Below, piece after piece: positions 1-64,000 of a stretch of 64,000 bases of DNA; the first letter of the stretch is position 1, and the number at the start of each line of letters is the position of its first letter. The position numbers and the translations under genes were made by a program. Where the stretch lies: positions 7,874,001-7,938,000 of the forward strand of contig CM102285.1 of assembly GCA_046563655.1 (NCBI GenBank). The letters are read 5' to 3'. The notes beneath the pieces were generated by a model. It searched no databases and had not been told where the DNA came from. It was given only the letters and a program-made list of their open reading frames with translations. The DNA is from Yuukianura sp. NJ FZ-2021. Its lineage: Eukaryota.

Positions 1-118
1 CTTGGGTAAAAGTACGTTTTGGGTCAAAGGTCAAGCATTTTGAGCACATTTCAAATTAAAACTCGGGTAGTGCTCGGTCGTACAAAGAATGAAGCGGAAT
101 TTTTCTCATTGAAATCAA

Positions 119-977
119 GGTTGAAGTAAACTTGGGCCGCGCGCCTGTCCCCACCCGTTCAAATTTTCGCGCTGCTTCAATTGTCCCCACCCATTGTCCC
201 CACTTGGTGGGGACAAATGTGTCCCCACCAGCCTTAAACAACGACTCCACCTAGCGGTTGGTGTCGAACTAACGAATTCGAGCTGGCAACGTTGTAGTTT
301 TGCTTCAATGTAAAAAACCCACTGTAGAAAAGGCCACCAGGGACTAGGGCAAATGTAATCACTATTGCCAGCTTAACCAAACCTAACGCCGCGCCTTCGG
401 CGCGGAAACTGCATTGTACCAAGAAGTTTCGGGCTGAAACTACACGAAGAAGTTTCTTTGCAGTTTCCGCGCCGAAGGCGCGGCGTTAGGTTTGGTTAAG
501 CATGCAATAGTGACTATGTCTGTAGATTTCGCTGATTGTCCTACAATAGTGATTTTTTCTGTAGGCTTTTCTGACTTATACTTGGTTTCCCCAAATTGTG
601 CGTTGGGAGTGTATCCTTTCTTTTGTGACCCCTTCGCAGCCAAAGTGCTGGGAGTCTCGCTCAGCAGTCACAAAAGAAAGGTGGCAAAAAAAATACACAG
701 GCGGAATATAGTTTTGGAACGGAGCATAGTCTCACTATATTTATTACCTGTGCCCTGGGTGTAGGCAATGGAGCAACGGTACGACGTTGCCAGCTCGAAT
801 TCGCTAGTTCCACTTCAGCCGCTAGGGGGAGCCGGTGTAAGGCTGGTGGGTACACTTTTGTCCCCACCAAGTGGGGACAAATGTACCCACTCGGTGGGGA
901 CGCTGGGTGGGGACAATGGTGCAGCGCGAAAATTTGAACGGGTGGGGACAGGCGCGCGGCCCAAGTTTACTTCAACC
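119..977. mobile_element. Foldback/MITE-like element with nested inverted repeats
   Basis: Outer arms ~119-310 and ~767-977 are reverse complements (GGTTGAAGTAAACTTGGGCCGCGCGCCTGTCCCCACC... / ...GGTGGGGACAGGCGCGCGGCCCAAGTTTACTTCAACC); inner arms 360-413 and 459-512; short ORFs on opposite strands are near-identical in sequence. Confidence 0.7.
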
Positions 978-1402
978 GAAATCAACCGACTGTTCCGTCG
1001 CATAACGTAGGAGGGAGTGACCTTAACGTAGTTGTAATCTAGCATAATGTCGTAGTAAGTTTAGTATAGTGGTGAAAATGAAAACGTTTTAACCGCAATT
1101 TTAACAAAAAAAAAGTAAACCACTTAAAGTAAGTGATTGGATGCCATAAGGTTAAATTAAATTTCAACCCACTTTGATGTTTTGAACCAGATTAGTTTTT
1201 CGTACTTCTTTTTCAATTTAAAATATTCTCATATCCGGAATAATTGTGATAGGAATTTTTTTTGAAAAGTTAAGCAGGTACATGAGTTCCGTTCCAAACA
1301 ATTTCGGACAGACAAAGTTTTAGTAGTACAGAATCGAAGTTTCTCTAAATCGTAAGCAGTATTGCCCTACTATTTAGGATTTGTAGAAACATATTTCTGT
1401 TT

Positions 1403-4400
1403 TTACATTGAGCTTGGCTTGGGAAGTTTGGGAAGTTTTGGTTTCTTTTTATCAGTTCTTTCATGATACTCTTGAAAGCAGGGAACAATACAGAGATTGA
1501 TATGGCACTCGGGACACTGGTACTTCGTCTTCCGCCTCAAGATTCGGCCGCACTGGTCAACCGAATTCCAACAAAAGTTGCAACCTAGGGCTGGTCCAGG
1601 TCTTAGAACTGGACAATGACCAGAACGCTGTACTGGCGGAGTTCCTTCCGGGGCAGAATCTTCTTCCATAGAAACAGAGAAGCTGCCAGCGGCATCGCTC
1701 GCTCCAGTTCGGTGCGTCGTCCTCGGTTCGGGTTCATCCGCGGAGCTTCCTGGGGATACACTTAGGCCGCCTTCACTCTTATAAACTTCCATGTCTTTGT
1801 TTCCCGTGTGCTGGATTCGAGTAAATCCACTGCCTCCGCTAATGTTTCCGCTTCCTTCAGGTACTGGGGACAGAATTTGAATAATTCCGGTACTCGTGTC
1901 GACAAGGTAAGTGCTCTCTCCGTAAGATTCTTCTCCGGATGTATGGGGAAGGTAATACGTAAGGGTACTGGGTTTAAGTCCGGAAGGTCCAGGACTCGTC
2001 GCGTGTAGTATTCTGCTCGGAACTGAATGTTGTACGGGTGATGGGGTGGAGTGTTGCCGTTGAACGGAGGGTGAACTGGTACGCAGAGACGTCGTTCCTC
2101 CAGTGTGACTGGGCAGCAGCGGTTGAGATACTTGCTTAACCAGAATGGGCTGTTGACCTGAATGGCCAGTCGTAATACTTCCACTTCCGCTGAGGCGTTC
2201 TGGAGCTGGAGCTACTGGAATGCTAAGTAGTTTTGTCATTGCAGAGTCAGTGGAGGTCGAGGAGTGCGAGGCTGTCGGAGGGAGAGGAGACATTTCTGAT
2301 TCGTCAATTGACAGTGGGAGTGGACTGGATGGTGGCGTAGGAGAACTGCTGCTGACCATTAAAATAGGTACGATGGACTGTTGTCTCATGATCTGTGGTG
2401 GCTGTGGTGAGGGGGACATAGGTTTTTCTTCTGAGGGTGTCCTTGTAATAGGTATGTTTAAGTTTACGCTCGTGTTTGATGCTTCCGACTCCCTCCGAAG
2501 AATACCGAAACGCTTCTCTTTGTAAGCAGCAAGGACTGCTTCTTCCGATTCGTCTTCACATTCGATGGCGGCACTGCAGCTCGAGGTGGGAGCTGACAAA
2601 GTTTCCGGTGCCGAGAGTGTTTCTGGTTCCAGCTCGCGTCCGCATTCCTCCTGACGCTTGATTCTTGGTTGCCGTAATAAGGGGCGGCCCCTTCGTCCCT
2701 TCCCACTCCCTTGGCCTAATTACAAAACATAATTTAGATAGATTGTGTTTTAACATACACGATTTTTAAATCACACGTCAGTCAATTCCAGTCAATGTCC
2801 GCGCTAGAACCTATCTGCAAGACCCAAGTAACCAACGTTTCGTCAAAGTCAAAGCAAAGTCAAGATTTAGCCGTCAAATGTCAAACGTTAGTTTCCTGGC
2901 AAAAAAAAAGTTTACAAAAACCAGAATTTTTTAAAGAAATTTTCTAGAGCTTTGCCAAACAATGTATCTTTTGTAATCACCGAAGATGCACTGTCTTCTG
3001 AAGTAGTCGATTGGTAAATGACTCGTAACGGTGCTCCACCAGAGATCAATGGTCTCCTGCTTGGATTGTCGCTTAATTGTGACGTCTGTTGAAAATTTTT
3101 TCTCGCTTCAATTCCAAGGCCGGCCTGTGAACATGAACAACCTCAGTTAAATCGAAGGATTGACGTAATTCCACAAGAGAATGGTTAAAAAATTTCTTAC
3201 CTCAGTAAAGTTCCGGGTGAAGGTCAATGGACCTTCCTGTTGTCATATGCAGTAGCCACCGCTGCCGTTCTGTTGGTCACTATATTGCTCCAAACGAGTT
3301 GTTAAGCGATTCTTGTTTCTGATATAAACTTTGTAATGTTACATTTGGCATTTGTGTATTAAATGCTATAAAACCCTGCAAATTAGTACTGCGCGTGCGC
3401 AGTCGAAGATTTTCTCTGGACAGAGCATTATTGAATAGGTTGAACCCAAACCATCGTTTAAAAAACGCTGCGAGTAAAGAATATTTTAGCAAAAAATGAA
3501 ATATTAAATACGAAACAACTCAAATCTCTTGTGAACCGAAAATACTAGCAAGGCTAAAATGTTTGGCAGGCGCGCAGTCGCAAAAACAGGATTAGCTTCG
3601 AAAAGCATGACATAGTTACATGCACCAATCAAAAACTGCAAAAAATAACATGCATGTTAACCCCAAGCTGGCACTTGACCTTTGTCGGGATTCCTTTTGA
3701 AGTCACAATAACATAAAACTATAAGTAAAATTGTGCATAACAAAAAAACTGCTTTTTAATCTTTGGAATTCACTGGAATGGACTCATTAACCATATGAAA
3801 AGTTTGTACCTTAACTTTTAGAATATTTTAGTCCCACTTTGTAAGAACACCTTGTACAAAAATGCTTTAACTCTTACTTTAACTAATTTTAGTACCTCCA
3901 ATTTCAGGTTCATGTTTCCATAAATTTCAGCTTCAACGCAGCACTTAAGGTCCCGTTCACAAAAGACGCTAAGTTTTAAGGTGGTTTCACATTTGAAACC
4001 ACTGTCACAGTAATTCAAAAATATTATTTAAACTTTAAATATTACACAGGGCAATTTAAATTATCCTCCACCGGAAAGTATTAAAGCTTACACTCGTACA
4101 CATTGGAAACTCTTAAACATAGTTTTAAGTACGTTCTTAAGTTGTGTACTACGCTAAAGTAAAGTTAGGGACAACTAGTATGTGGAGATACAAAACAGTA
4201 CTTACTAAATTAAGGCTTTACAATACAAAATGAAATGCATATTACAGAGAGTTGGAATGGAATCGTAGCGTATTAGAATGATTGTGCTTAGCTCCATTCG
4301 TTCCCACTGGTCATAAGTATAAAATTCTTTGGAAGGTCACTCAACTGGTTAAACTTAAATTCTTTGGAAATGCTCATTTGCAGTTTTGCAAATATTGGAA

Positions 4401-7400
4401 AACTTGGAATTGACTTTGGTCGAACAGTCCTATCTTCTCGTATTCGTTGTTCCGAAGTTAGTTCGGAGAGTTGGAAGCGTTGTCATTGGAATGGATTTGA
4501 AATTGGTCGTCGACTACTCGTACTGCTCCACTTTTCGTCGGTAGCCGTGTTTCATTCTACAGTGGTTAGAAAAGCAATCGTTAAAAATTGTAACTCTAAA
4601 TTCTATCCACACTCGTGTAACGATGCTCTCTTCTGGAAACGATTGTCTCCGCGCAAAAACAGATCTTTTAAGAACTCGGATTTATGGGAGAAATTGGAAC
4701 CAAAGACGGGAATTCCTTCCGCAGAACTGCCAAAGCTCAACGGAAAAGACTGAATACTTTCCCGAAGTTCGTTTTTAGTGTTTTGACCGGTTCTAGTTTC
4801 CTTTTCTAGGGATATAAACGTTTTCCATTCACATTCCGCATACCGACATTCCGTATCTTTGACTTCCAACTTCCCCCGCTAATCCGTTGAATTAACAACG
4901 TAAGTTGCCAGAAATTTCTGACCCACCTGTAGTGGTACCAGACGGAGCTCGCATTGAGACCGTGCCGAAGTGCTGCTTCACGAAACGTCAGCGATGGATT
5001 GGTGAGAAGGTCTGTTATGGCAGTTTCGTACTTGGAACTCGTTATGACAGCATTTTCAGAGGATCCAGGAAACTTCGGATACCTCACCCTCCGCCTTCCA
5101 CCTTAACCAATCCGAACAACACTATTAAATCCCTCTCCTAACTTCAACAATTTACACCACTTTAACTCTCATCAACTACGAAGGTGCCCCCTGACCCCAA
5201 ATCTAATTGAATCGTGAATCGATCCAGAAATTTACCGAATATCTACCCCAGCACCAAATAATATTACCCTACTTTCCAGATACTTGATACCGATACTGGT
5301 ATGTAATGTAACTTAACTAACCCCAAGCATTTGCAGTTACATCCACCCGTGGCAGTGCAAAAGCGTACGCAGTTATGCATAAGTAAAAGGCAGTAGACGT
5401 GCTCGACAGACTAAATTGCAATTTCAAACAGGCAGTTTCAAATTTCTAGCACTAAACTATTAGAGAAACTAAAAAATGTACTCAAAGTACTGTGCGATAG
5501 GGCAAGTGATTAAGTTCTCCTCTAACTAGAGTTGTGTAATGTGGGCGGAAGTGGGTATATTGATGAGATCATAAAAATAAACAAAAGAAAAGAAAACAAA
5601 TGAGGTAATTACTTGCGCCGAAGTGAAGGCCAGCTTGTGAGAAATATTGGGCAGAAGTGGAGGGTGGCATGTTCAAGTAAGCGGGGTCACCATAGTCAGG
5701 ATTGTCGTCTGGCCCAAAGGAGTCATCCTCCTCAAATTCAAGATCCCCACCCTCGTCCTCGTCATCAACATCATCCATCTTAACATCCGCTATCTCTAGA
5801 TCATACCCTAGCAATTAACAAAACCAATAAATCAATCTCTAAAACCTCAATTACAACCAGTCTCTGACTGTTTTTGGTAAACTAGAACAACATTCCTCCA
5901 CAAGTTTACACAAATGTCATCTCTGCTAATTTGTCAGTCCAGCAAAGTCCGTACAAGTCCAAGTCCAAGCGCTTATTTGCCATTGCGGCAACATCGCTCG
6001 TAAATTCACAAAATGTTGAATTTTCGTCGCGTGCGCGCTGAATGTCGCCCCCGAATTACACAAACTATTTTGTTGCGACTGCGAACAATGTCAGTAGAAC
6101 TCAGCCTTGCATGTCCGGGAGTTTGTCCAGCATTTTGGTTTAAAAAGAATCTTGTACTAACCTCGTTCAGCACCTGGGGAGCCTTCATCGAAGTTTTGAT
6201 TTTCAGAAAATCCTCCAGAACTCTAAACAATTAGAACACAAAAACTTGTATTATTTATTTACGCTTTTGATTTTTATTGAATTTGGAGTGAACGATTATT
6301 TTCTTACCAACTCCGAATCAGCACTTCCAACGGCAGCATCGCGCCGCTCCTTGTCCAACCCTGAATCGAGACTTTTTGATTTTAGTGTGGCTGAGGCGGC
6401 TGTGAGTGTCGGGAGACCTCGACTTGTAGTAATGGGCGGTGACTTGGAAATGATTGTGTCTAATCCCTGACTGACTGCTGTGCCGTCGTCAATTGAACGG
6501 CTCACGGAAGCACCAACACCGGACTCAAATGATCCACCCGCGGAATGGTCGCCTGCGTAAAAAATCAAGAATGGTTTAAAAATCCAATCCAAAGATGATA
6601 CTCAATAACTCAATTGAATTCTGTGTAATACGGCTTATGTGTATATACCATTTGTACTTTGAGACGAAATCCCGCCAAGATTTGCTCGTTTCAACCTCTT
6701 GCGAGGAAGGTCTGAAACTGGAACGCTGTCAGATTCTCCGGACGTCCATGGCGAAGACGGGTAGTGACGGGAGTTGCTGGAATGATCTGTACTTTTGGAC
6801 CCTCCCACACGTTTCAACTCGTCTGCTGGAACTTCGGCTAAACCTTTGACCTGCAGTGTCCCTGCTGTCTGAAATGTCAACAAACAAACGTAAAATGAAC
6901 ATCTATATCGAACATACGCTAAGTGTCAACTATATAACAAATCTACAAATCCAAAAAAACAGGACGCTAAAAACAATTCCTGCTTGTTATTCATTAAGTC
7001 GGCTTTCAATTTTTAATCTTGATTTAAGCAATAACTATTTTGCTCGTTTGCAGATTAATCTTCAGGAAAACAAATAAAAACAACATAGCCCCGCCACTGC
7101 CACAGCCCTAGGCTTCGTTCAGTTTTTAGAACATAGCTAAAACCTAGACGCTGAAAAGATTTGCGAAGTAGCTGGATAGATTTGATTTATTATCGCTGAT
7201 TATTTTGGTTCTTGTGGTGCTTTCCTTAGCAAATCTTTTTGGCGACCTTGAGATTGAGATTGAACTGCAATCATTGAGGTGAGCTTCTAAATCGTAAGAA
7301 GTACAAATACTTACGGACAAAATACTGTTCATTCTATCCTGTGCAATATTGACTTCTCCATTGTAGATGAAAGTAATGATTGTTTTAAGGTCAGCATATT

Positions 7401-10400
7401 GGACATCCTTCAGTATCACAATAGGATGTTTGCAAGGATTGCTTTCAAAGACGTGCTGAAATCAACGAAACCAAATTTCATCAAAGCCAAGCCAGATTTA
7501 AGGTTAATCGCCAAATGCGGATTTCATCTTATAAGTTTTAATTACTATCAAAACTCGTTGTACAAAGTTTTTTGAAGGAGTTTGGCATTAATTCTGAGCT
7601 TTTCAAACTGAAAACTTTTCCAACCATAAACAACATTTTAGAACGTCATCACCTAAATAAAACTGATTGTTTTCCTCTCAACTGCGCTGATTTTTTATCA
7701 GGTTGAAATTGAACAAAAAACAAGGCCTTGTCTATGGTGTTCCTACTATTTGAACACGTAGAAAAAGTTTTAACTTATTTGCAATGCTTTTGAATAGTCT
7801 CACATTTAAGTGCCAAAAAGTTTACCAAAAGACTGCGAGTCATATTCACATTTTGAAATCGCCTAAGGTTAAATTCCTAAACAAGGAGGGAGGTGGAAAA
7901 TGGGCCATGAACAACTCAGCCGCCATGACAGATCATGACGAAGTGATCAAATCCTTCAAAAGCTCACCTAGGCATAACGCTCACTCATAAAAAATACTCT
8001 GTTCAGTGTTCACTGTTCAGGGATTTGATCATTAATACACGTTATAAGAAATTTTGCCAATTCCATCTCATTTGAAATCAGTTTCGAGTTCACAATCTCA
8101 ATCTAACTTTTGATTTCAAGGTAAGATGGATGGAAAGTGGATTTAGAAAGAAAGCTGTGGAAGAGTGACGTTTTTTTTCCTCTTGGTTTACGTACAAATG
8201 TCAGGGTCAAATTCTAAATCGATGAAACCTGACATTTACATTTTACTCTGTTTCTTTACATTTGCCTAAGAAAAAGTTTATGCACGTAGCACGTTACATG
8301 TGATGCTGAAAGTATGGGAGTAACTCTACGTGAAATGTGTAAATTTTTGAAAAAGTCACACACATCATATTTTTTAAAATGGATGAAAATTTAAGTAGTA
8401 GTTGTACTATAAAAGAACAACTTGTGTGCAAAAAATCGTAACCCTAGCATTGACCTCTGGGGAGTTATTCGGTGTCAAAGTCGCCATTTTGGAAATCTTG
8501 CCCCCTACGTATCTCCGAAACGGCTCAACCGATTTAGGTCATCTTGGTGTCAAAAGAAAGGGCTCACTTAGTTCTAAATCAGTTTTTAAGCAGAAGCAGG
8601 TAAGGGCTCATGGGCCCTTAATAAGGGCCTTATTAAAAAACTCAATTTTCGTCCTCGTGTTTTAGTACTTTAAACTCCGGTATAAGTGTTCCCGGCTTTA
8701 GCCCTTAAGGGTACCCTGCAAGGGCGTGAAGGGCCCACCTCCAGGACCTTAAGCGCCACCAGATAAGTAGCTAAAAATGTGAAGATTGCATGCTACCGTA
8801 TTACGGGATTTTGTCTTTCCAAAAGTTAAATATCCGGTGTCCCTTAACGTCCTGACAGTGGGCCCTTCACACCCATGCACGGTACCCTTAAGGGCTACAG
8901 CAGGGAGCACTTATACTGGAGTTTAAAGTACTAAAATACAAGGACGAAAATTGAGTTTTTTAATATGGCCCTTATTAAGGGCCCATGAGCCCTTACCCGC
9001 TTTTGCTTAAAAACACATGTAGTACTAAGTGAGCCCTTTCTTTTGACACCGAGATGACCTAAATCGGTTGAGCCGTTTCGGAGATACGTAGGGGGCAAGA
9101 TTTCCAAAATGGCGACTTTGACCCCGCATAACTCGAGAAAGGTCAACCCTAAGGTCACCAACTTTTGGTGAAATTTTTTTTTGTCTGTGTACTACCAGAT
9201 AGCAAAATCTCAAAAGGATCAAAAATGGTGATGGTTTTGGTCATTTACACATTTCACGTAGAGTTACTCGGATTTCAAGAGGAAAGTCCAAGTCAAAAAA
9301 CATTTCAAACAAATTACTTCCCCATCCCCATTCAACATCGCGTTCAATACAAATCAAAAATCGGAACTTTTAGGAAAAGCAAATCTAATCAATTCAATGG
9401 CCAGTCTCAATTCGAATCCATTGCAAATATGAAAAACATCTCGCTCGCAAATCATTCAGAACTAGAATTTTATAGCCATTTTGAATCCAAATTTTTGATT
9501 CGATAAAAATTCATCTATGTATTGCATCCATGAGCTGTCTGTACAGACTTGAGGTTAACTACGATACAAAATGCATAAAATCCCAAGTTGTGCTCGTTTT
9601 ACAAACTGCCGTTTTACTTGATGCCAGAAATTCCTAATTCTACTCGTCGTGTGATGATGTTGAAAAGGAAACTTTCCCTAATTCCTGAATCGTAATTCAT
9701 GTAATTAGAGATACAATTAAAGCCGAGCTTACAATTAATTAGTTTCTGCCCTACTTCACTTTTTCTTCTGAACACTTTCATTTTCAAGCGGAAAACTAAA
9801 AAATCACGTACAGAATACTCAGCGTTTAAAACTTTGGCGCAGAATAGCAGTTTCTATTTTCATAACAATCTTCATCATTAACACAAGCTCTCTTTAAGGT
9901 ATGACTTTGACTTGAGTCATGGATTGCAGCGCTTCGCTTGCGAATGCGCCGAATCGTAGTTAAAGAAATTATTCATAACCATTTACCGGAATAAATTGAA
10001 TGAACGCTCTTGATTAACTCACGGATGCAGATTAGATACTAAACATTACGTTAGGTAGACCGAGGAGTCATTGCGTCATGCGCGGCAGTAGTAACGACAG
10101 TTACCGGAAAAAAGATGGATGACTCACCTGGAAGTACGGACTACAGGCTGAAAGAACCAATTTGTGTGCCTGGATTCGGCGACCTTCGCTGGAAACGAGT
10201 GTCACGTCGACAAAGGACTCTTTGGTGAGGAGATGTGTGAAGAAACTAACGAAATTAGGCTGATGATTGTTCCAACGTAGGCAGTATTCACGCATGCTCG
10301 CTAGCGGCGGCGCATGGTTCCTCTGCGGAGTTCTATGGTTGCTGCTTGAGTAACTATTGTTGTTATCCATTGTTCCCCGGTTAAGTAAATTGTTAAGATT

Positions 10401-10529
10401 GGGATTGTTTCCAACGCTATTCGGATTTGAGTTCCGTTCAGTACTGTTCGTTGTGGCTCCAGAGTTATTGGCGGGACTGGAATTGTTTGACTGTGGCAGC
10501 AACGGATTTGCACATGTAGTGGCAGCCAT
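1403..10529 (-). CDS. BTB/POZ-domain transcription factor (tramtrack/bric-a-brac group), multi-exon; isoform ending in a C-terminal piggyBac-type Cys-rich finger
   Basis: Exons with GT-AG boundaries and consistent phase: 10529-10128 (YCLRWNNHQPN...VDVTL...AHKLVLSACSPYFQ), 7455-7315 (CKHPIVILKDV...FIYNGEVNI), 6868-6649 (TAGTLQVKGLAE), 6552-6308, 6222-6162 (phase 1), terminal exon 2715-1403 (phase 1; GRPLLRQPRIKR ... CNFC...YQCPECHINLCIVPCFQEYH). Start ATG inferred. Confidence 0.85.
4927..5807 (-). CDS. Alternative 3' exons of the BTB gene: acidic exon (5807-~5613) and Pipsqueak-type HTH exon (~5101-4927)
   Basis: Phase-1 acceptor at 5807 fits the 6162 donor (GYDLEIADVKMDDVDDEDE...); downstream exon KYETAITDLLTNPSLTFREAALRHGLNASSVWYHYR matches the HTH_psq pattern; exact splice sites and the end of this isoform are uncertain. 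Confidence 0.55.
8318..9269. mobile_element. Foldback non-autonomous DNA element in BTB intron
   Basis: Termini GAGTAACTCTACGTGAAATGTGTAAAT (8318) / ATTTACACATTTCACGTAGAGTTACTC (9269); long inner arms ~8440-8740 vs ~8855-9160; no clear TSD. Confidence 0.75.
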
Positions 10530-11745
10530 GTTTTCCCCTTCTTGGACAATTCGAGACCGCGTGACGCTGATCGTGCCGTGTTCCCACCTAAGTACCTGCT
10601 GATTGTCTTGTTCAATGAAAGTGACTTTGTTCGAAATCAATTGAAAATTGTTCGAAGTGTGCTGCTGAAGGTCTTGGTCGTGGAGGAGGTGTCCATTTGG
10701 CTAGTGATTTCCACTGAAGGAAGTGAAGTCGACGACGATGGGAGGACGAACAAGTTTTGTACGAACAACGAGTAAATTTCAATTTCCAAGAGTTCACATT
10801 TCTAAAAGTTTGAACTAAACTGAAAGTGCTGTTGTTTTGATATAACTTTTAGACGGTGGGGAGCAGAACAGAGACTATGATGGTAGAGGTGGTCTGAGAT
10901 CCCCCTCTCTTTCAATTGGAAATCCTTAGCGGATATACCGCTGGTGGCTGTGCAAAAAGTTCCTGTTCTGCTTCAATTTCTAATTCTAAATTGTACTCAA
11001 TCCTTCCTTGGGTAAAAAGTTGAAAAAGTGTTGCAGTTTGTATGAAAATCCACAATTCCAACAACTACTGAGCATTTGACCTAACCGCAACCTGTTCTCG
11101 ACGTTACATTCCATCTAAATGGGTTTCGCCACTTGAGAACAGCGATTTTTTCATCGCTGGTTTTTTTTTTACCTTTTTGTACAGAGGGAAGTTGTTTTGG
11201 TTAGTTGTTTGAACGGTTGAGAACAATGGTGACGTTGGTTGGTTAATGGGAAATTTCCACGTTCGGATGACCAATTTTGGATTTTTATAAAAAAGGTGAA
11301 GGATTCCAATATAGCGAAATCCTGTTCACTCGCCTCGTGTTTGAATATCCAAATTCAATTCACACAGCAGATCCCCTCTAGCCCATTGGTTCACACTGTG
11401 GAACTTTTCAACTTACGTCACAACGCACAGTCAGGGCCGTCCACAAATTTAAAAACAACTTGCTCTCTCTCCCTCTTTCATGCAGGTTTTTTAATGATTT
11501 TTCGACACGGCGCGGCGGGCCAAATACGGATCAATATTTTTCTAGGTTAGAATCCTAATTAGAATGTATACCCCTCCACAAAACAAATGAAGTTAATTAT
11601 ACTGGTTTCTTCAAAACAACAAATGTTTTTGTAAGTCTAGAATGTGGGATAAATGTGAAGCTTTTCTTAGCAAATTGAGAACAAATTGTTCATACTTGTT
11701 AAAACGCGTGCTAATTTAGTTAATTTAGGGTTTTTCCTTATACTA

Positions 11746-11907
11746 CAGCAGACTTCCTCAAATTGCAAGTTGCAACTCGAGAAACCACCCCCATACAGGT
11801 CGAAAAGTGTGAAAGATAAGGTTGTTATTCCAATTTTTGACTCTTCCGAGGTAAAGGTCGAGGGTATGGGGGTGGTTTCTCGAGTTGCAATTTGAGGAAG
11901 TCTGCTG
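11746..11907. mobile_element. Tc1/mariner-type MITE
   Basis: TA|CAGCAGACTTCCTCAAATTGCAA...TTGCAATTTGAGGAAGTCTGCTG|TA: CAG termini, TA TSD, 162 bp. Confidence 0.8.
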
Positions 11908-14900
11908 TATATTTAAAATACAGTTCAATATGGCGGATATTAACTTGTTCAATTCTATCAAATTGAGTGTGCAAAGAAGCACTGGGTTTTCATTGTGCAA
12001 TTTGCCCATGTAGACTTGCAGCCGAGGTAATGTAAAAAAAAACGATTATTTACCATCAGTTTTTGTTTAATACATTAACATTATGGACAAAGGCTCAGGA
12101 TCAAGACTCATCAATTTTTCAAAACTGTGTAAATATATTTCTTTATTAATTAACTTCGCACCAAAAATAGTAAAGTGATTGATACAAAAACAAAAATAGT
12201 TCGAAATTAAGATATTGCAAGTCGACCGATTTTATATTATTTCCCATACTTTCATGGAACCTTCGTTTTTTCCAGTTTACAGAAATATTTTTGACGGGCC
12301 GATGTACTGGTCAGTTGAGTCGATACGGCCCTGCGTCTTGTCCTTGCTTTTTAGGTGGGTTTGGTCTTTTGAAAAGGAAAAGTGTTCATGATTTAGATGG
12401 GGGGATTTCACTTTTACAAAAATCCCCATTCCCCCTCTTGTCTAAAAAACCAAACCACAAACAAAAAACAACTGCTTCCAACACTTTGCAAAATCCTAAT
12501 TCCTAAAAGGGGAACAACATCAAAATCTTCATATCCTATTCCTAATCTAAAACGCCAAAAAAAAAAGAGAGAGTCGATACAATTTCTAATTTCCAATTGT
12601 TTATAGTTTGCACAAAAAAATTGTCGGACAGAAATAATTAGAACACAAGTTTAAATTAGTTTTCTACGTACGGATTTCCCTCTAAGCTACGTTTCTGCAT
12701 TTACAATGCTTTAGTACACCACTATTTAACAAATTTCAATTGAATTAGCGTTTATAAATGCATTTTTATTCCAGAATTGGTATTTGCTGTGGAAGGATTT
12801 ATCATTTTCCAAATTTTTTCTCCTTCATAAGAAACCGACGCGTTCGGAGCTGCGGTTTGTTCTGTGTGTCAGAATTGTTACAAAACTATTTGTTTTTCGC
12901 AATTTTAAATTTCCTAAAGCCAATTGCTCGCTCTAGAGGTCAACGTCTTGATTTCATGTTTAGAGCACGTTAGAAGTTGAAATTGGAGATAATCATGTTT
13001 TTACGCAGGAATCAATTTTTTTTTCAAAAAATTTCGTTTCGAAAATTCATTTCTAGTAGTAGTAAAAAGAATTGATATTCTTTTTAAAATTTCTACTTTA
13101 GCTGCGAATGTGACAACTTTTGCACAACTTCCGTGAGTATACAGACTACAAAGTGCTAAAAGTTTATTCAACCTGAGATGAGAAAAATGTGCTTTTGATT
13201 TTTCTTTTGTTATGTTTTCTTCCATCAGTATTTCTGTGTTGAATTGAAATCCCTTGTATCCAATGCAAATGTTCAAATCTCTGTTTCTCTTTTCAACACA
13301 GGCTGTTTTATTCGTTTCGTATTTTGTATTTCTACGCCTCGTTGTTGCAACGAGGGCAATGACCTCTTGCCCATCCAACGCTTCCTGCATGTACATTTTG
13401 ACTCTGTTCAAGCTCTAGCTTCCCAAATTCATTCCTCGTTCTTGTGCAAACTTTAAACTTTCTTTAAAGAAGTTTAACCCGTTTTAATTCTCTTAAGAAT
13501 TCAACTTTTCAACATGAGTTTTTGGATTTACAAAAAATGCCTCTTTTTTGCTTCTCAACATGCGTTTTACAGTTGCTCCAAATGAGGTTTGCAGGAAACA
13601 CTGCCGAATACATAAACTACTGCCAGAATTTGCTGTCAACCACCACCAACTGATACTGACACTTATTTAAAATTTTTAACAAAGCGAAAATTTTCTATTT
13701 GTTCTGTAATATGAACTGACGATGAATTTTTACGCGAAACAACCGGAAGGCGCAGTTCCAGCCCATTTATTTCAATTGTATGTCGAGTCACGACTGAAGT
13801 TTTTGATTGTGCTGACCTGCAATCTCGTGGCTATATCAATCGATGACCTTCTAGAGGCTGGAAACGCATCGAGATGCCAAATTCCAAAATTGCCGAGTTC
13901 GAAATTTGACTAATCGCTTCAACTCGTGATTCAGGTTTTAAATCCATTTTTTCAGTCGTTTTTTCAGTTTGTTTTGCCAATGCATCAAATTTTTTCTATG
14001 CGGGGTTTCTGTATGTGTTTCGATTCTTCTAAAAGGGCAATCAATCATTATCCTTCACTCGAATCTACTGCAGGATGCCGAGTTAATTCGGAATTTCAGC
14101 GCTGACTTTTGACATGTACAGACGGATCGCTTCAGCCATTGCCAGCGATTCCACGATTCGTGATCTGGATCTAAAATTCACACCATTCCAAGGTCAATCG
14201 TAACAATCGTAACAAAGTCGACCGATGGTGCTCTTTAGGTGACGATACATTCTTGGAGATGTCTTGCAAAAATACTATTTAACCAAAACTGTTTCTATGC
14301 GCTGAGCATAGATCAACAGCACCGACGCGTTGTCCTATAGTGGTTGCCCACTCGACTGAAATCGTGCCGTTTTACAATGTTTCCGGAAAAAAACGTGTTG
14401 CAGGAAAAGGAAAATATGCAAATCCAGTCGGCGAATTCCGCCGTTGTTCTTGAAAATGAATTCCGAATGTTTCTGGAAACTAGTACCCAGATACATAACA
14501 TTAGATAGTAGGCGACCGTGTTGGACGACAATCTAAGCCTGTGTAATGCCCTTGTTGTGCGGTATTTTAAATTCCAATAGCTACCAGTTCCGACACTATC
14601 TGTCGATAAAGTCACGCTGCGCATTCTCAAGGAAGACTGCGGTCAACCACCACACACAGCCCCAGCCCCACTTCCAGAACCTGACACGCTCATTCTTCGG
14701 TCAAAGGCGGTAGAAATTATGGAACCAATCATTTCAACAGGATCGAAGAATTTCGTAATAATTACCTAGTCTGTCCATTCTAGTTCTCAGATTCGGGGGG
14801 AAATGAATTAAAAATGAAGTTATATTTACTTGGTAATTTGGTTTAAAATACATGATTTTGTTTTCCATGTGTAGAATTCAGCTTCATTGACTTAATTTGG

Positions 14901-15308
14901 AAGGAGTCTTTCTCAAGTTTTGAACAAGCGGAACTGCGAATTTTGATTTGCAACATCTTCACTGGATCCATTATCAACTGCGACCGGAAAGAAAAAGATG
15001 GGGAAGTGGAGGTATCACCAGTTGAAAGTTGCCATGAATATTTATGGCTTACAGTGAAACAGCATCGTAAACTGAGCCGCAGCGGAGATGTGGTACAAGC
15101 CAGGGTAGGAATAATTGAGCTCTATCAGAGTGAAACCTGTACAAGTGATAAAACAAAAGATTGTCTTAATGAGAACGAGTCAACACAAGCCAAAATAAGC
15201 ATGATTTCTAAACCTACACATTTTTATAACATATTAACATCAGTTGGAAATATGTCATTAAATAAAATTCACATAAGAATTGGACTATACCGGTCGTACG
15301 CTTCCTCG

Positions 15309-17689
15309 TTACTTCTCAAGGAGGTATTTCTTGTACAGACTTCTGCGTTCGTCAGACTCAAATTCCGGGACAAAGTGTACTGGAACGATTTCTCCGTAGC
15401 CTTCAGCTGGTGTGGGCTCTTGGAAATTGGACCTTAATTCAACAAGAGTTGCTTGTTACGCGCAAGGAATTTTATGGTAGTAACATACATACATTGTATG
15501 ATTTTAGTTACAAATAAACTTACTTAAAAGTATTGAAAGCTACATCGGGAATTGTCGACGGGAGGTCGCCGACTAAATATCGGAACTGAAAGATTCAATT
15601 GAAATAAATATTAAAAGGCAATACATAGGTACTAATTTTTGAAGAATAAAATAAAATTAATGAAATGCTTCAACTTAAAAAACTTCTACAATGCAACCTA
15701 CCTTATTATTATGCAAACAATGCATATGGTCCACAAGCATTCGAAAACATCTTATGAAGTATCGATGATCCTTGGCCAGTTTAATAAATGCTTCCCGGTC
15801 CTTCCTGGTTGGGTTTGTATTGTCAATAACTACCTAATACGCATAGTAAGTAAAAACGTTTAGACAGGACAGAGATTCAATCATTTAGATGAGTTTTTAA
15901 CAAAGAGGTAACGTACAGATTTGCCCTCCTTCATGGCGGCTTCAGCAACCTGCAGGCATTTAGGTACACTCTTCAGCGTGTCGCGATTGATATGGACGTA
16001 TCCCTTCGGTAACAAAGCTGTTTTTACGAAGCTTGATTTACCTGAAGCCGGCATACCCACCATTATAATCATCTAATTCAAAACATAGACATAGAAGTAA
16101 CTACAGTGATTACCTACATGCTCTAAGATTCAAGAGAATTCTTACCTCGTGGGAATGGGGGAAGCGAATATGCTCATTCGAATTACCACTCTCGCCTCTA
16201 TTCGTAGCTGAAGCACCGCTAAGGAGTTTTCTTGGACAGAACACTGGATCAGCAAAGGATTGTGGTCGCGAACCTTCAAAAAACTCTTCCGGTGTTTTGA
16301 ACATCAATTCTACATTCAGGGCAAAAAGACGATCAGACTTTGAATGATCCTTGATTCTACCAGCAGCGTCTCCACAGTAGAAGGACGTCGATAATTCCGG
16401 ACTCCTTCCTTGGTTATACTGTGATACAAATACTTCCCATCCTCCAGTCATTGGCTTCCTGTATTTATCCTTTTTGGTACTAACGAAAACAAGAGCAGGA
16501 ACTCCAATCTGACGAATGATAAGTTCAATCTTCCGCTTGAAACCGGCGACATCTCCTGGGTTCTTGATCCCATTTTGATTGGTGAAAATTGCAAACTTAA
16601 AGTCTGGATTTTCTCTAAAGAATGTTTGCAATTTTGGGACTGTTGATGGCGTTCGAAACACCCAGTCGTGTTCGTCTCTTGGAAAAACTTTTCCGGATTT
16701 TGTCTTGATTAGTGTTCCGTCCAAATCAAATGCTGCAACGCTTCGCTTATATTCAGTTACAGATTCATCATTAGAGAATACGAAAAAATCATCTCCCTTT
16801 ATAGCTTCCCAGTGTCCTTTTGTTGATAGAAGAGAATCCTTCCGGAATTGGTCAGCAATTGATACTGCTGAACCCTTAGGTAGGAACATCTTGGGAATTT
16901 TTAGTGGCGGACTAGCACTTTCAGATCCGGTACCCTCGAGTGCCCGTTTAGATGCCGTAGTTGCGGCTGAAGGGGAATCCGATTTCAATTCAAAACTTAT
17001 ACGGTAACGATACGAACTATCGAAGGCACCACTTGAGCCGCCAGCAAGACAAAGTTCAACAGTGTCACCCTGTGTAGCCGCAACGGTCAATCCCATGCGA
17101 ATTGGCTTCCCATTGACTCCGGAATCGTTAGCCCCAATTTGCTTTATTTCGACCTTCTGCAGAATGAGGTTTAGCGTCACTTCAACTGAAATTAGAAAAA
17201 AAAGAGTATATATGAAAGTTGTAACATTCAAACCTGAAATAAGGTTTTAATTGTTAACCGTCGAAGTGAAGCCAATCGGAATCTTTTAGTAAATAACCGT
17301 TCTAATACAAAAAAAAAAAAGAAAAAAGAGAGGAAAGTTTACAATATATGAACTGAACTTACTCTGTTGTCGCGATACTCGTGGGTCTTTGACCTTTGTT
17401 AGGCGTTGACGTCCGAGGACTAAGGTTTCCTTATTTTCTAATTGAATGGAGGGGTACTTGGAATCCTCACTCCTAAGCCAACACGACAGTAGCGGCGTTG
17501 ATGATACTTTAGCTGGACTACTCTAAAAAAAGTTCGATATAGTCGTGATATCTAGATAAGCTACAAACCGGGCCGGGAAAAGTTTTACTTTAGTCAGGTA
17601 AAGTAACAAGCTTACCCCGGCCCGCAAAACCCATTGAACATACAGTATGTACGTACTTGTTTTTATTAGTTACATACCTTTGCAGACAT
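15309..17689 (-). CDS. PNKP: Bifunctional polynucleotide phosphatase/kinase (FHA + HAD phosphatase + kinase), 7 exons
   Basis: Exons ~17689-17678, 17522-17363 (FHA: LGRQRLTKVKDPRVSRQQ), ~17185-16146 (AAFDLDGTLIKTKSGKVFP, FTNQ, KYRKP, GDAAGR, SDRLFA), 16072-~15916 (GMPASGKS, INRDTL), ~15832-15703 (VIDNTNP), ~15586-15523, 15432-15309 (FQEPTPAEGY...YLLEK*). Confidence 0.93.
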
Positions 17690-19381
17690 GGTTGGACGTG
17701 AAGCTAAACGAAGTCCCACTAAAAAACTAAAACGTAAAAGATTTTCGATCAGTACTTAGTACTACAGTAGTACATTACGAAACTTATCACCAGTATTGTT
17801 AGTAAATGACGCTGGTGAAATGACGTAATGAAAAACGACGACCAAGCAAACCTTCTAATCGAAAACGAAAAGTTCTCCGACGTTTGCTGAGTTTGTAGCC
17901 GAGTAGTTTGTGGGTTATTTATAACTTTAAAATAAAATAAATGGGTTATGTTTATGTACTTACTTAAATAAACTTTGTTAAATGTCAAATTTTTTTTAAT
18001 TGCATTTTAGTAGTGTTTTTTTTTCTTAGCGCGCATTGCCTTAAGCTTTAGGATGAGTGATTGTACCCTCAATTGAACACGAGCAGCGTACCCACTTGCG
18101 ATACCTACGAAACCAAAGAATTTTACTTTTTCTTGCATAGACTAAACAAAAACGTAGAAAATTGCTTTGACAAATCCTTCTCCGAAAAATAAGTGCAAAA
18201 ATTAAAAAATGCTAAAAATTTATTGCACCTCCAATTTAGGTTTGGGTAAAACTGACCTTGGTAGCATACCCTCGAGGGTACAACAAATTTGAGATCTTTT
18301 CAATTCCCTGTGAACGACAATGATACAACGCTGAAAGGTAAATTAACCACTCTAAAGTTTATTTCGATTTCTCGGAATCACATTGGTTAATGGTTAGGCA
18401 CCCAGCGACCATAATTGTAGCGGTGAACACACTTCTGCAAATCTTTTGTCGTGGCTACGCTAATTGCAACGTCCGTAGCTACGTTCGCTTAATCTAACGA
18501 AATCTAACCAAAACTGGCAACATAAAGTAGTAGCTAAATTGGAGCTTTCAAGCCGCTAACACTGCGTGGCCACAATGTCGGTCGTTAAACCTTAACCTTA
18601 CGACTTGCAGGGTACGACCAAAGGTAGGACCTTTCACCTCTCGGACAGTAACCATGGAAGTGACGTTTCACCTTTTGTAAAAACGTTTCCAACTATAAAT
18701 CTATGTATAAAACACATAGTCATTGAAATGTTTTGTTTCGAATTCGATGCGATTTGTAAAAATCCGAGGAATCCGACGTCGCAGTCGGTAGCGCTACCGC
18801 AGCGGTACTAATCATTCAAGATCCGAAGAGTCCGCTTTCCGGCTTTTCGCCAGACCCCAACTTCGACACAAGTTCCCAATAATCCCATCTGAGTCTGAAG
18901 TGAAATGCATTAACGCGAACGCCTTTTTTTTCATGTAGCGTAGCGTAGCAGTAGCACATGGTTTCTTAGAAGAATACAAACACTGATTGTATTGTGATTA
19001 CCAAATACCAAGTGGTTGTCTCTCGTCTCTCGTGCTGTATTAGCTTTCCTCGTATCGTCATATTATTAATTAGGTGATTCAATTATTAATTCTTTCCTTG
19101 TCTTGCTGGTTATCAATTCTGGAATCTGAATTCTGTAACCGATTAGGATCTTAACTTAATCAATTTAACGGTAACGGTTCACTTCACACGCCCGTCAGCA
19201 ACAGACCAAGTTAATATTATATGGTATGCAGTTATTCTTATATATGTTTTATTCTTCTATATTCATAAGTTTAGGATTAGCATTAGCAAGGAACGTTTCT
19301 ATAATAAACCGAAATTGCATTCAATTTAAAATTTGAAGGGCTGGACGTGACAACGAGGTTAACGCTGAATCAAAAGTTAAT

Positions 19382-20760
<1,379 letters not shown>

Positions 20761-22114
20761 AAAAAAAAGTATACCAGGGAATAGTAATTTGAGAACTAAC
20801 ATTCTGAATGCGTTTTGGTTTATTTTGGACTGCAAAAGAAATTCATCGAGGAAGTTAGTACATAGTACCTTTTGCTTATTTGTTTTTCGTTGGAAATGGT
20901 AAGCGTTAGACGCAAGTGCTAATTTGCCGCCTCAGATCCACCACCCCATGTTGTGGCGCCCGAAGGCCATTTCTTGTTTTCTGGCACTCAGCGCCACAAA
21001 ATTCAGAGGTTTCTTTTTTTCCCTCGAAATTCCGGCGTCTCTCTTTTGGCGTCTCTCAAAATTTTGCTTTGAAAAAAAGTTCAAAATTTTGAAAAAAGCA
21101 AAATTTTGAAAAAAGTTCAAAATTTTGAAAAAATAACACAATCTGAACAATTTATGGAAGGATAGCCGCTTTTGTGAAAAACGGTAAATTTTTATTTTTG
21201 TGGACCTCTTTTTTTTTGCTAGCCATCATAATTCTGCATTTCCAGGAGGCCACCTTTAGCTTGTGAGGAACAGTAGGTGTGTAAGTGTCTATAAGTTTAC
21301 ATGATGAAAAAGTGAAATGGCCCACTCCTATATAGAAATGACCAAGTGTCAACTATGTTTACATGTTGATACAGTATCAGTTACAGTTACATTGTACAAC
21401 TGCACATTGGCGTATGAGATTGAGATAGGGATTAGTTGGTGAAAAGCAAAACTTAACCTCTTGAACCCTGAATTATTTTCCTGGTGTTTGTTTTTCCGCC
21501 CTCTTTTAATTTCTATTGGTTACCAGGGCTGACTGAATTTAAAAATTCTTACGATCCGAGGGCGACGCCATTTTTTTTTGTGGGTAGACGTAGGTAGCCG
21601 GATTTATGCGTCGAAGTTATCGCGAACAATTAACCGAAACTTAAGTACTTAATGCAACATATATTAGATACTGGATTGATTTTTAGAAAAATTTCGAATT
21701 TATTTGTGCAATTATGCTGTACTCACAAGCAAGTTACCAAAATTCTGTATTCCTTTGGGGATTAATTACCCAGCCCTGGAAGTTTGGCTTCTGTATGAAA
21801 TAGTTTGAAACATGAAGTGGCTCCACTGACGCAAAGGAATTTCCTGCAACGATCGCACCGAAAACTTGTAGTCTTCCGTATTTTCTTACGCTTACAGTAG
21901 GTGCAGTCGGACTTTCTCTTTTCTTGTTTTTGATTGACAGATTGAGTCGGGAAATGCTGCCCGATAAGTCTGTCCGTCTGTACCGTATTTGAGGGTCTTC
22001 CACGACGTCGATCTGTGCTTCGATACTTTTCAAAAATTTCTTTCAAAATCTCTTCTAGAAAATCTTTCTGTCTGCACTTTGAGCGTGGATGCAATATCTT
22101 GTAGGCTCGAAAGC

Positions 22115-22530
22115 TGTTGAGTTTAGAGGTCAAAACTTGACCTTTTCTCATATAAAGTTAGCTGACAGGTTAACTCAACCACTGATTCTCACATCTGAAT
22201 TACGATGACAAGTTGAGCTGAGGGGGAACCAAATATGACACTTCTGGTCAAAGTTATTACATAGGGGACCATCAGAACCTTTCTAGTTGCATTTGTCTTG
22301 AAGCTTCCAGAATATTCTGGAAGCTTCCCGAAAATTCTAAGCCAGTTAACAAAAGGACCCGGGAGTCCGGAAAGTCAGTTAGTCTTTTTCAAGTCTCTCT
22401 CTAGGAAACTGTCTTAATTAAAACTTAAGATCCTTTTTCTGAAGTTTCTTTTGACCAAATAAAAATCAGCAACATTGCTTAAAAAGATCCATCAATAACA
22501 AAATTAAAAAGGCGTTTAATTTTGACAACA
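22115..22530 (+). repeat. 5' LTR of copia element
   Basis: TGTTGAG...GACAACA; differs from the 3' LTR at 2 positions by manual comparison. Confidence 0.97.
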
Positions 22531-22534
22531 ACTT

Positions 22535-22546
22535 TGGTAGCAGAGG
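22535..22546 (+). promoter_or_regulatory. Primer-binding site, tRNA-iMet 3' end
   Basis: TGGTAGCAGAGG 4 nt after the LTR, complementary to the ...CCUCUGCUACCA 3' end of initiator Met tRNA. Confidence 0.85.
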
Positions 22547-22749
22547 GAGGTTCTGCGTTGCTGAAAGTGAGTTTGGCAAAAGTGAAAGTTGAAGTTAAAG
22601 TCTGTAAACTTTGGACAATAACTTGACTTTGAAAAGTAAATTCGGTAAAAGCAATCAGTTAAGGAATACTACCGTTAGTTTCTTCTAGTGGACTTGATCT
22701 TGACTTTTGGACAAACATTTTTTGAACACAAGTGAAAGTAAATTACAAC

Positions 22750-25700
22750 ATGTCTATCAGCAGTGCTCGCCCATTGTTTGACACTAAACACGTGGCAAAG
22801 TTGGACGGAACGAATTACAGCCGATGGAAAATGCAAATGACGTTGATTCTGAAGGCAGTGAAGTTGTGGGATGTGGCTTCAGGAACAGTCGTTCGTCCAG
22901 AGTCTGACGAAAACGGAGGTCAGGCGGCATGGGATGAAAAGGATGTTCAAGCACAAGCAATAATCGTGCCTACACTGAACGCAAGTCAGATGACGCATAT
23001 TGTTGGCTGTAAAACAGCAAAGGAGGTTCTGGACAAGCTGAGTGACATCAACTCCGACTCAAGTACAATCAACCGTCAACATACCTTGAGCAGCTTTTTC
23101 AATTTTAAGGTCAGTAATAAGCAAAACTTAGTTGAGGCTTACACGGAGATGGAGGAAATTTGGAGAAATTTAAAAGAAATCGGTGTTAACATGGAGGAAG
23201 ATACAGTTGTGACTAAAATTGTCTCGTCACTTCCTGAGCCACGTTATACGGCTCTGAAAAGGGCGTGGGACTCTGTACCAGCTGAGTCTCAGACAATGAG
23301 CATTCTCTTTGCTCGGTTGAAAAAGGAGCAAATTGACCAAACGAACATAGAATCAGCAGGAACTTCCAGAGAAGAAAGGAGCCGTGCTTTCAAGGCACTC
23401 TCTGAACAGGGAAAAAGGGGGAGAGAAAGTAGCCCCACCAAGGAACGGAAGAAGGGCTTCTCTTCAAAGAAATCTGGTTGTTTCTTGTGCAAATCGGAAG
23501 ATCACTGGAAACGTGACTGTCCGAAGCTGAGACAAGGAAACTCGGAGGCTTCCTCAGGAGAATCTCAGCAAAACACAAGGCCTTTCTCCAAGAAGTCCCA
23601 CCATGGGCAGGGGAAAGGGAGAGGTGGTTCTCGAGGGCGGAAGGAGAAAGAAGCTTCAAGGAATGGCTTCCTTGGACAACGGAAAGAAGGTGAAAAGTCT
23701 GGAGATGGAGAAAGTGACTTTCCCCATGCCAAGGCTTTTGTTGGTCAAGATCGTAGAAGGAAGAAAAGTGGTTCGCCAGGGCCTGGACAGGCTAGCGAAC
23801 CTTGGCCAATACGCCAGGAGGACACCTGGTATGCTGACTCTGGAGCGTCAAACCATATCTGTGGTTCCAAAGATTGGTTTGTGGATTACAAAGATTTTCA
23901 GAATCCAGAGAAAGTTGACCAACTAAACTCTACCGCCGTTGATGCCCTTGGAGAAGGAACTGTTCAGTTACTTGCACTTACTGACGGTACATGGCAATAC
24001 AAAACACTCAAGAATGTTTTGTTTATTCCTGGAGCTGTTAATCTCCTCTCAGAACTCCAGATGACTCACCTCGGATACAAGATTGAAAGAGACAGCGAAG
24101 GAGCTCGTTTTTCGCACAAACAAGGTCCTGGACCTACATGCCATGTGAGCAAAGGTATGTACGTCATGAACTTTCTCCCGGTGAAAGTTCAGCCAAAAGC
24201 ACTTCTGGCTTTCAAACAAGTCAACTTGGATGTTTGGCACCGCCGTCTCGCTCACATCAACACTGAATACATTCAGGCCAGCGTTAGACGCGGAGCTGTC
24301 TACGGAATTCCACCGGAGCAGGTCAAAGGTCAACTCCGGGAAACATGTGAAAATTGTCAATTCGGTAAACAACCCAGGAAGACTTTCAACTCAGTTCCAA
24401 AAAGAAATTCGGAACCAGGAACTGGAACCCACATGGATTTATCTGGAAAAATGAACGTCGTGTCACTGGGAGGAGCCAGCTACTTTCTCCTTCTAATTGA
24501 CGATGCAACTAACTTTCGCACTGTTTACTTTCTGGAGAGAAAGTCGGAAGCTGCAGAAGCGATCAAGGGATACATTCATTTCATGGAGAGGCAAACCGGA
24601 AACAGGATGAAGTGGGTGAGGAGTGACAACGGAGGTGAATTTGTGAATTCAACCTTGAACAAATTTTTTGAAGAAAATGGAATCATCCACGAAACTTCAG
24701 CAGCCTATTGTCCAGAAATGAATGGGAGAGTGGAGAGATCCATGAGAACATTGAAAGATACTTCAAGGGCGATGCTCCAGACTTACTCCACTCCAGATTT
24801 TCTATGGGGGGAAGCCGTTGCAACTTCTGTCTACATTCACAATCGCACCTTAAGTCGCATCTCACCGGAGCAAACGCCATTTCAGAAAATCATGGGGAGG
24901 CGACCAAACCTCGGAAATGTTCGAGTCTTCGGATGTAAAGCTTATGCCCACATTCCAGAAGCGAAACGTACAGTCTGGACACCAAAGTCCAGAAAAATGT
25001 ACTTGGTGGGTTATGATGGTGTCTGCGAGAAAAAATTTAGACTTTTTGATCCAGACAGCGCCTCCATAGTCATTGCAACTAATGTTGTTTTTGAGGAGAA
25101 GGAACCGGAAGTGAAAATTACGGAAGTGGTTGAGGAGGAGTCTGGAGAAAGTGGAGATGAAGAAAATCGTCAGTCCAGTGAGAAGAAAGAAAAACTACTG
25201 GAGAAAGAAGATGACAATGCCGAAAAGCATAACTGCCAGGATGAAGAAAATGTAGCTGGATCCTCACTTTCTCCAAAAAGTTGGAAAGTTCAACGCACGG
25301 ATGATTTGAAATTGACCATTTCAACTACTGCTGGAGATTATATTGCACAGATTCCAGCACACGCTCTGGAGCGATACAATTTCCGGCCAAGAGAAGGAAT
25401 TAAAATTCCTTCCAGATATCATGCAAATGTTGCTCGACTGGAGATCCTGGAACCGAACAATTATGAAGAAGCTCTCGCTTCGCCGCAAAAGTTAGAGTGG
25501 ATCAGAGCAATGGAAGATGAGATTAACAGTCTGGAGAAAAACAAAACCTGGAGTCTGGTTAAATGGTCTCCAGAGAAAAGAGTTCTGGACAATCGTTGGG
25601 TCTTCGCACTGAAGAGAAAGCCAGATGGAGAAATCGATCGTTACAAAGCTCGTTTAGTTTGCCGTGGATTTTGGCAGCGTCCTGGAGTGGACTTTCACGA

Positions 25701-27699
25701 TACTTATGCTTCAGTTGCTAGATACGAATCTGTTAGGATCGTTCTTGCAGTTGCCAGTGCATGGAACTACAAGATTATTCAATTCGACGTAAAGACCGCC
25801 TTTCTCCACGGAGATCTAAAAGAAACATTGTTTATGACACAGCCACATGGATTTGAAAAGGGAAAGTCGCTGATTTGTCACCTTCAGAAGTCAATCTATG
25901 GTCTCAAGCAGTCTCCGCTGATGTGGTTTGAAAAACTGAAGAAAGCACTGCAAAGTCTTGGTTTTCTCCAGCTGGAGAGTGAGCCATCAGTATTTCAAAT
26001 GGACACCGAACCTGGAAAAATTTTCATGTTGATTTACGTTGATGACGGCCTAGCTCTTGGCCCAAGACTGGAAGACCTGGAGAAAGTCGTCAGAGAATTA
26101 AACAACAAATTCCCACTGACTTTCTCCAAACCCTCAGTGTTCATTGGATTGGAACTAAACAACGGAGAAGATGGGAGCTGGAACTTGGCACAAACTGGAC
26201 AAATCAAGAAGATATTGAGGAACTTTCACCTCGAAGAAAGTAAGCCTGTCAACGTCCCCATGCAACCCAACACTACTCTACAGGTACTGGCTGGAGAAAC
26301 TGGAGGTATACCGTTCCGGGAATTGATTGGCAGTCTACTGTTTGTTGCAAGATGCACGAGACCTGACATTGCTTTTGCAGTGTCTAAACTCTCACAACAC
26401 TTGACTGGATACGACGAAAGCCACTGGAAGATGGCCAAAAACGTGGCACGTTACCTCAAGGGATCCATGGAGCTACGTCTTCCTTCCAGTCCCAGAACAA
26501 ACAAAATCACTGTAGCTGGATACTGCGACTCGGACTTTGCTGGATGTCAAAGTTCCAGGAGGTCAACCTCTGGATATGTCTTTTTTATAAATGACTGCCC
26601 GGTAAGCTGGATGAGTCAGAAACAAAACACAATCGCATTATCCAGTTGTGAAGCCGAATACGTGTCGTTAGCTGCTGCAGCGAAGGAAGCTGTCTGGATT
26701 CGGAGATTTGTGGAAGAATTGGGAATCAAAATGACAAATCCAACGCCAATTTACGTGGACAATCAATCTGCCATTAAGTTGACCCAAAACCACCAGTTTC
26801 ATAAGAATACGAAGCATATCGAACTGAGATATCACTTCACAAGAAACTTAATTGAAGAGAAACAAGTGGAGGTCACCTACGTTCAAACCGAACATCAGAA
26901 GGCAGACATATTGACTAAACCTTTGAATCGCGGGAGATTTGAATTTTGTCGCTCAATGCTTGGATTGAAGACTCAGGGAGAGCCTAATGTTAAGGCTCTA
27001 GTGGCAATTCGCTCGGAAAAAGAAGGAGGGAAGACTCTTCAGAACAGGGACCCACCGAAGGCACAGAATGGAAATTTTGAAAAAGAACAAAAAGCCATAA
27101 AGTCTGAAATTGACAAGGGTCAATTCAACCCAAAGAAAGAAAAAGGGCAAAACCGAAGAAACAGAAACCCTAAATGGAGTGTGACTACCCAAGTTTTTGA
27201 AAACTCAAAATTTGGGAAGTGGAACAAGGTTAAAGGTCAAAGCGGAAAAAGTGGACACTCAAACCATCCTTACATTGAGGTCCTTCGTCCACAAGAAAAA
27301 AGATTTTACTCAAGGGCAGCTCCACCAAACTCAAACTTTTTGAGAAGGAACCTTGTCAATTCTGGTCCACGGAAACAGGAGCCACCGTGGAACCAACATG
27401 CACATAAAAACGGCAAAAGAAAAAGGAAAGAAACGGACTTTGGAAACCCAAATCATTTCTTGAAAAGGACAAAGGGAAAGTGTTTTGGTGGGAACGATGA
27501 CTTTCTCCATGAACAAAGAAAGACTTCAAACAATTGGACATTCAAAAATCTTTCTCTCATGTTCACTGCTGGATTTCTGATGATGATATTTTTTGGACTT
27601 ATTCATGGAGCTTCCGGTGATTTCAAGTGGCTTCTCCAGTTCTATGGAAGAAAAGTGACACTCAAGTCACCAAAGGCTCAAATCAAGTGCATTTGCTGA
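22750..27699 (+). CDS. Copia Gag-Pol polyprotein (gag, zinc knuckle, PR, GAG-pre-integrase, IN, RT, RNase H) with basic C-terminal extension and hydrophobic signal-like segment
   Basis: KLDGTNYSRWK; CFLCKSEDHWKRDC; WYADSGAS; WHRRLAH..CENC; HMDL/RSDNGGEF/NGRVER; QFDVKTAFLHG, YGLKQS, YVDD; YCDSD, EAEY, DNQSA, ADILTK; uninterrupted ORF. Confidence 0.96.
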   Translation: MSISSARPLFDTKHVAKLDGTNYSRWKMQMTLILKAVKLWDVASGTVVRPESDENGGQAAWDEKDVQAQAIIVPTLNASQMTHIVGCKTAKEVLDKLSDINSDSSTINRQHTLSSFFNFKVSNKQNLVEAYTEMEEIWRNLKEIGVNMEEDTVVTKIVSSLPEPRYTALKRAWDSVPAESQTMSILFARLKKEQIDQTNIESAGTSREERSRAFKALSEQGKRGRESSPTKERKKGFSSKKSGCFLCKSEDHWKRDCPKLRQGNSEASSGESQQNTRPFSKKSHHGQGKGRGGSRGRKEKEASRNGFLGQRKEGEKSGDGESDFPHAKAFVGQDRRRKKSGSPGPGQASEPWPIRQEDTWYADSGASNHICGSKDWFVDYKDFQNPEKVDQLNSTAVDALGEGTVQLLALTDGTWQYKTLKNVLFIPGAVNLLSELQMTHLGYKIERDSEGARFSHKQGPGPTCHVSKGMYVMNFLPVKVQPKALLAFKQVNLDVWHRRLAHINTEYIQASVRRGAVYGIPPEQVKGQLRETCENCQFGKQPRKTFNSVPKRNSEPGTGTHMDLSGKMNVVSLGGASYFLLLIDDATNFRTVYFLERKSEAAEAIKGYIHFMERQTGNRMKWVRSDNGGEFVNSTLNKFFEENGIIHETSAAYCPEMNGRVERSMRTLKDTSRAMLQTYSTPDFLWGEAVATSVYIHNRTLSRISPEQTPFQKIMGRRPNLGNVRVFGCKAYAHIPEAKRTVWTPKSRKMYLVGYDGVCEKKFRLFDPDSASIVIATNVVFEEKEPEVKITEVVEEESGESGDEENRQSSEKKEKLLEKEDDNAEKHNCQDEENVAGSSLSPKSWKVQRTDDLKLTISTTAGDYIAQIPAHALERYNFRPREGIKIPSRYHANVARLEILEPNNYEEALASPQKLEWIRAMEDEINSLEKNKTWSLVKWSPEKRVLDNRWVFALKRKPDGEIDRYKARLVCRGFWQRPGVDFHDTYASVARYESVRIVLAVASAWNYKIIQFDVKTAFLHGDLKETLFMTQPHGFEKGKSLICHLQKSIYGLKQSPLMWFEKLKKALQSLGFLQLESEPSVFQMDTEPGKIFMLIYVDDGLALGPRLEDLEKVVRELNNKFPLTFSKPSVFIGLELNNGEDGSWNLAQTGQIKKILRNFHLEESKPVNVPMQPNTTLQVLAGETGGIPFRELIGSLLFVARCTRPDIAFAVSKLSQHLTGYDESHWKMAKNVARYLKGSMELRLPSSPRTNKITVAGYCDSDFAGCQSSRRSTSGYVFFINDCPVSWMSQKQNTIALSSCEAEYVSLAAAAKEAVWIRRFVEELGIKMTNPTPIYVDNQSAIKLTQNHQFHKNTKHIELRYHFTRNLIEEKQVEVTYVQTEHQKADILTKPLNRGRFEFCRSMLGLKTQGEPNVKALVAIRSEKEGGKTLQNRDPPKAQNGNFEKEQKAIKSEIDKGQFNPKKEKGQNRRNRNPKWSVTTQVFENSKFGKWNKVKGQSGKSGHSNHPYIEVLRPQEKRFYSRAAPPNSNFLRRNLVNSGPRKQEPPWNQHAHKNGKRKRKETDFGNPNHFLKRTKGKCFGGNDDFLHEQRKTSNNWTFKNLSLMFTAGFLMMIFFGLIHGASGDFKWLLQFYGRKVTLKSPKAQIKCIC

Positions 27700-29153
27700 T
27701 TAAGTTCACCTCTCCATGTGAAATGCTGGACATCAACAGCGTCCACCAGGATAATGTTCAAATGGCCAAGGAAAGATGCGAGGAGATTTATAGCAAACTT
27801 TTTACCTCAGAAATTCTAAAAATGTGTCCAACAGAAGAAACAACAGAAATTCATCACCGTCACAAAAGATTCATATTGACCGGAATCATCCTCAGTACGC
27901 TTGTCATTTCGCTGATTACAAGCATTGGACTGGGGACTGCTGCCGTCATTACTTCTGCTGGAAACAAGGTGACACTGACTGAACTTGGAAATTTGGCACA
28001 GGAACACGCAAAGAAACTGGAGGAAGTCGAAAAACGCTTGAATATCCATAGGAGAGCATTGGAGGAGTTAAAACAATTCACGGAGAAGCTTGCTGGAGAT
28101 TTCCTGGAGTCTAAGGAGAAGCAAGTAGACACAACCTTTTTGATTTCATCAATCACTGGAAGGCTTTTGATTGGAAATCAAATTCTGAAGGAGACTAATC
28201 GTCAGTGGCACACGAAAAGAAAGTTGTTCGTACCATTTCTGGACTATTTGAATTTTTCACTCCCATGTGGAAGTTCATGCCCACTGGATCTCGGAACTCC
28301 AAAGTCATGTCACATGACCTATGACAAGATGGCCATGCAAATGCGTTTCGAAGTTCCAATTTTGGATCAAAATTTGAAAGTAGTGAAAGCTGACGCTTTC
28401 TCCTTAATGCACAAGACCAAAAACCAAACTTGTGAAATCAAATCCATTGGTCCGAAGAAAGCAATTGTGTCACTAAACGAAGACTGCGTATACGGAGCCA
28501 ACTTTAAAGAACCAGCCGATGACATCCTCATCATCGCTCCAGACGCTGGATGTAGTACTTCTGGACAACTTCCTGGAATGACCAAACACTTCACTGTGGA
28601 GAAATGCTTGCCCACTCACCCTGGAGATGAGAAGGATTTTGTCCAGCTCAAACAACAAGGAGAAAACAACTACATTTACTGTTACGGAAACCAAATTACA
28701 ATCGGGGGAAAGACAACAAATTGTCCAGATCACGTTTTCCCTATTCCCAAGGAAGTCAGCATAAAAATCAATGACTACTTGTACGAGGGTTTAATCTTCG
28801 AGGGAACACACATCCAGGGACAGGACCGGATTTTCACCTCAAAAGCAAACTGGCACTTAGGTCACAAGCTAAACATGACCAATCTGCTAGAACTTCATGG
28901 GCTTCTAGATGAAGACAAGAAGCTAGAAGAAAATATGGAGAAAATGAAAATCACCCATGAAGCCTACTTTACAGAAAATCCATGGACAGGAATTGTAATT
29001 GGATTCCTAATGACGTCAATGATCGCGATTTGTATTGCACTTGGTATCTGTTACTACAGAGCTCGGAAGGAAAGAGTTCCGATTATCAAAATCACTGCTG
29101 CAAAACTTCAGGATGCTGTCAGTGAAAGCAAGAAAGAAACGGAAGAAGACTGA
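27559..29153 (+). CDS. Env-like class I membrane-fusion glycoprotein (signal segment in pol frame 27559-27621, body in ORF 27627-29153)
   Basis: MFTAGFLMMIFFGLIHGASG; RHKR|FILTGIILSTLVISLITSIGLGTAAVI; heptad LTELGNLAQEHAKKLEEVEKRLNIHRRALEELKQFTEKL; Cys-rich ectodomain with NFS/NQT/NMT sequons; TM WTGIVIGFLMTSMIAICIALGICYY; short cytoplasmic tail. Confidence 0.85.
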
Positions 29154-29375
29154 GGAACAAGATTCCAACGAGAAAAATTTAAAAGAAAAACAGAATTATT
29201 AGACTAATTCTATTTTTGTATAGATAGTTACTTCTCTACTGTAAGATATGGATTTGGGAGAGGTTAACTTACAATTAATTAGAATTAAGTTTTATTTTTG
29301 GAATAACTGTCTGTTCATCCTCTTTACAAATCTAAAACGTTGAAAGTAGGAATAACTCAGGAAAAGTCAATTTTT

Positions 29376-29384
29376 GAGGGAGAG
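29376..29384 (+). promoter_or_regulatory. Polypurine tract
   Basis: GAGGGAGAG immediately before the 3' LTR. Confidence 0.85.
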
Positions 29385-29800
29385 TGTTGAGTTTAGAGGT
29401 CAAAACTTGACCTTTTCTCATATAAAGTTAGCTGACAGGTTAACTCAACCACTGATTCTCACATCTGAATTACGATGACAAGTTGAGCTGAGGGGGAACC
29501 AAATATGACACTTCTGGTCAAAGTTATTACATAGGGGACCCTCAGAACCTTTCTAGTTGCATTTGTCTTGAAGCTTCCAGAATATTCTGGAAGCTTCCCG
29601 AAAATTCTAAGCCAGTTAACAAAAGGACCCGGGAGTCCGGAAAGTCAGTTAGTCTTTTTCAAGTCTCTCTCTAGGAAACTCTCTTAATTAAAACTTAAGA
29701 TCCTTTTTCTGAAGTTTCTTTTGACCAAATAAAAATCAGCAACATTGCTTAAAAAGATCCATCAATAACAAAATTAAAAAGGCGTTTAATTTTGACAACA
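29385..29800 (+). repeat. 3' LTR of copia element
   Basis: Direct repeat of 22115-22530. Confidence 0.97.
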
Positions 29801-30239
29801 AAAGCTGTTGTACAAAGTGTAATCCCACAGATGAAAGAAGGTCTTGCGATACCATTTGAGGGTCTTCCGTTTGCTTTGGAGTGGCCGCATCACTTTGTCG
29901 ACGTCATCAACCCCGCCCATCTTAGAATTGTAGACAAGTACACTTGTTGGTTTCATTCGAGTGTTGTTTGGATTCAATGATGGGGCAAGCTTCATCTCGT
30001 GAGGAACAAATGTACTGATCATGCAGACTTCACGTCGATCTTTCCACCTAAATAAATATAAAGTAAATTGGACTTAGTAATTTGTTTGGTTCAGAATTTG
30101 TTTGGAAGTAACTTATTATTAATTATAAGTGATCCACTAACCGCTCAATTAGGATCCCCCATTTCGTAAAGCTTCTGATGTCACCAAGCGGCTGTGTCCA
30201 TAAGTGTCCGAGGAACTAAAAATCTGAGGGTGTAAAGCG

Positions 30240-30390
30240 TGAGGGCCTAAAGATGCTGTGGCCTAAAAGTTTTGGGCCTAAAATTTTTGTGGGCCTAATT
30301 CATTTGGGCCTAAAGGCAGTGAGGGCCTAATTGTTTTGGGCCAAATTCATTGGGCCTGGTGGCTGTGGGCCTAATTCATTGGGCGTAATG
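30240..30390. repeat. Degenerate GGGCCTAA minisatellite
   Basis: About 10 copies of (T/A)GGGCCTAA at ~15-20 bp spacing. Confidence 0.7.
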
Positions 30391-30989
30391 GCGTGCTTCG
30401 GTTCTAACTATAAACAAAATGAACGTTTTGACACCAAAACCCCAAAACATTAACACAAAAATTATATGTCCAAAACTGAGTTTACAGGAACATAAGTTTG
30501 TGATAGTAGACAAAATTGTAGTATTTTTTATTTGGTATTGCCGCTCCCTGCAGTCTCGTAGCCTATGGAGCCATATAAAGTTACATATTAATTAACAGGG
30601 TCTTCTGGAGTTTGGTTATTAGTCTACATTATTGGACAGTGCGGAAGTTCTAATGCTTTACAGAGTATTATTGTTAACAGGCTCAAAGATGAAAGAATGA
30701 ATTGTCAATTTTGTGTCTTACGTCATCTAAACTTTAGCTGGGTAGTTCTGTTAGAACTCCAAATATTTAGGACAGGAAGCAAAAATATGTGATGAATGAA
30801 TGGCTTAACTTAAAAGGGCTGCTGTTTTCGCTCACTAGAATTTCAAATACGCAACGAAGAGAGAAACATTGCAGTTGGAACTCAAATTAGAATTAAAGAT
30901 GACGATGGTGGATGATGAGTCAGCAACAATGTTGAGGTTAAACTTCTAACACGACCCCATCTGAGTTGACAGTGAAAATTTTGACCGAT

Positions 30990-31630
30990 TTTCCGTTGGT
31001 CAGGGTCATACTGCCACTTCGGATCTGGAACTTGGCTCCCGTATATTCTTTCCGCAGTTTGCTTCGGGTTCGCGTAATATCCCCTCCTTGGTACGCTCTG
31101 TCCTGGTTCTCTCGGGATCGATGTAGATGGTCCGTAGAAAAGGCTCTTGTCGAATGGATGATTTTTGCTTGAGGACTGTGTACTTATCTCTCTCACGCAA
31201 CATTTTCACCTGTACAAGTCTGGCTCGATCAGATTTTCTACCTAGGCGCCGACACTGACTGAAATCAATTTCCGGAATTTGTAGTTTTTCAAAAATCGTC
31301 TGCACTTTTCTGTAGAGCTGCGGGATTTTTTCATTGTCCTCTTCGTCAAGTCTAGAAATAATGAGATTTGAAGCGATGCTTTCCTTGTTAACTCTGTTCA
31401 ATTCAATTTCGATGCGATCAAATTTTTCGCTTACTACCACTGGGTCAATTGTATCCACACCCTTCAATTTCTCACAAACAGGTTGCCAATGCATGAACTG
31501 TGTAACTAAAGATCGGATTTCTTAGGTTTGTTGTTCGTTGTCTTTAGCCTTTTTATCTTCGTTTTTAAGGGGTGCTGTAGCTGGTCTTTTGAAGTATCCT
31601 TGGACAAGATTCGTTGATGAGTGATATGGG
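30990..31630 (-). pseudogene. LINE ORF1-like remnant (coiled coil + RNA-binding domain)
   Basis: NLIISRLDE...RRLGRKSDRARLVQVKM...IYIDPERTRTER pattern typical of non-LTR ORF1; broken by stops/frameshift. Confidence 0.7.
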
Positions 31631-33199
31631 CTTTGGGGCGGTGACCGCCTCAGATTTCTACTGCCATCACTATTGTAAACAGATTATGAAAGAGATGGGA
31701 GCATTAATTATGCGACTGTCAACGATGAGAGTCAAAACCAAACTCGAAAAATTTTTAGTAAAAACTTGGTAGTTCCAGATAACCTCAAACGATAATTATT
31801 GCCACCAAGTTAGGTCTCGAATATTGTGGCCTTCAAAGTTTTTTTTGCCAACTGGGATCGAAGTTAGTGAGTGTAACCCGATTCTTCCTTCGCCAAACAA
31901 TACGTTATCACCTTGATTTTCAAATTTTCATCTAAGAAAGTCGTCTCGTCTCGACCAAAAAATAACCATTTACATGGAAAATACTCATAATATGCAATGC
32001 TTCCGATTGATGATCGGACATACGTTTTGGTTCCCGGAAATTCCGGGATTCCGGGCCGAAATCATTTCTATTACCAAGCGTTTGGGTCACTGCAATGAGG
32101 CCGGAGAATCTCAACAGTAGTGATGGTCGCAGACTGTTAGAAATTTTTATGCCGTTGCCAATACTAACGGCCTCAAAAAATCTTCAAAATTCAATCAACA
32201 AACCTTTCAATGAAAATAGATGAACATTAATAGTGCACTACTAGTGCAGCATTAATAGTATTCAACTCTGTCTTGAGAACGTGACACAAGCTAACCTAAC
32301 CACAAAAACGTTAGGAATTGAACCGCACGCTTGAAACTGTTTTATTTAACAAGATTTATTTCGGTGACGCCTCAGTTCAAGTTTGGACCAGATTTTCACT
32401 CTTCTGAAGTTAACTCTAGCGCTACTTTCAGGATGGCGTTGACCGTCGTGAAGAAAGTCTGTCGGTTTGCGTAACGTCTTTGCTGTTTTCTCCTTAAGTT
32501 CTTTCTGTTTAGGCGCATGCCTCGTTCGAATGAAAGATCTGTTAACATGAACAATACTTGATCATTTCCCACTATCTAACCTTACTCACAATTTACTTTA
32601 AATTTTTTTCTATTAAAAAAAATGTTTTAATAAGAATTATGGGCTGAAGAGCTGGTCGCCGTCTAAATGCGTCAGCATCTTCATCCCTTCCAAAATGTTT
32701 GAAGCCACGCAGTCTTCAATGCCTGGCGCTGATGAAATCCCAGTAGAGGTTTCACTTCATCGAAGCGTAATAATAATACAACGAATAAGACGAATACTAA
32801 TTGTCTTGACAATTATTCTTCAAATTGTCCATAATGATTGCGTGAAAATGTCCGTACATTTGTCAATTAGATTAGTGATGACTCGACTGTTCGCATTTCT
32901 TAAAAAAAAGGAGTTCACAAGGGGAGATTGACCCGAGTCTGGACTACATGGAAACCTGTTACAACATGAATGACAGTTTTTCGCCAAATTACAAATTGAC
33001 CCGGTTTGTGAGCGGGCATCATTGATCCGTTCAGTACTGGCGTCATGGTGGTCACTTAGGGGAATCAACAAACCATATTCATCCTTCCGATTTTTAATGT
33101 GAGTTGCGTATTTGTTGGATTTTCACTTTCACTGTCTGTGCGGTCTTATGTCACATTGATTTTTCTTTTCACAAGGAAGCGTATGAAGCATTGTACTCG

Positions 33200-34590
33200 T
33201 CTAGTCCCATTAGTTTCTGATGGGATAATAAGATAACCTTCTGACAAAAGTTTCTTTGCTCTCAGCTTTGGTAAGAATATCCGCGGGTTGGATGCTGTTT
33301 GCAGTTTGTTGCAACGTAACTACCTTCTTGTCCATCAAATTGCGGATGTAATGGTGGAGAATGTCAATGTGCTTGGTTTGGTGTTATCGTGATATTCCGG
33401 TTTTTTCGAGAGTTTGATGGCACTTTGTGAATCTGTGTTTAGAATAATTTGCTGTTGAAGGCGATCGCACCCAGCAAGGTTTTGGTCACAGCCAAATTGA
33501 TACTTTTCTTGTATGACCAAGGCGATGTATTCCGCTTCAGTGCTGGATAGAACGATAAAATCATCGTCCGAATGGCTCAATACAAAATTTCATTTCCCTT
33601 GATTTTGATGTTGCCAGTTTTCTATGGAAAACACTAAAAAAGGACTAGAGATCGCAAACTCACTTCTTGTGTCAAATGTCAAATTTTCAAATAATTTACT
33701 TTTAATTGTGAAATCTATGTTATCACGCTTGCTGAACTCGAATATGATAATTAAAAAATTCAAAAATCGATTCCTAATTAGTTATTTAATTAAAATTGTT
33801 TGTTAATTAACATTTTCCTAATTAAGATTGCAATACAAGCTTTAGGGATGAGATTTGTTGCTGAAAACGAATTTGACCTTTAACATGCTGAAAAACCGAT
33901 TCCTAATTAGTTAATTAAAATCGTTAATTAACATTTCTCTAATTAAGGCTGCAGTACAACTTTAGGGATGAAATTTGGTTGCTGAAAACGAATTTGACCT
34001 TTAAAATGCTGAAAAACCGATTCCTAATTAGTTAATTAGCTAAAATCGTTAATTTGCATTTCCCTAATTAAGGCTGCAATGCAAGTATTAGGGATGAAAT
34101 TTGATTGCTGAAAACGAATTTGGCCTTTTAAATGCTGAAAAACCGATTCCTAATTAGTTAATTAATAAAAATCGTTTTAATTCGAATCGGTTTAGGTAAT
34201 TCCAATGAATTCTTGCCAACTGTTTGTTTGAACAGTTTTTGGAGTTCAATTAAAGCTTGCTTATTTTCTCTGACAGCATTTCCAATGATTATTCCATCAT
34301 CAACGTAAATTAACAAAAAGTGATACTGTCGCATTTTACCCTATTGTACATACGTTCTGATATAAGACGGTGAAAGCCAAGTTTTCGGAGTTCAGAGATT
34401 GCTACGTTGATCCAACAACGCGGAGATTGTTTGAGTCTATATAGACGCTATTCCATTATGCAGACTTAATTGTCGCCTACCGTGTATGTAGTACCATGAA
34501 CCTCAAATCATTCTGATGGTTCCATAAAAATTTCGTCGTCCAGAGTGCTATTAAGAAAGGCGGTTGAAATGTCAAATTGTACCATGCCCT
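33200..34590 (-). pseudogene. Degraded copia RT-RNase H fragment, interrupted by a tandem repeat
   Basis: QFDISTAFLNSTL, YRLKQSPRCW, LIYVDDG at ~34590-34210; SSTEAEYIAL, DSQSAIKL, QPADILTK at ~33570-33200. Confidence 0.8.
33760..34185. repeat. ~122-128 bp tandem repeat, about 3.5 copies
   Basis: Units begin AAAAACCGATTCCTAATTAGTTAATT near 33762, 33891, 34012, 34138. Confidence 0.85.
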
Positions 34591-34651
34591 ACCCTTCATT
34601 TTTTTACCATCAACCTGTATCCCTCATAATTTTGAAAAGGCCAAATTTAAC

Positions 34652-35863
34652 CTAATCATCCCGAGTAGTGCTACTATCCTTTGTATCCAACCACCATTGA
34701 AAAGTGTCAGAATCTTTGTGAAACATTCGGCTAATTAAAACCAATTTTCCTTCTTCAGTTAAATTTTTCAGAGCAAAATAATCTTCAGTGTCTTTAAAGA
34801 TAGCTGGAATTTGCATACGTTGCGAACATTTGGGCATAGAAATCACTGCTGCTTGTTCGACTAATAAAACTTGGGGCGCGGCAGGTGGGGTGATAGCCAG
34901 TGCGGATGCGGCACTAGGTGGGGGTGCGGCGACAACGGGCGCGGCGGGTACTTGTGCTTGCATTGCCGCTAATTGTGCTTGTAAAAGTTTGTAATTGTTG
35001 ACGTAAGTCAGCAATTACAACGTCCTTACCGGGTCCATAATTGCAAGCGAATCCGAATATTTCTCCTCGGAATCTGATTTATTTTCGTTAATAGCTGGGG
35101 AAATCGAAAGAACCGACGGCGGTGCGCTTTTCGCCCGCTCTGGCTCGGTAGGAACTTGTAGTCCTGTGTTAGAAGCCTCTGCTTGAGACTTTTCCCGACT
35201 CGCGCTGCGAGTAATTACCATCAAAAAGACTAACAAACAACAAAACTGAGAATTAGGAATGGATTATGTACAACATATAGGAAAAATTATGTATAAGGAA
35301 TGAAATATGTTTGATTTACGCGACATGTTTTTGAAAAAGTCACAAATTTGAACTTTAAAAGGAATTTGCAATGCGAAAATCCGAATTGCTAATTTGGGGT
35401 TCGTGACCGCGCTCGACTTGAAAATGTTAAGCAGCGCGGTGCACCCACCACTGCTGTGTAAAAACCGTACCGTGAAACTGTATTGCTTATGTGAAAGGGA
35501 GAGCCATGCTTCCCACCGAATGAACAACCGAAAAGTACCGAATTCGTCGGTATTATGACGTTAATCGGTGCTTAATCCATGATTAATCGATTAGCACAAT
35601 GGGAGAGCTGAAGGGGGCGGTTGGGCGCCATATGTGACACTCAGGGGTCACACGGGCTTGAGAGACGAAGGATGATAGTGCAGAAAAAATAAGTGACCGA
35701 GTGGGATTCAAACCCACTCTTTCTCCAATCCGGGTGACTGCACTGCCCTTATGCTATCAGGCCACAACTTGCAAGGATAGAGTAGGAAGGGTAACATCAA
35801 AGGCACTGTCAAATTCCTCTATCCTTGGCGGTTGGGAGTGGGACTGTTCCGCCAAACGCCACA
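34652..35863 (-). mobile_element. 5' end of an LTR retrotransposon: 231-bp LTR (35863-35633), tRNA-Lys PBS, gag-like remnant
   Basis: Minus strand TGTGGCG...GTGTCACA, then TA, then TGGCGCCCAAC (35630-35620); downstream MVITRS... ORF with a stop, Ala/Pro linker and F...QWW gag-like motif (35222-34652). Confidence 0.65.
35693..35765 (-). ncRNA. tRNA-like sequence (Pol III A/B boxes) inside the LTR
   Basis: GTGGCCTGATAGCATAAGGGCAGTGC...GTGGGTTTGAATCCCACTCGGTCAC: 73 nt, acceptor-like stem, D-like arm, T-arm with B box; anticodon arm irregular. Confidence 0.55.
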
Positions 35864-36447
35864 AACTACCTTTTTTATTTTAATTTAATTTAAATTAATA
35901 AATAAACCTAACCTTTTTTTTACCATTTTACAGTTAAAAAAAGCAAATCTATACCCCTTACCAACGATGATGGACATCGAGTTCTATTCTGGTTCCACTG
36001 CCTCCATTTCCTTTAGACAATGAAGCTGATCTCCTGCCCCCACAAAGACGTCGACGGCGAAATCGATCGTGTCGCCGCGATAGATGCAAACCCGTTGTTG
36101 CGTTTGCTGCTTCAAAGCATGTGCACCATCTCGATGTGCACTCTCCGCCCGGTAAAAGACACGACGGATAAACTGCGGGGGAAAGGGTTAGGTTGGATTA
36201 AATTACAGAAATAAGAATAATAACTAGGATGCGAAAAATTGAAGCTGTCGAACTTTATTTTATTCTTAATCATCTGCGCTCGTCTTGGAACGATGTTAAC
36301 AAACGAGAAGAGACTTAAATTTTTATCAGAATCTTTGCAATGGTGCTGACAACTGAGAATCTTCTAACGCACTGACATCGCCCTGATTTCCAAAGACGCG
36401 TCGACACCCTAAAGTTCTGAAATCTTATCGGTTCCAACTCCCCTGGT

Positions 36448-39400
36448 CAGGCTTGCACCACAAGTTCGGTGTGCATGCAAGGGGTCTCGGTCACGCTAGT
36501 CTGGCGGAAAAAAGGAGAACTACGCGTTATCAGCAATAAAAAGGGTCGAGATTGATAACGCTGGGAAGGAAAAGAAACTCTCACCTGAGCAGCACAACGA
36601 GCGCGAAAGCGCTTATTTGCTCCCTCCCCCCAAATGTTAACTTCATTTTTTTTATTTATATATTATACATAACAGACACCACTTAATTAATTAAAGTTAT
36701 TTACAATTTTACTATTTAGCATAATGTGGTCCGTGGGAAGGATTTAAAGAGTAATGCTAACGATTACATTTGATATAATCAATCATTAAGTTTGTTGCCC
36801 ATTGGCAATTGCCGTATCAAGTAACACATTTTTATAAATTCTATTTAATATTATTTGTTTTTTTTTTATTTATTACTATTTACTTCTTTTTAATATTAGT
36901 TAGAATTAATTTTTATTTAATATTCTTTCACGTTATTATATCTAACATATTAATATATTGAATTAAATGTGTTTAATTCATCAAAGAATAAGCGTAATAT
37001 CGTACGCCTATTCTAATTCAGCCAAATTGGGATATAATGTTCATGGATGCGTTTATTACTGTTAGTTTCTCTAAAAAATTGCGCTTTCATAATTCCCAAA
37101 TTTCTCCCCCCTGCCACCTCCTCCTCACTTTCATCCGCTTCGGAACTGTCAATGCTTCCGGATGATCCGGGTTCATCAATTTTTTTCTTTTTGGGTGGTT
37201 CGCGAGGATGTTCATCGTCAGCACGCGCATGCCCCCGTTCTACCCATAACTTCGCGTACCTTACGGCATTAAAATCCTGTATATTTTCAGGAGCATTTAT
37301 TTTTATGCGAAGTAAATCCTCAATATGACTCCCGGTCGGCAGTGATAAAACCACACGAATCAAGTAACGCGATGTTTCGCTCCATGGAAGCGTTTGATCG
37401 TTAAGGAGCATACTCGAGAAATGGGTCGGTTCTTTTAGGTCCCGATACCATCCATTCTCGCTCCGGAGGTGCGAGCCCAGCCGCATCGTACGCTACTTCC
37501 AACGCATAGAAGTCGTCAATTTCGGGGTTTATATCAAAGTCATCGCCCCCGGGGGCGGCGGGACACGAAACTGTGTAATCAGATGGCATATCAATGTTCA
37601 ACTCATTGGCCGTTTGACGTATGTTTTCTGTGGGCATCTCGAATGCAAAGCGTTACGCCTGGCAGTCATTTCCTAGATACGGAGTAGGGCGGCCATGCTT
37701 AAAGGATTCAAATTGGTATGGGAGGTTGTCGGTGTTACAATTCGATAACGTAAATGAATCTTCCTCGTTGTAGGAGAATGGGTTAAGGACGTGTTTACAA
37801 GTTACAAATGCGGACCAAATATTTTTCGGTAGATCGAGGTCGTGATTTTGACGTGGACCATACACAACCATGTCGATTGCAGTATCTACAACTAAATTCA
37901 CGATTTCGTCTGCTAGCGGCAACGGGTCGACTCTGTTGTACCTTTTTCTGGGCAGGTTAATTGTAGAAAGGGAAAGTCTTGACATTCTTGGCTTATGCAA
38001 TAACACAATTGCATAAGCCTTTTCTGGAGGTGGCAAAAATTGACAGCCTGTGCATATGCGGCCGAGCCCTTCCAAGGTGCTTTCATAAATAACAAAAAAA
38101 TTTGTTTCTGAGAACGCTTGGTTTTGTAAGGCTAGAACCGCAATAATTGTGTTCGCCTCAAGGTCTATAACAATGACCTTTGTATCGTGGAGGTGACGAA
38201 CCTTTAAGTGGATTTTAGCGTCTTTGCATTTTAATTAACTCTAGAAATACCTCTCTTGCAACAGGACTCGGTGAATAAATTGATACTTCATTGAGCAGAA
38301 TGACGCAGGAATCCCCGTAGAACGGAACGGGCCAGTCGAAAAGAGCAGAATTGAGAGGTAGAAGAGTTCTGATGGGTAACAGTCCTCCCCAAGGAGGAAG
38401 CGCATCCTTTTTTGCAGGAGGGTTCTCTTTCGGTTGGATTTCATGTGATGATGATGGTAAATCCACGTTCTGTCCATCACCGCCAACAGGAGACCAATTT
38501 GTTTTGTTTCCCTGAAATGATCGTAAAATTAGTATTATATTCCGTCTCTGAACACTTCCCACAGAATCTGAGAACAACAAAAAAAGATTTACATAAACCA
38601 TTTCAACCTTCTCTCCGCCCGTTAAAGGAAGTTTTAGTAAATATACTTACCTGAGGTTTGGTAAATTAAATGCAAGGCAAGGAAATATTGAAGAATGGTG
38701 TAGGGAACGCTCGTTTCTGGTGAGTGCACCAGAAGTAAAATCCACATTAATAACAGAAAGCACACTTACACAAAACGAAAGATACATTTTGTTGTACACT
38801 CGAAATTTTGTGATATACTGGTTAGAAGCGGAACACTGAATGAAGTTTTAATTTGTTTAGACTCATCTTATAGTACTTGAGAACCAGGAACTTTGGGTTT
38901 CAATTGAGAGTGACCTCGAGAAAACGAGTTTTTAAAAGTATTGCACAAAAAGAATGTCAACTCATAAGGAAGTTCTAATGCTTAGAATACAAATTAGCAT
39001 CTGCATTGACTTTTGCAAACGAATATTTGATCTCAGGTTTGTAGGTAAACAAGTTGGGAAGAAAATACTGAATTGAATTTGAAAGTAGGAAAAAACCAGT
39101 TCCTAATTAGCATAATTTCCTAAAGGGTCTTTGTTTTGCAACAATGCCTAATTAGCATAACGGGCCATTATGCTAATTAGTAAAATTGTAATTAACTTTA
39201 ATGAATTAATTGGTGTCTGTTATGTATAATATATAAATAAAAAAATAGAGTGTTAACATTTGGAGGGAGCAAATTAGCGCTTTCGCGCTCGTTGTGCTGC
39301 CTCGTTGTGCTGCTTGGGTGAGAGATTCTTTTCCTTCCCATCGTTATCAATCTCGACCCTTTTTATTGCTGATAACGCGCAGTTCTCCTTTTTCCGCCAG

Positions 39401-39453
39401 ACTAGCGTGACCGAGACCCCTTGCATGCACACCGAACTTGTGGTGCAAGCCTG
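36448..39453. mobile_element. Non-autonomous hAT-like TIR element with ~240-bp TIRs and coding cargo
   Basis: CAGGCTTGCACCACAAG... / ...CTTGTGGTGCAAGCCTG; arms ~36448-36688 and ~39206-39453; 8-bp TSD CCCCTGGT/CCCTTGGT (1 mismatch). Confidence 0.85.
37013..38650 (-). pseudogene. Broken ORF chain of unknown function inside the TIR element
   Basis: Consecutive minus ORFs 38601-38215, 38075-37653, 37637-37401, 37486-37013 separated by single stops/frameshifts; PPKKKK NLS-like motif; no transposase motif recognised. Confidence 0.5.
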
Positions 39454-39519
39454 CCCTTGGTCTCTGACCATGTCTTATTTTTACTATTTTTCGAAAAAAA
39501 AAAGCACCCTCTGTTTTAT

Positions 39520-40270
39520 TTTAGACAAGAAAAGAGCAAACCAATGGAATAGAAAAACATATAGATTAACACGTACACATTAGCTGACAAATTTTCAAGG
39601 CTGCGCATTTTAAAGGTTTGATTTTAGAAAGAATATTGCAAATGAAAAATTAAATTGGCAGTGGAATTCCCAACACTTAAATGTTGCATTGTCGTCAATG
39701 TTCGTGTCCCAGAACGAATTTTTCGAAAGAGCGGACATGAGATCCTGTGCATCGGCAATGGCGCAATCTGCCATTTGATTCATATTTGGGTCTCTCAGGT
39801 CCACCACACTGCCAATCCTAAATTAGTTATGTTTTGAGATTCATCAAATTTCATCCCTCGTTGCTTTTAGCAAGTTGGTTAGGTTAGTTAGCATGTCACC
39901 AAATGCGCTGAGTTTAAACATTTGAACTTTGGGGTCCCGTGACCTCTCAAAGGCGTCGCTGCATAGGATCCACTTATTTGGACTATTGTACTTAGGCAGA
40001 TTAAAAAAATTTAGCGAATCCTGATCGACGAAAATCATAATGCCAGTAATTCTCAGGAACTGGTTAATCCTGCCACTTGATTTCTTCAGAAGCTTTTTCA
40101 CGCAAGAAAAATCATTGTGGTCGGTGCCGTTACAACAAGGTCCTTTGAGAATTTTGACCTTTTTCTGTGTCATTTCAGTCATCATGAGCTGAGTAATCCA
40201 GCCGGCGACACTATTGTATCGCCCATAAGCCAGAATGACAACCATCTTGTTCTGCAGGAAGGTTTTTGTT
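39520..40270 (-). repeat. Dispersed repeat, copy 1 (unknown coding remnant)
   Basis: Similar to 48770-50025; both encode MMTEMTQKKVKILKGPCC(N/K)GTDHND. Confidence 0.75.
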
Positions 40271-40289
40271 TACCACTTTTTACAAAATT

Positions 40290-41700
40290 ACAAAGAACTA
40301 CATGTATGAAACTTCTTACGTAGTTGCATTTGCAATTGAGTTCACTAAATTGGTGAGGAGCACTGCACTACACAATTCCAATTTTGGAGTGGTTTCTCCG
40401 GCTAGAGCATCACTGGTTTTGGCGGCAACTAATTCCACTTTCACTTCTCCATTGTGAATGGAGCGAAGGTATGCGCATACGCAGTAAGCTTGGTTACTGG
40501 CATCGCAAAAACTAATTAAATCGGTAGTGAGTGTTGTCGGGAGAGAAAGTGGAAAGTCAAACACCGTGGAATTCGGAATTTCTTGAGGAGGGAGAGTTCA
40601 CTGCAGTACTTTTCCTATTTTTCAAAATGTGGAGGGGGATTGGCTCGTCCCATGTCAATTTGAGATTCCATAGCTCTTGGAGGATGATTTTGGGAATGAT
40701 GGAGACAGGAGGGAGTCAGTTGAGTGGGTTAAACACCCTGGCGGTATGTGGCAAAACTTCACGTTTGATTGTTTGGGGGCCACATATTTTGACACCAAAA
40801 GTGTCGGAGTGGGCGACGCCAAAAGAGTCCAATGGTTTTGATGGATTCATCTTCCTGGATGTTGAAGGAGAAAGTTTCACGTATCTTCCTGGATGTTGAA
40901 GGAGAAAGTTTCACGTTCGGAGGTGGGGATGGAGCTTAACACCTCCGGGTATTTAGAACGCCATTTTTGCAGTTGGAACTTCCCTTGGTGGAGAACTGTT
41001 GTCACTTGGGGCTTCAATTCCATTGCTTCTTCCATTGCCGTTGCTCCTGAAGTCAGTTTATCGACAAGGAAGTCGCTGGTCATGGCTGTATTAAAAATTA
41101 AATTTTCTAGAAAATAAGAAGCGAAGAAAGCCGACTTACCTTTATTTCTTTGTCATAGTCCAGTTCGCAGTTGGAAGACTGTACTGCATTCGTATGCACA
41201 GTGTACACACTTGAACTAAAAAGAAACGTGCGAATATGACACTCTGGAAAAATGGTTTTATGCTGAGTTTGTAGTGCTACCTTTGTTTGCCGAAATGTCT
41301 TTCTCTTTCGTCTGTTGCTCATTGTGGCGGAGAGTGGATGAGCGGTTGGATCAACCTTCTGACAATGTGGGTGCAATTTTCACTGGTAGTTCCAAACAAG
41401 AGTCCGGCAACTATAAAAAAACCTATGTTGCAACAGTCATTTCTAATTGCTAAGTCGAGTTTCTCAAAGTACTTCTAACCAATGGCGTAATAGAGGACGA
41501 GAGAAATCCACTTGGAAGAGACTTAATTGTGTTGATGAATTCCGGGTTATCCAGCAATTCAATAAGCGAAGAAATGGGTTTAATCAAGGATAAAATTGTC
41601 TTCTAATAGTGTCCTGATACAGAAACTCACGCTCCCACCGATCAAAGACAAATCCCGTAATCAAAGTGTTTGGGCCAGACCTCTGATACGAAATGAAATG
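40290..41700 (-). pseudogene. BEL/Pao retrotransposon RT-RNase H remnant
   Basis: LVDKLTSGA...GKFQLQKWRS; FCDASNQAYCVCAYLR; LVAAKT; TTPKLELCSAVLL; 33-bp internal duplication near 40849-40915. Confidence 0.85.
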
Positions 41701-42689
41701 AAAATGGGAAATAGTGATTTGGTTAAATAGTGATTTAACTCACCGGTATTGTAGTCGATCAGAGCAAACGTGACTGTATCCACCACTTGGCTGTTCATCC
41801 CGATAAAAATAAAAACCCTTGGAGTTACAATTTGTACAGGCCCAGTTTACTTCTTTTTTTTTAATGTAATTCCGTCAACCTCTCCCGGACCTAAAGTCGA
41901 AAATAAACTTTAGCTAAACTGAGAATTTCTAAAATCCTAAGAATTCCGGAATCCGAAAAAGCTAATTACCTAAAATTAAGGCCGTTCCGTTCTGCCAAAT
42001 AGTAAATGGAGTTTGGAGGAATAAAGGTCGGAGGGAAGGGGAAGAATAATTTTTTTTTATATTTTGACTTATCTCGTCGTACCGTGCTTGTACACTGAAA
42101 CCTGCTAAATTTGAGCCATAAAATTTCGAGTCGCGGGCGAGAGGCCGTGTGCTGTTGAGTCCAAAATTTCGATGCGCGCAACACCCGAAGCACTTCGAAT
42201 TTTTCTGCGCACGAGCTTCAATGATGCTGTTTGACGCAACGTTCTGCTGTACGTTGAACACCTGTCCAAGCGTTTTCACTCTACTGTTGATTACTTTGTC
42301 ACTCCAAACTGGAAGATTACTTTCCCTTTCTTTGTATACCCAGTTTTTGATGTCAATGGCTATTTTAGAGTACTGAAGCAAAGTGACTCGCCCAAGAAAA
42401 TTGTATAATGCAATTTCAAATTGCTGTGTTATTACATAAATTTCGGTTCTTGCTGGAGCGTAGGTAGTTGACGGATCAAGTGAAAATGCAATGAAAATCA
42501 TAAATTTTTTTTTGAAAGGCAGAAGAGAGTTTTTATTTTTTTTTATTTTTTTAGATGTTGGGCAACTTGTTGACATGGTTAGCTGCAAATATATTTATAC
42601 TTTACACAAATCTGTACCATTCCACTTGATTTTTTGCATTTTTTGAAATTGAGAGTGAAAGAAATTAAAGATAATGCAATCATTAAAAG

Positions 42690-43090
42690 AAGGGTTTTTT
42701 CTGGTATGGATTGTAAAATATGAGAAAACCTGAGCCCTTGCATAAGATTGGAAGCTATATACAAACAAAAGTATTCACACTAAGCACTTTGGACGTTTTT
42801 TCTGTTTTCCTTTTCAAGAGGGAAGGGGGCTTCTGTAGACTTTGTAACTGGCAGGTTTGGATCCAAAAAACGTCATCGAAGGTTTCTCGTCTCCAGGCCT
42901 TTGTTCAATCCAGAATAGAACCCAGTGACGTCTCTTTTCCTTAAAGGGACGATCATTTGAAATGATGCCAACAAGGAAACTGTGAAAGTCGACCTGATTC
43001 ACCTGTTGTGCGGCGACAACAAAGATTCTCGGTTTCAGTTTGCTGCACTTGCTCAAGGACTTGAAAATTGTTGGATGAAATGCCTGACTC
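42690..43090 (-). pseudogene. Adenain-like cysteine protease remnant (Polinton/adintovirus)
   Basis: IISNDRP...HWVLFW...TFFGS then NVQSA*CEYFCLY, matching the His/(Asp)/Gln-Cys motif order of Polinton proteases. Confidence 0.6.
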
Positions 43091-45021
43091 TGGACACTGA
43101 TGGATATTTGATTGATTCATTTATTAATAATTAAAGACTTAAAACTAACATTAATGGTTAAAAAGACTAATTTAAGTTACTAAAAATTGAGAATTTTAGA
43201 GGTAGGACTCTCTAGAAGGAGACTGAGAAGAAGACTGACTCGGTTGAATATTATGTGTGGAGGAACACTCCTCCTTCCTTACAAGTTAGTAATGCAAAGA
43301 GCGTTGGCTTTTACACACAGAAGATTGACAGAGAGTGTTGACTTTTACATACGCATACTATCCTTGATACTAGTGCGCAAGTCAGTAGTACAATAGTACT
43401 ATTTTCACATTAACAGTAGACGCTAACCCCTTTTTTGATTCTCTTCTCCACACAAGTGGATTAACATTAACCCTATGACACACTAACATTAAACACTAAA
43501 CACTAACCGCTACTTTCTTAACACGATTTTTGTTTGCATTTTTGAAATCGAAATCGGCAGACATTTTTAATTCCGAGTCTTGGCGAAATTTGTTTACTTT
43601 TTTCGTCTCCAAGGAAAACAAATTTCAAAATCCGAGTTACGCCCTTCTTCGTTGGGACTATTCGATTGTTTCACAAAATTGATTTTTGGAAAATTGGAAT
43701 TTGGTTTTGCAATTGCCTTCTGAAAGTACAAACTGAAAATGATGAGAATCAGGAGATCATTTAATATTTTGAGATTTTTTTAGGCGTTGAAAAATACAAA
43801 GTGAATTAAGAGTCATAAAAATGAACACAATGTGAGCCCTTGACCGCTCTGATCTGAAGCCTACGGCCAAGGCCCCACAACTTCTGTAAGCCCCGTGGAC
43901 ACCGAGGGGGTAACCCCGCGGTTCCCGGGAGAAAGTAGGAGAAAAGGCGATCGACCGCACCTTGACTGCGGCGACCGGAAGCGGCCTCTGACTGTATCAC
44001 GGGCGGTTCCTGGTCCAGGGCTTGAGGGAGTAGCGAGGTCATGGGGTGAAAGCCGAGGCGAGAAAGAATGGCTCCTCAGACTACAACCCTTCAGATCATC
44101 TAAAGAAATCTCGCTTAGGGCTCTGGAGAAAGTTCCGTCACACACTTTTATTCGCACACCAAAGAAACTGAACACAAGGAGCCACCGTGACCTCCGGAGT
44201 CGAGAGGTCAAGCCCGAGTTCAGTGAGGAGTCAGCGGATGATCTCGACTAAGGGACATTCCCCTGAAGCCGAGATCACTCCGCTTTCCCCGAGCCGATCT
44301 CTCTTCTTCCTCTCCTGTCTTCTCGAGATTCAGATTCGCAAAATCCCATTTGCGAATCTGAGTCTCTATTTTTGTAATGATAACCGGGTCATCTCCTAAT
44401 CAGGAGATGACTCTGTTAGGATTCCCGGGTAACTGGTGAAACCGAATCCCGCCGAACTTTGGAGGCGACCTTGGAGGTTCTTCCAAGTTAGGCGGAAACC
44501 ATGTCACTCCTAAATCCGCCTTTCTGGCACGGTTTAGGAGCTGACATAATCTCCCCCCTCCGGTTGGAAACGGAGGCTCCGTTTGATTTGTACATTAGAA
44601 GAACACGCATTAAGTAGTAGAGGGGCATATAGGCAATGGGCGGTAGATGGTATGATAAATATATCTGGCACAATTTGTAAACATAACATGTTTGTTACGA
44701 ACCTTTGTCTGAAGTTTGTAGTAATCTATATTAACATTGAAGTGGTAACTGACGATAACTTGTACATTAAAGTTGGTAGATGATTAGTGAACATCAATGG
44801 TTGTTGTCTTATAACTAGGGAAAACACACTCCAAGGTTTACACTATTTTTTGGTATTTTTTCGAGAAATGTTCGTTGCTTACATCTAGATTCTAATATGC
44901 TAATAAAAGAAAGGAGAAGAAAGGGAAAGAGAGAAAGAAAATAGGAGAAACACCACGAGAGATAGAGTGTTGTAGAAAGAGAGAGAAAGAGAAAGAACGC
45001 GAGTAGATAGAAGAGAGGGGT

Positions 45022-46050
45022 TTACGCGGTGGGGTTGCACATTCTGACTTGAACTGCGAGCATTGTTAAGGTTTCCGGGTGGTCGGGCTGCGGGGTCTCC
45101 ACTAGCTGGTGAAATTCGTTGTTTAGGGGGTGACATAATCCAGCTGATACAAAAGGTCGTGGCTGGTCCGGTTCGTGGTCATAACGAGGCGGGTGTAGAC
45201 CACCCTGGGCCCACATTTGAATGGTGTAGAGAGAGAATTGACAACAATACCAAGATTGTGACATTCAATGGAGTCTTTCCCTAGGATACAGGACTGATTG
45301 TGGTAGGTGTGTCGTAGCCACGGAGGATGTGGGCGGTATACCTTATACTGGTCTCCCCATAACATGACGGAATCCATGAAGATACAAGTACCGGACTCAA
45401 TGGAGCAAGGAAGAAAGGTAGGACGGTCCGCAACGGAAATCAAGCCTTGGGAATTGACGGAAATATTGTGGATGCGGATGTAATAGTTATCAACGGAAGA
45501 GTAAATAGTACCGTTAGTAATAGCTGTAGTATGTGTAGGTTTTGAGGGACGTGCCGAAATATGTGTGTTCTAAGTTGAGGGGTAACATAAGTTGGCCATT
45601 TGGGACTTTGCGAGTCAAAACGAGGCGTTGGCAGTCTTATACGCTAAGGAGTTCGTTAGTGTGTGTGAGGGAGTGTTCCCCTGCGCCGAAAGAGTAGTAG
45701 GTCTTGTACTCGTTGGTCCTAGTTTTGATACATTCGAAACCGACGTATTCGCGAGTGAGCGGATGACTGACTACGAAATCGGTTATGACAACCACTCCAG
45801 AGGCTGTGGTCGTCCCGCAAAAGCCTTGGTTGTTGGTTTTCTTATACATGAGTCCTAGGGTCCAATAACTTTTCTGGTTCGGGTCGGTGAGAGGATATTT
45901 GCCGATCTCTAGACTCTCGTGGGTTTTGGGAGACGGGGTATCAGGGAGAGTATCGTTGTGGCTAAGAAGGCGGAGTAACTCCTGGTCGCTAGTGTTGATC
46001 ACCGAAGTTACCGTGGCGAAGACAAGGAAGCAGAACAGGATTGGAGACAT
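45022..46050 (-). pseudogene. Secreted class III glycoprotein-like paralog C
   Basis: Signal MSPILFCFLVFATVTS; GFECIK; DCQRLV...PNGQLM; DNYY; CSIESGTC..MLW; ends LNNEFHQL...C; stops/frameshift; no TM. Confidence 0.6.
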
Positions 46051-46165
46051 ATTCTAAAAGAAAGTAGTCCGTATTGTGAATAAATGAAGCTTGAAGTCGC
46101 AATGTTAACAGGTAATATTGTGTGACACCGCGAGCATGGCTCGTTTGTGACCTCAGTCCGCCGCA

Positions 46166-47444
46166 TTAATCCATATCCTGGATAGAGTCGAAAGGATGAT
46201 GGGAAGGTAAGGCTGGTGGCCCGGGCGAAGGAGTGGTAAGATTGACGACCACAGGATCATAGGTTTCAAGAGACAAAGGTGGAGCTTGTTGAACGCGGTA
46301 CTGAGTGTTAAATCGCGGAAAATGGGGATGATCAGGACGGGACTCAGATTCGGGGTATAGAGGTTTGAGGTTCAGGATTTTTTGAGTACGTACCGTGGCT
46401 AAAGGTTCAGAAGTTGGGGAAGGTACTTGTTTGAAGTCACACGCTCCAATATGAAGGATTTTAAGGAAACTCGCTTTGCCGAGTTGGATAGTCTCAAAGA
46501 GTTTCTGAAAGCGCTTCTCGATTTTAAATTTGCGGGTAATGTCTAAAGTGCTTTTGTCAATATTTTAAATGCCAGAGGTGGAGTCAATCAATGCACGGAC
46601 GACGCCTAGCTTGGCACCACAGGTGGAACTTTGCGACGAATAATAATCGCTGATCCCTATAGACAAGGAAGGGCAAATGAGGTGCTGTGGGTTAAGGTAG
46701 CAGTTGTGAGCGAATCTACGTGTTAGTGTACAATTACTCTTATTTTCCCCAAAAAGGCGGCAAACAACGATGCCCTGTGTGGTGTAGCATGAGTTAGTGT
46801 CGAATTCACAGTCATCACGGAGTCCACCAAGTTCGCGATTGCGCACGAACCCGGTGTAGGGGTCATAAGTGATGGAGGTTTTGTTGATGAAATAGTTGTC
46901 GATCTGGACTCCCCAGGCGGTGTTGGAGCGTAATTGAGTGTTGTTAGTCTCGAGAAAATTGTTAGTACCCCAGGTGGTACCGTTAAGACGAATCATGGGA
47001 TATCCTTCGGGGTCTATCTTCTTATGATACATTCTAGTGCAATCTTCAGCTGAAATAGCTAAGGCGTCAAAGGCGGAGGTTTTCTGGAGCGGTTCATTCA
47101 ATGTAGGGCGGCGAATGTAGGTATCGACTTCGTGGACACAGTGATAGGCCGGGAATTCCTTCGTCTGTAGTTCGCTGCTCCAAATCTCCACAGTCATCAC
47201 TCATCAGGAGAGAGTTTTCCAGAGAAAAGGGACAGGACTCGGGACGAATGGACATCATCCCCATGGTCCAAATACAAGGCGACGGCGTTGGAGCGTGGGT
47301 TGGAGGGAGCAGCTCCGCGTCGGGCTCGATGAGAAGGTTAACAAAGCGGGCCGATTCGTCGAATTCCTGGGTGACTTCCCTGACGGCCGCATGGGACGAA
47401 GAAGTGATGAGCAAAGAGCAGAGGAAGCGGAAATGGAACGTCAT
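46166..47444 (-). pseudogene. Secreted class III glycoprotein-like paralog B
   Basis: Signal MTFHFRFLCSLLITSSSHA; AYHCVH; AISAEDCTRM...DPEGYPM; WGTN; DNYF; CEFDTNSCYTTQGIVV; LICPSL; IEKRFQKLF...LHIGAC; no TM. Confidence 0.65.
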
Positions 47445-47462
47445 GGTGTCTGAAAGACCATA

Positions 47463-48525
47463 TCAAGATATAGGATCGTGCTGTTGGGGTCTTTGGTTGA
47501 ATGTGGTGCATTCACCGAGGTGAATGGCCTGAATATAAGTTGAAGGCTGCTTTTGAAGGTTAAGCCAGAGCTTTGTAAAATTAGTGTCGATTTTGACGAC
47601 AGAGCTTAATTTAACAGGTTGAGGGTAGGTAGGAGTCGTGGTTAACTTAACAAGCGAAGCATGGGTGTGAGGTGACAGCTGCGGAAGGGCATAATTTGTT
47701 TCTGCGAGATGGGACATTGGATAGAGTGTGGGGAAATGATGCACCAGTGATCCAGCTGAGTTGACCATTGGCAATCCCGTGGGGTGGCGTCGGATTTTTA
47801 ACGTGAGGAATTCCTTGCAAGAGGACGCCGTTAACCAGTTGACAGCTGTGCTGCTTAAAGGAGCAGCGTTGTTCAAACAGGATCTCGTCGTTGAGGATGG
47901 CTAAATTGCTGGGGTCGATGAAGAGATAAACCTTTTGAAGGTTGTAATCAATGAAAGTGTGACGAACTGTAGTATTCAATGGAAAAGAGGAAGGGGGACG
48001 ACGTTTGGCTGGTCGCCATGAAGAGTAGACTGGGCGATTGAGGGAAAGCTGGTGCATGTAGATAGTTTTGAATTGGTGGGAGTCGAGGGGAAGTTGGCGA
48101 AGAGGTTGGCCCGTAGGGTCCCGGTTGGTCTGGAGCATCAGCTCGCATTGTAGAGGGGTGATTGCTACGTTAAAGTCCTGGTGGGTGATGACATAAGACC
48201 GAGATTGGCCCGATTTGGGAGTGTCGCTCTGGATCGAAGAGATGGTACTGGAGCACACGTATGCTGTGAAGGGTGATTCCACCGGAGAAGGCAAGGTGAT
48301 TTCCACTGCGGCTAAATATGAGTCATGAAGTTGGAAGGAGCGGGTACTGAGAGATCCGTCAATTGTCCCAGAATCCAGCTTGTTGTGGCGTTGGTGGGAT
48401 TTAGGTGAATGTTAGTGAGGGCTTTTGCTAAGTGGCTGGCCGATTAGATCGGCCCTAATTATCGGTTGTAGGATACAGGAGAAGAAGACGAAAGTGGTGA
48501 TAAAGAAGGCGAGGGGGCACTGCGT
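47463..48525 (-). pseudogene. Secreted class III glycoprotein-like paralog A
   Basis: Signal-like PLAFFITTFVFFSC; AYVCSS; AITPLQCELM...DPTGQPL; CSFKQHSCQLVNGVLL; IDTNFTKLW...IHLGEC; frameshifts; no TM. Confidence 0.6.
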
Positions 48526-48769
48526 AATGATTAGTCAGTTCTTCCGACAAGTGCCAAAGACTACGCGCTGAGGAATAATATAAGCTGGTTCGTACTGGCT
48601 GAAGTGCGGTACCTTGACACACAGGGGCAATTTTTTTTCAAAAGGGGTGGGGCTTCGTGTCAGATGTTTTTCTAGAGGCAGATTTACATGTCGATTCTAT
48701 TGAAAAATTTTCAATAAATAACTCGTCGTTTGTCAAGGCAATTTAGATTTTCTTTGGGCTAGCTTTTAC

Positions 48770-50025
48770 TTTAGACAAGAATAGAGCAAACCAATGAAAA
48801 CAAAACTCACAGATTAACACGTACATATTAGCTGAGAAATTTACAAGGTTGTGTATTTGAAAGACTTGATTCTAGAATAACATTCCAGAGAAAAAATTAA
48901 ATTGGCGGTGGAATTTCGAGTAGTTGCGTGAAATCTACATTTTCGTCCAAGTTCATGTCCCAGAAGGAATTTGCAGGCGGAGTAGACATGTCATCATGTG
49001 CATTAGCATAGGGCCAAGCTGCCATTTGGTCCAGGGTGGAATCTCCCAAGTCAAGGTCACGGTCAATTCCCATCAATTCATTTTCTTTCAGAGTCTGCTC
49101 TGCTTCTTCGGATGTAACTGGAATAAAATTCATCGAGTCCAAGTAATTACTTTCCAATTTGCTGCTCGAATCTGCTGCCAAGTCTCGTTCCTTGGAAACT
49201 GTTTTCTCTGGTTCCTTTGTACAAGGCCTATGCTTTCTCTGGAGAAATGCTCGTGTCACTTTTCATCTTTCTCTCTGCCTTTGCATGGGCGATTACTGGC
49301 GGTCGCTTCTCCGCAGGCTCAGCTTGTAACACTGGCATTAAAAACAAAATTGTTTAACCGCTTGTAGAAACTGTAGCTGGATTGAAACAAATGGATGGCT
49401 AAACTAGAAAGTGTAATTAAAAAAGTGCAAAATTATAAATTACTTACGTTTTGAGATTCGAGTCCAGCAGTCTTCGTCCCAAATTTCGTCCCTCGTGGCC
49501 TTTAGTAAGTTTGCAAATACGCTCCGTTTAATCATTTGAACTTTGGGGTCCGGTGACCTCCTAAAGACTTCACTGTATAAAATCAGCTTCTTTGGACTGT
49601 TGTACTTTGCAGACGAAAAGATTTTTAGCGTATCCTGATCGGCGCAGATTATAATGTCTGTAATTCTCAGAAACTGTTTGATCCTGCCACATGATTTTTT
49701 TAGAAGTCACGCAAATAGGATCATTGTGGTCGGTGCCTTTGCAGCACGGACCTTTTAGAATCTTTACCTTTTTCTGAGTCATTTCAGTCATCATGAGCTG
49801 AGTAATCTAGCCGGCGACTCTGTTATTTTTTATTTCTTTTTATTTATTTTATTTAACGGGATTCCCTAGGGGGGACGCAGCCCATGGATTCCCAATGTCA
49901 TAAAGGTAGAAGTAAAGTAAATTACTGGAGTTCAATTTTTAATGAGTAGGTTAGGTTAGACTCTGATATATCGGCCATAAGCCAGAATGACAACCATATT
50001 GTTCTGTAGGAAGGTCTATGTTTGC
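48770..50025 (-). repeat. Dispersed repeat, copy 2 (unknown spliced coding remnant)
   Basis: Shares 3' flank TTAGACAAGA.TAGAGCAAACCAATG and coding block with 39520-40270. Confidence 0.75.
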
Positions 50026-50327
50026 AAGTGTTGCCCAGTCAAAGTTTTGGATGACACTGATCAGTTTTGATCAGTCTCAAATCATTTTATAGGGACGTTT
50101 GGTCATCCTCCCCGTATTCTAATTGTCCAGCCAATTTTTAACAGACAGTTTTCTCATGCAAAATATAGTTTGGGATTTTCACAAAACGAAACAGAGGGAG
50201 AAACAAAGTTGCGCAACAAGTGCGCCTGGAGTAGATGTTTAGTTTAAAAATTCCCACTTGTTGGCATTGTTTGTGTTTGCAAAAAGTCGTGAGAAGATTC
50301 CGACGATGAGTCGAATTTTCGCGTTGC

Positions 50328-50640
50328 TTAATACCCAAAGGGGTAGGATAGATGGTTTGAAATGAATCTCCGCTTCAAACAGCAGGCTCCAATTCCCTTC
50401 CTATTTACTTCCATTTTTATAATTTCATTATTTTGAAACCGGACGGTGGGAACGGTCACTTGTAGTTGCTTTGCTTCACATAATGCCAGTACATAGTCTT
50501 TGTAGTGCTGATGCTTTAGGTGTTTTTTTGTCCAGGATTTCAATATTCCCGAACACTTGGTCACTTCCTTTCCGTCTGGTTTTGTTTCTCTGTAGTCAAC
50601 TTTACAGAGTACTGAAATGGACTTATGCCATAAAATTCCA
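50328..50640 (-). pseudogene. Protein-primed DNA polymerase B C-terminus (Polinton/adintovirus)
   Basis: KCSGI...HYKDYVL...NNEI...KGIG...KRRF...SYPFGY* matches the pPolB terminal pattern. Confidence 0.65.
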
Positions 50641-50664
50641 ACACTCCGTCATGAACTAATTTGA

Positions 50665-50900
50665 AATATCTGGCTTTTACCTCCAATTGAGAAAGCACTG
50701 CCTCCTGTGAATGAAAGTACAGCATACTTGATCTTGTGCTTTTCGAGCAACAGTCTCAAGTTTTGAATCACTACTGATTTTCCAGTTCCAGCCCTTCCGG
50801 GAATAATTAGCCGCAGTGTTCCATCGTTTGAGCGAATACATTTTTTTACGAGATCAAGTTATATGCCGTTGTGCAGGGTTCAACTGTTCCTGAGGGACTT
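50665..50900 (-). pseudogene. PIF1-family helicase fragment (Helitron- or Polinton-derived)
   Basis: LNPAQR...LIIPGRAGTGKSVVI...AVLSFTGGSAFSIGG (Walker A and motif Ia). Confidence 0.75.
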
Positions 50901-51350
50901 TTGAAATTTTCCGTTCTCTGACTAGCCCCCATTCTTTGGCTTCGGTCCAAAAATTTTCATAAATTGTTTTGTTCGAATTTGTTTTTTTCCTTTTTGTCGC
51001 CGGTGACCCATCGACGACGTTAATGTGGCCTTCGTCCACGATGACCATTGCAGTAGCTAGAGTGACTTTATGGGAAGACGTAATGTTTATGACTGAGATG
51101 CAAAACACCTTGTTACACCTACTTAAATACTAAAGCCATAGCCATGCTCCTGTAGCAAAACAAAAAACTTTTACTTTCCAACTTTCATTAGCATGAGCCT
51201 GTGTGTTCTTATGGAAGAAATAAACAGTGCAACTTTTCCAATTTTGGTAGCATGGACTGAATTTTGTGTAAATGTGCTTCGTTTGTTCCTGAACGAAACA
51301 GACGACGCTGACAAGCCGATTGGAGAGGACTATCCCAAAATACGCTCTAC

Positions 51351-52430
51351 AATGGCCGACATCGCTGAAGGTGACAACACGGTCCGTTGAGTTTGAATTT
51401 GACTCTTTAAACTTTACATTTTTTTTCCAACAGTTGTTCCGGAACAGCTCGTTCCTGCGTTTGCGTCAAAACCACTTTCCAAGACGTCAGAGAAGCTGTT
51501 TAATTGTAATTTACACTTCCTGTAACTAACATAGACTGTCCTCTTGTAATTTTAAATTTAAATGTTACTATAGACGGGCGGCCAAAGGAAGCTGCTACGC
51601 GGGCCTATGACCTCATCTCTGTCGGGGATGATGCTGCAGTCGTCGAGGAACCCGAAGGTCAACCCCCTCTGAAAAAGGCCACGACCTTTAGCTTTACGAG
51701 GCCACATCGGGATGGGAAAAAGGCCTATCTGGCACGAGCTCGGGCCCTTGGTCCATACTCAAAATGAATTTTTTGGCGAGCTCGGACTCGTTCGGAAAAT
51801 TTCACTCACCAGCAAGCTACTCATTCGGCTCGAATTTGACCACTCAAACGAGGTAATTTAAAATCTAATCAATAATAAATGAAATGGAAAATCAAATCTT
51901 CTACTTTTTTTTTTGTTTGGCCAAAAGGTTTTCAAAGTTTACATTAAAAAGGACAACTTCAACTCAAAACCCAGCATCATTCAGATTTTGCTTTCGGAAG
52001 TCGACGACTTTTCCGAGTATGTCAAGGGTCAACTGCTGCCCATGATTGACGACGGATTGCGCACAGGTGACTTGGCACTAAAGGCAATTCCTGGAGAAGC
52101 AACTCCGAAACCAACATTTGCCGATTTTTGGGAAGAGGACAATTGTGGGCTGTATATGGCAGACTCTGGAAGATTGCGCTTGCGCACGATTCACCTTGTT
52201 GGACGCTGCTACCAGTTTTATTTAGACAACCCAGTGTCGGGGTCAATGTACCCGGGGTATTTCGGTACGACGTAACCCGATCACAGTCTTTGTACTAGTT
52301 TATGTCAATTGCTTGATTTTTATTTTTGACTTCAGGTCCAAAGATTGTGTTGAGCCGCCAGGAGCTCGAGGCGCTCATGAAGATTCTGGGGGAGATCAAG
52401 GCCGAGTGTCCTCCTCTAGACGAGATGTAG
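51351..52430 (+). pseudogene. Small spliced gene, possibly PC4/PUR-like ssDNA-binding fold, interrupted near 51722-51848
   Basis: Putative exons ending ...YQFYLDNPVSGSMYPGYFG|PKIVLSRQELEALMKILGEIKAECPPLDEM*; resemblance to PC4 by eye only. Confidence 0.35.
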
Positions 52431-52669
52431 ATTGACAGGCCTTTAACTCGTCAGTCTACGGTGTTTTGAAACCTGTTACTTTTCATTCAAACTGAAATAA
52501 ACTTTCTCTTTCTGAAACCTGTTACTTTGCATTCAAACTGAAATAAACTTTCTCTTTAAGATGTTTTCTTTGAATAAAAAATAAAAAAACAAAATCAAAT
52601 TCGAGCTGTAAATGTTGTGCTGACGAGGGCAGATTTTTATTTAGAATTTACCAAAAAAAAAAAGATTAA

Positions 52670-53290
52670 AGGCCTTTGCAGATTAAGTTGGAGGTTGGGA
52701 ATTGTTTCTAAAAATGAAAAAAATTATAAGTTAACAAAACAGTCAAAGAGAAAGTCACTACTGGTGTGTGATGATGTGAACACGAGGATATAGTATCTCC
52801 GGCAATGGCTTCCCGGTTAGCTCCTCAATTCTTCCAAGTTCGGCTTGGACGTTGTCTACAATGTTCGATTCCAGTTCTTTGATGCGCTTCAGGGCATCTG
52901 ACAATTGTTTTTCGTGGGCAGCCCGCTGTCGTCTCAATTCGGTGACATCCATCCTGTTTTCTTCAGCACACTTGATCAGCCCGTCCAAGATTTTGTGCTG
53001 CTGGACATGGATGGCTGAAATTTTTAAATAAATTTATAATTTTACTTTAAAATACTAGACAGGAATAAAAAAAACAAAAAAGAAACTAGAGAAAATGAAA
53101 TACTTACAAGTCGTCACAGCGTTTGCCGCTTCGGCCCGAAACTCCATAGCGTTGTATGCTGCGCAAGCACGGAGGACGTCGGACTGCATTTGCATCGTCG
53201 CGGCGACTTGCTGCCGGAAACGTCGCTCCGACAGTTCTCTGCAAACAGACGTATTTGCCGTTTCGTTTTCCTATTGAAGGCGCTTCATTT
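52670..53290 (-). pseudogene. Small spliced coiled-coil gene remnant, unknown function
   Basis: GT-AG intron ~53107-53015 joins RRFRQQVAATMQ... to HKILDGLIKCAEENRMDVTELRRQ...; premature stops. Confidence 0.35.
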
Positions 53291-53421
53291 CACTCTGCTG
53301 TAGTGGTTGGCTTTTTAAACTGCAAGTCCACCTACAATGATAATGACACCAATTTTCAATTTTACTACAAATACTTTTGAAACTAACAAAAAACATAGTA
53401 TAAATTGGATTGTCACCTGAA

Positions 53422-53790
53422 TTATTCCCTTTCGATGTGGCATAAGCTGACCATCCAAGTTGGAATCGTTTGGTTCAAACAAAAACAGCTGTTTCCAAGC
53501 AAAAAGTCGTCCCTGGAGATCCCGTTGCCAAGGGCACAGTTAGATCCACTCAATGCTTGAAAGATTGATTGATAGGCCTTCAAGTACTGCTTATTACTGG
53601 CGTCAAACTCGAGCCGCTGAATGCTGAATCCAGCTTCTTCAAAATTAATAGAAATGCACGAAAGGTCGTGATGTCCAAAATTAAGGCAGGATTTGTTCAA
53701 GGCTCCAGTGTAGCGTCTATGCTGTATGTATGCTGTAGCGTCCAGTAGTGCCAAAACAATATAGTTTGGAACTCGGCTGGCGAAATTTAC
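53422..53790 (-). pseudogene. Polinton/adintovirus major capsid protein fragment
   Basis: RVPNYIVLALL...YTGA...LNFGHHDL...YLKAYQSIF...GNGISRDDFLLGN fits the C-terminal jelly-roll pattern of Polinton MCP. Confidence 0.7.
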
Positions 53791-53859
53791 GTTTAGAATA
53801 GTCTACGCATAAAGCAATTCGGTGTGCCATGTAATGAACCGAAATTAAATTGGATTTCA

Positions 53860-54280
53860 TTCAATTCGCTCCGTCATTGACAAAGACAACAAACTTCTTT
53901 TTAAAGTAGTCCGTAAACAGCACCCGTCAGCTGCGACGGCTTCCATTATAGTCTTGATCATAGCGGCAGATGATTCTCCTTCTGTTAGTTCTAGTAACTT
54001 GTAAAATATGACATTGGGCGATTTTTCTCGACAGTTGGTACATACATAATCAAGTACGGCCCGTTGTGCGAGTCTATGGTAGAGTCCACGATCGAGCTGA
54101 AAGGATTACGTTCTGCCGCAATAAATTCCACCAACATTTTGTGCATTTCGTGGCTAATGTGCGCTGCGATTTCTTGCGATGCTTTGATATTAACGTAGTA
54201 ATTTCTCTATTGGTCTTAACTTCAGTGTACATAAGTTTGAGCATGTTTATTGTAGCTTCTTAGTAACTGGCGAGGGTAGT
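53860..54280 (-). pseudogene. hAT transposase fragment (ZNF862/KIAA1586-like)
   Basis: IAAHISHEMHK...PFSSIVDSTID...YLIMYV...KLLEL...FVNDGA with frameshifts. Confidence 0.7.
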
Positions 54281-57102
54281 TTCAAACGCCTCTGCAAAAG
54301 CAATAAATTCGTTCTAGAAATTTAATTCCGCCAAGTGCACCACATTTTGTAAGCCGCAAGGTGGCCATCATCGTCAAGGCAATGATCCGGTCATCGTCAA
54401 GGCAATGATCCGATATAATTTTTATGTTCCTCTCCTTTCTATCGGGCAACCATGCAACACGAAACCTTCTTCCATCGTTATGTTTTTTGATTTTGATTGA
54501 TTTATTGCTCCTTACGGGCCCACAGCCCATGAGGCTAAAATGGTTGAATATTAGTATTACATGTTCCGCTAAGTTAATTAATATCTTATGTACAGAAATT
54601 TAAATTTTTTGTTAAGTTTGTAACTGTTTATATTTGGGGGAATTGATTTTCGAATTGTATGAATTAGTAGTACTATAGTATTTATAATTAACAGAATGTA
54701 TTTATTTTGGAATATACTAGCCTATGCTTAATCTATTCTGAATTTATAATCCAATGGTTTCGTTTGGCTATTCCTTACCCTCTCTACGGCCCTTTAAACA
54801 TTTAAATACAAGTCCTCTTTCGTACTCCTCGATTGCTGCTCTACCGAGTTCTTTTATGTTTCAACTGTGTTCATTTAGGAATGAACTTTTAAAGAAGGAA
54901 TTCTGACAAAAACCAGAACGGAAAATCCGAATAAATCAGGGCTTTTAACCCTTAGTTTAATTAACGTTAATTAGAGGTGAACAAATTAGCTAATTTACGG
55001 AGGTCGATAGGTCAGGAAACTAGAAAGAGGCATGATACCGTACAGAACTAGACCTAAATCGACTCTGAAGTAGAGACAAAAAGAGACAAAAGACAGAGTT
55101 GAACTAACTGAGTAGTTAACTTTTGGATGTTGCAATGTGAAGTACGGCTAATGCGCATGACACAAAGAGGAAAATTTAAACCAAAAATAGGGTCTAAAAC
55201 TAACTGTAAATTTAACCAAAAGAGGGGTTTAAGAATCTAGAAAAATGAGGAATTGAAGCTGTCAATTCCACAAACATTCGGTGGCCTTGGTGGATTGAAG
55301 AATCCACCAAAATCCAACTGTAGTTGAATTGACAAGTGAAAAGGAGAAATGAATGTTTGTGAAAATGAAGCTAAAATGGAACTTAGTTTTAGAAGTGGTG
55401 ATAGATATTATTTTAACTCAAAATTAACTTTACTTTACTCGAAGTTGAAAGTGAAACGAAAATCTTAAAAATAATAATGAATGCTGTAGGAAACAGTGAT
55501 GAGAGTCCGACGAGAGGACGTCAAATGGTAGTGGGACGCACGGGCGGTGTCCAGATGAGGAGAACGAGGGAACTGGAATCTGCAATGGGAATTCCGGTGG
55601 AAGTTGAGGTGAGGTCAAACCGTCCAGTTGAAGTCCTGGAGAAAGCACACGAGCGGTGACATTCGGTTTGAGTGGCGGAAACGGTCTTGAGCCTGATGGT
55701 GAGGTTGGTCTGGTGTCCTATGGCGACAAAAAGAGGCGGAGGCCCATCTTGGTCATGAATTGTGTGAAATTGTTTCTTGGGTGTTCCAATCTTCATCCAA
55801 GTAAGTAGAAGTGAAGAGTTGTCAGCTGCCCCAAGAAGCGAGTCCAGTAATGGGACGAATGAACACACGGGCGGTGTTCAGTAGACGGAATTGATCCGAA
55901 TGAGACTGGAATCCTAGAGGCGGAAATCCAGTTGCGGTGAACGGAGCTCTAACTTTTCAGTCGATGGACTGGCGAAAGCACTCTGACGGTGACATCCGCG
56001 GTATCGAGACGTTCGAGAGATATGAGTTGAGTAGCGGAGCTCTAACTTTTCAGTCGACGGGGGGAGTGGTGGACGCACACTGATGGTGATGTTACGTGGC
56101 CCTTTCACGTAATAAATGGTGAACATTCGCAAAAAGATAAGTTGAGAGTAGAAGCTTTATTCAGAAAACTTAATGCTAAGGGAAGGTTAACAAATTGGGG
56201 TTACCTGGATCGTTAAAGGAAAACCACACGCGAGCCAGAAAATCAAGGGGCTGCTGAGTGGAAGTTGAAGTTCAAGCCAAGCTCCGAACCACAACTGAAG
56301 TGTCCAGTGCTGGACCAACGCTTTTTAAGGGCCAGTGCGGCCGGAAAGGAAAGTCAACTTGACGCTATCCTAACCTACCCTAAGACAGAAAAGGCACTTG
56401 GCAACTATGGGTCAGTTACGTAACATAAGAAAAAAAAGGAAATCGACAAAAAGGAAAAGGGACAACTAAAAAGAGGTGGAATTGAGAATCTAACTTTGGG
56501 GACATCTTGACCCACCTTGTCTTCAAGGGTCCAGTTTCATTCCGGATTCCCTTTGAGTAAGATCTTAAGTAACTACAGTGAAAGTGTTCTAAGCATAACA
56601 TTTCTCCCCTTATCAAAAAAATTTGTCCCATAAATTCAAAGTAATGAAAGAATTTTACATGAAATTATAATTGTAAAATTATAGGGAGAATTTATTAATA
56701 TGAATTAAATTGTTATTTGATTTTATATTGGATTTCGTTTTGTTTGAAATTTTCTTTTTGTTTTTTTAATTTTTGATTCTTATGTTTTATTAATGTTTAA
56801 GAAAATTATATATAAATTCAGAAATAATGTCTTTTGTTTTTTGATTTTTGTTTGGATTTTTGAGCATATGAAGGTCTTATATAGTCTTATATAATAATTA
56901 TAGTCTTTTGTTTCGGTTTTATACTTTGATGTTTATGATTTTTTTGTTTAAACTTAGCCTTTTTATGAGTTAGCCAAAAGGAACAATAATATATATTATT
57001 ATTAGTCTTAACAGAAGACAGTCTTATGTTTGGTTTTTTTTATCATTCTTTTGGTTTTTAGAGTAATTTATAATTATTATGGAATGATATTAACATTTGA
57101 AA

Positions 57103-58201
57103 TTACTGGCCAAAAAGGTATTTATCTCGTTGTTTTCTAGACATTTTGAAAACTTGTCTTTTTCTAAACTTAAGTTTTCTTTGTCTCACATAGTCTTTAC
57201 AAGGGATAGGTTCCTCAAACTGTACTAGTACAAAATTGGGAGTTACAATTTTGTTTTCTGGAAGGGGAATTGTGTTCTCTACTGGAGGGTCCTCTTCTTC
57301 CTCGTCACTGAGGTTAATTTCAGGGATGGTTTCGCTGATTTTGGAGAATCGCTGATGATATTCGGCAATTTCTTTCTCAGTTAAGATGTCTCTTCCCTCA
57401 TCCACATATGTTGACTCATCGAAGTAACGCTCATCCGAGTCAGAATCTGAAGAGTCCGAATCCGAGGATGAAGAATCGGAGTCGGATGATGATGAATCTG
57501 AATCTGAAGATGAAGTAGATGAAGAGGATGTATCCGAGTCGGATAGGTTAACCACGGGTGGGGTTGGTGGGGTTATTTTCTTACGTATGGGGGATACGGG
57601 TCTTTCAGTCACAATCATTTCTTCAATCATCTCGTGTAAGATGATGATGAATGTGATGATTTCTATATACTTGGACGGAAGGAAGAGTGGGAGAGGGTTG
57701 ACTTCCTGGGGAAACTTCGACATCCGCGTGGAATGTAATGGTGTTGGAGACTGGAGCCGAGGTTTGAAAAGGTGCCGTAGAAGCTGCAGGTTTCAGAAAG
57801 TCGTCCATCGATAAGCGAAGAAATTCTGCTGCTTGAGGTTTGGATTGCAAAGGATGTGGTGCGTGGCTTAAATTATAGGAATACTGTGGTTTCGGTATGT
57901 CTTTTTGATTTAGAAAATAAGTGAAAGGGAAAACTTTCTCTTTTTTATAACATAGTAATTTTTTTCCTGAAGGATCTCTCTTATTACTATAAATATAACT
58001 AAGGGGAGGAGCTAACCTAACTTCCTCCTTAATCTCTTCATGAGAAGTAGTATCATAGTAAAACAACGGACAATTATCCAGATCCATAGTATCTAAGTTA
58101 TTTTGTTTATTCTTATTTATCCTATTCCTAGTGAGTAGATTAATTCTATCTATTTTTTCCTTTGACATTCTCTCCCACTTATTCATAAATTGACCAGACA
58201 T
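57103..58201 (-). pseudogene. Accessory ORF between env and 3' LTR (frameshifted; Pro-rich, poly-Ser/Asp, basic tail)
   Basis: Overlapping ORFs 58201-57623 and 57723-57103. Confidence 0.5.
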
Positions 58202-58599
58202 ACTGGTGCTAGACGTTATGTCTCTGATAACTCTTTGTCTGACCTTGCTTCTTTCCTGTCTCGCTATGGCACGTTGTTGTTTAATTTGAGAGTTTTTTCA
58301 TCTCCTGTTTTTCATTTTCTAAAAACAAAACTTACTTGTTAGTTTTAAAAATTTCTATTCAAAAAGCAATTGTTCAAGAGAATGATAGACCAAAAACCCA
58401 CAACAGAATAACAGAGAAAGCAGAAGTAATTTGCAAAGATATGTTTAAAATGGATTTCCGTTGTATTTGAAAATTGCCGTCTTTTTACTTTATCTTTGTG
58501 GTTTTCAATTTTGAATTCGTTTAAGCTCCTCAATGGATATTTGGGAGTCAAATTTGTAGGTTTGGTGTATTCGTGTTCGACCTTATACTCAACATTTGT

Positions 58600-60666
58600 T
58601 CAAACTTTTTGAGAAGGAGCCGTAGGAAGACGACGACGGTTGATAGGCCGTCGAAGTTTCGGTTTGCGTAAATGGCGAGTCAACATAACAATTTCTCGTT
58701 CGGTCAATGGAAGAGACTCGTTTTCAGAGTCGCTAAAATTATTTCGTTTTTTGGGCTTTTCCTTTTTTGAAATTCCAATTTTGTTAAAAATGATGCGCCA
58801 AATCTTGACAAAAGTAGAACGATTTTTGTAAACGTATTTCAAGAGTAACATCAGTAAGAAAATAGCCAAACTCAACATGCAAATTGTAGCCAAAACATTT
58901 TGAAAAGGAGTCAAGATGAATTCTCGTAAAAGTGTAATGGTTTTCTTTTCATTTGGACCAAAATTCCCATTTCTATTTTTCAAAATGTTGTCAATTTTGT
59001 TTTGGTGGGAAAGATCTTTCAAAATTTGCGCAATCGTTTCTGCTCCACCTAGTTCATCTACAGAATACACTCCTGGAGAAGAAAATGATAAGTCGGGCAT
59101 ATTCTCTAATTTTGAGTCATCATAATTTGCAGGCAAAACTGTTAAATTTTCAATGACAGTTCTGTTGGTCAAGTGAACAGTCATTCCTGCGTAATCAAAA
59201 TAAAAATTTGGAGCCGGGCATTTAGTATTAGTTGGCTCCATAACTATTTCATGGTTTAATCCTGTCAAGTACCCTTCCTTTTTATCTACTCCATGAAAGA
59301 ACATTATGGGCCATTCGAGATAACGTCCGGTTTGAGGCAAAAGCATATACGTATCAATTTCGTCGCATTTATAAATGGATAAAATATCTCCGTTAGTCTT
59401 TGCTCTCAATGCTGGGTTTTTAAGGAGAGTGCGAACCAAAACACTAGGCTGTCCACGTCCAGACGCGGCCAAAACGCGTAACAATTCTAAATGATTCTGA
59501 TGGGCTTTACAGGTATCTCGATGAACTGTCTGAATTCAAAATGATAGGAAGTTGCCACAATTTGATAGAGATAGAGTAATTTACTGTTTAATTCCGCATT
59601 GGTAACTAATTTAGGTGTTTCCGGCAATTCTTGCTTAGGTAAAATTAAATCTGGTAAAAAAGCTAGTTCTTTAGTAGAAAATCCGCTCGTAGACTTGAGT
59701 CCAAGTTCAGTGTCATTTAAATCTAGTTCGCCATCATTTAATTCAATTTCAAGATCAGTTTCATTTAGAGAATTCTGCTCAATCTCTCTTTTATAGCGAG
59801 TTGGTCTGTTAATTTTTCCTTGGTCAAATTTGTGAAAGAAATGCCTAATTCCCATGAATTGTTTTTTTCAGTGAAAATTATGCCTTGGGCAGACGTTCCA
59901 AAAGTTAATCCACATTTTTTCACAGTAATAATTTTCGTTATAGCCAATTCAAGAGTTGGGCAAGAGAGTCTCCCATCCGTGTAAAGACAAGTGGCTGAGT
60001 CACCTTCTTTCAAGCGACAGAATTTGACTTCTCCTGGCAACCAAACCAAAATTCCATTTTCAGTTTCGCAACTGCCTTGTCGATACTTACATTGACCTAA
60101 AGTTTTTGCAGTAGTAATAATAGTGTCATCTGTATTGGAAACAGAAAGAGTAAGAGCCACCATAAAGTAATTAGTCACTGTTTTATAATCTGAGCCTAAC
60201 CAGTAATAATCAAAATTCAAAACTTCATTTGTACCAAAAAATCCATCAGAAATTCTGTCCAATTTTTGTTGACTTGATACCGGACTCGCATGTGTTCTAA
60301 CCATGAGACGACAATGTTTTTTCAGTCACCGGAACTCTATATTTTAGGTAAAATTTGTCTTTTTTTGCCAAAGAAATGCCTATAAGTTTTAACCTCCTGA
60401 ACTTCCATGAAACACTCATAACCTTGAAAATTCTGCATGCTAATATCAGTCCAGAAAAGCGTTATATCAACCAATTTCGAAGGTTTTTCAGTTGCTACCA
60501 GTGGACATTTGATTGGCGGAGGCAAACGCCAAGGAATTCCTGCCGTGTACCCCCTACAATAGTACAAAACTTCAGATTTTGTATCAAGTTTTGTAAACAA
60601 TTGATACACTGGTGAATCTTGGGAAGTTGAAAAAGAAATAAAAATAAGTATCCACCAAATCTCCAT
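58600..60666 (-). pseudogene. Class III fusion glycoprotein env (gB/mononegavirus G-like), 3 frameshifts
   Basis: Signal MEIWWILIFISFSTS; YYC..W.LP..C; GYEC..YRHFFG and YYWLGS (bipartite fusion-loop-like); RPTRYKR furin site; ELNSKLLYLY helix; PSVLVRTLL...AKTNGDILSIYKC; TM VLATICMLSLAIFLLMLLLKYVY. Confidence 0.8.
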
Positions 60667-60932
60667 GTTAGAAGTCGAGAAAACAATGAAAAGAAAACCG
60701 AAATGGAAGAAAACAAATTAATACTATCTTAGTTTTTTCAATTAGATAATTAAAGGCTGCTTAAAATTAGTTTGATGTCTGAATCTTGATAAAATGCTAC
60801 GTAAAACTATTTTGATTCCTGAATCTTGCTTGAATTTTGATTTGACGGTTTGAAACTTGATTTCTGAAATATAACACACAAACAAACGATATCAAATTTA
60901 GTACTTTTTTAGAAAAATTTGTTGCTTTTAGT

Positions 60933-62385
60933 TTAACTCGTTACGTAATCTTTCATCCAAAATGGTTTTTTCCGATTTCTCATCCTTTTTTCAAAATTTT
61001 CTTTTCTGCAAATTGCTTTCATTTTTCCTTTAGGAGTAAACGTATTAGGAGATTCGTCACCCGAGGAATCAGAATCAATTAAAATTAATTCATTTTCCAC
61101 GTACAACTTTTTAATTTTAGTAAAGGAATTTTCGATGTCAATTAAAGAAACTGATTGTAAGCCAATATTATATAAAATTGTTTGCAATAGTTTAGTAAAG
61201 GATGGATACAAATAAATTTTTAATTTCGCAAGAGCAACAAATTTTAACAAAAAATCTACCAAATTTTTCCCAAAACACAATATTGTTTTAAAGTTAAGTG
61301 TTAATAGAATTTGCTCGATGTCGTTAAAGTCTATATTTTCAGAAAATTTAAAAATCGTTAATTTTTTTGGTTTTTTGAGTTGAAACATTTGAAAGCCTTT
61401 TGAAATTTTCAATCTTGCAAAATATTGAACAAGAAAATTGTCAGCGTTCAGTAATAGAATTGTGGGTTGGAGATCACTTTCGCAGTCTGTTTTTCTTAGT
61501 CGTTTTTTAGGACATGCTCCATTATAACCGCCAAAATGACCTATACAAAAGTTGTTCCTCTTGAAAAGATAAGCAACTTTTACTAGGACATTTTGGCGGT
61601 TGTAATGGAGCATGTTCTAGTCGAAAAAACGACAAAGAAAAACAGACTGCGAAAGTGATCTCCAACCGAATTGTGTTTATGTTATATTTAATTAGCAATT
61701 CATCAATCTTTTCCCATTCACATTCCATTAAAGTAGGAAAATAGAGAATTTCAAAAGAAGTGTAGCCAGTCTGAAATGGCGTGTGAACATCTGTTCTGAA
61801 ATTCTGCAAATTAGTTTTTACGGTCCTGAAAATTTTTTCTGGTGACTCTAAATCTTGTTTTAAAGAATCTAACGTAACATAGTAAGTTTCTGGTTCAAAA
61901 TCGGGTAGATCCCATGGCATAATTTTTCTCATCCTACCTGCATGCGCAGTAGAAAGTTTTCCTGTACTTAAACACTTGATTTTATATAATAAGTCATTTA
62001 CTTTCTTCAAAATTTCATAATTTCCTAAATAGTAAGGAATGAATTTTGGAGTTTGACCTTTCTTGGGTCTTTTTGGAAATTTTAGTTTAACTTTGTCACC
62101 AATTCGAAATTCAACTTCTTTCCGTCTTTGATCTTCTCTTTGTTTGTACCTCGCTTGCTCTTTCTCCAAAGATTCTTTAACTAATTTTCTAACAAATAAA
62201 ATATCCGAATTTGATCTGAAAGCTCCAGGTTGAGAAATTTCGTACGGAAAATTAGGCTCTCGATTGAAAACTACTCGATAAGGAGTCTGGTGAGTACTCT
62301 CTTGTTTAGAAGTATTATAGGCAAACTGTAATTGATCTAAATTTTCATCCCAATTATCATGCATTGTACTAACATAGTGTGAAAC
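60933..62385 (-). pseudogene. Gypsy integrase C-terminus with ~250-aa extra domain, split by a MITE
   Basis: NWDENLDQLQFAYNT..HQTPY; FRIGDKV..KFIPYYLGNYEI (GPY/F); tail RMRNRKKPFWMKDYV. Confidence 0.85.
61465..61667. mobile_element. 203-bp palindromic MITE with 8-bp TSD (GG termini, Merlin- or MULE-like)
   Basis: GAATTGTG|GGTTGGAGATCACTTTCGCAGTC...GACTGCGAAAGTGATCTCCAACC|GAATTGTG. Confidence 0.9.
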
Positions 62386-64000
62386 TGTCAGGTGCGGTAG
62401 CACCTGTGGTAAGCCCTATCAGTTATCAAGGCTATAAAGCCTAGTGCACACCGTGCACAAGAAGTTAGACAAGGGTTAGACAAGAGTTAGACAAGAGAGA
62501 GCAAGCACAATAAACACAAGTTAAGACCAAGCATTAGACCGAGCAACTGTTCTTAACAATGGTGCCGAAAGCCAAGTGAACCGACCTTATTGATAGCTCC
62601 CCCCCTGCAGCTTCCGAACTGGAAGTTGTAGGGAGGATTTGTTCAATTCTTATTAAAACACACTAAAAATGGACTTTCCAGAATACTACCGAAATCCACA
62701 ATACACACCTGGATACATCAGGATCCCAAGCTCGATTAGGTACGGACAAATCAAAATTACTCAAAATGGAAATCCGGAGCCAAGAAATATCATGACGAAT
62801 CAGACTCATCCTGTCATGCAAACGGAATATCAAACGCAAAATTATTTTCGACAACCGCAGTAAGTTCATCATGGACAATACTCTCACCATAATCAACCCA
62901 GGAAACGAAATTTCACCTTCAATAAGTTTCGAGGTACCAACCGGAATTTCTCTAAACCCTATCATGAACGGCAGAGGTCAAGGGGCACTCAAATTGAATT
63001 ATTCCGGGAACCACATGATGTTCAATGCAGTCACAGCAAAATAATGCAAAGTCAACCAAAACCGTTACCACCTTTCAGCTATTTTCTGCAGAATGCCCCT
63101 AATACTAAGCAAGCTGTGCTGGACCTTCTCAATTTTAATAAAAAAACCTTCTACGGAACCAGAAATTTTGGACTCAGACGAAGACTCTGATGATGACGAT
63201 GATTGCTACTATTATGTGGTAACACCCCCTGCAAAAACACCATCAATACCACTAGAAACTGACAAAAACGACACCGTCACAATCTCAACACCAGCATCTC
63301 TTAAAATTGATTTGACGAACGAGGAAGCAGACAGACACGAGAACACCACAAACGAGACGATAATTACATTATCCGAAGACTTCAATACCATCACGACCGC
63401 AAACTGCAAAGTGGATGATGAAAATTATGTTGATAAAGCAACTTTTATTGACCACACCAGAAGTCTCGTATCAAATACGGAAACCCACCAACCTTACGAA
63501 ATGATACAGCAATTAACCACGTCGGAACCAGTTCATCTAGTACCACAACAATGGCTACATACACATGTGCAACCAGACAACTGTTGTAACGAGACGAACA
63601 CGACAATAATCTCTTTAATTGATTCAGATTGGAAATGGAAACACCTTCATCTTAACCTCTCCGTGCCCGAACTCAATATTTCATCCGTGATTCAACACCC
63701 CGCTATTCGACTACCAATAGAACAAACATCGTTCATCTCCCCATTGGCTCATTGGTCAGCATTCGGTGTTATCATGCAAGTCCTATTCTTTCTTAGGGCC
63801 ACATGGATTACCTACATCGTTCTCAAAACTGAGTTACGTAACTTCATCATGATGGGAACTATACCGAGTGTACGCGCCTTTGACGTACCAAACTTTGTTG
63901 TCAATCTGATGGACGACTTTCTTCTACTGCTGATCCTAATCACTCTCATCCTCATTCTGATATGCAATTGCAAACCCACACGGAACGCTCATTTGGACCT
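62386..64000 (+). mobile_element. 5' end of an LTR retrotransposon inserted into the gypsy integrase: ~173-bp LTR (62386-62558), tRNA-Phe PBS, first ORF running off the window
   Basis: TGTCAGG...CTTAACA, A, TGGTGCCGAAA (62560-62570); GTTAGACAAG repeats and AATAAA in the LTR; ORF from ATG 62669 with a stop and a frameshift, open ~63108 to the window end. Confidence 0.7.

Follow-up and report, generated by a model that had tools for sequence, protein, structure and literature searches.

Described one-strand clusters and the present locus

A piRNA cluster is defined by 24–31 nt 1U small RNAs that derive from one strand of a long precursor. Among the closest described loci, the flam-like clusters of Drosophila were predicted from TE strand bias alone and afterwards validated by small RNAs; in the excerpted text of PMC10643416 they extend over 227–1,085 kb, and Gypsy elements alone account for their bias. 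The flamenco-like EVE cluster 38 of Aedes aegypti measures about 143 kb and carries its elements on one coding strand, and the available part of PMC7161354 reports a continuous transcript, phased piRNAs, PIWI5/6 loading and a demonstrated Ci site. For Anopheles, the accessible portion of PMC13172572 reports somatic clusters that are uni-stranded or located in 3'UTRs, delimited with small-RNA sequencing and RNA FISH.

The locus described here is a block of fragments that begins at about 21.4 kb and reaches at least 62.4 kb (41 kb) of the window, the whole stretch of 64,000 nucleotides that was analysed; the window edge cuts the block, which probably extends past it. The block is an old accumulation of fragments of at least eight unrelated mobile-element or virus-like lineages, with coding strands almost all minus. 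Pieces of piggyBac, copia, Pao, gypsy with env, pPolB, a double-jelly-roll capsid, a PIF1-like helicase and a TIR element are each present once and are short, and self-blastn revealed hardly any family that recurs within the block. An exact look-up of 10 ORFs in a sequence collection found none of them.

As in flamenco and the flam-like loci, to the extent that the excerpt of PMC10643416 describes them, the TE fragments are dense, lie on one strand, include env-bearing gypsy-type elements and are accompanied by a flanking gene. In contrast to those loci, the bias spans DNA transposons, copia, Pao and Maverick-like pieces besides gypsy, and the locus is known from DNA anatomy alone. Its 41 kb before the window end, set against the 143–1,085 kb given for flam-like loci in the excerpted sources, counts against a common nature, with the block being cut by the window. 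With EVE cluster 38, as partly described in PMC7161354, the locus shares viral-derived and transposon fragments on the same coding strand, from which one antisense transcript would be expected, and glycoprotein-type viral pieces that adjoin LTR elements. Unlike that cluster, no Ci-type site stands out (10 Ci/GLI-type matches versus 8.8 expected, none near 21 kb). The geometry proposed here, downstream of a METTL1-like gene, is that of the 3'UTR-located clusters in the available part of PMC13172572, which differ in being delimited by RNA data and not by the make-up of the DNA.

On the likeliest of the readings considered, with a rough probability of 0.4, the block may be a unistrand piRNA cluster that is transcribed in the plus direction, away from the METTL1-like gene. 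To the observed fragment anatomy, strand bias, nesting order and position after a plus-strand gene, this reading would add plus-strand transcription, piRNA processing and selection. If true, the locus would be a further example of an already known type, the unistrand piRNA cluster.

Onset of the block and its left-hand pieces

The flanking host gene encodes a METTL1-like tRNA methyltransferase and is oriented into the block. Its last exons (19842..20757, plus strand) match Methyltransf_4 at 19842–20141 (1.6e-11, profile 17–73) and at 20395–20757 (1e-10, profile 109–171 of 173); the last exon ends at 20757 and the block starts about 0.7 kb past the stop codon. A location directly after a plus-strand gene would also suit a plus-strand transcription unit unrelated to piRNAs (the METTL1-like gene with a long 3' extension, a lncRNA or a long intron), from which selection removed sense insertions bringing splice and poly(A) signals. 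Antisense bias of transposons in introns is established, and such a unit would yield the same strand bias and age pattern as a piRNA cluster. In addition, the 1.36 kb past the stop codon contain neither AATAAA nor ATTAAA on the plus strand, a weak indication given an estimated expectation of about 1.8. However, the match to Methyltransf_4 extends to position 171 of the 173 in the profile with the stop next to it, which marks this exon as the last coding one, and plus-strand ORFs in 29.8–62.4 kb gave no family match in either the Pfam or the read-through scan. Inside the block, the AATAAA hexamer is moreover not depleted on the plus strand (31 vs 34), which is not what selection for unbroken sense transcription would lead one to expect. 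This explanation is considered improbable; the undepleted hexamers were also counted against the cluster reading.

The first piece of the block is a minus-strand piggyBac remnant, split in two by a young copia element. Its C-terminal part (21455..22114), whose end is close to a TTAA at about 21.45 kb, was recognised by reading of the sequence and by a zf-Tnp_2 match in ORF 21765–22157 (E 7.7e-4, under the curated cut-off). The end of the DDE transposase domain (29806..30073, minus strand) is located beyond the copia element, with a DDE_Tnp_1_7 match at 29789–30073 (4.8e-12, profile 263–349 of 349). The intervening Ty1/copia (22115..29800, plus strand) appears intact: its LTRs (22115–22531 and 29385–29801) are 99.5% identical over 417 nt and it is flanked on both sides by AAAGC, a 5-bp target duplication. 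Its gag-pol ORF, 1657 aa long from stop to stop, contains RVT_2 (2.6e-55), rve, gag and other domains and is overlapped by an env-like ORF (27621–29150).

To the right of piggyBac, a minus-strand ORF of 171 aa (31009..31521) had been called LINE ORF1 in an earlier note on this DNA; it gave no Pfam match at E<=5 and none in the read-through scan, and its PDB match was at chance level. An old, degraded copia RT and RNase H (33246..34585, minus strand), interrupted by a 121-nt tandem array at 33762–34176, was detected by tblastn with the pol of the copia within the window (E 3e-12 and 5.5e-9, 34–41% identity) and by RVT_2 in the read-through scan (1.7e-9). The adjacent minus-strand ORF of 120 aa (34655..35014), gag-like in appearance, continues in frame into the copia RT piece; the previous gag call found no backing in Pfam or PDB.

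Next, a 3-kb minus-strand TIR element outside known families (36445..39456) retains inverted repeats of about 280 nt (36445–36726 and 39166–39456, 89–99% identity), and its three internal ORFs with 120 aa or more all lie on the minus strand, with no Pfam match. It is followed by copy 1 of a repeat, here termed X (39514..40271, minus strand), which aligns with copy 2 (48764..50023, minus strand) at 76–91% identity by blastn. Copy 1 is gene-like, with an open ATG-to-stop ORF (39844–40245, 133 aa, no Pfam or PDB match) and an AATAAA-like end, and copy 2 is disrupted and about 480 nt longer. An LTR identity for repeat X was rejected in favour of a gene-like unit. A BEL/Pao pol fragment (40319..41152, minus strand) comes next, recognised by Peptidase_A17 (2.6e-15 at 40319–40597, 8e-5 at 40560–40715 and 7.1e-8 in the read-through scan), the matches together covering 40319–40766.

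Virus-like pieces and the gypsy element

A minus-strand ORF of 100 aa (42817..43116) is a lead only for an adenain/Ulp-type protease fragment: its best Atlas score (0.88) was to a Preplasmiviricota cluster, with Peptidase_C5/C48 clusters at 0.84–0.86; Pfam and PDB gave no support, and the earlier adenain call is weak. The extreme C-terminus of a protein-primed family-B DNA polymerase (pPolB) of the Maverick/Polinton type (about 130 aa; 50277..50722, minus strand) gave 4 phmmer matches among 1.84 billion representatives. A profile, A1, found 13 longer proteins. DNA_pol_B_2 was present on one of nine scanned proteins (P0013, 1.1e-21), and profile A1 aligns with residues 921–1053 of the 1054 of P0013 with a probability of 98.4%. 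By tblastn, the sole match of all 17 pPolB-related proteins in the window was 50277–50722.

The neighbouring piece (50652..51129, minus strand) was assigned to the N-terminal part of a PIF1/Helitron-type helicase from our own reading of a Walker A motif in the translations. AAA_30 (1.2e-3) and other P-loop families also matched, every score being under its cut-off, and the earlier PIF1 call is a weak lead. Further on, a fragment of a Maverick/Polinton-like double-jelly-roll major capsid protein (53425..53802, minus strand) reached Atlas scores of 0.95–0.96, with 16 of the 30 matches in clusters with PF21738 DJR-like_dom, and had no Pfam or PDB match. Minus-strand ORFs at 53994..54599 had been called hAT from resemblance by eye; neither the ORFs nor the read-through scan gave a Pfam match, and PDB lent the call no support. 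Four family calls of the earlier note remained without verification, which was counted against the cluster reading.

The pPolB, the double-jelly-roll capsid and possibly the adenain-type protease, on one strand within 11 kb, resemble a Maverick/Polinton. In contrast to such an element, the pPolB is reduced to about 130 aa and the capsid to 126 aa, with other elements between them, and the integrase, ATPase and terminal repeats of a Maverick/Polinton were not found. A single Maverick origin of the three is conceivable and could reduce the number of independent events.

The abutment of unrelated fragments, also pointed out before, was seen at two places: the end of pPolB adjoins the start of the PIF1-like piece at about 50.65–50.72 kb, and at about 34.6 kb the gag-like ORF and RVT_2 are found in one frame of the read-through translation. 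Like the diversity of lineages, this abutment was counted in favour of the cluster reading. Short unrelated pieces joined without spacer, one pair of them in a shared frame, and two copies of repeat X in the same orientation 9.2–9.75 kb apart would be accounted for by a mosaic of mechanistic origin, either head-to-tail chimeric cDNA formed by RT template switching or a composite unit spread or duplicated as a whole. Such a mosaic is nevertheless highly unlikely, given the classical DNA-level insertions with their own ends in the block: piggyBac ends at TTAA, the 3-kb element keeps both inverted repeats and the copia has both LTRs and its target duplication.

Between the protease-like ORF and repeat X copy 2 lies a minus-strand glycoprotein-like block (45126..48411) of three tandem units, in each of which a Pro-rich stretch comes after a Cys-rich domain. 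Frameshifts disrupt the block, and GC skew shows that its coding strand is rich in C. It was delineated by phmmer among window ORFs and no database homologues were found. Two segments, 46568–47200 and 45126–45569, are reciprocal best matches with the gypsy env ORF 59768–60325 (E 1.8e-4 and 6e-4 among 771 ORFs), and 47466–47900 matches 46169–46564 (E about 1e-3). Of the three glycoproteins listed previously, the minus orientation stands and their separateness does not, as they form one tandem-triplicated block.

A class-III-like glycoprotein (58603..60717, minus strand) represents the env of a gypsy-like endogenous retrovirus; it is spread over four ORFs with few breaks, has a membrane anchor at its C-terminus and matches Monjiviricetes_fusion at 58603–59535 (9.7e-7, 27.5 bits vs a cut-off of 27). 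Downstream of it are two overlapping long minus-strand ORFs of 229 and 224 aa (57106..58297), one with a Ser/Asp-rich stretch. The C-terminal part of a gypsy integrase (61525..62415, minus strand) matched SH3_Tf2-1 (2.4e-4) and Integrase_p58_C (1.3e-3), both under cut-off, and Pfam detected no rve in the minus-strand ORFs beyond 62415. The remainder of the gypsy pol is cut off by a further, nested element (62386..64000), which starts with TGT; its 318-aa ORF, open at the window end and without Pfam match, suggests a plus orientation. Env-carrying Ty3/gypsy elements with class III (gB/chuvirus-like) envelopes are described in the available part of PMC13524379 and, as in these, a gypsy integrase and a Monjiviricetes-type fusion glycoprotein occur together in the 57–62.4 kb segment; this segment differs in that the 3' half alone lies in the window, interrupted and frameshifted, with no LTRs seen.

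Strand bias, event counts and age order

The findings given above bear out the minus strand that the earlier note had assigned to piggyBac, the old copia, the TIR element, Pao, pPolB (C-terminus only), the capsid and the gypsy-env element. The strand bias itself is genuine. Between 29,802 and 62,385, the minus strand has 32 ORFs of 100 aa or more (5,125 aa) versus 9 on the plus strand (1,103 aa), with a minus excess in all five sub-blocks, and the gene-bearing control (1–21,400) has 10 minus versus 12 plus. In 14 of the 16 2-kb bins of the block, versus 5 of 10 in the control, no plus-strand ORF is as long as the longest one on the minus strand; both strands were handled alike in these symmetric tests. 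A Pfam scan of the full set of 222 window ORFs with 70 aa or more (E<=0.01) placed TE/viral families of 21.4–62.4 kb on five minus ORFs versus one plus ORF, that of the young copia, and matched read-through scans of 40.55–52.25 kb returned one family on the minus strand and none on the plus strand. The near-complete minus orientation proposed earlier thus persisted after annotation. Of its two plus-strand exceptions, the young copia is secured by its LTRs and 5-bp duplication, and the element at 62386 has its TGT start and open ORF, without homology support.

Independent events are fewer than fragments, and fewer than the earlier list implies, because the glycoprotein trio is one block and the gypsy integrase belongs with the env in a single element. 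Independent insertions amount to about 9–13 minus versus 2–3 plus (two-sided p 0.15 to 0.007): conservative counts give 9/11 or 9/12 minus (p 0.065 to 0.146), superfamilies with homology support alone 6 versus 1 (p 0.125), and inclusion of unknown-family ORF-bearing blocks 13/15 (p 0.007). The two lower counts and the merging of the trio would suit an ordinary transposon graveyard, in which the bias reflects chance and the non-independence of a few large elements, each leaving several same-strand pieces. The selection of the window out of a very large scan, poly(A) signals without strand asymmetry and the failure to find a promoter-like hallmark point the same way. Against it stand the separate bias in five of five sub-blocks and in 14 of 16 bins, the 13/15 count and the age order, as chance does not predict that the plus-strand elements should be the two youngest and nested; a mere graveyard is regarded as somewhat less likely than a unistrand cluster.

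As for the proposed unistrand cluster, its structural prerequisites hold up in the sequence: dense fragments of multiple superfamilies, near-complete minus orientation, env-bearing elements and a plus-strand gene upstream. Transcription of the plus strand, arriving from the METTL1 flank or from an LTR, would produce a long non-coding precursor and from it antisense piRNAs of the flamenco type; insertions landing antisense to the precursor would confer silencing and be retained, and sense insertions would be recent and still unfiltered. All of the old, degraded pieces have minus orientation, and the two elements of plus orientation are nested and form the youngest layer, so that the anatomy is in keeping with a unistrand piRNA cluster. 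Env sequences are among the antisense pieces, both in the gypsy element and as the triplicated glycoprotein block.

Strand orientation of the fragments

The block of transposon and virus-like fragments at 21.4–62.4 kb, downstream of a METTL1-like gene, revealed a pronounced excess of open frames on the minus strand. The tests of this bias were chosen to treat both strands alike, ORFs being taken from stop to stop (at least 100 aa) and the block being counted as 29,802–62,385, with a young Ty1/copia element near its start left out. The block holds 32 minus-strand ORFs (5,125 aa) versus 9 plus-strand ones (1,103 aa), and the gene-bearing stretch at 1–21,400, which served as control, holds 12 plus and 10 minus ORFs of this size. 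The minus excess is seen in all five sub-blocks, and of the 2-kb bins, 14 out of 16 in the block and 5 out of 10 in the control have their longest ORF on the minus strand. Among the 222 window ORFs of at least 70 aa, Pfam families of transposable element (TE) or viral origin (E ≤ 0.01) were matched in 21.4–62.4 kb by five ORFs of the minus strand and one of the plus strand. When 40.55–52.25 kb was scanned in read-through translation, with X in place of stops, the minus strand matched one family and the plus strand none. By ORFs, bins and Pfam families alike, the strand bias of TE and viral fragments described in the earlier note stands.

A binomial test, put forward in the same note and applied here to independent events, gave a minus direction under every count, with two-sided p-values of only 0.146 to 0.007, and significance hinges on the rule for counting such events. 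Superfamilies with homology support only are minus in 6/7 cases (p = 0.125), and merging everything that can be merged into one element leaves 9/11 or 9/12 (p = 0.065 or 0.146, respectively). An intermediate count gives 11/13 (p = 0.022), and counting also the ORF-bearing blocks of unknown family gives 13/15 (p = 0.007). Chance, together with the non-independence of the fragments, is a possible, if doubtful, explanation: the conservative event counts give p of 0.065–0.146 and, because the window was picked from a very large scan, these p-values alone do not dismiss it. Should small RNAs refute a piRNA cluster here, the case would warn against relying on the strand bias of TEs in a single 40-kb window, which is weak evidence by itself, since large elements inflate the count.

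Identity of the fragments

At least eight lineages are present as truncated pieces within 41 kb, together with two nested young insertions. A piggyBac remnant (minus) is split in two by the young copia, with its zinc finger at 21765–22157 (below cut-off) and its DDE part at 29789–30073 (DDE_Tnp_1_7, 4.8e-12). The RT/RNase H portion of an old copia (33246–34585, minus) was recognized by tblastn with the in-window copia pol (3e-12 and 5.5e-9) and by RVT_2 (1.7e-9); a 121-nt tandem array (33762–34176, 3.3 copies, 86% matches) interrupts this remnant. Next come two further minus-strand pieces, a 3-kb element (36445–39456) bounded by ~280-nt terminal inverted repeats (TIRs) and a Pao fragment (40319–41152). 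A mechanistic or composite origin of the block, by template switching or by duplication of a mosaic, appears very improbable, several of its members having their own transposon ends. Unrelated pieces do abut at two sites or more: at ~50.65–50.72 kb the end of a protein-primed DNA polymerase (pPolB) adjoins the start of a PIF1-like piece, and at ~34.6 kb a gag-like ORF continues into the copia RT piece without a change of frame.

From the list of minus-strand families proposed in the earlier note, piggyBac, the old copia, the TIR element, Pao, pPolB, capsid and gypsy-env were retained; PIF1 and adenain are weak, and the LINE ORF1, gag and hAT assignments received support from no tool applied to these ORFs. 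Pfam at E ≤ 5 returned no Peptidase_C5, DNA_pol_B_2, L1 ORF1 or hAT family for 33 chosen ORFs. In a separate Pfam scan, 150 short ORFs (35–69 aa, 29.7–42.8 kb, both strands) yielded a single match. A PDB sequence search with six ORFs (adenain-like, pPolB, capsid, ORF1-like, repeat X and env) gave chance-level matches or none, Rfam and tRNA scans found nothing, and an exact look-up of ten ATG-started ORFs in a sequence collection found none of them.

Repeat X designates two minus-strand copies (39514–40271 and 48764–50023), 76–91% identical, of a gene-like unit. In copy 1 a 133-aa ORF still runs from ATG to stop. Copy 2 is disrupted and has ~480 nt of extra sequence, which includes an acidic ORF of 121 aa. 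At the end of each copy stands an AATAAA-like signal. These direct repeats, at 39.5 and 48.8 kb, were also considered as the LTRs of one 10-kb element, a possibility rejected in view of the ORF and the AATAAA-like end of the unit.

The pPolB fragment (50277–50722, minus) was reached through a chain of profile searches. Its 106-aa ORF has four relatives among 1.84 billion representatives, and a profile built from them retrieved 13 longer proteins. One of the nine longer proteins scanned contains DNA_pol_B_2 (1.1e-21), and another of the 13 is annotated at its source as a DNA polymerase. The profile aligns to residues 921–1053 of the 1054-aa DNA_pol_B_2 protein, directly after the polymerase domain. 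With all 17 proteins, tblastn against the window gave no match besides 50277–50722; only the last ~130 aa, the extreme C-terminus, survive, and a single intact Maverick over 42–54 kb was rejected on this basis. Two further pieces are a double-jelly-roll capsid fragment (53425–53802, minus; score 0.95–0.96 in the Atlas protein-cluster search, 16/30 matches in PF21738 clusters) and an adenain-like ORF (42817–43116, minus; Atlas 0.88), which is a lead only. Around the polymerase C-terminus, the capsid fragment and this protease lead, no rve, ATPase or TIR pair was found, and these pieces fall short of a Maverick/Polinton element, in which pPolB, double-jelly-roll capsid, adenain protease, integrase and packaging ATPase lie between TIRs. 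The PIF1-like piece (50652–51129, minus) matches P-loop families below cut-off only (AAA_30, 1.2e-3), and its motif, as we read it, weakly suggests a helicase.

Towards the end of the block, a gypsy integrase C-terminus (61525–62415, minus; below cut-offs) is followed on the same strand by an env (60717–58603, minus; Monjiviricetes_fusion 9.7e-7, just above the curated cut-off). This succession of a gypsy pol piece and a viral fusion glycoprotein is that of an env-carrying, errantivirus-like Ty3/gypsy element. An LTR pair for this element is absent from the window, and instead of a complete gag-pol the pol is cut at ~62.4 kb. Between the integrase piece and the ORF that comes next there is a near-palindrome of 203 nt (61465–61667; 84% self-complementary, 44-nt arms at 98%). 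PMC13524379 describes gypsy elements with class III envelopes, the kind seen here at 57–62.4 kb, as widespread in invertebrates.

The three glycoproteins listed in the earlier note, at 45.1–48.4 kb, are better described as one block than as three events, given matches within the window. Three diverged tandem units are placed at 45126–48411 (minus), with a Cys-rich glycoprotein-like domain and a Pro-rich tail. Two of them are reciprocal best matches of the middle gypsy env ORF, with modest E-values (1.8e-4 and 6e-4 among 771 window ORFs), and the proline-rich stretches after two units resemble each other. The arrangement looks like a tandem triplication inside one insertion. No database relatives at E ≤ 0.001 were found for 46568–47200 (near lengths) or 47650–48411 (longer lengths). 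The composition of 45126–48411 is strongly skewed, with a GC content of 47% and a plus-strand GC skew between +0.19 and +0.27. Mosquito Pao-chuvirus glycoproteins are reportedly the subject of PMC7642597.

Plus-strand elements and age layers

The young copia (22115–29800, plus) sits inside the piggyBac remnant. Its LTRs share 99.5% identity over 417 nt, its 5-bp target duplication (AAAGC) is intact, and its gag-pol frame is 1657 aa long. A third ORF of 510 aa (27621–29150, plus) overlaps the end of pol. It shows a hydrophobic stretch after a basic RHKR site, predicted long helices and, at the C-terminus, a membrane anchor, features that make it a candidate F-like envelope carried by a copia element. 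This ORF matched no Pfam family, and its single-sequence AlphaFold2 model (pLDDT 36.6) was too poor for a fold search. The second plus-strand element begins with TGT at 62386, where it cuts the gypsy pol, and its orientation is read solely from its 318-aa open ORF.

Both plus-strand elements belong to the youngest layer, every old, degraded piece being on the minus strand. This pattern is predicted by time-dependent orientation filtering and, spotted after the fact, argues against the chance explanation.

A candidate piRNA cluster beside METTL1

The best-supported reading of the block is that of a flamenco-type unistrand piRNA cluster, which is plausible from DNA anatomy alone. The block would be transcribed on the plus strand, and antisense insertions would be kept because they feed a piRNA defence. 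The observation behind this proposal in the earlier note was largely right, and its interpretation as a cluster is plausible on anatomical grounds. The TE content is dense, fragmentary, nested and drawn from many families; most fragments lie on one strand, antisense to the presumed precursor; and antisense env sequence occurs in one gypsy-env element and one env-like block. Against cluster sizes of tens to hundreds of kb, at least 41 kb of the block are seen before it meets a nested element at the edge of the window. According to PMC10643416, the strand bias of TEs can serve to predict loci resembling flam, which were validated afterwards. In an Aedes locus of 143 kb, according to PMC7161354, viral and transposon pieces share one coding strand and one antisense transcript yields phased piRNAs; PMC13172572 describes uni-stranded somatic clusters in other insects, one of them inside the 3' UTR of a coding gene. 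A point against the piRNA reading is that the bias of the Drosophila flam-like loci is confined to gypsy (PMC10643416), whereas here piggyBac, copia, Pao, pPolB and capsid pieces are as biased as the env-bearing gypsy.

Further observations also count against it. The block shows no depletion of poly(A) hexamers on the plus strand (AATAAA 31 vs 34, ATTAAA 34 vs 31), matches to a Ci/GLI-type motif are at chance level (10 vs 8.8 expected), and only 41 kb are visible. The undepleted poly(A) signals, together with the lack of plus-strand exons, also speak against a plus-strand transcription unit that is no piRNA source and in which intron-like selection removes sense insertions, an explanation we regard as unlikely.

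The last exons of the METTL1-like methyltransferase (19842–20141 and 20395–20757, plus; Methyltransf_4) precede the block. The coding part ends at ~20.76 kb, since the Methyltransf_4 match extends to position 171 of the 173 in the profile, right after which the frame stops; the transposon block starts ~0.7 kb beyond. The 1.36 kb from the stop codon to the copia LTR (20758–22114) contain no AATAAA or ATTAAA on the plus strand, not a significant deficit against an estimated ~1.8 expected, so METTL1-like transcripts may run into the first transposon remnant. We give a probability of roughly 0.3 to a compact flamenco-like cluster in a non-model invertebrate that would be fed by this read-through and would hold an antisense memory of env-bearing retroviruses, Maverick/Polinton virus-like elements, Helitron-type helicases and cut-and-paste transposons. 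Such a cluster would act as a general one-strand trap, with an orientation filter on every mobile-DNA class and sense insertions in the youngest layer only. If confirmed by small RNAs, the locus would offer a unistrand cluster that is small, sequenced in full and not from one of the usual model insects, with datable layers and a piRNA memory against Maverick-type DNA viruses; a trap-and-filter model of cluster evolution would then be directly testable, because all old fragments lie in antisense and the two youngest insertions in sense orientation.

The window is eukaryotic, with ordinary host genes in its first 21 kb. Besides the METTL1-like gene, these include BTB-domain exons (7147–7461 and 10104–10700, minus) and a polynucleotide kinase 3'-phosphatase gene (16113–17522, minus). 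A 438-aa open frame (1406–2719, minus) matches no Pfam family at E ≤ 0.01. This host-gene part also contains two MITE-like inverted repeats, one at 119–977 with nested arms of 41–73 nt (80–100% complementary) and the other at 8429–9167 with 344-nt arms, 88% complementary and placed 51 nt apart.

Follow-up and report, generated by a model that had tools for sequence, protein, structure and literature searches.

A young copia retrotransposon from an animal lineage with a putative paramyxovirus F-like fusion glycoprotein gene 3' of pol

The element at positions 22115-29800 (+ strand, 7,686 bp) of the window, by which is meant the whole 64,000-nt stretch of DNA that was analysed, is best explained (probability roughly 0.72) as a recent, almost intact member of a monophyletic animal Ty1/copia lineage, with springtails as its named hosts, that has long carried a gene for a class I, paramyxovirus F-like fusion glycoprotein 3' of pol. 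The env is an old trait of the whole copia clade and not a private capture by the family of the window element. The anatomy of the element and its env were as described in a first-pass annotation; the single gag-pol-signal peptide-env frame of the lineage and a one-base frame break in the window copy are new. These results suggest that copia elements, too, may behave like enveloped viruses. A literature search found no description of an F-type env in copia and no account of this env-bearing copia family.

Boundaries and age of the insertion

The element is flanked by identical target-site duplications of 5 bases, AAAGC, at 22110-22114 and 29801-29805. The 5' LTR (22115-22530, + strand, 416 bp, TGTTG...CAACA) contains TATAAA at 22151 and AATAAA at 22458 and is directly repeated as a 3' LTR of 416 bp (29385-29800, + strand). 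Contigs from three of four public runs carried the empty-site joint, with 22109 joined to 29801 and 7,691 bases skipped, and the ends of the insertion are fixed because these contigs read as uninterrupted host repeat. The element was considered young since its LTRs differ by 2 mismatches per 416 bp (at 22271 and 22411) and since many contigs were at least 99% alike on the element (24/59, 11/23, 35/67 and 19/43 in X1 to X4, respectively). The insertion site lies within a host repeat, and remnants of another env-bearing retroelement are also present in the window.

The primer-binding site, TGGTAGCAGAGG (22535-22546, + strand), starts 4 bases past the 5' LTR and is of the tRNAiMet type. Its complementary match is presumably the 3' end of initiator tRNA-Met; no tRNA gene was found in the 64,000-nt window. 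A second element, L001, has 11 identical primer-binding-site bases after its 5' LTR. The polypurine tract, GAGGGAGAG (29376-29384, + strand), adjoins the 3' LTR and is found exactly, 5' of the 3' LTR, in L001. A candidate 5' splice donor, GTGAGT (22567-22572, + strand), is located in the leader, 5' of the gag ATG; it is the sole GT[AG]AGT within the 7,686-bp element, AGTGAGTTT also occurs in the L001 leader (at 859), and the site may be used for splicing.

Gag-pol

The gag-pol ORF (22750-27699, + strand, 1,649 aa) ends, in the window copy, 27 codons past the Env signal peptide. It encodes, on the + strand throughout, Gag with a Retrotran_gag_2 capsid and a CCHC knuckle (22837-23526; Pfam 7.4e-28 and, for zf-CCHC, 9e-4), an aspartic protease (23827-24078; Pol_BBD, 1.2e-18; DSG at 23836), an integrase (24154-25107; gag_pre-integrs, rve and SH3_retrovirus at 3e-9, 7e-9 and 3.5e-21; HHCC and D,D,E), a reverse transcriptase of the RVT_2 type (25540-26265; 2.6e-55; YVDD at 26035) and an RNase H followed by the usual copia Pol C-terminus (26500-26949; ADILTKPL at 26902). 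The last was assigned from motifs and from copia alignment: no Pfam model matched 26500-26949, the D/E/D residues are present in the gag-pol translation, and the stretch aligns with copia relatives across residues 900-1400. The copia order PR-IN-RT-RH with intact catalytic motifs, as first annotated, was thus recovered both in the succession of Pfam domains from Retrotran_gag_2 to RVT_2 and in the DSG, HHCC, D/D/E, YVDD and D/E/D residues, and the gag-pol of the window copy looks competent. Between Pol and the signal peptide lies a basic, low-complexity linker of ~203 codons (26950-27558, + strand), open in the pol frame; among relatives the pol-env linker measures ~10 to 200 residues.

Env anatomy and reading frames

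The Env signal peptide, MFTAGFLMMIFFGLIHGASG (27559-27618, + strand), is encoded in the pol frame, and homologous signal peptides of relatives directly precede a conserved PV.W motif. The env had been annotated as starting at 27559; this is the ATG of the pol-frame signal peptide, and the env frame itself opens only past the TGA at 27618-27620. It runs open across 27621-29153, which amounts to 510 codons between stops, or 476 when counted from the first ATG (27723), and is not a chance frame, because 533 homologues were found in public data at E<=1e-3 (111 at E<=1e-30).

On the + strand, an F2-like part with 3 conserved Cys (27621-27869) ends in RHKR (27858-27869; residues 80-83) and is immediately followed by a fusion peptide of 30 hydrophobic residues (27870-27959; residues 84-113) and by a heptad-repeat-A (HRA)-like helix region (27960-28220), where the family profile aligns to the HRA of F0 chains. 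Next come a Cys-rich head (28221-28871; 9 Cys, kept in relatives, and 2 sequons), a membrane-proximal charged stretch that is a candidate HRB by its position (28872-28979), and a segment comprising the TM anchor (to 29063; residues 454-481), a 29-residue tail and the stop codon (28980-29153). The ectodomain has 12 Cys, each with a conservation of 94% or more among aligned relatives, and the env has 3 N-X-S/T sequons. Of the 57 aligned relatives with sequence at the cleavage site, 42 had R-x-[KR]-R, and in 42/42 a hydrophobic 22-mer followed it. All the parts first described for the ~510-aa ORF (RHKR, hydrophobic fusion peptide, Cys-rich ectodomain, TM and tail) were therefore located. The heptad repeat stands through its alignment to F0 HRA only; by our own crude heptad score it was not above chance, the observed value being matched by 99 of 300 shuffles.

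The lineage carries gag, pol, signal peptide and env as a single reading frame. L001, whose LTRs are identical across 359 bp, has one gag-pol-env ORF of 1,900 aa, and in relatives the signal peptides are embedded within the polyproteins, many of them without a Met. In the window copy a frame break (27619-27626, + strand), with the TGA at 27618-27620 closing the env frame, splits env from the signal peptide, so that this copy alone probably makes no secreted Env. At 27623, contigs from all four runs showed a length difference of one base relative to the window, and the one-base break was absent in other copies aligned to the window element.

Proposed expression and role of Env

Transcription would start from the 5' LTR. 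Ribosomes that finish Pol would continue into the signal peptide, since pol and env are not separated by a stop codon in intact copies; the signal peptide would direct the insertion of Env into the ER, with release by signal peptidase, and a spliced env mRNA made with the leader donor at 22567 may supplement the supply. Cleavage after RHKR by a furin-like protease would expose the fusion peptide. With trimeric Env on membranes, copia particles could acquire an envelope on budding and then fuse with cells nearby, and Env-driven transfer, for example from soma to germline, might resemble that attributed to errantivirus Env in Drosophila.

We infer a fusogenic and infectious function for Env, and consider it unlikely that the gene encodes a genuine, conserved membrane glycoprotein with no role in infection, acting as a tether or in assembly, as a block to re-entry, or inside the cell, in a lineage that is strictly intracellular. 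In favour of the non-infectious reading, pseudovirids are presented without an extracellular phase in the available part of the ICTV profile (PMC8515867), and the polyprotein layout would anchor Pol at the ER through the signal peptide. However, the furin-type site and hydrophobic peptide are kept together in 42/57 relatives, the site directly preceding the peptide, and all 12 Cys are retained, a combination that marks a primed fusogen and not a tether. The profile matches of the family are, moreover, viral F proteins, and the homologous gypsy-type env belongs to a class for which infection in Drosophila is documented, according to the accessible part of PMC13524379.

Similarity of Env to viral F proteins

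The first-pass assignment of Env to the F type was supported at the level of the family. When a profile of 76 relatives was compared with PDB chains, the 33 highest-ranking rows were all F proteins, as were 50 of the 60 rows listed (best E 3.4e-6), the remaining 10 being other helical proteins. In the match to F0 of the paramyxo/pneumovirus type, cleavage site, fusion peptide and HRA were in register; this match spans ~100 residues (profile positions ~82-197) and is partly suspect because it is partly coiled coil, which attracts spurious matches. Pfam Fusion_gly was detected in 6 of the 76 relatives (best E 1.1e-6) and was the commonest glycoprotein family there; weak matches were obtained to TLV_coat (3/76) and CoV_S2 (2/76), and Baculo_F was not among the 25 families listed for these relatives. 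The window env itself had no Pfam match at E<=0.1 and no PDB match (the lowest E, 0.32, was for a protein that is unrelated).

The ESM Atlas was queried with two homologues, P0050 and P0012, which share 27% and 35% identity with the window env. Their feature neighbours included Fusion_gly clusters (0.97/0.96 and 0.95/0.94), Baculo_F clusters (0.95 and 0.92) and coronavirus S clusters (0.91-0.92), and for each query 12 of 30 feature matches fell in the Fusion_gly set. Structural neighbours had TM scores below 0.5 bar one short match, the models being poor (pLDDT 0.57 and 0.53).

Less probable still than a non-infectious glycoprotein is a fold other than that of F, sharing with it just the cleavage site, the hydrophobic peptide and a coiled coil. 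The confinement of F similarity to profile positions ~82-197 would suit such a fold, as would the weak TLV_coat and CoV_S2 matches and the coronavirus S clusters. Against it, an N-terminal fragment of ~80 residues, a large C-terminal fragment and a Cys-rich head between HRA and TM make up the layout of F, and the env layout is unlike retroviral SU/TM or spike; F0 chains hold the top 33 rows, and Fusion_gly is the commonest glycoprotein family among the relatives and accounts for 12 of 30 Atlas feature matches for both homologues.

Env family and phylogeny

The closest env relatives form the C-terminus of copia polyproteins, the best homologue being 49% identical across residues 2-505, and farther ones lie behind gypsy integrases. 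Pfam scanning of 26 long homologues gave 16 copia polyproteins with a C-terminal env and 10 gypsy-type ones; among the 150 env matches listed, 32 were copia-linked, 24 gypsy-linked and 90 without a pol part. Most env relatives come from metagenome or read assemblies, and the host is known for two species, both springtails, with env-bearing copia proteins in Orchesella dallaii (P0008, P0017) and Folsomia candida (P0010, P0024). The host PNKP gene within the window likewise has its nearest proteins in springtails.

An RT-RNase H tree (68 rows) united all 34 of the env-bearing copia elements in one clade (SH-aLRT 100 in a quick tree, 100/99 in a careful one), and a single env change sufficed in 100% of 200 bootstrap trees. 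The outgroup consisted of eight non-animal copia (four from plants), all of which fell outside the clade; a sirevirus reference sequence was left out. The copia affiliation of the window RT was upheld, as it was nested among animal copia and its nearest listed pol relatives carry PF07727. In the env tree (48 rows), 24 copia-linked envs and one gypsy-linked env were separated from 23 gypsy-linked envs (0/500 shuffles as low), and an AU test did not reject a single copia clade (p 0.49). Env and RT-RNase H distances were correlated across 29 elements (Mantel r 0.68; reached in 0/5,000 permutations). Trees and distances together show that the env-bearing copia are one clade, pointing to one origin within copia, and that their env has diverged in step with pol.

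The gypsy-linked env of P0043 sits among the copia-linked ones; env has therefore moved more than once. The window env is homologous end to end with that of a gypsy-type element (23% identity, E 7e-42), for which reason the gene probably moved between retroelement superfamilies and did not come fresh from a virus; in the homologue search, gypsy-type polyproteins gave env matches at E 1e-39 to 1e-31. The first-pass proposal that an animal copia lineage had independently acquired an F-type fusogen is supported, qualified by the age and spread of env in the copia clade, by its probable movement between superfamilies and by the frame break of the window copy. Other copies of the family and 33 other divergent copia elements carry env as well.

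Very improbable is a reading of env as a passenger in decay or as an artefact (a nested gypsy-type fragment or an assembly chimera), without function for copia. Env and its signal peptide do occupy different frames in the window copy, and the window holds the remains of another env-bearing retroelement, but such a reading is already contradicted by the position of env within one LTR pair and one target duplication, with a second LTR pair absent, by the same order in the 33 other elements, mostly as a single ORF, by L001 with its identical LTRs and uninterrupted ORF, and by the co-variation of env and pol distances, and it is further opposed by the 510 env codons without a stop, pol-env assembly chimeras being unlikely because 34 independent elements are involved.

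Comparison with known systems

The Ty3/gypsy errantiviruses of Drosophila and the 'ancient errantiviruses' are likewise LTR elements whose 3' env combines an F-like layout with a furin site and a fusion peptide and co-diverges with pol, as in the copia lineage (Chary & Hayashi, eLife 2026, PMC13524379, as far as its available text goes). In gypsy-type relatives the signal peptide is also embedded in the pol frame. The window backbone differs from that of errantiviruses in being copia (PR-IN-RT-RH, RVT_2, a copia-type gag and a tRNAiMet-type primer-binding site). That survey, in the portion available, used gypsy POL queries and retained only elements classed as Ty3/gypsy, and the same portion does not mention a fused or in-frame pol-env.

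F0 of paramyxoviruses and pneumoviruses (PF00523) is similarly a type I membrane protein cleaved at a basic site just before the fusion peptide; the succession of HRA, head, membrane-proximal stretch, TM segment and tail is shared too, the head being large and the tail short, and the profile-to-PDB alignment puts the two cleavage sites in register. The window protein by itself shows no detectable similarity to F0, and the head cannot be aligned by sequence. Its gene lies in a retroelement and not in a negative-strand RNA virus, and a gene for an attachment protein is absent.

All Copia elements of five springtail genomes were placed in one taxon-specific clade, CoCol, of 40 sequences, for which Repbase Copia-2_FoCa-I from Folsomia candida served as a reference (Mob DNA 2025, PMC11889832, available in part). 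CoCol and the env-bearing clade both include springtail copia (F. candida and Orchesella for the latter), and CoCol may be the env-bearing clade itself. According to the accessible text, CoCol was defined from RT/RNase H alone, and neither a glycoprotein nor an additional or third ORF is mentioned there.

The Sireviruses of plants, Pseudoviridae that carry an env-like ORF (PMC8515867, in the part available), also combine a copia backbone with a coding region 3' of pol, whereas the window host is an arthropod and the window env family has profile similarity to viral F. Further viral fusogens, F-like or other, are known from insect viruses (baculovirus F/Ld130, PF12259) and from BEL/Pao elements with captured glycoproteins (Roo F-like, chuvirus-like G). 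Baculo_F appears among the Atlas neighbours of the window-env homologues and not among the listed Pfam families, and the window element differs from both the BEL/Pao and the baculovirus systems in its copia backbone.

Gag-pol region and assignment to copia

The gag-pol ORF of the element (22750-27699, plus strand; 1,649 aa) was searched against Pfam, and domains were found in the order Retrotran_gag_2, zf-CCHC, Pol_BBD protease (residues 360-443), gag_pre-integrs, rve (residues 555-654), SH3_retrovirus and RVT_2 (residues 931-1172), with RNase H motifs at residues 1260-1340. The RVT_2 match had an E value of 2.6e-55 (188 bits; cut-off 31.6) and that of Retrotran_gag_2 was 7.4e-28. The integrase precedes the reverse transcriptase, which is the copia order PR-IN-RT-RNase H, and the catalytic motifs (DSG, HHCC, D,D,E, YVDD and the RNase H acidic residues) were found in the translation; the copia domain order with intact catalytic motifs reported in the first-pass annotation was thereby borne out. 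The nearest pol relatives among the matches listed carry PF07727. The pol frame stays open for about 203 codons beyond ADILTKPL (26902), the usual end of copia Pol, through a basic, low-complexity linker; a stop-free linker of this length would arise by chance with a probability of about 1e-6 (a rough hand estimate from the base composition of the window).

In errantiviruses and env-carrying Ty3/gypsy elements, pol is of the RVT_1 type, ordered RT-RH-IN and with Integrase_H2C2, whereas the pol of the window has RVT_2 and places the integrase before the reverse transcriptase. Membership of the errantiviruses or of Ty3/gypsy is contradicted by this copia-type pol, although the env is nonetheless homologous to theirs.

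Element ends, insertion site and non-coding signals

The LTRs (22115-22530 and 29385-29800; 416 bp) differ at two positions (22271 and 22411) and run from TGTTG to CAACA, with TG...CA termini as in copia. AAAGC is present on each flank as a 5-bp target duplication. The ends of the insertion were fixed by contigs of three of the four public DNA sequencing runs compared with the element, because these join 22109 straight to 29801, as an empty site. The element interrupts a piggyBac-like transposase ORF on the minus strand, the pieces of which lie at 21762-22151 and 29786-30073. On one side of the insertion is the DDE_Tnp_1_7 end (Pfam, E 4.8e-12; 29786-30070, minus strand) and on the other a DDE_Tnp_1-like zinc finger (Pfam, E 7e-4, below the cut-off; 21765-22151, minus strand). 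Uninterrupted piggyBac-like paralogues, about 7% divergent, were found in three of the four runs.

The primer-binding site, TGGTAGCAGAGG, lies at 22535, 4 bases past the 5' LTR, and is shared, over 11 bases, with L001, a metagenome contig carrying a related env-bearing copia element. We take this site to be complementary to the 3' end of initiator tRNA-Met, which usually primes copia elements. The use of this primer by copia is described, in general terms, in the accessible part of the ICTV profile of Pseudoviridae (PMC8515867). No tRNA gene was found within the 64-kb window. The polypurine tract, GAGGGAGAG, stands immediately before the 3' LTR. Each LTR also holds an exact 28-base palindrome, its own reverse complement (22300-22327 and 29570-29597). 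A joint from 22563 to 22767, which skips 203 bases including the gag ATG region, was seen in contigs of two of the runs (X2 and X3); the contigs probably represent members of the family whose leader differs.

Architecture of the Env protein

A signal peptide of textbook type, MFTAGFLMMIFFGLIHGASG, starts with ATG at 27559 (plus strand), where the start of env had originally been placed. The signal peptide is indeed there, but it lies in the pol frame, and the env frame (27621-29153, plus strand; 510 codons) opens only at 27621, right after a TGA. The protein has a type I topology, with a signal peptide that is in frame in the relatives and out of frame here, a C-terminal TM segment and a short tail. 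The furin-type site RHKR (env residues 80-83) is directly followed by a hydrophobic stretch of 30 residues, the fusion peptide (residues 84-113), and a helix-prone stretch extends to residue ~200. The head region contains 9 of the 12 cysteines and two of the three sequons, and the TM segment (residues 454-481) is followed by a 29-residue tail. Of the parts ascribed earlier to an env ORF of ~510 aa, RHKR, the fusion peptide, the Cys-rich ectodomain, the TM and the tail were located in the translation.

Of the 57 relatives whose alignment reaches the site, 42 retain the basic cleavage motif, all 42 with a hydrophobic stretch after it, and at least 94% of relatives share each of the 12 ectodomain cysteines of the window's env. 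The heptad periodicity score, a crude measure, gave a value that was reached by 99 of 300 shuffles. Of the two putative partners of a six-helix bundle, the HRA region was aligned to the HRA of F by the family profile, and the candidate HRB was assigned by position only.

Type of glycoprotein

When searched alone, the window's env gave no Pfam match and no related PDB match (best E 0.32, to an unrelated protein). A profile built from 35 relatives had chains of Fusion glycoprotein F0 as its best PDB matches (E 1.7e-5). With a profile of 76 relatives, F proteins, those of hMPV and Langya henipavirus among them, took all of the first 33 rows and 50 of the best 60 (best E 3.4e-6). The match of this profile to F0 spans about 100 residues; the basic site aligns with the cleavage site of F, and the fusion peptide and HRA come next. 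Pfam Fusion_gly (PF00523) was detected in 6 of the 76 relatives (best E 1.1e-6). The F-type assignment proposed at first pass is suggested by the family profile, which matches F0 at 3.4e-6; the window's protein by itself has no such match in Pfam or the PDB.

Language-model features from the ESM Atlas were compared for two relatives, P0050 and P0012 (27% and 35% identical to the window's env). The nearest clusters of both were Fusion glycoprotein F0 (scores 0.97/0.96 and 0.95/0.94, respectively), together with clusters bearing Baculo_F (PF12259). The ESM Atlas models of these two proteins were poor and their structural matches weak. Because the family profiles match F0, the cleavage motif and the 12 cysteines are conserved and the layout is F-like, env was filed as F-like in how it would work, with putative membership of the F fold. 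A fusogenic and infectious function of env is predicted from its sequence.

Distribution of the env family

When env was searched exhaustively against 1.84 billion representative proteins, 533 matched at E<=1e-3; of these, 285 reached E<=1e-10 and 111 reached E<=1e-30. A word-indexed protein search with the window's env had given no match, so that the exhaustive one was required. The env and pol queries found no relatives among viral contigs, and the window's env found none among metagenome contigs. The env relatives were recovered as plain ORFs, most of them being encoded on metagenome or read-assembly contigs of 2-8 kb. Pfam was run on 26 long env matches: 16 were copia polyproteins (RVT_2, Retrotran_gag_2) with env at the C-terminus and 10 were of the gypsy type (RVT_1, RT_RNaseH, Integrase_H2C2), with a more distant env (25-30% identity). 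When the best 150 of the 533 matches were compared with pol parts by BLASTP, 32 were copia-linked, 4 weakly copia-linked, 24 gypsy-linked and 90 env only.

In L001 the LTRs are identical over 359 bases, the primer-binding site core is the same and the polypurine tract is identical. Its single gag-pol-env ORF of 1,900 aa ends with a stop (6735-6737) that coincides with bases 1-3 of the 3' LTR. The polypurine tract (6726-6734) lies inside the env coding sequence, a very compact arrangement. No target duplication was found for L001, the five flanking bases being different on the two sides.

Eight gypsy-type polyproteins (P0053, P0073, P0076, P0101, P0102, P0104, P0105 and P0110) continue in a single frame from integrase through a signal peptide into an F-like env, the signal peptide often lacking a Met. 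Pol-env fusion in gypsy-type elements is not mentioned in the accessible part of a recent errantivirus survey (eLife 2026; PMC13524379).

Phylogeny and origin of env

The best 120 pol relatives were listed from a search with the window's RT-RNase H, and env was sought in them with the env profile. It was present in 24, including every listed match at least 46% identical to the window. An RT-RH tree of 68 rows was built from the window, 33 other env-bearing copia elements (all 24 env-bearing pol matches and 9 Pfam-scanned env matches), and 34 of the 96 env-less pol matches, namely 26 env-less copia and an outgroup of 8 plant, algal, fungal or oomycete copia (four of them plant). Its scope was copia alone, the outgroup included.

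All 34 env-bearing rows formed one clade, with an SH-aLRT of 100 in a quick tree and support of 100/99 in a more careful one. The clade branches from within env-less animal copia, and a single change of env state was needed in 100% of 200 bootstrap trees. The grouping of the RT with copia was confirmed, with plant, fungal and oomycete copia falling outside the animal elements. The presence of env in 33 other copia elements of the tree shows that it is no one-off passenger. Sirevirus membership was rejected: a host gene in the window is nearest to springtail and insect proteins, and the four plant copia fall outside the env-bearing clade in this tree, which has no sirevirus reference.

An unrooted env tree of 48 rows included the window's env, 23 of the 32 copia-linked matches (nine with short env coverage being omitted) and all 24 gypsy-linked ones. 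It separated 24 copia-linked envs and the gypsy-linked P0043, in which the gypsy-type integrase was confirmed, from the other 23 gypsy-linked envs; this required 2 changes, and none of 500 shuffles gave a number as low. Forcing the copia-linked envs into one clade cost 0.04 log-likelihood units (AU p 0.49). Distances in env and in RT-RH were correlated over 29 elements (r 0.68, reached by none of 5,000 permutations), env being the faster (mean p-distance 0.68 vs 0.52). Since there is one env-bearing clade and env co-varies with pol, env has long been carried by the copia lineage. Since env is common to copia and gypsy-type elements, at least one exchange between the superfamilies took place, in a direction that the unrooted tree leaves free. 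The initial observation is real, and its reading as an acquisition by an animal copia lineage was essentially right, except that the bearer is a whole clade and not a single family.

Reading frame of gag-pol-env

In P0001, the closest env relative among the matches listed (49% identical, aligned from env residue 2), RNase H, linker, signal peptide and env form one uninterrupted protein. In the window's copy the frame is therefore broken precisely where the signal peptide meets the mature env. The frame was checked at 27623 in contigs of the four public DNA runs, which represent two coded organisms and two studies. In all four, contigs that cross this position differed in length from the window by a single base, at depths of 170.4/313.7, 6.95/11.9, 138.6/138.6 and 54.1/54.1 (such contigs/total). 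The other depth in the first two runs came from contigs ending at this position, the loose ends of which appear, by eye, to read the same way. Because the one-base difference was found in all runs, the break is either private to the window's copy or an assembly slip, and the family state is a single frame of ~2,134 codons. Programmed frameshifting at 27620 was rejected on the same one-base difference in all four runs, and no slippery heptamer was visible. The single gag-pol-env frame of the lineage and the frame break of the window's copy are two unexpected features added to the first-pass annotation.

Expression of Env

Copia-linked and gypsy-linked relatives alike carry the signal peptide within the polyprotein, and many have no Met at or near it. 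As no stop separates pol from env, a ribosome completing Pol must run into the signal peptide; read-through of this kind is predicted for the uninterrupted relatives directly from their coding sequence. The internal signal peptide would target the nascent chain to the ER, and signal peptidase would release Env.

A second possible route is a spliced env mRNA. Retroviruses place the donor for env mRNA in the leader, before the gag ATG. The sole GT[AG]AGT of the window's element is at 22567, in the leader and upstream of the gag ATG, and the leader of L001 has the same AGTGAGTTT. This candidate donor could serve an mRNA for Env, the window's signal peptide starting with ATG. Simple sequence scans gave only weak candidates for acceptors upstream of the signal peptide.

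Other features in the window

An ORF for a Monjiviricetes_fusion glycoprotein (Pfam E 1.1e-6) lies downstream of one whose product has a Tf2-1-like integrase SH3 domain (E 2.4e-4, which is below the cut-off), the pair being at 58600-59535 and 61522-62415 (both minus strand). The two ORFs resemble what is left of a broken second retroelement with another type of glycoprotein; the stretch of the window from 50 to 64 kb showed no LTR pair. Degenerate copia RT/RNase H fragments (33246-34585, minus strand) are 34-41% identical to the element's pol, and their best match, though not a clear one, is to an env-bearing subclade. An env remnant was sought beside them and none was found nearby. A host-gene exon with a BTB domain lies at 10101-10700 (minus strand; E 1e-10).

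Hosts and published descriptions

A host exon for polynucleotide kinase 3'-phosphatase (PNK3P; Pfam E 2e-48) lies at 16110-17246 (minus strand). Its closest named proteins are from two springtails, Orchesella cincta (42%) and Allacma fusca (41%), with insects coming next. The host is an arthropod and probably a hexapod of springtail type. The named env-bearing copia proteins are from Orchesella dallaii (P0008, P0017) and Folsomia candida (P0010, P0024).

A Copia clade restricted to Collembola, CoCol, was defined by RT/RNase H alone in a survey in Mob DNA, the accessible text of which does not mention a glycoprotein (PMC11889832, 2025). We suspect, from the shared host species, that CoCol is the env-bearing copia clade. 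Glycoproteins are likewise unmentioned in the accessible part of a basal-hexapod RNA virome paper (PMC6955108). Full-text searching of the literature (outside subscription journals and Repbase notes) gave no report of an F-type env in copia. Such an env is also absent from the accessible parts of the errantivirus survey (PMC13524379), the papers on bdelloid ORF3, Lamellibrachia LTR elements and GalEa, and the ICTV profile. The same part of that profile gives Pseudoviridae no extracellular phase and a doubtful env-like ORF only in plant sireviruses (PMC8515867). That springtails have so odd and taxon-specific a set of Copia elements may be due to the env-bearing lineage. The Orchesella dallaii and Folsomia candida proteins are annotated merely as Copia or RT-domain proteins, so that public springtail entries labelled only 'Copia protein' hide an unannotated viral-type glycoprotein.

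Comparison with known systems

Retroviruses are thought to descend from an LTR retrotransposon that acquired an envelope gene, and the documented animal cases of env gain are in Ty3/gypsy and BEL/Pao. If a diverse, monophyletic group of animal copia does carry a conserved F-type fusogen, all three LTR superfamilies would have taken the step towards an enveloped virus, and the same fusogen family would have moved between superfamilies. The system is compact: cytosolic Gag-Pol and a lumenal glycoprotein would come from one reading frame of ~1,900-2,100 codons.

It is possible, though we consider it unlikely (a probability of roughly 0.3), that the springtail Copia clade consists of true enveloped 'copia retroviruses' with a Gag-Pol-Env polyprotein, membrane-coupled assembly and infectious spread. 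Gag, Pol and Env would be translated as one polyprotein, in a manner undescribed for LTR retroelements. Gag-Pol would be anchored at the membrane where Env accumulates, coupling assembly to envelopment. If true, spread from cell to cell or even animal to animal would account for the replacement of all other Copia clades in springtails by a single one. The internal signal peptide would thread Env into the ER much as in the polyproteins of flaviviruses and hepaciviruses. In layout, the window's env is like paramyxovirus and pneumovirus F, with a small N-terminal fragment and the whole head between HRA and TM, and differs from the SU/TM arrangement of retroviruses.
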